From: Candidatus Methanophagaceae archaeon
GTDB taxonomy: Archaea; Halobacteriota; Syntropharchaeia; Alkanophagales; Methanospirareceae
Direction: 5' to 3'
Length of the DNA: 32,000 nt
Assembly (NCBI GenBank): GCA_003194425.1
Contig: PQXB01000002.1
Span: forward strand, 48,677 to 80,676
The notes under the pieces were generated by a model. That model saw only the letters and a list, made by a program, of their open reading frames with translations, ran no database searches and was not told the origin of the DNA. Below are positions 1-32,000 of this stretch, in pieces. Position numbers and translations under genes: made by a program. Position 1 is the stretch's first letter. Each line of letters opens with the position of its first letter.

Positions 1-147
1 TGGAGAATATATGAAGTTAATGGCTATCAACATGGCATTAACCAACACATACACCACTAAATGGGCTAAAAAGCCTCGCTTTTCCTCTTCTTCCCTTTCT
101 TCTCTGTACGCTTTTTTATATCTTTCTAATGATATTTCTTGTGCCAT
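1..147 (-). CDS. 2TM-domain-like small membrane protein, N-terminal part (runs off the left edge)
   Basis: Not in the ORF track because it is partial. A reverse-strand ATG at 147..145 opens a frame that stays open to base 1: MAQEISLERYKKAYREEREEEEKRGFLAHLVVYVLVNAMLIAINFIYSP. It has a charged head followed by a hydrophobic helix. The F..HL..Y..VN pattern is recalled from 2TM-domain proteins. Confidence 0.4.
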   Translation of the reverse strand, partial: MAQEISLERYKKAYREEREEEEKRGFLAHLVVYVLVNAMLIAINFIYSP

Positions 148-284
148 TTTTCACCTTCTTTCATAACCTTCTTTCATAAATTATGTTATTTTCCTTTTTC
201 CTTTTTAATCTTTTTTCTAAGGACGTCCAGAAGGTATGTAAATCTAATCTTTTTGAACCATACCAAAAATCCCAATTATCAATC

Positions 285-611
285 TTATCGAAACTTCTTC
301 TCCACGACCACAAAGCTCTTCGTCTTGCTCAGCGGTCGGCACTCCGCAATCTTCACCACATCCCCTCGCCTCGCGTTTATGCAGGGCGGGTTGTGTGCGT
401 GAATTTTCGACCGCCGCTTCTCGTACCGCTCGTACTTCCGCACCTTCTTCAAATAAGACCGCAAGACAACGACCGTCTTCGCCGCTCGGTCGCTCACCAC
501 AACGCCTTCCAAAATCTGCCCCCTCACCGGCAGCCTGCCGTGAAAAGGGCAGTTCTCGTCCTCGCAATCCTTTGTCGGAACTCTTACATCTATTCCAATG
601 TCAGTTTTCAT
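285..611 (-). CDS. rps17: 30S ribosomal protein S17 (uS17)
   Basis: The 108-aa ORF contains CPFHG...[17 protein letters not shown]...HAHNPPCI...[16 protein letters not shown], a typical archaeal S17. It sits in the expected position after Rpp29. Confidence 0.93.
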
Positions 612-616
612 TTTCC

Positions 617-898
617 TTAACCCCTCCTTTTTATCCTGTCCTCTGGTCTCGAAACGAGCAAGTCCCCGCTAACTCGCACTCGCACTCGCACCCGCTCCTC
701 TCCGTCTAAATCAAAAACAAAGACATTTCCCGCCTTTGCCACCTTCTTCTCTCTCTCGTCCTCAAGAACAAGCATATTCCGTGTCTCGTCTACCACCGCC
801 CCCCGCAGCCCCCGTAGATCTCTGTTACTGCTCTCTTCCACTTCTGCCCGCAACCCAATCAGCTCGTGTTGCAAGAAATTCTCTGCCGTTATTTTCAT
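617..898 (-). CDS. rnp1: RNase P protein component 1 (Rpp29/Pop4 family)
   Basis: [36 protein letters not shown] matches the Rpp29 core. It lies in the conserved L29-SUI1-Rpp29-S17 context and carries an RVRVRVRV repeat. Confidence 0.85.
672..695 (-). repeat. 6-bp tandem repeat (actcgc x3 plus acccgc) encoding RVRVRVRV inside rnp1
   Basis: Read directly from the sequence at 672-695. Confidence 0.9.
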
Positions 899-919
899 TT
901 TATCCTTCGCTTCCTTCGC

Positions 920-1225
920 TTAGCCCTCGCCCTCCAGAGTGTAGCCCATTTCACGCAGCGTCCCCTCAACAAACTTCTTCTGGTCGCCCTGAAGTTCAAC
1001 GCACCCCTTTTTCACAGTGCCGCCGCACGCGCACCGTGCCTTCAACTCCTTAGACAGCCCTTTCAAATCCACTTCCTTCTCATTTATTCCCTTTACAACC
1101 GTAATAATCTTCCCAAATCGCCGCCTCGTCGTCAAGACCTTCACCACCTGCTGCTCCTTCGCAATCTCCCTGCAGATGCACAAGTCTTTCGGCAGCCCGC
1201 ATTTCGAGCAAACTTCCCTGCTCAT
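920..1225 (-). CDS. Translation initiation factor SUI1 (aSUI1/eIF1 family)
   Basis: It has an N-terminal CSKCGLPKDLCIC zinc knuckle followed by RRRFGKIITVVKGI...LKELKARCACGGTVK...ELQGD, which is the SUI1 fold signature. Confidence 0.9.
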   Translation of the reverse strand: MSREVCSKCGLPKDLCICREIAKEQQVVKVLTTRRRFGKIITVVKGINEKEVDLKGLSKELKARCACGGTVKKGCVELQGDQKKFVEGTLREMGYTLEGEG

Positions 1226-1482
1226 TTCACCCTCTCGTTCTCTCTTCCCGCCGCCGCTGTTCTCGCTGCTGCCTCCTCCTGCTCCCTCGCTTCCTCCCGT
1301 TCAACCGTTTTTATCCGCGCTATTGCTCTTTTTACCTCCCTTATTCTACCCGGATTATCCGGCGCTCCCCCCGTGGCAATTACGCCCCGCTCACGCATCA
1401 AATCCGTCTCCAAACTCTCTAACTCCTCCCTCCTCTCTTTCCCACTCATCTTCCTTATTTCGTCAATTCTAAATATGCTCAT
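1222..1482 (-). CDS. rpl29: 50S ribosomal protein L29 (uL29) with a charged C-terminal tail
   Basis: IRKMSGKERREELESLETDLMRERG...REVKRAIARIKTV matches uL29. It has 4-nt overlaps with both neighbours and follows S3 as expected. Confidence 0.85.
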   Translation of the reverse strand: MSIFRIDEIRKMSGKERREELESLETDLMRERGVIATGGAPDNPGRIREVKRAIARIKTVEREEAREQEEAAARTAAAGRENERVK

Positions 1483-2264
1483 TCTCCCTCTCTTTCCTTC
1501 TTCCCTTCCACTTCCTCGCCTTCCTTCTTCCTTTCCACTTCCCCGCCTTCCTTCTTCCTTTCCACTTCCTCGCCTTCCTTCTTCCCTTCCACTTCCTCGC
1601 CTTCCTTCTTCCCTTCCTCTCCCTTCTCTGCTTCAGATTTTACCGGTTTTGGCTTTAACTCCGCATTTTTATTCACAGCGACCACGCGAAGAGCGTCAGG
1701 CACTTTTGCGTCTGGCTTCACAATCCAGACCCTCACGCCAATAACCCCCGTCCTTGACTTCGCGATTGCGTAGCCACGATCCACAATCTCCTCCGCGACT
1801 ACACCGCAATGTTTTATGTAGCCGTCGATCATCTTTTCCATACGACCCCGCGGTCCCTTGAGCTTGCCCGACATTATAATTTCGCAGCCCAACGCCCCTC
1901 TGTCCATTATTCGTTGCAGCGTTGACCTGCCTGCCCGTCGGAAATGCCAGCCTCTTTCGATGAGTTTTGCGAGTCGGTTAGCCATCAACGACGCGTTCAA
2001 GTCCGGCACGGAAATCGGTTGCACATCAATTTGCGGGTTGTCCAGTTCTTGTTTCCGGGCTACATCTTCTGTCAGCTGTTTTATCCGCCGCCCATCTTTT
2101 CCAATTATCATCCCCGGCTTCTCAACGTTCACCGTTATCTGCGTCCCCATCGGGGTCCTTTTCATTTCCATTCCCCCGTACCCCGCCCGCTCCAACTCCT
2201 TCTCAAAAAACTCGTCCATCCGAACCTTCTTTATCCCTTCCTTCACAAAAATCTTCTCTATCAC
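1479..2264 (-). CDS. rps3: 30S ribosomal protein S3 (uS3) with a repetitive C-terminal extension
   Basis: A KH-domain core is present: EKPGMIIGKDGRRIKQLTEDV...ERGWHFRRAGRSTLQRIM..GALGCEI. The tail is (KKEGEEVEG)n. Confidence 0.95.
   Translation of the reverse strand: MIEKIFVKEGIKKVRMDEFFEKELERAGYGGMEMKRTPMGTQITVNVEKPGMIIGKDGRRIKQLTEDVARKQELDNPQIDVQPISVPDLNASLMANRLAKLIERGWHFRRAGRSTLQRIMDRGALGCEIIMSGKLKGPRGRMEKMIDGYIKHCGVVAEEIVDRGYAIAKSRTGVIGVRVWIVKPDAKVPDALRVVAVNKNAELKPKPVKSEAEKGEEGKKEGEEVEGKKEGEEVERKKEGGEVERKKEGEEVEGKKEREGE
1483..1630 (-). repeat. 27-bp tandem repeat (four full units at 1504-1611 plus degenerate flanks) encoding the uS3 tail
   Basis: Units start at 1504, 1531, 1558 and 1585 (ccttccacttcctcgccttccttcttc and close variants). 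The tract is pyrimidine-rich on the + strand, so purine-rich on the mRNA. Confidence 0.9.
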
Positions 2265-2305
2265 TTTCCTCTCCTTTTCATTTCCTTCTCCTACCTTTCC
2301 CCCAC

Positions 2306-2845
2306 CTAACTCTTCTCCCCCTCTTCCCTTAACACCATTTCAATCGTAACCGTCTCGGTGTTCTTTGCGGTGGCACGACCAAAGGCTCGCGGCATCGTCC
2401 CTTTTAAGGTCCGACCTTTCTTCGTCGCAGTGTGCCAAATCCGCATCGTTTCAGGGTCAAGCCCCTTGTACTCCGCGTTCCCCATCGCAGACCGCAGCAG
2501 CCTCAAAATCTCCGCACTCGCCTTCACCGGGTACCGCCCTGCGTCCCACTTCCATTTTTTCAACCCCCGCCGGTGCCCGACCTTCTTCTTGTGCCGCTTG
2601 AACGGTACTGCTGCACGCTTCTCCAAGACCGCCTCCAAGAACGTCTCCGCTTCCTCCACCTTCTTCCCTTTTACCGCCCTGCAAATCTCGAACGCGTGTT
2701 TAGGCGAAATGTGTAGTTCGTGTGCCATCGCCCTCGCAGTCGTTTCAGGATCGACTTCGGTCCCAGTTTTAGTTCCTGTTTTAGTTCCTGTTTTAGTTCC
2801 GGCTCCGGTCTTGTTCCCGTCTACGCAATATTTTACCCTGCCCAT
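2306..2845 (-). CDS. rpl22: 50S ribosomal protein L22 (uL22) with an N-terminal TGTK repeat
   Basis: ARAMAHELHISPKHAFEICRAVKGKKVEEA...VPFKRHKKKVGHR...GRYPVKA is a typical archaeal L22. Confidence 0.9.
   Translation of the reverse strand: MGRVKYCVDGNKTGAGTKTGTKTGTKTGTEVDPETTARAMAHELHISPKHAFEICRAVKGKKVEEAETFLEAVLEKRAAVPFKRHKKKVGHRRGLKKWKWDAGRYPVKASAEILRLLRSAMGNAEYKGLDPETMRIWHTATKKGRTLKGTMPRAFGRATAKNTETVTIEMVLREEGEKS
2764..2799 (-). repeat. 12-bp tandem repeat x3 (ctgttttagttc) encoding TGTKTGTKTGTK in uL22
   Basis: Read directly. Degenerate copies continue to about 2817. Confidence 0.9.
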
Positions 2846-2884
2846 TTTTTACATTCTTTACCTTTTTTACTCTGCCTAACTACC

Positions 2885-3349
2885 TCACCTCAGAGGCACA
2901 TATTTCGAGGACCTCGTAGCCCCGACGCCCGCAGCACCGTGCAACACCCGTTTCCGCGTCAGTGCAAGCTCGCCCAAATAATGCCCTATCATTTCTGTCT
3001 TTATCTCCACGTACTCAAAACTTTTCCCGTTGTGAATCCCAACTTTCTTCCCAACCATTCCAGGCAGCACAAGAGCGTCCCTCAAATGCGTCTTAACGCT
3101 CTCGCCCGCCTCGCTCGCCTCGCCCCCGCCGCTCACCGACTTGACCGACTTGAGAGCCTCAAGCAGTTTATTTTCGCCCTCTCGCAGCCCCCGCTTCAAT
3201 TTCCGCCGCTGCCTCGCGCACATTAATTCCGCCAAATCCTCAAGCCTCATCTTCTTCAACTTCGCCAGCGTGTAGCCACGAAAAGTGAACTCCTCTTCCT
3301 TCTTTTTTAGCGTAGTCTTTGATTTAGACTTCCTCTTCTTCTTTCCCAT
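2885..3349 (-). CDS. rps19: 30S ribosomal protein S19 (uS19) with an internal low-complexity insert
   Basis: [14 protein letters not shown]...RRKLKRGL...[45 protein letters not shown]-like core. The insert [18 protein letters not shown] lies at about 3098-3150. Confidence 0.9.
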   Translation of the reverse strand: [154 protein letters not shown]

Positions 3350-3387
3350 TTTTAACCTCCTCTTTTCTCTTTAGTCAATTTTCAATT

Positions 3388-4224
3388 TCAACCTTTTCCC
3401 CCCCGCCCTGTTCTCTTTGCCGCGATGCTGCCTACTTTTCTTCCAGGTGGGGCTCCTTTACCAGGTGTCTTGGACTTACCGACGTGTTGGTGCCCACCAC
3501 CGCCGAAGGGGTGGTCGACCGAGTTCATTGCGACGCCTCTCACTGTTGGATATTTCGCTGCACGTGCCTTCATTTTGTGGTACTTCTTCCCTGCTTTTAC
3601 AAAAGGTTTTTCAGTCCGACCGCCGCCTGCGACAACCCCAATCGTGGCGAAGCAGTCCGAAGAGAGCCACTTCTTCTTCCCGCTCGGCATCACCACGAGC
3701 GTCTTCCCTGCTCCTGCTCCAGTTCTTCCGCCTGCTCCAGTTCTCCCGCCTGCTCCTACCCCTCTTCCTGCTCCTGTTTCTTCCGTCTCCGTCTCCTGCT
3801 CGTGAGCGAGCAGCGTAGCAAAATTGCCTGACGCCCTCGCAAACTTACCACCGTCGTTCGGTCTCGCCTCCAAGTTGCAGACTGTGATTCCTTCGGGAAT
3901 GCAGCGAAGAGGGAGAGTATTTCCTGTTTTTATCGCCGCGGACTCGCCGTAAACCATCTCGTCCCCCACCCCAACGCCCTCCGGCACAACCACAAATCTC
4001 TCCTCTGTTTTTTCCTCCTTCTCCCCTCCTTCTCGTTTTTCAATCGTTAAGCGAGCAATCGGCGTACTCCTCGCAGGGTCGTGCACAATTTCCGCGATTT
4101 TCCCCAACACAGTCTCATTTTTATTCACCCGCAAATGCTCGAGTTTCCCCTTGTACTTGTGCGAGGGAGCTTTAAATGTGGGCGAACCTCTTCCCCGCCG
4201 CTGCGCAATTATTCTTTTTCCCAT
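3388..4224 (-). CDS. rpl2: 50S ribosomal protein L2 (uL2) with an internal repeat insert
   Basis: GKRIIAQRRGRGSPTFKAPSHKYKG...GNTLPLRCIPEGITVCNLE...KYPTVRGVAMNSVDHPFGGGGHQH matches uL2. The insert is ETETEETGAGRGVGAGGRTGAGGRTGAGAG. Confidence 0.95.
   Translation of the reverse strand: MGKRIIAQRRGRGSPTFKAPSHKYKGKLEHLRVNKNETVLGKIAEIVHDPARSTPIARLTIEKREGGEKEEKTEERFVVVPEGVGVGDEMVYGESAAIKTGNTLPLRCIPEGITVCNLEARPNDGGKFARASGNFATLLAHEQETETEETGAGRGVGAGGRTGAGGRTGAGAGKTLVVMPSGKKKWLSSDCFATIGVVAGGGRTEKPFVKAGKKYHKMKARAAKYPTVRGVAMNSVDHPFGGGGHQHVGKSKTPGKGAPPGRKVGSIAAKRTGRGGKG
3713..3748 (-). repeat. 18-bp tandem repeat x2 (cctgctccagttcttccg / ...ctcccg) within a longer low-complexity insert (about 3706-3800) in uL2
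   Basis: Read directly from the sequence. Confidence 0.85.
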
Positions 4225-4308
4225 TTTTCGTCTCTCCTTTCCTCTCTCCCCCTTCTTCTCTTCTTCTCTCTCCCCCTTCCTCTCTTCTTTCTAATCCTTC
4301 CGCTCTAA
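4225..4308 (-). repeat. Homopyrimidine (+ strand), i.e. sense-strand homopurine, intercistronic spacer between rpl23 and rpl2
   Basis: This is an 84-nt C/T-rich tract. The motif ctctctcccccttc occurs at 4242-4255 and again at 4266-4279. Confidence 0.85.
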
Positions 4309-4563
4309 TTATAAAACTCCAAGCGAGGTTGCGACCTCTTTCGCCTTGCCCTCCTCTTCCAGTTCAATTATCGCTTTCTTCTCGCCTTTGAAAGTCAGCA
4401 TCGTCCTTACGCTCCGCACCGACGCCTCAAACACTCGCTCCACCTCGCTCGCTATTTCTCTCTTGTTCGCCTGTAGGTCGACGATAAACTGCAGTTTGTT
4501 CTCCGAATCAATCATCAGCGTCGCCTTTTCACTTGGAACAATGTGCTTCAGTTTCAGTCCCAT
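4309..4563 (-). CDS. rpl23: 50S ribosomal protein L23 (uL23)
   Basis: The 84-aa ORF contains KLQFIVDLQANKREIASEVERVFEASVRSVRTM...GEKKAIIEL, a uL23 pattern. It sits in the expected position between L4 and L2. Confidence 0.85.
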   Translation of the reverse strand: MGLKLKHIVPSEKATLMIDSENKLQFIVDLQANKREIASEVERVFEASVRSVRTMLTFKGEKKAIIELEEEGKAKEVATSLGVL

Positions 4564-5429
4564 TTTTTACCCTCTCTTTTAGTCAAGGTTTTTTCTTTAG
4601 AGAAAAGGTTGTTAGAGAAAAAGTTGAGAGCGGACTCGGTCCAGATTGTCAGCCTGCCGGGGTGCGTCCCGGGTGCGAGCAGTTCGGCGTTCAACTCCGC
4701 CACACGAGCTACCTCCACGCCCGGCAGATTCTTCGCACCTGTCTTTATTTTCGCCTCTGCCACCGTTCCTGCCGCCGCTTCCACCTCTGCCTCTGCCACC
4801 GCCTCTTTTCCAGAAACGACGATTAAAACGCTCTTTCTACGCTTGTACCTTCTGCCGCGCATTTTTCCTCGCCCTGCCCGCACTTTCCTCTCCTTCGCAC
4901 GGAGAAGGTCTTCCCAGACGCCGGCGGACTTTAAAAAATCCTCTACCTCCGCTGTTTTTCCCAAGCCTGCGAGCGAGTCTTCCACCACCAACGGCAGTTC
5001 AACTTCTTCGCCGAATTTGTGCCCTCTGCTTCTCACGATTTCGGAGTCTGCGGTGGCTGCAACGGCAGACCGCACCGCCCTCCGCCGCTCTTTCTTGTTT
5101 ATTTTCTGCTTCAAAACTTTTTCGGTTTTTGGCGGGTGTGCTCGTCTTCCGCCGACAGTCTGCGGGGCGCGTGCTGCTCGGTTGCCTGTTTTTATGCGAG
5201 CAACTCTTGAGACGCCTCTGCCGACGCCCCAGCTCTCAGCCGAGGTTCTCTTCCCTGCTAAAATGTCAGAGCCTTTTGGCTGAAACCTGTGCGACTGCAC
5301 TGCCAGCACCGCCCGTTTTATCAGGTCGGGCCTGTACTCCTCGCTAAAGACCGAGGGCAGCGCCACCTCCCGCACAGCCTTCCCCGACAAGTCCAAGACT
5401 TTGACTCTCCCTTCTGCCTCTTTTATCAT
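4554..5429 (-). CDS. rpl4: 50S ribosomal protein L4 (uL4) with an Ala/Glu-rich insert
   Basis: YRPDLIKRAVLAVQSHRFQPKG...RVARIKTGNRAARAPQTVGGRRAHPPK matches uL4. The insert AVAEAEVEAAAGTVAEAK is at about 4751-4806. The 3' end overlaps the rpl23 start by 10 nt. Confidence 0.9.
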   Translation of the reverse strand: MIKEAEGRVKVLDLSGKAVREVALPSVFSEEYRPDLIKRAVLAVQSHRFQPKGSDILAGKRTSAESWGVGRGVSRVARIKTGNRAARAPQTVGGRRAHPPKTEKVLKQKINKKERRRAVRSAVAATADSEIVRSRGHKFGEEVELPLVVEDSLAGLGKTAEVEDFLKSAGVWEDLLRAKERKVRAGRGKMRGRRYKRRKSVLIVVSGKEAVAEAEVEAAAGTVAEAKIKTGAKNLPGVEVARVAELNAELLAPGTHPGRLTIWTESALNFFSNNLFSKEKTLTKREGKKWD

Positions 5430-5444
5430 CTCTTCTCTTTTCTT

Positions 5445-6473
5445 TTATTTTTTGCGAATATAAATAATCTCCGGCACGCTCGGTTTAGAGTGCGATCTTA
5501 TCGAGTGCGAGAGTCTTACAAGCCGCTTCTTCGGTCCTGGAACGCTCCCTTTCACCAAAATAAACCCGTTCCGCACCTCCCCGTACTTCACGAAGCCACC
5601 CTTTGGCGTTACCTCCTCGCCGTTCTCCCCGATTTTCAGGACTTGCTTGTTGTACTCGGTTCGCTGCTGGTAGCCGGTCTGCCCGAGTTGAGGGATTTTC
5701 CAGCGCACCCGCCGCGGCTTCCAAGCCCCAATGCAGCCCACGTGGCGACCTCTTCCCGACCGCCGCGCCTTTGCATTCTGAATCATCACACCCCACCGCT
5801 TCACGGGTCCCTGCGTGCCTTTCCCAGTCGTTACTGCGGTAACATCCACAAAGTCGCCGTCTTTGAAGACCTCGCCGATTTTTAACTCCTTTCCAAGCAC
5901 TTCTCTCGCGTACTCAAGGTCTTTCTCAACCTCGACGCCCCCCCCGCTCATCTTTATTTCCATCGTCTCGTGCTTCTTCTTCGGCACCCCGCTCACGAGT
6001 TTTGGCTGCGTTGAAATTAGCAAAGTCACGCTAAAATCGTGCGCGTTGCCCTTGACGCTCGCACTTTTGATTAGGTCTGCCACCTTCTCAAAACCCGCTT
6101 CAGCCCCTGCGCCTGCCTCTGCGCCTGCCTCTGCGCCTGCCCCTGCGCCTGCCCCTGCGCCTGCCTCTGCTCTCACTTCGGTTACCACCCGCTTTCCGTA
6201 GCTGGTATTTTTGTAAAGCCGAAGACCTTCTACCCTCACAGGCGGCGTCTCGATTACAGTCGCAGGAACGGAAATCTCCATTCCTTTTGTCAGGCTGTGC
6301 GGGGCGTTGTCTGCTAAAATGAGGTGCGTCATTCCGGCTTTGTAGCCCGCAAAACCCTGAATCCTTCTGCCTGCCGCTCTCTCTTCTCTTTTGATCCTGC
6401 AAGTCTCACTTCTCGCCCGCGTTCTCGGTGAGAAGGCGAGTGAGCCTCGTCTTGGTCGGTGTCGTTTGGACAT
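5445..6473 (-). CDS. rpl3: 50S ribosomal protein L3 (uL3) with a GA/EA repeat insert
   Basis: RPRRGSLAFSPR...GFAGYKAGMTH...TAVTTGKGTQGPVKRWGV...GRHVGCIGAW.P.RV matches uL3. Confidence 0.95.
   Translation of the reverse strand: MSKRHRPRRGSLAFSPRTRARSETCRIKREERAAGRRIQGFAGYKAGMTHLILADNAPHSLTKGMEISVPATVIETPPVRVEGLRLYKNTSYGKRVVTEVRAEAGAGAGAGAGAEAGAEAGAGAEAGFEKVADLIKSASVKGNAHDFSVTLLISTQPKLVSGVPKKKHETMEIKMSGGGVEVEKDLEYAREVLGKELKIGEVFKDGDFVDVTAVTTGKGTQGPVKRWGVMIQNAKARRSGRGRHVGCIGAWKPRRVRWKIPQLGQTGYQQRTEYNKQVLKIGENGEEVTPKGGFVKYGEVRNGFILVKGSVPGPKKRLVRLSHSIRSHSKPSVPEIIYIRKK
6097..6170 (-). repeat. 12-bp tandem repeat x6 (gcgcctgcctct / gcgcctgcccct) encoding [26 protein letters not shown] in uL3
   Basis: Units are at 6097, 6109, 6121, 6133, 6145 and 6157. 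Confidence 0.9.
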
Positions 6474-6489
6474 TTTCTTGCGTAAATTT

Positions 6490-6560
6490 TTTGTTATTTT
6501 AAATTAGCATTAAATATAAAAACATTAAAAATTTAGAAACTTTGTAGTTTGTAGATGAAA
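6490..6560. promoter_or_regulatory. AT-rich divergent promoter region between rpl3 and the 6575 gene
   Basis: TATA-like strings (ttttaaatta, ttaaatataaaaac) lie at about 6495-6525. They are about 45-55 nt from both start codons. No TSS data are available. Confidence 0.35.
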
Positions 6561-6574
6561 GGAGACGAAGAAGA

Positions 6575-7726
6575 ATGGATTTCATCGACCAGATAAAAGC
6601 ACTGTCTGATCAGATTTCTAAAGAATTGGAGCATTTAGAGACGGAGGAGGCGACGAAGCACGCCCTTGTTCTGCCGTTCATTAACGCGCTGGGTTACAAT
6701 GTCTTTAATCCTTGGGAGGTGGTGCCGGAATTCACCTGCGATGTCGGGAAAAAGAAGGGTGAGAAAGTGGATTACGCGTTGATGAAAGCCGGAAAACCAA
6801 TTATGCTTTTTAAGTGCAAGTCTGCGAACGCTGACCTGGGAAAGGAACACGCAGACCAACTTTACAGATATTTCTCGGTTACCGAGGTAAAAGTCGGGGT
6901 TCTCACGAACGGGGTCGTCTACAAATTTTACAGCGACCTCGAAGAGACGAACAAAATGGACGCAAAACCGTTTCTTGAACTTGACCTGCTTGACTTGAAG
7001 GAGGTGGTTGTAGAGGAGTTGAAACGGTTCAGGAAGGAGTCTTTTGACTTGGGTGCGGTTGTCTCTGCGGCGAGCGAGTTGAAATACTCGAAAGAAATAA
7101 AGAGGATTCTGGGAGAGGAACTCAATTCGCCCTCCGACGAGTTTGTTAAGTTCTTTACGAAGCAGGTTTACTCGGGAAGGGTGACAAAAACGGCTCTGGA
7201 AAAGTTTAGGGAAATTATTCACCAAGCGTTTAAACAGTTCGTCAACGAAAAGATCAGCGACCGACTGAAATCGGCGTTGGAGAAGGAGCAAGAGCAAGAA
7301 GGTGCTGCAGGTGTAGCAGAAGAGCGCGGTGCGGAGGGCGGGAGGAGTGAAGAAAAGAAAGAGAAAGAAGAGGGTCTTGTCACGACCGAAGAGGAAGTAG
7401 AGGGTTTTTTTATTGTCCGTGCGATTTTGCGTGAGACTACTGAGCCCGAGAGAGTTATTTTGAAGGACCGGAAAAACTACTGCAACGTTCTGCTGGACAA
7501 CAATATTAGAAGACCGATTTGCAGGTTCTACTTCAACACCCGGCAGAAATATGTAAGTTTCTTTGACGCGGAGAAAAAGGAGGAGAAGGTGGCGGTAGAG
7601 AACTTGAGTGAGATTTACAACTACGCTGAGAGGCTTAAAGCAACGGTCGACTACTACAAGGGCTACGAGGGAAGTGGCGTACCTGAAGCTAGTCCAGAAT
7701 CAGAAAAAGAAAACAAAAACATTTAA
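6575..7726 (+). CDS. HsdR-N-terminal-like (restriction-endonuclease-fold) domain protein, function unknown
   Basis: The N-terminal 120 aa are EEATKHALVLPFINALGYNVFNPW...GEKVDYALMKAGKPIMLFKCKS...HADQLYRYFSVTEVKVGVLTNGVVYKFY. This follows the pattern I recall for standalone type I R-subunit N-terminal domains. The C-terminal half has FFIVRAIL...YCNVLLDNNIRRPICRFYFN. A low-complexity insert is at about 7291-7375. Confidence 0.5.
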   Translation: MDFIDQIKALSDQISKELEHLETEEATKHALVLPFINALGYNVFNPWEVVPEFTCDVGKKKGEKVDYALMKAGKPIMLFKCKSANADLGKEHADQLYRYFSVTEVKVGVLTNGVVYKFYSDLEETNKMDAKPFLELDLLDLKEVVVEELKRFRKESFDLGAVVSAASELKYSKEIKRILGEELNSPSDEFVKFFTKQVYSGRVTKTALEKFREIIHQAFKQFVNEKISDRLKSALEKEQEQEGAAGVAEERGAEGGRSEEKKEKEEGLVTTEEEVEGFFIVRAILRETTEPERVILKDRKNYCNVLLDNNIRRPICRFYFNTRQKYVSFFDAEKKEEKVAVENLSEIYNYAERLKATVDYYKGYEGSGVPEASPESEKENKNI

Positions 7727-7749
7727 GCCAAAATTTTCAAAACAGATTT

Positions 7750-7832
7750 GCGGGGGTTGCCAAGAGGACAAAGGCGCAGCGTTGAGGTCGCTGTCCCGTA
7801 GGGGTTCGAGGGTTCAAATCCCTCCCTCCGCA
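7750..7832 (+). tRNA. tRNA-Leu (anticodon GAG), class II with long variable arm, no encoded CCA
   Basis: Hand fold: acceptor GCGGGGG/CCTCCGC (one G-U pair), 3-bp D stem GCC/GGC, and anticodon stem CAGCG/CGCTG with loop TTGAGGT. The variable arm is CCC-GTA-GGG. The T arm is GAGGG-TTCAAAT-CCCTC and the discriminator is A. Confidence 0.9.
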
Positions 7833-7844
7833 CTTGAGGTAGAG

Positions 7845-7983
7845 TAAAGGGAGAGAGAAGGGAGGGAGTAGGAGAAAGAGGAGTAAAGGAGAGAGGGAGA
7901 GGGAGAGGGAGAGAGAGGGGAGGGAGTAGGAGAGAGGAGAAGAGGAGAGAGGAGAAGAGGAGAGAGGAGGAGAGGAGAGAAAG
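7845..7983 (+). repeat. About 140-nt nearly pure homopurine tract between tRNA-Leu and ftsZ, with an internal mirror repeat
   Basis: Only A/G apart from a few T in gta/agta. GGGAGGGAGTAGGAGA occurs twice (7860-7875 and 7918-7933). A 35-nt perfect mirror repeat spans 7931-7965. Confidence 0.9.
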
Positions 7984-9057
7984 ATGAAGCAATTTGGAAG
8001 AGGAATGGTTGCGGCGGAGGGAGAAGCAGTAAAGTCAATGGGGAATGAGGAATTAGAAAGCCTCTTGGAGCGGTCAAAGACGGTCATAAAAGTGATTGGC
8101 TGCGGCGGGAGCGGGACGAACACGATTCAGCGAATGACCGAGGAGGGAATTTTCGGGGCTGACCTCTTTGCTCTTAACACCGACGCTCAGCACTTGTTGT
8201 TCTCAAAGGCGGAGAACAGGCTCTTGATCGGGAAGAAAACGACACGCGGGCTGGGAGCGGGCAGCATTCCGCGGCTGGGCGAAGAAGCAGCGAAGGAGAA
8301 CGCAGACGACATAAAATCAATCGTCGAGGACGCGGATATGGTTTTCGTAACTTGCGGCTTGGGCGGCGGAACCGGGACAGGAGCGGCACCGGTAGTCGCA
8401 CAGGCGGGACAGGACGCGGGTGCTCTCACGATTGGCGTGGTGACGCTGCCGTTCAATGCCGAGGGGGAAGTGAGGCGAGAGAACACTTCTACAGGGCTTG
8501 AAACGCTGCGTGGGTGCACTGACACGCTGATTGTGATGCCAAATGAGCGGCTCTTGGATGTGGTTCCGAGGCTGCCGTTGAACGACGCTTTTCGGGTCGC
8601 TGACGATGTTTTGATGCGGGCGGTAAAGGGGATAACAGAATTAATTACAAAACCCGGTCTGATAAATCTGGACTTTGCCGATGTCAGGACGGTTATGAAA
8701 GACGGAGGAATGGCGATGATCGGGTTCGGCGAGTCAGACGGGCAGAACAAGGCGGCGGATTCAGTGAAACGGGCGTTGAGCTCGCCTCTGCTTGAAGTTG
8801 ACGTCTCGGAAGCGAAGTCGGCGCTGGTGAATGTGACCGGTGGCGAGGATATGACCGTTGAGGAAGCGGAAGGGGCGCTTCAGGAGGTGTACAGAATGAT
8901 GAACCCCGCGGCACGGATAATTTGGGGCGTTCAGGTGAGTCCCGAGTTGAAGAATAAGATGCGAACCCTTCTCGTTGTCACGGGTGTGAAGTCGGAGCAG
9001 ATTTTTGCTCGCAGGGCATTGAAAAAGGAGAAATATGGGATTGAAATTGTGCATTAG
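7984..9057 (+). CDS. ftsZ: Cell division protein FtsZ
   Basis: [17 protein letters not shown]...[10 protein letters not shown]...GLGAGS.P..G...A...[20 protein letters not shown] is the tubulin/FtsZ signature. The true start may be an internal Met. Confidence 0.95.
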
Positions 9058-9069
9058 GAGGAGACGAAA

Positions 9070-9297
9070 ATGCAAAGAAAAATCCAAGCAAAAATGCAGA
9101 CGAAGTTTAAGTTTGAGGAGCTTTTGAAGAAGTTGGACGAGTATGTGAGAATTTTGAAGTTAGCGAAGACGCCGCAGAAGGAGGAGTTTTTCAAGATTTC
9201 CAAGATCGCGGGGGCTGCGATGGCGTTAATCGGACTTATCGGGTTTTCTATTTATCTGTTGCTGTCGGTTTTACCGGGGGCTTTGAGCAATGTCTGA
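9070..9297 (+). CDS. secE: Preprotein translocase subunit SecE (Sec61 gamma)
   Basis: The 75-aa ORF has a charged N-terminus (YVRILKLAKTPQKEEF) and a single C-terminal TM helix. It lies in the conserved ftsZ-secE-nusG context. Confidence 0.8.
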   Translation: MQRKIQAKMQTKFKFEELLKKLDEYVRILKLAKTPQKEEFFKISKIAGAAMALIGLIGFSIYLLLSVLPGALSNV

Positions 9298-9787
9298 AAA
9301 TGCGGAATGGGGGAACAAAGGAGAAGGGAGAAAAATATTCGCACTAAAGACGACGGTCAATCAGGAGCAGGCGGTTGCGGATTTGATAGAGCGTGGGATA
9401 AAGGACAAGAAGAAGGAGGAGCACGGAATAAAGGCGATTTTGGTGCCGGATGAGTTGCGGGGTTACGTGCTGCTGGAGGCTTCCTTCTCGGACGCTGTAG
9501 AGCAGTTAATTCAGAATATTCCGCACGCACGGGGCTTAATTAAGGGCGAGATGAAATTGGAGGAGGTAGAGCATTTCCTCGCTCCCAAACCGTCGGTGAC
9601 AGGAATTCTGGAGGGCAGCATAATTGAAATAATTTCGGGTCCGTTTAAGGGCGAGAAGGCGAAGGTGAAGAAGGTTGACGAGGCGCACGAGGAGCTCACG
9701 ATTGAACTCTTTGAGGGACTGGTTCCGATTCCGGTCACCGTGCGGGGCGACAGCGTGAAGGTCCTGAGCAGAGAAGGGAAGGAATGA
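9290..9787 (+). CDS. nusG: Transcription elongation factor Spt5/NusG
   Basis: An NGN domain is present (IFALKTTVNQEQAVADLI...GYVLLEA). A KOW motif follows (GSIIEIISGPFKGEKAKVKKVDE). Confidence 0.9.
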   Translation: MSENAEWGNKGEGRKIFALKTTVNQEQAVADLIERGIKDKKKEEHGIKAILVPDELRGYVLLEASFSDAVEQLIQNIPHARGLIKGEMKLEEVEHFLAPKPSVTGILEGSIIEIISGPFKGEKAKVKKVDEAHEELTIELFEGLVPIPVTVRGDSVKVLSREGKE

Positions 9788-10704
9788 GAGGGGCGGAAAT
9801 AAAAAACGAAGATGTTTGCATCTTGGTGCCGACGCTGAACGAGGCGACGACGGTAGGCGAAGTTGTGCGGGGGTTCAAGAGCCAGGGGTTCGAGAATGTC
9901 TTCGTGATTGACGGAGACAGCACGGACGCGACGCGGGAAATCGCAGAGCGAGCGGGCGCGAAAGTGGTGGTTCAGCAGGGAAAAGGGAAGGGCACCGCAC
10001 TCAGGCAAGCGTTCAAACTCTTCGAACTTTCAGAAGCCGAGGTGATTGTAATCATCGACGGCGACGGGACTTACTCACCGTCCGAGGTCGGGAAGTTGCT
10101 TGCGCCGATAATTGACGGCGAAGCAGACCTCGTAATCGGAAATCGGTTCGCGTACAGGGGCGTCTTCAAACTGACGCACCGAATTGGGAACAAGTTCGTG
10201 AACCGGCTCTTCGGGTTCGGCTACGGTACGAAGACGAACGACATTCTGTCGGGCTACCGGGCGCTCACGAGGGACGCGGTGAAGAAGATGCGGCTTGAGA
10301 GAGCGGGTTTTGAGATTGAGGCGGAGATTGCGATAGAAGCAGTGAAACGAGGCGTTCGGATAAAAGAGGTGCCGATAAAATACGACAAACGCGGAGGGCA
10401 GTCAAAACTCAATTTCCTCCGCGACGGCTCAAAAATCGCCTACACGCTCTACGAACTCACGAGGACGCAGAACCCGATTTTCTACTTCGGAATCATCGGC
10501 GTTCTCTTCCTCCTCGCCGGCGTCCTGACCGGCTCTTTCGTCGTGCTTGAGTGGTTCAAGAGCATTTCACACGACCTTCTCACGGTGCTGACTGCTTTGT
10601 TAGTGATTTTAGGAATTCAGTTCTTCATTTTCGGGCTGCTGGGTGATTTCCTGGTAACACTGCAGAAGGAAGTGCTGGAGGCGTTGAGGGGGAAGAGAAG
10701 ATGA
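9784..10704 (+). CDS. Family 2 glycosyltransferase (dolichyl-phosphate sugar synthase-like) with C-terminal TM helices
   Basis: [18 protein letters not shown]...[14 protein letters not shown]...[10 protein letters not shown]..., then SGYRALTR. Two hydrophobic helices occupy the last ~80 aa. The start overlaps the nusG stop. Confidence 0.8.
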
Positions 10705-11111
10705 AAGTGGAAAAAAGCGAGGCGGAAAAAAGTGAGGCGGAAAAAAGCGAGGGAGGGGAGAAAGAGTTAAAGAGCGCGATTGTGCAGGACTACGAGACCG
10801 GGGAGGTTTTGATGCTCGCCCACATTGACGAGGAGGCGCTGCGACTCTGCGTAGAGACAGGGAGGGCGCACTACTGGAGCAGGAGCCGGGGGAAACTCTG
10901 GCGGAAAGGGGAAGTCTCGGGGAACGAGCAAATAATTAAGGAGATTTTGATCGACTGCGACGAGGACGCGGTGCTGCTGAAAGTGGAGCAGGTCGGCGGA
11001 GCGGCGTGCCACATGGGTTACAGGTCTTGCTTTTACCGCAGGCTGAACGGTGAGGTCGTGGGGGAGAAGGTCTTCGAGCCGGAGGAGAAGTACGGAAAGA
11101 AGGCGGTTTAG
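10701..11111 (+). CDS. hisI: Phosphoribosyl-AMP cyclohydrolase HisI with an N-terminal KSEAE repeat
   Basis: [20 protein letters not shown]...[25 protein letters not shown]...[29 protein letters not shown] is the HisI signature, including the Cys/His metal ligands. The ATGA overlaps the GT2 stop. Confidence 0.9.
10710..10754 (+). repeat. 15-bp tandem repeat x3 (gaaaaaagcgaggcg) encoding KSEAE x3 at the HisI N-terminus
   Basis: Units are at 10710, 10725 and 10740. Confidence 0.9.
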
Positions 11112-11207
11112 AGGTTTTGGGTTTAGAGGTTGGGAGGTTTGGATTTTTAGATGTTTTGCTGCTAAACCGCTAAATCTCTAACTCATAAACCCTTTAAATT
11201 ACTAACC

Positions 11208-11215
11208 TTTTTATA
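11208..11215 (+). promoter_or_regulatory. TATA-like box upstream of alba
   Basis: tttttata lies about 38 nt upstream of the ATG at 11250. An aggtga SD-like element sits just before the start. Confidence 0.35.
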
Positions 11216-11249
11216 GAGGCGAGACAAATATGTAAGTAGGTGATGCAAA

Positions 11250-11546
11250 ATGCAGGGAAAACAAGAAGACAACGTGATATATATCGGGAGCAAGCCCGTG
11301 ATGAGTTATGTCCTCGCGGTAGTGACGCAGTTTAACAACGGGTTCGACGATGTGGTGATAAAGGCGAGAGGCAGAGCGATTTCGAGGGCAGTGGACACCG
11401 CGGAAGTAGTGAGGAACAAGTTTATGCCGAACGTGGAAGTGAAGGACATAAAAATCGCGACAGAGATGATAGAAGGGCGAGAGGGAGGAGGAGGAGATAA
11501 AGCGAACGTTTCCTCGATGGAAATAACAATGAAGACGAAGGCTTGA
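11250..11546 (+). CDS. albA: DNA/RNA-binding protein Alba
   Basis: [50 protein letters not shown] is the canonical Alba core. Confidence 0.9.
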
Positions 11547-11595
11547 ACCGAACGCAGAAATCGGAAAGCAGAGAGAGGAGAGGAGAGAAAGAACC

Positions 11596-11625
11596 TTTTT
11601 CTCCTATTTTTTATTTTTTTATTTT
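11596..11625 (+). terminator. Oligo-T tracts downstream of alba (archaeal-type termination signal; the region may also hold the pyrB promoter)
   Basis: The sequence is cctttttctcctattttttatttttttatttta. Confidence 0.35.
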
Positions 11626-11627
11626 AG

Positions 11628-14102
<2,475 letters not shown>

Positions 14103-14103
<1 letters not shown>

Positions 14104-14138
14104 AGACTAGTTGAAGAGGAAAGACTAGTTGAAGAGGA
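14103..14138 (+). repeat. Perfect 18-bp tandem duplication (aagactagttgaagagga x2) starting in the glyA stop codon
   Basis: Copies are at 14103-14120 and 14121-14138. Each contains the palindrome ACTAGT. Confidence 0.9.
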
Positions 14139-14149
14139 AAAAAGGGTAG

Positions 14150-14161
14150 GTATTTAAATAC
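14150..14161 (+). promoter_or_regulatory. Palindromic TATA-like box GTATTTAAATAC upstream of the 14203 gene
   Basis: This is a perfect 12-nt palindrome centred about 48 nt upstream of the ATG. Confidence 0.35.
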
Positions 14162-14202
14162 TCTAAAACATAATGATAAATAAATGAAGAAGAACTGAGA
14201 GA

Positions 14203-15072
14203 ATGTTTGAAGAATTAATAGAGCGTAGAGCCGAGGTAATAAAAAGAGCAGAGGAGTCTAAAAGGCGAAGGACGGACTTAAACGCAGAAGCGGGCAAGTG
14301 GGCAGACTTGAGAGACGAACTGAACGGGCAGTTAAAAAAAGCAGTTGCGCGGGCGAAAGAGTTTAAGAAGCAGCGAGAGGAGTACGAGAAACTGATCGAG
14401 GAGAAGAAGGAGCAGCGCAGCGAGTTGAATAAAAAAGCGGCTGCGTGTTATTCAAAGGTCGAGAAGTTGCGTAAAAAGAGCGACTTGCAGCAGAGCATTC
14501 AGGAGTTCGAGGGTCTCAGTGCGAGAATCGAGGAGTTGGAGTTGAAGCAGCAGGTAGAAGTGCTGAGCAAGGACAAGGACCGGAAATTAGTGGCGAGAAT
14601 AAAGGAGCTGCGGCGGGAATTTGCGAAAATGCAGAAGGAACTGGAGAAGGACAAGAAGTTGAGGGAGGTGCTGGAAAAGGCGCAGGAGCTCAAGGAAGAG
14701 GCGGACAGACACCACGAGGAAGTGCTAAAATATGTAAAAATCTCGCACGAGTGCCAGGATAAAATGGTAGCGTGTTTCAGGGAAGCAGACCGAGTGAGGG
14801 CGAAGGCGGACGAGGCACACCGGCTCTTTTTGGAGGCGATTGCGGAAGCGGACAAGGCACACAAATTATACCTGCAGTACTCGCAGGACTTAAAGGACTT
14901 TAACCACGTGATAAACGGGCTGAGGCGGAAGATGCGGGAGGATTTTGGATTTAGGGCGAGGACAGAGGCGAGAAGGAAAGCGAGGGGGATTTACGAAAAG
15001 TTTAGAGACGGCGAGAAACTGAGCACCGAAGATTTGATGCTGCTTCAAAAGTCAGAGATGCTTTTGAAGTGA
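14203..15072 (+). CDS. Conserved archaeal coiled-coil protein (COG1340-like), function unknown
   Basis: The 289-aa ORF is almost entirely heptad-like and K/E/R/L-rich (AEAGKWADLRDELNGQLKKAVARAKEFKKQREEYEKL...). The family assignment is from memory only. Confidence 0.45.
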   Translation: MFEELIERRAEVIKRAEESKRRRTDLNAEAGKWADLRDELNGQLKKAVARAKEFKKQREEYEKLIEEKKEQRSELNKKAAACYSKVEKLRKKSDLQQSIQEFEGLSARIEELELKQQVEVLSKDKDRKLVARIKELRREFAKMQKELEKDKKLREVLEKAQELKEEADRHHEEVLKYVKISHECQDKMVACFREADRVRAKADEAHRLFLEAIAEADKAHKLYLQYSQDLKDFNHVINGLRRKMREDFGFRARTEARRKARGIYEKFRDGEKLSTEDLMLLQKSEMLLK

Positions 15073-15082
15073 AAAAACCCTG

Positions 15083-15793
15083 CTAAACCTCTACTGTCAC
15101 GCCTGCCCCACACCACGCCGTCTTCTTCGGAAACCGCTCCAGTATTTCTTGCTTACGCACAGTGCAGTGACAGGGCACCACCAGCTCCAGCCCCGCTAAC
15201 AACTCCAACCGGTCAAACCCGTGAAAACCGCCTACCACGCCGTAAACTTCGCCGAATCTCCCGGCTGCCTCCAAAATATTCTCCAGTCCGGGGTGCGCGC
15301 ACCCCGTCAAAACAACAACTCCTTCACCCCCCTTTCCGCTGGTCGCCTCCAAAACCAGCGACTGCTCCTTCAGTCCTGCCGTTCCTGTTTCAAGTTCCCC
15401 CGTCGTGTGAACACCGGGCACAATTTCCGCAGGTCCCGAGACCTCAACTACCTCCACCCCTGCCGCCTGCTCCTCAATCTTTCTCTTCGCCGCCCTCGTA
15501 AAAGAGCGGGGCAAATACACAACCACATTCTCGTGCAGCACTGTTTCGAGACCGCCGACGTGGTCCCAGTGCTCGTGCGAGAGCGCGATAATTTCAATCT
15601 CCTCCCTTTTTATCCCCAACTTCCGCAGGTTGTGCGACAGAATCTCAGCCGACGCCCCGGTGTCAAACAGCACTTTCTCGCCCTTTCTACCCTCTGCTTC
15701 GACCAGACACGAAAAGCCCCAGTCGCTCTTTAGCCCTTCTCCCTCTCCCCACCCTACCTTCGCTTCGTTGTCGTAAAGAATTCTTAAATTCAT
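15083..15793 (-). CDS. MBL-fold metallo-hydrolase (COG1237-type; some members act in methanopterin biosynthesis)
   Basis: ILYDNEA...GFSCLVEA...VLFDTGAS...ALSHEHWDHVGGL matches the family (HxHxDH motif). A later TGCAHPG is also present. Confidence 0.75.
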   Translation of the reverse strand: MNLRILYDNEAKVGWGEGEGLKSDWGFSCLVEAEGRKGEKVLFDTGASAEILSHNLRKLGIKREEIEIIALSHEHWDHVGGLETVLHENVVVYLPRSFTRAAKRKIEEQAAGVEVVEVSGPAEIVPGVHTTGELETGTAGLKEQSLVLEATSGKGGEGVVVLTGCAHPGLENILEAAGRFGEVYGVVGGFHGFDRLELLAGLELVVPCHCTVRKQEILERFPKKTAWCGAGVTVEV

Positions 15794-15828
15794 TTTTCTT
15801 TTTAATTCCTTTTTGTTTTGTATAAAAA

Positions 15829-16428
15829 ATGATTAAAGAAATAGAAAAGCAGGCGAAGAGCGAGGTGGAGAAGATAAGGCAAATGAAGAAGGAGGCGTTA
15901 GCAAAGCTCGTTATTCCGTTCTGTCTTGCGGGAGTAGTGGTAGTCTTTTTCTGGTTTGCGGGACCTGAAATCTACACGAAATACGCAAAGGTCTTTAGCA
16001 TTTACTCGTTTGTGCCTTTTGGAGGGCCGGTAGCGGCGATTCCCGCGGGCTTGAGTCTTGGCGCTTCTCCGCTGGGTCTGATTGCTTTTATCGCTTTCAC
16101 TGACGCTGACATTGCGTTGTTCTTGGTCTGGAACTTTGACTACGCGGCGAAAATACCAGGCTTGGGGAAGTTGGTGCGGCGGGCGGAGGAGAGCGGGGAG
16201 AAAGCGATAAAAAAATACAAGTGGGCGAAGCGGTTCGGGTTCGTGGGGCTTGTCCTCCTGGTCACCTTCCCGCTTCAGTGGACGGGCTCTGCAGTGGGCG
16301 CGATCGTGGGCAGGCTGGTGGGAATGGCGCCTCTGACGACTTGGCTTGCGGTTCTCGTTGGCACTCTTATCCGCTCTACCCTTGCAACACTTATTTCTAT
16401 CGGCGTGCTCTCTTTCATTAACCTCTGA
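15829..16428 (+). CDS. Integral membrane protein, unknown function
   Basis: The 199-aa ORF has a charged N-terminus and about 4 hydrophobic helices. No motif was recognised, and the start is uncertain (alternative Met at 15883). Confidence 0.45.
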   Translation: MIKEIEKQAKSEVEKIRQMKKEALAKLVIPFCLAGVVVVFFWFAGPEIYTKYAKVFSIYSFVPFGGPVAAIPAGLSLGASPLGLIAFIAFTDADIALFLVWNFDYAAKIPGLGKLVRRAEESGEKAIKKYKWAKRFGFVGLVLLVTFPLQWTGSAVGAIVGRLVGMAPLTTWLAVLVGTLIRSTLATLISIGVLSFINL

Positions 16429-16441
16429 CCTAACTTGAAAT

Positions 16442-16485
16442 CTCGTTTTGCCGTCGGCTTACTCTCGTTTTGCCGCCGGCCTACT
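16442..16485. repeat. 22-nt tandem duplication (ctcgttttgccgYcggcYtact x2) in a convergent intergenic region
   Basis: Copies are at 16442-16463 and 16464-16485 with 2 mismatches. Each has a GCCGNCGGC palindrome and a TTTT run. The second copy covers the ABC ATPase stop codon. Confidence 0.85.
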
Positions 16486-17503
16486 CCCTTATCCGCCGTC
16501 CCGTAAACTGCAAGAAAACATCCTCCAAACTCGGCTTCCGCAAATTCACCGACCTCACCTCCAACCCCTCCTGGCGTGCAGCCTCCAAAATCTCCGGAAT
16601 CCTTAAATCCCCACGCTCCATCTTTAAAGTCACAAAACCGTCGTGCTCCCGAAACTCGGTAACAAAATCCAGCCTCTTGAAAACCTCCTCGTAACCTCCA
16701 GAATTCTCTTCCAACTCCAAACTCACCAAATCCGAGCCGATTAAATCCTTCAAGTTTCTCGGCGTGTCAAGCGAAATTATTCTGCCCCTATCAATAATTC
16801 CCACCCGCCCGCAGAGGTAGTCCGCCTCTTCCATTTGGTGCGTCGTCAAGACAACCGTTAGCCCCTCGCGCGCGTTCAACTCCTTTATGAAATCCCAAAT
16901 CCGCCGCCTCGTCTGCGTGTCCAACCCCAAAGTCGGCTCGTCTAAGAACAGGACTTTCGGGTGGTGAATAAAACCGCGTGCAATCTCCAAACGCCGTTTC
17001 ATCCCTCCTGAATACTTGTCTACCACCTCGTCCGCCTTCTCCTCAAGTTCAACGAGCTTCAAAACCTCCTCAATCCTTTCCTCCCGCACCCGCCTCCTCT
17101 TGCCGCTGCCCCGCCTCTCGCCGCCCTGGTCGCCCTGGTCGCCCTGCCCAACGCCGTAAATCCGCGCGTGAAAGTCCAGGTTCTCCCGACCCGTCAGTCG
17201 CCAGTCCAACGACGGCTCTTGAAAGACAATTCCGATGCTCCTCCTCACGCTGTCCTTCTCCTTGCTGACATCAAACCCTGCCACCCGCGCCGTTCCCGAA
17301 GTGGGCTTCAGAAGAGTGGTCAATATTTTTATCACGGTCGTCTTGCCCGCACCGTTAGGACCGAGCAGAGCGAAAATCTCGCCCGCTTCGACGCTAAACG
17401 AGACGCGGTCTACGGCAGCAGCGGTGGTAGCAGCAGCGGACCTGCTGCCTCGGTACCGCTTCGTTAAGCCCCTTACTTCAATCGCCCTCTCCTTCGCTTT
17501 CAT
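16481..17503 (-). CDS. ABC transporter ATP-binding protein (ABC-2/DrrA-like) with a low-complexity insert
   Basis: Walker A is GPNGAGKTT, the Q-loop is present, the signature is YSGGMKRRLEIA, and Walker B is VLFLDEPTLGLD. The insert is GQGDQGDQGGERRGSGKRRR. Confidence 0.9.
   Translation of the reverse strand: MKAKERAIEVRGLTKRYRGSRSAAATTAAAVDRVSFSVEAGEIFALLGPNGAGKTTVIKILTTLLKPTSGTARVAGFDVSKEKDSVRRSIGIVFQEPSLDWRLTGRENLDFHARIYGVGQGDQGDQGGERRGSGKRRRVREERIEEVLKLVELEEKADEVVDKYSGGMKRRLEIARGFIHHPKVLFLDEPTLGLDTQTRRRIWDFIKELNAREGLTVVLTTHQMEEADYLCGRVGIIDRGRIISLDTPRNLKDLIGSDLVSLELEENSGGYEEVFKRLDFVTEFREHDGFVTLKMERGDLRIPEILEAARQEGLEVRSVNLRKPSLEDVFLQFTGRRIRE
17122..17148 (-). repeat. 9-bp tandem repeat x3 (cgccctggt) encoding GDQGDQG in the ABC ATPase
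   Basis: Units are at 17122, 17131 and 17140. Confidence 0.85.
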
Positions 17504-17556
17504 CTCCTTCCTCTTACAACGGCAGACAGGAACAGGAGAGTAGCAGTCTCCTTCCG

Positions 17557-18303
17557 CTACTCATTTTTTTCTCTTTCTCGCCCCACGCTCACCCTCTCCT
17601 TCTCCTCTTTCTCTACACGCACAAAGACGCCGATTTCACGCAAATACTCCGCCGAGAGCAGTCCCCTCTTCCTCCCTCTCCCTCTCCCTCTCCCTCTACT
17701 TCTGCCTCTGCCGTTGTCGTGAATCAGCAACTCTGCCAAATCTTCCACCTCGTCAATGTCCGCGCTCAAAAAAAACGAGTCGTGAACAGCGTAGGACAAA
17801 CCCCTCCGCCTCGCCGTCTCCAAATGCTTCAGACAACTAATTCCGTAGTAGGAGACCGCGAATTCGCGGGGTCGCCGCAGGAACAACGCGTTCGTGCCGC
17901 CGTTCCTTCCCGGTGCTACCACCACCTCCTCCGAGTGCCCAACAAGTCGGTTTATGCTTTTGGACGTCGTCAGCGGAAGGTCTGCCATAATTATCAGCAC
18001 CGGCTCCTCCGGCTCCCGCACCTCGTTCAGCACCTCGTTCAGCACCTCGTTCAGCCCTCTGCCGTCCGCTCTGACCGTCAGGTTTAGGTTTAACTCTAAC
18101 TGACCAGGTTCAGGAGGAGAGGTAGAGATTATTTCCGCCTCTTCCACCGCCGACTCCGAGAGAGCGACCAAAACATCCTTCAGCATTCTCGTAGCGAGTT
18201 CTTCACGCTCGGTCTCGCTTAAAAACCCGCCTAACCTCGACTTCGCCCCCTCCTTCTTAAACGGAATAAACGCTCTCACTTTCGGTTTCACTCTCGGCTT
18301 CAC
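17557..18303 (-). CDS. cofC: 2-phospho-L-lactate guanylyltransferase CofC (F420 biosynthesis) with two repeat inserts
   Basis: FIPFKKEGAKSRLGGFLSETEREELATRMLKDVL...IMADLPL...APGRNGGTNALFL...YGISCLKHLETARRRGL.YAVHDSFFLSADIDEVEDL matches my recollection of archaeal CofC. The ORF starts at a GTG, with alternative GTGs at 18291 and 18279. Confidence 0.8.
   Translation of the reverse strand: MKPRVKPKVRAFIPFKKEGAKSRLGGFLSETEREELATRMLKDVLVALSESAVEEAEIISTSPPEPGQLELNLNLTVRADGRGLNEVLNEVLNEVREPEEPVLIIMADLPLTTSKSINRLVGHSEEVVVAPGRNGGTNALFLRRPREFAVSYYGISCLKHLETARRRGLSYAVHDSFFLSADIDEVEDLAELLIHDNGRGRSRGRGRGRGRKRGLLSAEYLREIGVFVRVEKEEKERVSVGREREKNE
17664..17712 (-). repeat. 6-bp repeat tract encoding GRGRSRGRGRGRGRKRG in CofC
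   Basis: The tract reads cctctt cctccc (tctccc)x3 tctact tctgcc tctgcc. Confidence 0.8.
18019..18054 (-). repeat. Perfect 12-bp tandem repeat x3 (cacctcgttcag) encoding LNEVLNEVLNEV in CofC
   Basis: Units are at 18019, 18031 and 18043. Confidence 0.9.
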
Positions 18304-18342
18304 TTTCTGGTTTCACTTTCGGTTTCACTCTCGGCTTCACTT
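18276..18342 (-). repeat. Identical 30-nt direct repeat (18276-18305 and 18313-18342) spanning the rpoD stop / cofC start junction
   Basis: tcactttcggtttcactctcggcttcactt occurs twice, 37 nt apart. I verified this base by base. Confidence 0.9.
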
Positions 18343-19046
18343 AAACTTAACTCCTCCACCAGCCTCTCGCATTTTTCCCGCATTAACCTCGCCGCTTCTG
18401 TCACCATTTCATCCACCGAGAGAGAGCCGTCCCCCTCCACACTAAGGACTACCGCATTCTCGTCTGCGTCTGGCTTGTAGCCGCACGCGGTGACGGGCTG
18501 CCACTTTGCGTGTTCTCTTCCCCTGCCCAGCCTCGCAACCGCGTCAACCGAGATTTTTTGTCGTGCGACCGTCGTTTTTATGCCGCTAATTTCTCGCTGC
18601 GTTGAGATTAGTTTCACGATTGGAATATTCTCCAACGCTGGTCTTACCCCAACTCCAGGCTCGGACGAGACGAGTTCCTTTGAATAAACCGTCCTCTCAC
18701 CGACTCTTTCAGGACTCTCCGCTCTTAAACTTAAAGTCACCGAAGACTCTTCTCCTTTTCTTTCTCCTTTTCCTTTTCTTTCTCCTTCTCCTTTTTTTTC
18801 TTCTTCTCCTTTTCTTCCTCCTTCTCCTACTTCCCCACACTTCAGAGGAATCAAAGCCAAACGCAACGCCAACTGCTCGTCGTACAAGAGTGAAGAGTTC
18901 TCGTAAATCTTCACTTCGTCAATCGCCAATTTCGGCACTTCGGCAAGCAAGACCCGCCTGATCGCGTTTACGAAGCGAGTTCCGACGCCCGAAACGACCA
19001 GTCTCACTTCCTCCTCCCCCCGCCGTTCCGCTATTTTCAGTTTCAT
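18300..19046 (-). CDS. rpoD: DNA-directed RNA polymerase subunit D (Rpo3) with a G/E/K-rich insert
   Basis: VSGVGTRFVNAIRRVLLAEVPKLAIDEVKIYENSSLLYDEQLALRLALIPLK matches Rpo3. The insert GEVGEGGRKGEEEKKGEGERKGKGERKGEE is at about 18748-18835. Confidence 0.9.
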   Translation of the reverse strand: MKLKIAERRGEEEVRLVVSGVGTRFVNAIRRVLLAEVPKLAIDEVKIYENSSLLYDEQLALRLALIPLKCGEVGEGGRKGEEEKKGEGERKGKGERKGEESSVTLSLRAESPERVGERTVYSKELVSSEPGVGVRPALENIPIVKLISTQREISGIKTTVARQKISVDAVARLGRGREHAKWQPVTACGYKPDADENAVVLSVEGDGSLSVDEMVTEAARLMREKCERLVEELSLSEAESETESETRK

Positions 19047-19121
19047 AAACTTTCTGTTCCGTAAAACATTTTAGAAAAAAATTTCTTTAGTAAAGTTTAC
19101 TTTAAAAAAGAAAAGTTTTTT

Positions 19122-19511
19122 TTAAACTCTTCTCCCTCTCCGTCCGCCGGGGCGCTTCGTGCCGTCGTGCGGTACAGGCGAGACGTCCTCTATTTTTCCA
19201 ATTCGCAGACCAGCGCGGGCAAAGGTTCTTATCGCAGCCTGAGCCCCAGGGGCAGTGCTTCTCGCTTTACGCCCTGCTGCTGCCTTCACTTTCACGTGCA
19301 CCCCTTTTATCTCTCGCTCTTTCAGTTTGTCTGCAAGCTGGTTCGCCATTTGCATCGCGGTGTAAGGCGAACTCTCGTCGCGGTCTGCTCTCGCAATCAT
19401 TCCGCCAGACGCCCTCGCAATCGTCTCCGCACCCGTAATGTCCGTAATTGTGATGATTGTGTTATTAAACGAAGAAAAAATATGTGCAATTACCCATTTC
19501 TCGCCAGTCAT
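19122..19511 (-). CDS. rps11: 30S ribosomal protein S11 (uS11)
   Basis: [34 protein letters not shown]...SPYTAMQMA...[12 protein letters not shown] matches uS11. Confidence 0.95.
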
Positions 19512-19563
19512 TTTTATTCCCCTCCCTCTTTACTTCTCCTTTTTCTTCTTTCTTCTCTTTTCC

Positions 19564-20208
19564 TCATTTTTCCTCTCTCTCCCCTCCTTTCTTCTCCTTT
19601 ACCTCCCCTTTCTCCTCTGAGTCGGAGGTAGCAGAAGCAGTAGAAACGGAAAACGGAGCGTTCCCGTAGTAGCCGATTTCCCGCTCCTCCTCCATGCTCA
19701 CGAGATAAGAAGGGACAGTAACCCTCGCGCCGTTAACCGCGATGTGGCCGTGAACGATGAATTGCCGAGCCTGTTTTATCGAGTTGGAGAGGTCTTTCTT
19801 AAAAACCCGCGTCTGCAGTCTCCTTTCCAAAATGTCTTCTATTCCCATCGCCAAAACATCCTCCAATCCCAATCCCAAACTCGTGCCCGCAGTTTCAACT
19901 TCTCCAACTTCTCCAACCCCTCCAAATTCTCCAACCGCCTCTTTCAGCACGCCTTTCCTCCTTAAGCCTGCTAAAATCTCCTCCCGCTTTTTCATTGTGT
20001 GCTCCGTAGGCGTCCCTCCTGCGATTTCCGCTAAAATCTTTCTCACCTCCCGCCGGTAGTCCCGCACAAAACTCTCCGCCTTCCACACCTCGCTCTTGTT
20101 CTTCAGCCCGTACTTCTCCGCTAACTCCTTCTCCTCTTTTATCCGCTCCGCCACCCACGGTCTTCGTGGTCGCTCGTACGACTTCTTTCTCTTCTTTGGA
20201 TGCCCCAT
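19564..20208 (-). CDS. rps4: 30S ribosomal protein S4 (uS4) with an internal repeat and a purine-tract-encoded C-terminal tail
   Basis: GHPKKRKKSYERPRRPW...EKELAEKYGLKNKSEVWKAES...RRLQTRVFK...ARQFIVHGHIAVNGARVTVPSYLV matches uS4. A 9-bp repeat (ttctccaac-like) is at about 19896-19937. Confidence 0.9.
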   Translation of the reverse strand: MGHPKKRKKSYERPRRPWVAERIKEEKELAEKYGLKNKSEVWKAESFVRDYRREVRKILAEIAGGTPTEHTMKKREEILAGLRRKGVLKEAVGEFGGVGEVGEVETAGTSLGLGLEDVLAMGIEDILERRLQTRVFKKDLSNSIKQARQFIVHGHIAVNGARVTVPSYLVSMEEEREIGYYGNAPFSVSTASATSDSEEKGEVKEKKGGEREEK

Positions 20209-20209
20209 T

Positions 20210-20779
20210 TTATTTTCCTCTTTCCCCTGTTTTAGGTTTTGTTTTAGCCAACAGCTTCTTCCTCGACACCCCCACGACCAGCCCTCGCCGACCCGTTGAC
20301 CGTGTCCTCTGCCCCCTCACTTTTAGCCCTCTCTCGTGTTTTATCCCACGGTAAGACCGAATTTTACGCAGCAGATTTATGTCGTCTCGCAGTTTCAGCA
20401 GCAGGTCCGAGCCCAAAATATGCTTGTTTTCTCCTGTAATTAAGTCTTTCCTCCTGTTCAACATCCAGCTCGGCAGTCGCTTCTCGGCACTCTTGATCGC
20501 AGCCCGCAGCCGTTCTATTTCGCCGTCCGAGAGCTCGCCCATTTTCGCCAACGGGTCAATTCCCGAAGAAACCGCAATCGTCTTCGCCACTCGCCTGCCA
20601 ATCCCTTTTATCCCGCAGAGCGAGTGTGCGACGCCTCTTTTACCGTCCAAGTCAGCGTCCAAAATCCTGACAATGTGCCGGAACTCCCGCTCTTCTTCGC
20701 CTGCTTCTACTTCTACTTCGCCTTCTTCTGCCTCTGCCCCTGCTCCTTTTCTCTCTCTCTCGTCACTCATTTTGCACAC
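20210..20779 (-). CDS. rps13: 30S ribosomal protein S13 (uS13) with an acidic N-terminal extension
   Basis: FRHIVRILDADLDGKRGVAHSLCGIKGIGRRVAKTI...IRSYRGIKHERGLKVRGQRTRSTGRRG matches uS13. The N-terminal AGAEAEEGEVEVEAGEEE is encoded at about 20689-20770. Confidence 0.9.
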   Translation of the reverse strand: MCKMSDERERKGAGAEAEEGEVEVEAGEEEREFRHIVRILDADLDGKRGVAHSLCGIKGIGRRVAKTIAVSSGIDPLAKMGELSDGEIERLRAAIKSAEKRLPSWMLNRRKDLITGENKHILGSDLLLKLRDDINLLRKIRSYRGIKHERGLKVRGQRTRSTGRRGLVVGVSRKKLLAKTKPKTGERGK

Positions 20780-20836
20780 ACAACTTCTAAAAAAACTTTT
20801 TATTAACTTTAATACTTTTTCCGCTTGTCAAAGTCA

Positions 20837-20935
20837 CGCCGAGGAAGGGATTTGAACCCTTGAGTTCCTTTCGGAACACAGGCTACCTGTTTCTTGGGAC
20901 TCCAGGCCTGCGCCTTACCACTCAGCCACCTCGGC
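20837..20935 (-). tRNA. tRNA-Ser (anticodon GGA), class II, with a 15-nt intron at the canonical 37/38 position (about 20885-20899)
   Basis: Hand fold of the reverse complement: acceptor GCCGAGG/CCTCGGC, discriminator G, 3-bp D stem, and anticodon stem CAGGC...GCCTG interrupted after CTGGAG by TCCCAAGAAACAGGT. The variable arm is GTTCC-GAAA-GGAAC. The T arm is AAGGG-TTCAAAT-CCCTT. No CCA is encoded. Confidence 0.85.
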
Positions 20936-22139
20936 TCTTCCAACCTCTTTTATAAGTTCCGGGCTTCATAAACACCCGCTCAGTCTCTACGCAGACACCC
21001 TTCTCTGCTTTGAGCATTTCTTCCGCACCCAGCTTCGCCCTCCCCACGCCCACTGCTTCTCCTTTCAGCGTGTAAATTACTACGCGGTCCCCTCTATTTA
21101 TCTCTTCTTTTCCTTCCTCTTTTCCTTCCTCTTTTCCATCCTCTTTTCCATCCTCTTTTCCATCCTCTTTTCCTTCCTCTTTTCCTTCCTCTTTTCCTTC
21201 TTCTCCCTCTTTCTCTCCAACCTGCAAAATCCCCGGTGCTGCGAGGTCGGCACCGTGACAAATCGCGTCGACCGCACTGTCCTTCACGACAACGCTCGGC
21301 AAGCCTGCCTTTCGCAACGCAAATTCAATCGGCACGACGAGTTTCCGCAGAAGGCTCTCGTCACCTGTCTCCTCGTAAAAAACAAACGCGTCCTTCAAGT
21401 CCTGCAACCTCGTAAGACCGTCGGTCTCGTCAAACGGGAACGCTTTCGTCCGCCGCAACTCTGACATGTGCGCTCCCACGCCCAAAACAAGCCCAATGTG
21501 GTGGCAGAGCATTCTTATGTAAGTCCCCGCCTCGCAGCCCACTCGCAGCAGCACCTCCCTGCCCTCTTTCCTGCCCGCCACTTCTTTTACCTCGCTGTAG
21601 TGCACGGTTCTCACCCGCACCCGCCTCTTGACCGCGGACTTCAGCGGCGGTCTCTGGTAAATCCTACCCACGAACTCCTCGCAGACCCGCCTCACCGCTG
21701 CCTCCGCCGCCTCTCCCCCGGCCTCTCCCCTTCCCTTTTCCCCTCCCTCTCCCCTTCCCTTTTCCCCTCCCTCTCCCCTTCCCTTTTCCCCTCCCTCTCC
21801 CTCCTTTTCCCCTCCCTCTCCTACCTCACCGTGCAGTTTCATCACGCAGACGTACTCCTTGTCGCCGACGAAACAGTTGGCTAACTTCCTCGCCGCTCCG
21901 AGCAGGACAGGCAGCACGCCCGTAACATTCGGGTCAAGCGTCCCTGTGTGCGCCGCCTTGCTCAGCCCCAAAATCTGCTTCACCCACGCAACGACCTCGT
22001 GCGAAGTCGGTCCCGCAGGCTTGTCCAAGACAACCACGCCTTTCTCGAGGTGCTCCCGAATTGGGCGAGCCTCTGGCGCACACCCACACCTCGGGTCGGT
22101 CTGGTAGGTAAAAGAAGATTTGCTTTTGCTCTTTTTCAT
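20922..22139 (-). CDS. cbf5: H/ACA RNP pseudouridine synthase Cbf5 (TruB family plus PUA) with two large repeat inserts
   Basis: GVVVLDKPAGPTSHEVVAWVKQILGLSKAAHTGTLDPNVTGVLPVLLG is the TruB catalytic motif. A C-terminal PUA domain is present (DSAVDAICHGADLAAPGI...GDRVVIYTLKGEAVGVGRA). The last 14 nt overlap the tRNA-Ser 5' end. Confidence 0.9.
   Translation of the reverse strand: MKKSKSKSSFTYQTDPRCGCAPEARPIREHLEKGVVVLDKPAGPTSHEVVAWVKQILGLSKAAHTGTLDPNVTGVLPVLLGAARKLANCFVGDKEYVCVMKLHGEVGEGGEKEGEGGEKGRGEGGEKGRGEGGEKGRGEAGGEAAEAAVRRVCEEFVGRIYQRPPLKSAVKRRVRVRTVHYSEVKEVAGRKEGREVLLRVGCEAGTYIRMLCHHIGLVLGVGAHMSELRRTKAFPFDETDGLTRLQDLKDAFVFYEETGDESLLRKLVVPIEFALRKAGLPSVVVKDSAVDAICHGADLAAPGILQVGEKEGEEGKEEGKEEGKEDGKEDGKEDGKEEGKEEGKEEINRGDRVVIYTLKGEAVGVGRAKLGAEEMLKAEKGVCVETERVFMKPGTYKRGWKSRGG
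21107..21202 (-). repeat. 12-bp tandem repeat x8 (cttttccttcct x2, cttttccatcct x3, cttttccttcct x2, cttttccttctt) encoding (EEGK)/(EDGK) inside the Cbf5 PUA region
   Basis: Unit boundaries were verified every 12 nt from 21107. Confidence 0.92.
21715..21826 (-). repeat. 24-bp-period repeat (3 or more units) encoding GEGGEKGR repeats in the Cbf5 catalytic domain
   Basis: The landmark cttttc recurs at 21735, 21759, 21783 and 21804. The outer boundaries are approximate. Confidence 0.8.
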
Positions 22140-22142
22140 CTC

Positions 22143-22171
22143 GTTTTTAAATACAAGAATAATTCTAAAAT
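22143..22171. promoter_or_regulatory. 32-nt AT-rich divergent spacer with two TATA-like strings (cbf5 / DUF167 gene); both mRNAs may be leaderless
   Basis: tttttaaata (22144-22153) lies about 23 nt from the ATG at 22172. tattttagaa on the minus strand (22163-22172) lies about 25 nt from the cbf5 ATG at 22139. Confidence 0.3.
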
Positions 22172-22399
22172 ATGAAAAAAATCACGGTTAAAGTTATTCC
22201 AAATTCAAGCGTGGAGCAGGTAGTTGAAGCCAAGCCACCGTTCGAGCCTGCGTCGCTAACAGTAAAAGTAAAAGAGCCACCGACAAAAGGCAAGGCAAAT
22301 AAAGCCGTGGTTAAACTCCTCTCAAAACACTTCAACGCTGGCGTGAGAATCGTGTCAGGAGCGAAGAGCAGGAAGAAAATCGTGGAGGTTGAAAAATGA
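22172..22399 (+). CDS. DUF167 (YggU/UPF0235) family protein
   Basis: VKVIPNSS...LTVKVKEPPTKGKANKAVVKLLSKHF...VRIVSGAKSRKKIVEV matches the DUF167 pattern. Confidence 0.8.
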   Translation: MKKITVKVIPNSSVEQVVEAKPPFEPASLTVKVKEPPTKGKANKAVVKLLSKHFNAGVRIVSGAKSRKKIVEVEK

Positions 22400-23055
22400 G
22401 GGCTTTCGTCGCAGTGGATTTGTCCAAAGAAATTCGGGCGAAACTAAAAGTAGTGCAGAAGCAGTTTGCAGATTTTGGGACAGTGCAAGGGCAGGAGCAG
22501 GGTCAGGAGCAGTTGAGACAGAAATTGAAGTTCATGAATCCGTGGCAGACGCACCAGACGGTGAAGTTTCTGGGCGAAGTCCCTGCAGAACGTGTTGTAG
22601 ATGTTAAAGTGGCGTTGGCAGGAGTGAGTCAGAGTCCGTTTGAGGTGGCGTTGCGGGGTGTGGGCTTCTTTCCTGTGCCTCCGCTGAAGACGAAGACTGG
22701 GAAGGCGAAGGCGAGAGTGAAAACCGTAAGGGTTGTTTGGGTTGGGATTGAGGAAGGGGCGGAAGAGTTGCGGGCGTTGCAGGAGGAGGTGGAGTCGCAG
22801 TTGCAGGCGGCGGGCGTTGACTTTCCGCCTGAAAGACGAGGACCGTTCAGTGCGCACGTTACGCTCTGCCGTGTGAAGAAGCCGTTGTCGAAGGACGAGT
22901 TGCAGGCGGTTCTGCGGAAGGTTGCGGAGTTGAAGGCGGTGGAAGTGGGGAGGACGCGAGTGGAGGTGCTGAAACTGAAGAAGAGCACGCTCACGCCGAA
23001 GGGACCTGTTTACGAGGATTTGTTTGTGAAGCGGTTGGGAAATCAGAGGGAATAA
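22396..23055 (+). CDS. thpR: RNA 2',3'-cyclic phosphodiesterase (ThpR/LigT, 2H phosphoesterase)
   Basis: MRAFVAVDL is followed by two HxT motifs (HQTVKFLGE and HVTLCRVK). GQEQGQEQ is encoded by a 12-bp x2 repeat at 22489-22512. Confidence 0.85.
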   Translation: MRAFVAVDLSKEIRAKLKVVQKQFADFGTVQGQEQGQEQLRQKLKFMNPWQTHQTVKFLGEVPAERVVDVKVALAGVSQSPFEVALRGVGFFPVPPLKTKTGKAKARVKTVRVVWVGIEEGAEELRALQEEVESQLQAAGVDFPPERRGPFSAHVTLCRVKKPLSKDELQAVLRKVAELKAVEVGRTRVEVLKLKKSTLTPKGPVYEDLFVKRLGNQRE

Positions 23056-23075
23056 AGCGAATAGAAAGAGCAGAA

Positions 23076-23520
23076 ATGAATGAGCCGAAGAGAGTTACAT
23101 TAACAGATTTCTTGCACTTGAGAAAGGGGGGAGAGTATTGTTTGGGCTCGTTGGAGTTGCGGCTGCGGCAGAACGCGTTTAAAGTGGTTGAATTCCAGAG
23201 AAAGCGGTTGGAGAGCGTGGAAAAGAGCGTCCTCTTCAGAAGGAACGAATAAACCAGCACCGGCAGACGGTCGACGAGGCGAAGCGGAGTTTAATCGCAG
23301 GTTCGAGCATCTCGTGGCGTTGCACCGGAAGAGTCTGCAGGCTCTTACAGGGAAGTTGAACGCTCTGAGCCCGCTGGCGATTCTGTTCGCGGCTGCCTGG
23401 GGGGGAGGTGGTGAAAAGTGTGGCGGAGGTTGAGGTAGGAGGGGTGTTGAAAGTGCAGTTTAAGGACGGAGAAGCGGTTTCAGAGGTTAAGGAGAAGAGG
23501 GTTCTTTTTTCAGAAAAAAT
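23076..23520 (+). pseudogene. Remnant of an exodeoxyribonuclease VII large-subunit (XseA)-like C-terminus, fragmented over three frames
   Basis: Frame 0 gives a coiled-coil-like LELRLRQNAFKVVEFQRKRLESVEKS. Frame 1 gives HRKSLQALTGKLNALSPLAIL and frame 0 gives RGC (RGY-like). Frame 2 gives GGEVVKSVAEVEVGGVLKVQFKDGEAVSEVKEKRV. This follows the order of the XseA C-terminal signature (LSP..L.RGY....G.vv.s...v..Gd.l.v.l.DG...a.V). No N-terminal OB or catalytic part is present. Confidence 0.5.
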
Positions 23521-23574
23521 ACTTTACGATTTATTCAACACAGCACTACTTAACAGATTTGGAGAAAGAAGAAA

Positions 23575-23976
23575 ATGCAAGTAGTAGTAAGCGACACGAA
23601 GAGCGGGAAGGCGTACAAGGTGGCGGGCAAGGACGCGGAGGCGAGTGCGTTGTTCGTCGGGAAGCGAATTGGGGAAGTTGTGAATGCGGAGATTCTCGGG
23701 CTGGGCGGCTACGAGTTGGAAATAACTGGTGGCTCGGACAAGCAGGGAATGCCGATGCGGAAAGATGTCTCGGGGGCTGCGAGGAAGCGGATTTTAATCT
23801 CTTCCCCTCCTGGCTACCGCCCGAAAGAGCGAGGCAAGAGGCGAAGAAAATCGGTCAGAGGCAACGAAATCTCAACCGAAATCTCGCAGATAAACACGAG
23901 GATAAAAAACTACGGGGCGAGGCCAGTTGAGGAGTTGCTCGCAAAACACGATAAAAATAGAAGGGAAAAGGGCTAA
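23575..23976 (+). CDS. rps6e: 30S ribosomal protein S6e
   Basis: VVVSDTKSGKAYKV...FVGKRIGEVVNAEILGLGGYELEITGGSDKQGMPMRKDVSG..RKRIL...GYRP matches S6e. Confidence 0.9.
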   Translation: MQVVVSDTKSGKAYKVAGKDAEASALFVGKRIGEVVNAEILGLGGYELEITGGSDKQGMPMRKDVSGAARKRILISSPPGYRPKERGKRRRKSVRGNEISTEISQINTRIKNYGARPVEELLAKHDKNRREKG

Positions 23977-24090
23977 CAAAACATTGTCACGCTCCTCTTA
24001 TCTTCAGCGAAAGGAACAGCGAAAAGACAAAAGAAAATAAATTTATTACAAGGAAACGGAGATAAATAAGAGGGGAGAAAAAATTAGGAG

Positions 24091-24348
24091 GTGAGAGACA
24101 AAATGTTGTTCATAACATGCGTAAAGGTGAATCCGGGAATGGTGAAGTCGGCGAGAGAGTTCGGGGACGAAATGATCGCGAACCCACCCAAAGGTGTGAA
24201 GTTCCTGCAGGCGTACCACACGCTGGGCAGGTACGACGCGATTTGGATCTACGAAGCCGAAGACCCTGAAGTAATCAAAGACTTCCTTCATCAAAGCAGG
24301 GAAGTCGCAACGACCGAGACCTGGGTTGCCTTTGAACGCAGAATCTAA
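24091..24348 (+). CDS. GYD-domain protein
   Basis: MLFITCVKVNP...GVKFLQAYHTLGRYDAIWIYEAEDPEVIKDFL...EVATTETWVAF follows the GYD family pattern (G-R-Y-D). The start may be at 24103. Confidence 0.65.
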   Translation: MRDKMLFITCVKVNPGMVKSAREFGDEMIANPPKGVKFLQAYHTLGRYDAIWIYEAEDPEVIKDFLHQSREVATTETWVAFERRI

Positions 24349-24428
24349 GCCAAGCAAGGCTGCAGAAGAGAAACAAGGAAGGCAAGGCACAAAACAAAAG
24401 CGAGGGGATCCCTAACTCAGACGGTCCC

Positions 24429-24442
24429 TTTTTTATTTTTTT
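24429..24442 (+). terminator. Oligo-T termination signal after the GYD gene (ttttttatttttttat)
   Basis: Two T runs (6 and 7 nt) lie in the convergent spacer. They are preceded by GGGATCCC and GGTCCC GC-rich elements. Confidence 0.35.
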
Positions 24443-25676
24443 ATCTTTCTTCTTTGAGTAACTGCCGCATCAAATCTCCTGCCCTCGCGTCCAACACGCC
24501 TCTGCCCGCAGCCAAGCTGCACTGTCTTGCGAAGATTTCGTCAAAATGATTTTGAGCGTGGGCTTGAGCGTGGGCTTGAGCGTGGGCTTGTGGCGAAGAG
24601 AAAATTGCGAACGGCACTGGCTCTCTCGTGTGCGTCCGCAGGGAGACGGGCGTGTAGTGGTCGGGCAAGACCAGGACTTTAAAATCCGCAAACTCCTGCT
24701 CCAACCCCTGTAACATTTTTCCCACAACCAGCGCGTCAAAATCCTCAATCGCCTTCACTTTCAGGTCAATCTCGCCGAGATGCCCCGCCTCGTCCGGTGC
24801 TTCTACGTGCAGCAAAACAAAATCCCGCTCCTTCAAACTCCGCAACGCGTTCTCCACCTTGCCCTCGTAGTTCGTGTCAAAATACCCTGTCGCACCCGGC
24901 ACCTCCACCGCCTCCAGACCCACGCACCGCCCGATCCCTTTTATGAGGTCAACCCCCGAAATCACCGAACCGCCACCACTCACTCCGTACCGCCCACTGA
25001 ACGCAGGCATTTCAGGCTTCCTGCCGCCGCTCCAGAGCCACACCAAATTCGCCTTCTCCGCCTTCCCAAATATTTCCCTCGAGGCAAGCACAATCTCCCG
25101 CAAAACCCCCTCTCTCGGCAGTTCCTCCTCTACCCGTGCGCCGATTATGTCGTGTGGCGGCGCTCCTCCAATCTCTTTCGCCCCCGCAAAAATATTATTT
25201 TTGGATTCGGACTTGAGAACCAAAATGTTTCGGTAACTCACTCCTGGATAAAATTCGCACCCGCTCCCCCCTAATTCCTCGTTAAGCGCTGCAATTAATC
25301 CCCTCGCCTCTTCGTTTGTCGGATGCCCGCCGCTGTAGTCCGCAAACTTTCCCTCTCGCACAGTTACGAGGTTGCACCTAAATGCGAGGTCGCCCTCCTC
25401 GAGAGGCACACGCATTCCCAACGCCTCCAGCGGACCCCGACCAGTGTAATATTTCGCAGGGTCGTAGCCGAGAATAGAGAGCGTAGCAATGTCGCTCCCC
25501 GCTGCCAGCCCCTCTGGAATTGTTTTCACCAACCCGCAGACGCCCGCGGTAGCGACGAAGTCGAGGTTTGGCGTTGCTGCGATTTGCAAAGCCGTCTTGC
25601 CGCCCCGTTCAGGAATCGGGTAGTCCGCCATTCCGTCCCCTATCAAAATTACATATTTCATCTCCTCGTCTAACAA
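24441..25676 (-). CDS. apgM: Cofactor-independent phosphoglycerate mutase, archaeal type (ApgM)
   Basis: KYVILIGDGMADYPI...GGKTALQIAATPNLD...GSDIATLSILGYDP..YYTGRGPLEALG...HVEAPDEAGH matches ApgM. Confidence 0.9.
   Translation of the reverse strand: MLDEEMKYVILIGDGMADYPIPERGGKTALQIAATPNLDFVATAGVCGLVKTIPEGLAAGSDIATLSILGYDPAKYYTGRGPLEALGMRVPLEEGDLAFRCNLVTVREGKFADYSGGHPTNEEARGLIAALNEELGGSGCEFYPGVSYRNILVLKSESKNNIFAGAKEIGGAPPHDIIGARVEEELPREGVLREIVLASREIFGKAEKANLVWLWSGGRKPEMPAFSGRYGVSGGGSVISGVDLIKGIGRCVGLEAVEVPGATGYFDTNYEGKVENALRSLKERDFVLLHVEAPDEAGHLGEIDLKVKAIEDFDALVVGKMLQGLEQEFADFKVLVLPDHYTPVSLRTHTREPVPFAIFSSPQAHAQAHAQAHAQNHFDEIFARQCSLAAGRGVLDARAGDLMRQLLKEER
24552..24587 (-). repeat. Perfect 12-bp tandem repeat x3 (ttgagcgtgggc) encoding QAHAQAHAQAHAQ near the ApgM C-terminus
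   Basis: Units are at 24552, 24564 and 24576. Confidence 0.9.
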
Positions 25677-25717
25677 TATTTATCATAGTTTTAATATTAT
25701 CAATCGTGAGAGAGCAG

Positions 25718-26386
25718 ATGGAGACAGAAATACCGCTGAGGGAAATAATGGTGCGTCGGGTAGTGAAGGGCGACGGGGAGTTGAGCGTGCGGGAGGCGGC
25801 GGAGCTGATGAAGAAATACGATGTGGACAGCGTTGTAGTCGTTAGACGGGGCGGAGGAGAAGGAGGTGAGCCAGTGGGAATTGTCACGCACGGCGACATA
25901 ATTAACGGGGTGGTAAGTAAGGACACAAAGCCCAGCAGCGTGAAATTGAAGGAGATAATGACGACGCCGCTGATAACTGCCTCTCCCAACGACCGCCTGT
26001 CCGAGGTAGCGAAGAAGATGGCGGAGGAGCGGATAGGAAAAATACCAGTGCTTGAGGACGGCAAGTTGGTCGGCATCGTTGCGGATGTTGATATTCTCTC
26101 GGTCTCGTCGGAGATGAACTCGATTTTGGCGGATTTAATCGAGATGCACGTCAGCGAACGAGAGGTTCTTAGGGCAGAGACACTGAGGACAGGGCGAGAG
26201 GGCGGAGAAGACAGGGAGGAAGGAGAAGAAGGAGAAGAAGGTGAAGAAGGTGAAGAAGGTGAAGAAGAAAGAATGGGGCAGGGAATATGCGAAAAATGCG
26301 GCAGCTTCTCAAGTAGCCTGGAACTGAAAGACGGGGTAATGGTCTGCGAGACCTGCAGCGAGGAGATGGAAAGGGTAGAGGGTTAA
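25718..26386 (+). CDS. CBS-pair domain protein with a C-terminal zinc ribbon and an acidic repeat linker
   Basis: IMVRRVVKGD...VDSVVVV...PVGIVTHGDII and IMTTPLITASPNDRLSEVAKKMAEERIGKIPVLEDGKLVGIVADVDIL form two CBS motifs. The C-terminus has CEKCG...CETC. I chose the Met at 25718 rather than the ORF-track start at 25568, which overlaps apgM. Confidence 0.8.
   Translation: METEIPLREIMVRRVVKGDGELSVREAAELMKKYDVDSVVVVRRGGGEGGEPVGIVTHGDIINGVVSKDTKPSSVKLKEIMTTPLITASPNDRLSEVAKKMAEERIGKIPVLEDGKLVGIVADVDILSVSSEMNSILADLIEMHVSEREVLRAETLRTGREGGEDREEGEEGEEGEEGEEGEEERMGQGICEKCGSFSSSLELKDGVMVCETCSEEMERVEG
26222..26266 (+). repeat. 9-bp tandem repeat x5 (ggagaagaa x2, ggtgaagaa x3) encoding (GEE)5 in the CBS protein linker
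   Basis: Units occur every 9 nt from 26222. Confidence 0.9.
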
Positions 26387-26400
26387 ATTATTTATCCATT

Positions 26401-26972
26401 GTGTCTTACGCAGACAAGATTTTAGAAATAAGCAGACCTTACCTCGTAAAAACTTTCTCTAAAGGGCGTTTAGAGGCTTTTTTGGAAGACTACATTCGTT
26501 TTGTCAAAGAAGATTTTCAAGAGCAGTACCAAGGCATTAACGAGGTTTTGTCGAAGGTTCATTTAATGGTCACTTCGCCGCCTTACTTCGCCGCCTTACT
26601 ACAACGCCCGCTCGCAGTGGTGAGAGACTTGAACGAATATTTGGAGGGGATGCAAAGAATTATGTCTGTAAGGACTGCGGAAGAAAGAGGAATTTAACGC
26701 CCTCTTTGGTCTGCAAAAAATGCGGTAAAGACTTTTCCAAGAGGCAGAAGAGCAAAATCATTGCCAAGAAAAACTACACAACAAAATTCCGCAGCGTTCA
26801 AGTGAAAAGTTCAAGAATTGAATCCAAAGGACCAAGACAGGCAACATTTCAGTGCGAAGGACTTTGGGAAGTGGAAAGAGTTTTTAAACAGGTTTGCCAA
26901 GTTGGAATAATTTTTTACCCCCTAAAAATGAGCCTTTCCTTTTCAGTCCCTGATTCCCACTTTCGAGACTGA
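26401..26972 (+). pseudogene. Possible fragment of an N4/N6 DNA methyltransferase (motif IV only) followed out of frame by a CxxC...CxxC zinc-ribbon ORF
   Basis: A frame-1 ORF with a GTG start contains VHLMVTSPPYF, which is SPPY/DPPY-like motif IV, and later EYLEGM. Frame 0 is open from 26541 and reads KNYVCKDCGRKRNLTPSLVCKKCGKDF. I saw no AdoMet-binding FxGxG motif anywhere. By eye the region is AT-richer and has none of the purine repeats. Confidence 0.3.
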
Positions 26973-27938
26973 GAAGACCGCCTCCGCTTCTGGCAGGTTG
27001 GGCGAATCAACTAACCTCGCGATCCTCTTCTCCCCTTTAGATTTTCGGAGGTACAACCTGAAAGTAGCGGTGTGGCCAACGATGTGGCCGCCGATGGGTC
27101 TTGTAGGGTCGCCGAAGAAGGCGTCCGGTCTCACCATCACTTGATTAGTTATCATCACGACCGCGTTGTTCAGGTCTGCGAACTTGAGAGCGTCGTGCAG
27201 GTGCTTGTTTATCTTCTGCTGCCTGCCCGCCAGCGTCCCGCGTCCTACATATTCGCTCCTAAACTGCGCAGTCGCAGAGTCAATTATCATTAGCCGCACG
27301 GGCTTCTCTGCTCCCTTCTTCTTCAGTTCCTCTGCGAGCTCACCAGCCTTCTCAACCAGCAGCATTTGGTGGTTCGAGTTGTAGGCTCGTGCGATGTGAA
27401 TGTTCTTGAGAACCTCCTCGTAGTCAAGTTCTGCACCCACTCCTTCCCCCGCACCTTCTCCCTCGCCCTTAAGACCCTCTACCATCTCTTTTATCCGCTC
27501 GGGTCTGAAAGTGTTCTCGGTGTCGATCATTATTGCCGAGCCGTCCAAACCGCCCCTCTCCACAGGCAGCTGCACATTTACAGCGAGTTGGTGAGCGATT
27601 TGCGTCTTCCCGCTCCCGAATTCGCCGTAGAACTCAGTCATCGCCTGCGTCTCGAGACCGCCGCCGCCAAACAGGTTGTCGAGCGATTTAGAGCCTGTGG
27701 ACAGCCTGCCCACGTCCTTCCGTCGTTCCAATATTTTGTCGCCGGTCTCGAACCCGCCAATGTTGGCAGCCTTCCGGGCAGCGTTGATAATTTTCGCCGC
27801 GGTCGCCTCTCCGATCTCTGCAGTCTCCACCAACTCCGCGGGCGACGCCACTGCTACCGCCTCCAACGAATTTAACCCCGCCTCACGCAACTTCTCCGCA
27901 ATCGCAGGTCCAACGCCGGGCAACTCTTCTAAGTCCAT
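26943..27938 (-). CDS. radA: DNA repair and recombination protein RadA
   Basis: An N-terminal HhH is present ([20 protein letters not shown]). Walker A is GEFGSGKTQ. Also present: [14 protein letters not shown] and [15 protein letters not shown]. The insert [18 protein letters not shown] is at about 27432-27474. Confidence 0.95.
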
Positions 27939-28011
27939 TTTCTCTCTTTTCTCTTCTCCTTCTTGCGTGGCTAACTAATTGGCATTTTAGTAGTTAAACC
28001 ATTCAAAATTC

Positions 28012-28053
28012 AAATACTCTGTTAGAGAATAGAAATACTCTGTTAGAGAATAG
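28012..28053. repeat. Perfect 21-bp tandem duplication (aaatactctgttagagaatag x2) between the atpA stop and the radA start
   Basis: Copies are at 28012-28032 and 28033-28053. Each contains the small palindrome CTCT-GTT-AGAG. Confidence 0.9.
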
Positions 28054-28077
28054 AAGATTATTCTACTTGTTGTTTCA

Positions 28078-31000
28078 TTAAACTATCTCCTCAAACTCGT
28101 CTTTCATCTCCTGCTGAATCTGCTCAAACCTCTCCCTAAACCCCTCACTCGGCACATATTTCATCCGCGACAAAGCGTCCTTAATCCGCATCCGTTCCAG
28201 TCGCTCCACGCCCACGCCGCTCTCTATCGCCTGCATCGCACCCTCGTACCACTGCAGAATGACCTTCGCCATCAAGTACTGCTTCTCGAGCGAGCAGAAC
28301 GAATCGACCTCGTGGTAAGCGTTCTGCTGCAGGAAATCCTCTCTTATCATTCTTGCAACCTCCAAAGTTCCACGCTCGCGAGCAGGCAGTGCGTCCGCAC
28401 CGACGAGTTGGACGATTTCCTGCAGCTCCGCCTCCTTCTGCAGCAGCCCCATCATTTTCTCTCGCTGCTCCGTGAAGTCAGGAGCCGTGGCTTTCTCAAA
28501 CCATTCCTGAAGAGCGCCGAGGTAGAGCGAGTAACTGCGTAGCCAGCTTATCGCGGGGAAGTGCCGCCTGTCAGCAAGCGAAGAATCGAGTGCCCAAAAG
28601 TCGCCCACCACTCGCAGCGTGTTCTGCGTGACAGGCTCTGAGAAGTCGCCTCCTGGCGGCGAGACCGCACCAACAACCGTGACCGAGCCCACTCGCTCCT
28701 CCTCTCGCTCCTGCACCTGCGAACCCGAACCGAGCGTCTTTACCCTGCCCGCACGCTCGTAGAAGTCCGAGAGCCGTGTCGCCAGGTAAGCGGGGTAGCC
28801 CTCCTCGCCGGGCATTTCCTCGAGCCTGCCCGAGATTTCTCGCAACGCCTCCGCCCACCGCGATGTAGAGTCCGCCTGAATCGCGACATCGTAGCCCATA
28901 TCGCGGTAGTACTCGGCGATCGTGATTCCTGTGTAAATCGACGCCTCTCGAGCAGCAACCGGCATATTCGAGGTGTTTGCAATCAGCGTTGACCGTTCCA
29001 TCAGCGACTCACCGCTGTAAGGGTCAACGAGCTTCGGAAAATCCTCCAAGACCTCTGTCATCTCGTTCCCCCTCTCGCCGCAGCCGATGTAGACGATGAC
29101 CTGTGCGTCCGCCCACCTCGCCAACTGGTGCTGCATCACGGTGTTGTGAAGAATCATCGGTCCAAAACCAGCGACGAAATTGTGCGAACCCGGAACCACG
29201 AAGTCGTAAACATCCTTTACACCTTTGATTTCCTCAATCTCTGTAATCTCGTCGTAAAAAACATAATCCAATCTCTCTGCAACCCACCGCAACCTCGCAT
29301 TTTCCGACAACTCGCAAAATTTCTTGAAAGTCCGAACGCTCATTCTCTCTCTCCCCTGCTCTCTCCGCTCTCCCTGCTCTCTCCGCTCTCCCTGCTCTCT
29401 AAAATAATTGGATGTGTTCACGCCAAGACGCTCCAATTCCGCGTGTGGTCGCCCCATTTCCTCGTAGGCACGCTTAAAAAACTCCGCCGACGCCGGCACG
29501 ATGTCCTCTGCCGTGTAACTCCTCTTACCGTCCGCCAAATATTCTTTTATCCGCTTGAACTTCTCAAATTCGCTCTTCACGGGCAGACTGCAAGCCTCGT
29601 AAAACCGCTTTATCTCCTCCTTCCCCCTTACAAAAATTCGGTAGTAGATCTTCCCTTCAATAACACGCTCCTTTAAGGAGTGAAGGATTCCAAACCGCAG
29701 CAAGAGGTAAGAGACGCTGAGTTGCATCTCCCGGCTCGCGGTTGTAAGTTCCAACTCGTTCTTTCCCGCACCCACGTAGCCGTCAGAAGCGAAGTAAGCG
29801 CCCACGAATCTGCCCGCTACTTCGTCCGGCGACCGCATCACAATGTCTGGCACCCTGCACGAAGACGATTTCTTCTCGCCTGTTCCCGGAACGCCCAACC
29901 GCCTCAAAAGCCTGACCAGCACCGAACTCTCGACGACCGAGCACTCCACCGTGTTGCACCGCTCCTGCTTTGCTGTGAGTCCAAACAGGCTTTTGGACAA
30001 CTCTTCAAACCTCGCCCTCAGCGATCCGTCGTTGTTGTAGAACTCAACCGTTCTCGGTTTAACCGAGCCGTCTCCAATCACGAGCCCGAGAAACTCTGCG
30101 AAGTCCCCGTCAAATTCATTCGGGATTCTCACCGCCTCATCACAGACCCGCTCCTCGTCAAACAACTCGCTACCGAGTCTCTGCACCGCTCCCTTGAAAA
30201 ATATCCGCCTCGGCATCACGAGATAATCGCCCGCGTTTAACGCCCTGCACTCAACCTCCTTTATCTCCAAATCAGGCGTTACCGTAAAGAGTTTATGAAT
30301 TGGTGTTATTTCTGCCGTCTTCCCCGTCCTCGTTTTCACACGATACAAAACATCAGTTTTGCCTTTGTAAACCGTGTTCGCGCCTTTCTCCTTTAACCGC
30401 CCGTCGTTCAGCGAATAAACGCCAATTGCGTCTTTTAAAGCCGTGTACTCCTCGTGGCTGTCTGTATTGCGGACCTTCTCGCCGTTCTCCTTGTTCTCAT
30501 CGTAAACTTCCCTCATTTTCCTCACCGTCCCGTCAGCGAGCATTACAGGCGTGTCTGGGCTAACGCATTTCCCAGTCCCAAACCCTCCTGGAATCGCCCC
30601 TGTCCCTCCTTTCGCGATTGGGAAGAAGGTGTCGTTAATTCGCTGCCCAGTCAGGAGAGGCACGTCAGGGTCTAACTTCTCCTTGTACGGCCGCCCTTTC
30701 CGCACCGGCCACTTCTGCATCAACTTCAACTCCACTTCCTCTCCCCCCCGTGCTCCGCTTGCGCTGCCTGCGCCGCCTGTGCCGCCTGTCTGCAACCTCG
30801 CAATTGTTTCGTCGACCGTGAAATCGCCCTCTCTCAACTCCAAGAGCCTGCCCCGCAGTCCTGGCGGCACGAGAATTTTGTGCTTAATCACTTTTGACTC
30901 CTGAACCACGCCCAAAATGTCCCCGCCCGCTACTTCTTTTCCCTCCTCCGCAGTGGTGTGCGAGGGCGTGAATTTCCACTTCTTCCCGCGGTCGAGTGCG

Positions 31001-31329
31001 TCCACCGAGACGCCCCGTTCCACGTAGTCGCCCACCTTGTCCTTTATGCTTTGCAGCGGTCGCTGAATTCCGTCGTAAAAATTCTTCAAAATCCCAGGTC
31101 CGAGTTCAACCGACAACGGCGCCCTCGTCCGCACCACCGGCTCACCAGGCTTCAAGCCCGTCGTGTCCTCGTAGACCTGAACGTAGGCAAGGTCGCCGTC
31201 CAGCCGAATCGTCTCGCCCAGCAGCCCCTCCTCGCCCACTTTTACCACCTCGTACATCTTGCAGCCCCGCATCTTCTCTGCAACGACCAACGGACCCGTA
31301 ATTTTCGCTATTTTTCCTTCTTCGCCCAT
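28078..31329 (-). CDS. atpA: A-type (A1Ao) ATP synthase catalytic subunit A, interrupted by an intein
   Basis: The N-extein is [14 protein letters not shown]...[13 protein letters not shown]...[17 protein letters not shown]...PGGFGTGK. The C-extein is [32 protein letters not shown]...[30 protein letters not shown]. The exteins sum to 608 aa. Confidence 0.95.
29143..30567 (-). mobile_element. 475-aa intein with a LAGLIDADG homing-endonuclease domain, inserted in the Walker A P-loop of AtpA (GGFGTGK|C...HN|T)
   Basis: Cys1 (TGC at 30567-30565) begins block [15 protein letters not shown]. Block B is ITPIHKLF. The two LAGLIDADG motifs are [11 protein letters not shown] and [12 protein letters not shown]. 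Block F is [14 protein letters not shown] and block G is MILHN (AAC at 29145-29143), followed by Thr+1. Confidence 0.9.
29347..29400 (-). repeat. 18-bp tandem repeat (ccgctctccctgctctct x2 plus a partial copy) encoding [19 protein letters not shown] inside the intein
   Basis: Full units are at 29365-29382 and 29383-29400, with a degenerate copy at 29347-29364. Confidence 0.9.
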
Positions 31330-31400
31330 TTTCTCTCTCCTCTTCTCTCCTCTCCCCTTTATTTCTCGCCTCTACTTTATCCCCTTTTGTTACCCTTTTG
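31330..31400 (-). repeat. Homopyrimidine (+ strand), i.e. sense-strand homopurine, leader upstream of atpA
   Basis: ttttctctctcctcttctctcctctcccctttatttctcgcctctactttatcccctttt lies directly 5' of the atpA ATG on the coding strand. Confidence 0.8.
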
Positions 31401-31599
31401 GTTTGTCTAAAAATTAACAAACAACATCTTTAACCATATTCTCAAACTTGGTTGCTCTCACAAACTCACCGAATCTGCGTTTACAACAAGAGAACATGAA
31501 CTCTGCAACCCTGCTCATTTCATATCCAACTCTTTATTTTCATTTCATAGTCTCTATTACCATAAAATAATTATCCGACAATCCAATAAAAAAGATAAA

Positions 31600-32000
31600 A
31601 TGAGAGTTGGAATGATGAGGAGCTTGGGCATTGTATTAGTGTTGTCGCCACACACAGACGATGCAGAATTAGGAGGGGGAGGAGTAATTTCAAAATTGTT
31701 AGAAGAGGGGACTGAATTGTACTGGGCGGTTTTCTCTATTGCCGAGGATTCTGTTCCAGACGGTATGCCAAAAGATACGCTTAAAAAAGAGTTTTTAGAG
31801 GTTGCTAAGAGCGTCGAGATTAAAGAAACCAATCTCTTCGTCGGCAATATTCGAGTCCGTAGGTTTGACGAAAAGCGTCAGGACATCTTGGAAAAGTTGG
31901 TAGTAATACCGAAATGAAATTCAGCCAGACTTGGTCGTTGCCCCGTCGACCCTTGACCAACATCAAGATCACCAAGTTGTCGCAAGAGAGACTGTAAGGG
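31600..32000 (+). pseudogene. PIG-L/LmbE-family deacetylase interrupted by a +1 frameshift at about 31915 (runs off the right edge)
   Basis: VLVLSPHTDDAELGGGG is the PIG-L signature. The frame ends ...LEKLVVIPK-TGA at 31915-31917. The next frame, from 31916, reads EIQPDLVVAPSTLDQHQDHQVVARETVR. That is the second PIG-L motif (PD.V..P...D.H.DH). Confidence 0.7.

Follow-up and report, generated by a model that had tools for sequence, protein, structure and literature searches.

Why should ribosomal, RNA polymerase and metabolic proteins of an archaeon carry short tandem repeats inside otherwise conserved reading frames? The window considered here (the whole stretch analyzed, 32,000 nucleotides) comes from an uncultivated ANME-1a methane-oxidizing archaeon of the GTDB species ANME1a sp003194425, which includes "ANME-1 ex4572-4" and "G37" and has been reported from both the Guaymas and Pescadero basins. 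The genome has a G+C content of 53% with a strand-specific purine bias. Genes supported by Pfam encode uS17, Rpp29, SUI1, uL29, uS3, uL22, uS19, uL2, uL23, uL4, uL3, FtsZ, Spt5, HisI, Alba, PyrB, GlyA, CofC, RpoD, uS11, uS4, uS13, Cbf5, ThpR, eS6, ApgM, a CBS-domain protein, RadA and AtpA, the last with an intein. A first-pass annotation had described tandem repeats in these conserved proteins. Our analysis covered ~38 kb of a ~1.6-1.8 Mb genome, and used a population set of 13 sister strains that are 98-99% identical and were independently assembled, with deposits split between NCBI and ENA.

Arrays were called by using TRF, with a score of at least 50 defining the strong coding set and at least 30 a wider set, and chance expectation was estimated from 100 codon shuffles within genes. 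At the higher threshold, 19 coding arrays occur in 16 of 35 genes, as compared with 0.33 ± 0.51 arrays in shuffles (maximum, 2). At the lower threshold, 37 arrays occur in 21 genes, where shuffles predict 8.6 arrays in 7.6 genes. TRF finds arrays at essentially all of the positions that the annotation had listed (Table 1), and its statement that coding periods are multiples of 3 holds for all 19 strong arrays and for 33 of the 37 in the wider set. The unit sequence is particular to each gene, with no common unit, and identity within arrays ranges from 61 to 100%. Array density in this species is 0.66-0.74 per kb of CDS, versus 0-0.33 in the nearest ANME-1 genera and ~0-0.1 in 60 other archaeal loci. 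Sequence comparison shows the arrays to be lineage-specific, in-frame low-complexity insertions or tails of otherwise conserved core proteins. The relatives' own arrays are few, and several of them lie within proteins that have long or Pro/Thr-rich repeats.

Table 1. Tandem-repeat arrays in and next to the window, with length variation among sister strains
Array	Position	Strand	Unit, product and composition	Length variation
uS3, C-terminal tail	1485..1624	-	27 bp x5.1, (KKEGEEVEG)n, 94% sense purine	4 alleles, 27-bp steps
uL22, N-terminal	2766..2800	-	12 bp x2.9, (GTKT)3	2 alleles
uL2, internal	3707..3776	-	18 bp x2.4, (GAGGRT)n	4 alleles
uL23-uL2, intercistronic	4226..4306	-	95% sense purine	+24 bp in one strain
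uL4	4597-4626		27% purine, not purine-rich	
uL3	6103..6170	-	12 bp x5.7, Gly-Ala/Glu-Ala over variable segment	6 alleles
Upstream of FtsZ, noncoding	7848..7984	+	98% purine	9 alleles, steps not limited to multiples of 3
HisI, N-terminal	10709..10752	+	15 bp x2.9, (EKSEA)n	3 alleles (-15, 0, +15)
PyrB, internal	12298..12363	+	Ala/Gly/Glu	6 alleles
GlyA	13456..13512	+	9 bp x6.3, (GEA)6	5 alleles, 9-bp steps
ABC ATPase	17122-17146		9 bp x2.8	
CofC	17664..17709	-	6 bp x6.3, (RG/RS)n	6 alleles
CofC, second array	18018-18059		12 bp x3.6	
RpoD stop/CofC start junction	18276..18342	-	37-bp unit (12+12+13)	-37, -13, -1 and +23 bp
RpoD, internal	18749..18828	-	18 bp x4.4, 100% purine, E/K/G/R-rich	6 alleles
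uS4, internal	19896..19941	-	18 bp x2.2	2 alleles (0, +9)
Cbf5 array 2, PUA domain	21106..21216	-	12 bp x8.2, (GKEE/GKED)n	6 alleles
Cbf5 array 1, catalytic domain	21687..21821	-	24 bp x4.3, (GEGGEKGR)n	8 alleles
ThpR, N-terminal	22488..22512	+	12 bp, (QGQE)n	4 alleles; longer by 24-51 bp in other strains than in window
ApgM	24552..24590	-	12 bp x3.2, (QAHA)3, 44% purine	-12 bp in sole available strain
CBS-domain protein	26187..26267	+	9 bp x7.1, (GEE)n	-9 bp in sole available strain
AtpA intein	29344..29400	-	18 bp x2.8, (REQGER)n	-18 bp in sole available strain
GNAT	just beyond window		not purine-rich	

The positions of the arrays within proteins were assessed by alignment to orthologs and solved structures, a check that the annotation had proposed and that places the inserts of uL2, RpoD, GlyA and PyrB at loops and that of uS3 in the C-terminal tail. 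The uL2 array sits in an insertion of ~30 aa that falls between residues 134 and 137 in the H. marismortui protein, and the RpoD array takes the place of a 14-aa loop in T. kodakarensis RpoD. In GlyA, ~29 aa replace two residues of M. jannaschii SHMT, and PyrB has 17 inserted aa that P. abyssi ATCase lacks. Both arrays of Cbf5 are predicted to be disordered, since the AlphaFold2 model renders them as coil with pLDDT below 50, flanked by elements with pLDDT above 90; neither array was found in 38 more distant aligned orthologues (53-72% identity).

Length polymorphism among relatives, which the annotation had suggested as evidence of ongoing slippage, proved to be extensive. The same arrays are present in the 13 sister strains at different copy numbers, with two to eight alleles per strong array that differ by whole units. 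Metagenomic contigs represent a population consensus and may be chimeras of strains. When indels inside an array or within 12 bp of one are counted as array associated, 155 of 194 indel events fall into this class, and arrays constitute 12.7% of the sequence. Lengths are multiples of 3 for 111 of 123 coding indels, versus 14 of 71 noncoding indels, and the 12 exceptional coding indels are all at gene ends or alignment edges. Arrays with more copies have more alleles (rho 0.65), as do longer arrays (rho 0.77); eight of nine arrays with at least four copies are variable, versus five of 18 with fewer than three. Strain pairs at an SNP distance of 0.15% already differ in length at seven of 17 arrays (~40%), the fraction of arrays that differ shows no trend with SNP distance (rho 0.01), and array length divergence between strains is saturated. 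All seven mappable N-gaps and several contig ends of sister assemblies coincide with arrays, and the longest arrays (111-140 bp, namely the one in uS3 and both in Cbf5) could therefore be partly misassembled in copy number. The arrays probably behave as chromosomal coding minisatellites, that is, variable-number tandem repeats.

Composition follows transcription. Purines account for 0.854 of sense-strand nucleotides in arrays, 0.611 of those outside arrays (0.622 at codon position 3) and 0.657 of those in co-directional spacers. As the annotation had observed, sense-strand purine richness is independent of gene direction, and arrays follow gene orientation. However, its claim that the purine-rich strand is always the sense strand fails for two of the 21 strong arrays, those in ApgM and uL4, and holds for the other 19. 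Among the residues that arrays encode, E makes up 29%, G 24%, K 11%, A 9.5% and R 7%. Purine loading by itself is not sufficient to produce arrays, because codon shuffles that keep composition yield almost none and because other ANME-1 archaea with similar loading (sense purine 0.57-0.60) have few. An additional, lineage-specific factor is needed.

Our favored explanation, which we consider likely to be correct, is that slippage expands and contracts purine-rich seeds, while selection keeps only those changes that preserve the reading frame and lie at tolerant sites. The starting point of this scheme is the transcribed strand, which is heavily purine-loaded. Because a purine-only stretch is effectively a two-letter sequence, short direct repeats would form readily in it and serve as seeds. 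Strand slippage during replication or repair would then add or remove whole units far faster than point substitution acts, at a rate that increases with copy number; the strain data display this pattern, and the responsible enzymology is presumed. Selection purges changes that break frame or fold, as the data show: genes keep only 3n units, genic arrays are confined to termini and surface loops, and noncoding DNA accepts any length. The translated Glu/Gly/Lys/Ala/Arg segments would be disordered and tolerated, their composition being a by-product of in-frame GA-rich DNA rather than a design, and the inserts are probably near-neutral. Homopurine/homopyrimidine tracts are able to form triplex DNA, and the hybrids between purine-rich RNA and its DNA template are unusually stable. 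On these general grounds, both structures may stall replication and raise slippage, and array-bearing genes are mostly highly expressed.

Replication slippage filtered by selection is a well-known class of mechanism. Bacterial coding VNTRs and contingency loci likewise change copy number by slippage, vary more at higher copy number and yield in-frame length variants. However, a bacterial genome typically has only a few such loci, which lie mainly in genes for surface or virulence functions, and many have non-3n units that switch genes on and off, whereas here close to half of the window's core genes carry arrays and coding indels are overwhelmingly in-frame. In Plasmodium falciparum, lineage-specific low-complexity inserts occur in loops of conserved proteins, their composition tracks genomic nucleotide bias, and their length polymorphism among isolates is attributed to slippage. 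The annotation's comparison with Plasmodium is apt in light of the strain polymorphism, although that organism is an AT-rich eukaryote with Asn/Lys-rich, often homopolymeric tracts, whereas this archaeon has 6-27 bp minisatellites encoding E/G/K/A/R.

The annotation also knew of no described mechanism or function for such expansion in archaea. The view that nothing comparable is described there is not supported, because Borg elements, which are extrachromosomal elements of Methanoperedens, reportedly carry fast-evolving tandem repeats (Schoelmerich et al. 2023, PMC9879509). These and the Plasmodium low-complexity regions are the closest described analogues, and our literature search found no report of such repeats on a cellular archaeal chromosome. 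Borg repeats resemble those described here in that units are divisible by 3 in ORFs (intergenic units only 14-38% of the time in Borgs, and 20% of noncoding indels here), are unique to their loci and evolve rapidly, with copy number varying within a population. Both also show a coding-strand purine (A) bias and encode mostly disordered products, including K/E-rich classes, that never disrupt domains. However, Borgs are giant linear extrachromosomal elements whose host chromosome is reported to be virtually free of repeats, whereas these arrays are on the chromosome of ANME-1, another methanotroph lineage. In Borgs, extracellular and membrane proteins are the ones enriched in repeats, whereas the genes affected here serve core housekeeping functions in the cytoplasm (ribosomal proteins, RNAP D, Cbf5, SHMT and ATCase). 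Their bias is toward A alone rather than G+A, and they are generally perfect rather than near-perfect to degenerate.

The Borg likeness raises the possibility, which we regard as unlikely, of a dedicated or lineage-specific repeat-generating process beyond ordinary slippage on biased sequence. This process might be the mechanism that makes Borg repeats, or a mutator state resulting from a lost or changed replication or repair factor, such as a flap endonuclease, mismatch endonuclease or helicase. It would fit both the features shared with Borg repeats (3n units in ORFs only, locus-unique units, coding-strand purine/A bias and rapid change within populations) and an array density 5- to 10-fold above that of the nearest ANME-1 genera of similar purine loading. 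However, no gene or signature for such a mechanism was found in the 32-kb window, array identity spans 61-100% whereas Borg repeats are reported to be near-perfect, and plain slippage would by itself make variability depend on copy number.

The Borg study interprets K/E polyampholyte clusters as functional (PMC9879509). The arrays might likewise be functional disordered regions under selection, a role that has been proposed for the amino-acid tandem repeats of Borgs. Linkers of charged Glu/Lys/Gly type could aid solubility, tune interactions in ribosome, RNAP or H/ACA assemblies, or provide docking sites, and copy-number changes would be adaptive tuning. No strain has lost any array without leaving some remnant of it, the encoded composition is steady and resembles the Borg clusters, and domains are left intact. 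We nonetheless consider this explanation rather doubtful, given that lengths are saturated with no preferred size, units differ between genes, similar purine-rich arrays of unconstrained length occupy noncoding spacers and leaders, and sister-genus orthologues work without arrays. An array is present even in the AtpA intein, which argues against protein-specific function.

Selection might also act on RNA. Szybalski's rule describes purine loading that is marked in thermophiles, and here too the purine excess tracks transcription and extends to codon position 3 and transcribed spacers; however, the rule concerns a compositional trend and not repeats, and similarly loaded ANME-1 genomes have few arrays. 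Forsdyke reportedly read the Gly-Ala repeats of EBNA-1 and Plasmodium low-complexity segments as "purine-loading devices" that raise mRNA purine content. The high purine content of arrays, their sense orientation and a predicted optimal growth temperature of 68-72 C would agree with such a role. We consider it very unlikely, however, because arrays make up 1,242 of 27,750 coding nucleotides (~4.5%) and raise overall sense purine by only ~1 percentage point, which is too small a target for selection. Moreover, the ApgM, uL4 and GNAT arrays are not purine-rich, and this species, that of "G37", was reportedly enriched at 37 C.

An artefact of assembly or sequencing, whether as the source of the repeats or of the differences in their copy number, is scarcely credible, even though gaps and contig ends fall on arrays and the assemblies are apparently short-read, because the same sites carry the same arrays in at least 13 independent NCBI and ENA assemblies of a species known from two basins, reading frames are intact throughout, identical alleles recur between assemblies, arrays of 44-80 bp (well under read or k-mer length) are equally polymorphic, and an artefact would not restrict coding but not noncoding arrays to 3n lengths.

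Several details of the annotation require adjustment. Most of its examples stand, but RadA (27432-27474) has only a compositional bias and was rejected as a tandem repeat, and the array in the N-terminal region of AtpA (30751-30788) is weak, with a score of 48 and 82% matches. The absence of stop codons from repeats is true but largely automatic, because every stop codon contains T and a purine, so that all-purine or all-pyrimidine DNA is free of stops in any frame. The period-37 array that it called noncoding is real but covers the RpoD stop and the CofC start. The LNEV repeat of CofC is an old conserved motif that a distant relative also has.

The window is chromosomal. A Pfam scan of its 35 ORFs revealed an archaeal core-gene region that includes the S10 ribosomal-protein operon, FtsZ, RNAP D (RpoD), RadA and AtpA, and proteins encoded in it are recorded in ANME-1 MAGs. 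Pfam also confirmed Spt5, HisI, Alba, PyrB, GlyA, CofC, uS11/uS4/uS13, Cbf5, ThpR, eS6, ApgM, a CBS protein and a LAGLIDADG intein in AtpA. The G+C content is ~0.53. By exact-sequence look-up, uS11, uL23 and Alba match records of 'ANME-1 cluster archaeon ex4572_4 / Methanophagales archaeon'; no identical protein is on record for uL3 or eS6. The genomes ex4572-4, GCA_026133975.1 and 'ANME-1 G37' represent one ANME-1a species (Methanophagaceae gen. nov. 3, GTDB ANME1a sp003194425), which is predicted to grow best at 68-72 C (Laso-Perez et al. 2023, PMC9894754 Supplementary Table 2).

Tandem repeats within these genes are far more frequent than chance would produce. TRF reported 88 rows, which merge into 56 arrays and cover nearly every coordinate named by the first-pass annotation. 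As a null model, codons were shuffled within each gene, with amino-acid and codon usage kept (100 shuffles, 35 genes). At a score of at least 50 (hereafter "strong" arrays), we observed 19 arrays in 16 of 35 genes, compared with 0.33 +/- 0.51 expected (shuffle maximum 2), which bears out the claim of repeats in core genes beyond chance. At a score of at least 30, 37 arrays in 21 genes were observed, against 8.6 arrays in 7.6 genes expected. It had also been claimed that every coding period is a multiple of 3; this holds for all 19 strong coding arrays, and the only other periods occur in four weak arrays, at the level of chance matches. Two individual examples fared less well: the RadA repeat is only a compositionally biased stretch, and the N-terminal AtpA repeat is weak. 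The 37-bp unit cited as a non-coding repeat exists, but it sits on the junction of the RpoD stop and CofC start. Because unit sequence and length differ from gene to gene, the arrays are not one inserted mobile element, as the annotation had recognized. Nor are they inteins, since the inserts are too short (4-45 aa) and lack splicing motifs; the sole intein is a separate one, in AtpA.

The arrays vary extensively among strains. The closest Cbf5 homologue in a collection of 5.8 billion proteins is ~99% identical outside the repeats and 37 aa shorter, the sole difference being copy number in both arrays. Its contig is syntenic with the window over 12.3 kb, with 82 mismatches and 11 indels, and all 7 coding indels are divisible by 3 in length and lie inside arrays. 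Look-ups with repeat-free window proteins yielded 20 further loci, for a total of 13 sister-strain contig sets. These come from separate assemblies in ENA and NCBI, and each shares 98-99% identity with the window. In a census of these strains, 155 of 194 indel events relative to the window fall in arrays, or at most 12 bp away; arrays constitute 12.7% of the sequence. Lengths divisible by 3 account for 111 of 123 coding indels and 14 of 71 non-coding indels. The 12 coding exceptions are located in the RpoD/CofC junction array, at the first base of uS19 or at an alignment edge; apart from these, no frame-shifting indel occurs inside coding sequences. Strong arrays have 2-8 alleles each among 8-13 strains and change by whole units, so the length polymorphism among relatives that the annotation proposed looking for is strongly present. 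The ApgM, CBS and AtpA-intein arrays each differ in the one strain that covers them. Called lengths are constant for repeat-free genes (uS11, Alba, Spt5, uS19, uL29, SUI1, uS17 and others).

Genes, arrays and other segments in the window and related loci, with variation among sister strains (allele sizes in bp relative to the window)
Feature	Coordinates	Strand	Alleles	Details
S10-type ribosomal-protein operon, uS17 to uL3	285-6473	minus		Pfam
uS3 array			4	27-bp steps: 0/-27/-54/-81
uL22 array			2	
uL2 array			4	
uL4 C-terminus/uL23 start overlap	4554-4573			+12 bp (sense GAAAAGAGAGGG) in 10/10 sister strains
uL3 array			6	
Array upstream of FtsZ	7848-7984		9	10 strains; steps such as -13, -7, -1, +8, +14
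HisI array			3	-15/0/+15
PyrB	11634-12836			
PyrB array			6	
GlyA	~12709/12760-14103			
GlyA array			5	-18/-9/0/+9/+18
CofC (RG) array			6	
CofC 'LNEVLNEVLNEV' repeat	18018-18059			same length in all strains
RpoD/CofC junction array	18276-18342			37-bp unit (12+12+13); -37, -13, -1, +23
RpoD	18300-19046	minus		
RpoD array			6	
RpoD-uS11 spacer insertion	19067-19116			50 bp, A/T-rich
uS4 array			2	
Cbf5, two arrays			6 and 8	
ThpR array			4	
ThpR to eS6	23100-23560			indels of 163, 20, 9, 5, 1 bp
AtpA	28078-31329	minus		Intein_splicing aa 262-729; LAGLIDADG_3 aa 506-578
(REQGER)n array inside AtpA intein	29344-29400			18-bp difference in only strain covering region
True contig ends on or beside arrays	11745-11765, 21145, 24578			
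ELNEVLNEVL repeat, distant ANME-1 relative	L015 8193-8219			candidate CofC ORF
Sister-strain sequence left of window	L092/L094/L095 14300-20255			~6 kb
GNAT acetyltransferase, left of window				(ACSGS) x2-4, pyrimidine-rich on sense strand
PDDEXK nuclease, left of window				(EVEVE) x2-4 and KDKNV
452-aa protein, left of window				(GTRGSG) x2-3

Nucleotide composition is strongly asymmetric throughout the window. GC and AT skews of +/-0.3-0.44 change sign at every change of gene direction; therefore, the purine-rich strand is always the sense strand, and replication-strand bias is ruled out as the source of the asymmetry. Purines account for 61.1% of the sense strand outside arrays (69%, 52% and 62% at the first, second and third codon positions, the last being 0.622). 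Co-directional spacers are 65.7% purine, and hence the bias acts at the nucleic-acid level and not through amino-acid choice alone. Arrays reach 85.4% sense purine. The annotation's statement that the purine-rich strand of the repeats is always sense is overstated, since two strong arrays, that of ApgM and one in uL4, are not purine-rich. The encoded residues are E (29%), G (24%), K (11%), A (9.5%) and R (7%), in agreement with the G/E/A/K/R-rich peptides originally described. The 'ANME-1 G37' genome of this species presumably derives from a 37 C enrichment, and the Glu/Lys/purine bias together with charged arrays may inflate composition-based growth-temperature predictions (68-72 C versus 37 C).

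Most arrays are insertions, and structural comparison places them at loops or tails. Synteny with 80 genomes covered only the Cbf5-uS13-uS4-uS11-RpoD-CofC block, and so other proteins were compared with PDB sequences. Cbf5 has 405 aa, compared with ~333 aa in the orthologues found in Methanophagales and other Halobacteriota, and both of its arrays are pure insertions relative to these. An AlphaFold2 model (mean pLDDT 83) places the arrays between strand 93-101 and helix 137-154 and between strands 303-306 and 351-355, both as coil with pLDDT <50, while the remainder is mostly above 90; this fits the disordered-linker character proposed for the peptides. In a scan of genome contigs with the Cbf5 alignment, the window's own species was not among the matches listed; its representative genome may also have no intact Cbf5. 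Alignments to solved structures, which the annotation had suggested as a check, locate the uL2 array as an insertion of ~30 aa that separates H. marismortui uL2 residues 134 and 137, the RpoD array (29 aa) at a 14-aa loop of T. kodakarensis RpoD, the GlyA array (~29 aa) in place of 2 residues of M. jannaschii SHMT, and the uS3 array in the C-terminal tail. Compared with P. abyssi ATCase, PyrB has two internal insertions and is extended at its C-terminus. In uL3, the Gly-Ala array coincides with a stretch that varies across other archaea and therefore represents no net insertion. Arrays of HisI, uL22 and ThpR are N-terminal, and that of uS4 is C-terminal. A solved archaeal uS3 of 318 aa (PDB chain 9o17_AC) ends in a long tail of low complexity that contains EKPA-type repeats, and so at least one precedent exists for repeat tails on archaeal uS3.

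The density of arrays is specific to this lineage. When genes at all loci were called by the same crude method, strong arrays per kb of CDS numbered 0.66-0.74 in the window and a sister strain, 0-0.33 in the nearest ANME-1 genera (55-60% Cbf5 identity) and about 0-0.1 in sixty other Halobacteriota loci. The relatives' arrays are few, and several are in proteins with long or Pro/Thr-rich repeats. No Cbf5 homologue of 60% to 90% identity was found in the 5.8-billion-protein collection. Our own re-implementation of a census-like STR density, suitable for relative use only, gives 51 for the window, a median of 18 and 11 for the shuffled window; its value for ordinary archaeal loci, 18 bp/kb, cannot be set against the mean of 1.02 bp/kb published for archaea. 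In the published census, short-tandem-repeat density is lowest in archaea of all domains, with no enrichment over simulated genomes (PMC12699852).

The best-supported explanation is that repeat instability of an ordinary kind meets an unusually favourable substrate and that selection then acts on the outcome. Allele number correlates with copy number (Spearman rho 0.65) and with array length (rho 0.77), and variation is seen in 8 of 9 arrays that have at least four copies, compared with 5 of 18 that have fewer than three, as slippage predicts. Even in the most similar strain pairs, which diverge at 0.15-0.2% of sites, 7 of 17 and 9 of 15 arrays differ, and the fraction of arrays that differ per pair (median 0.56) is uncorrelated with SNP distance; array length therefore changes far more rapidly than point substitutions accumulate. 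Short direct repeats would be seeded in purine-only tracts. Slippage would then lengthen and shorten them, and within genes only units divisible by 3 at tolerant sites would survive, two steps that our data support. The peptides would be the in-frame reading of GA-rich DNA. Triplex or R-loop formation at homopurine tracts may contribute.

The 5- to 10-fold excess over relatives calls for an extra lineage-specific factor. One tentative and rather doubtful proposal is that this ANME-1a species has a highly active, lineage-specific repeat generator on its own chromosome, mechanistically the same as or related to the Borg process. The ribosome, RNA polymerase, H/ACA pseudouridylase and central enzymes would then continuously acquire new disordered segments, and either a safeguard against repeat instability would have been lost or some inserts would have gained functions. 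A dedicated Borg-like repeat generator as such seems unlikely to us. That the arrays are selected disordered regions we consider quite improbable. Selection at the RNA level for purine loading is a still poorer candidate, and we give it little credence. The sense excess at codon position 3 and in spacers, flipping with gene direction, does resemble thermophile purine loading. The nearest ANME-1 genera are already purine-loaded (sense purine 0.57-0.60), so loading is insufficient on its own. Arrays make up ~4.5% of coding bases and thus hardly alter overall purine content. Assembly artefact is very unlikely as the cause of the arrays' existence and polymorphism, although exact copy numbers of the longest arrays remain subject to this caveat: all 7 mappable scaffold gaps of sister assemblies (in loci L083, L090, L091 and L096: ThpR, PyrB twice, RpoD twice, uL22 and uS3) and several contig ends fall on arrays. 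Short-read assemblies of this organism are therefore broken up by the repeats.

The phenomenon belongs to a known class, that of coding variable-number tandem repeats or low-complexity expansion, and displays the repeat excess, whole-unit copy-number polymorphism, length-dependent instability and preserved frame of coding VNTRs or minisatellites. Notable features are the density in core genes, the saturated strain-level polymorphism and the resemblance to repeats of Borgs, the extrachromosomal elements of Methanoperedens. Borg repeats share units that are divisible by 3 only in ORFs (a minority of intergenic units being so) and unique to each locus, a purine (A) bias of the coding strand, rapid change within populations and disordered products (PMC9879509). 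They likewise leave domains intact, as the Cbf5 model and the loop and tail alignments indicate here. However, the present arrays are on a chromosome, and their carriers are cytoplasmic housekeeping proteins, whereas Borg repeats are enriched in extracellular or membrane proteins. Nucleotide repetition is generally perfect in Borg repeats; TRF match values here are 61-100%, many 92-100%, with few arrays perfect across all copies. Borg repeats were presented as a peculiarity of Borgs that is virtually absent from the host chromosome (PMC9879509).

Low-complexity regions of Plasmodium are the closest analogue for inserts in housekeeping proteins whose composition reflects that of the genome and which differ from isolate to isolate. 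As in Plasmodium, inserts are absent from orthologues (Cbf5, uL2, RpoD, GlyA, PyrB and the uS3 tail, with uL3 the exception), and composition follows nucleotide bias (sense purine 0.61 in the background, 0.85 in arrays). The annotation's observation is confirmed and its interpretation supported in part: the Plasmodium analogy is apt, but comparable repeats had already been described in Borgs (PMC9879509). Frame switching of the phase-variable contingency type is ruled out by the lack of frame-shifting indels inside coding sequences; variation not divisible by 3 is confined to the FtsZ leader and the RpoD/CofC junction. In the literature covered by our search, we found no earlier report of the phenomenon in ANME-1 or any cellular archaeal chromosome. 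Structural variants no longer than 50 bp were left out of a 2026 study of ANME-1 strain diversification, which therefore would have missed these arrays.

These results indicate that the most conserved machines of an archaeon can bear fast-evolving disordered inserts, and they provide a natural experiment for mapping where the surfaces of the ribosome, RNAP, Cbf5, SHMT and ATCase can accept insertions. A chromosomal counterpart of Borg repeats in another methane-oxidising lineage makes the mechanism of formation testable by comparative genomics, for instance through replication or repair genes that differ from those of repeat-poor ANME-1. The arrays can also serve directly as strain markers of very high resolution in an abundant, uncultivated methane oxidiser, and they break short-read assemblies and alter protein lengths in databases. 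Enrichment cultures of the species exist, so that transcript, peptide and ribosome-structure tests are feasible.

Several single loci deserve mention. The array upstream of FtsZ is 137 bp long and 98% purine, with GGAGG/GAGAG-like units that resemble Shine-Dalgarno sequences. Depending on the strain, FtsZ is called at 350, 357, 372 or 379 aa, and its true start is therefore uncertain. Because the junction array differs, strains also differ in the C-terminal tail of RpoD and in its overlap with CofC, with a possible effect on translational coupling; RpoD is called at lengths of 244 to 262 aa. One scaffolded strain has an apparent 425-bp loss at this junction that coincides with an assembly gap. 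About 60 residues of T. kodakarensis RpoD (roughly 150-209) are unmatched in the alignment, which suggests that the window RpoD lacks the equivalent sub-domain.

The LNEV repeat of CofC does not vary among strains, and a distant ANME-1 relative has the same repeat in a candidate CofC ORF. It looks like an old conserved motif, and we dropped it from the variable-repeat phenomenon. PyrB extends 59 aa past the C-terminal end of solved ATCases, including a purine-rich low-complexity stretch, and this extension overlaps the GlyA start by ~77-128 nt. The purine-rich, in-frame indel at the uL4/uL23 overlap lies outside TRF-called arrays and makes uL4 295 aa in sister strains versus 291 aa in the window. 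The RpoD-uS11 spacer insertion is present in the window only and missing in all 10 sister strains that cover it. The indel-rich stretch between ThpR and eS6 contains small called ORFs in sister strains, of 58 aa and 99 aa, the latter matching Exonuc_VII_L. Beyond the left end of the window, sister strains carry further variable in-frame arrays, with copy number varying between strains in the GNAT acetyltransferase, the PDDEXK nuclease and the 452-aa protein.
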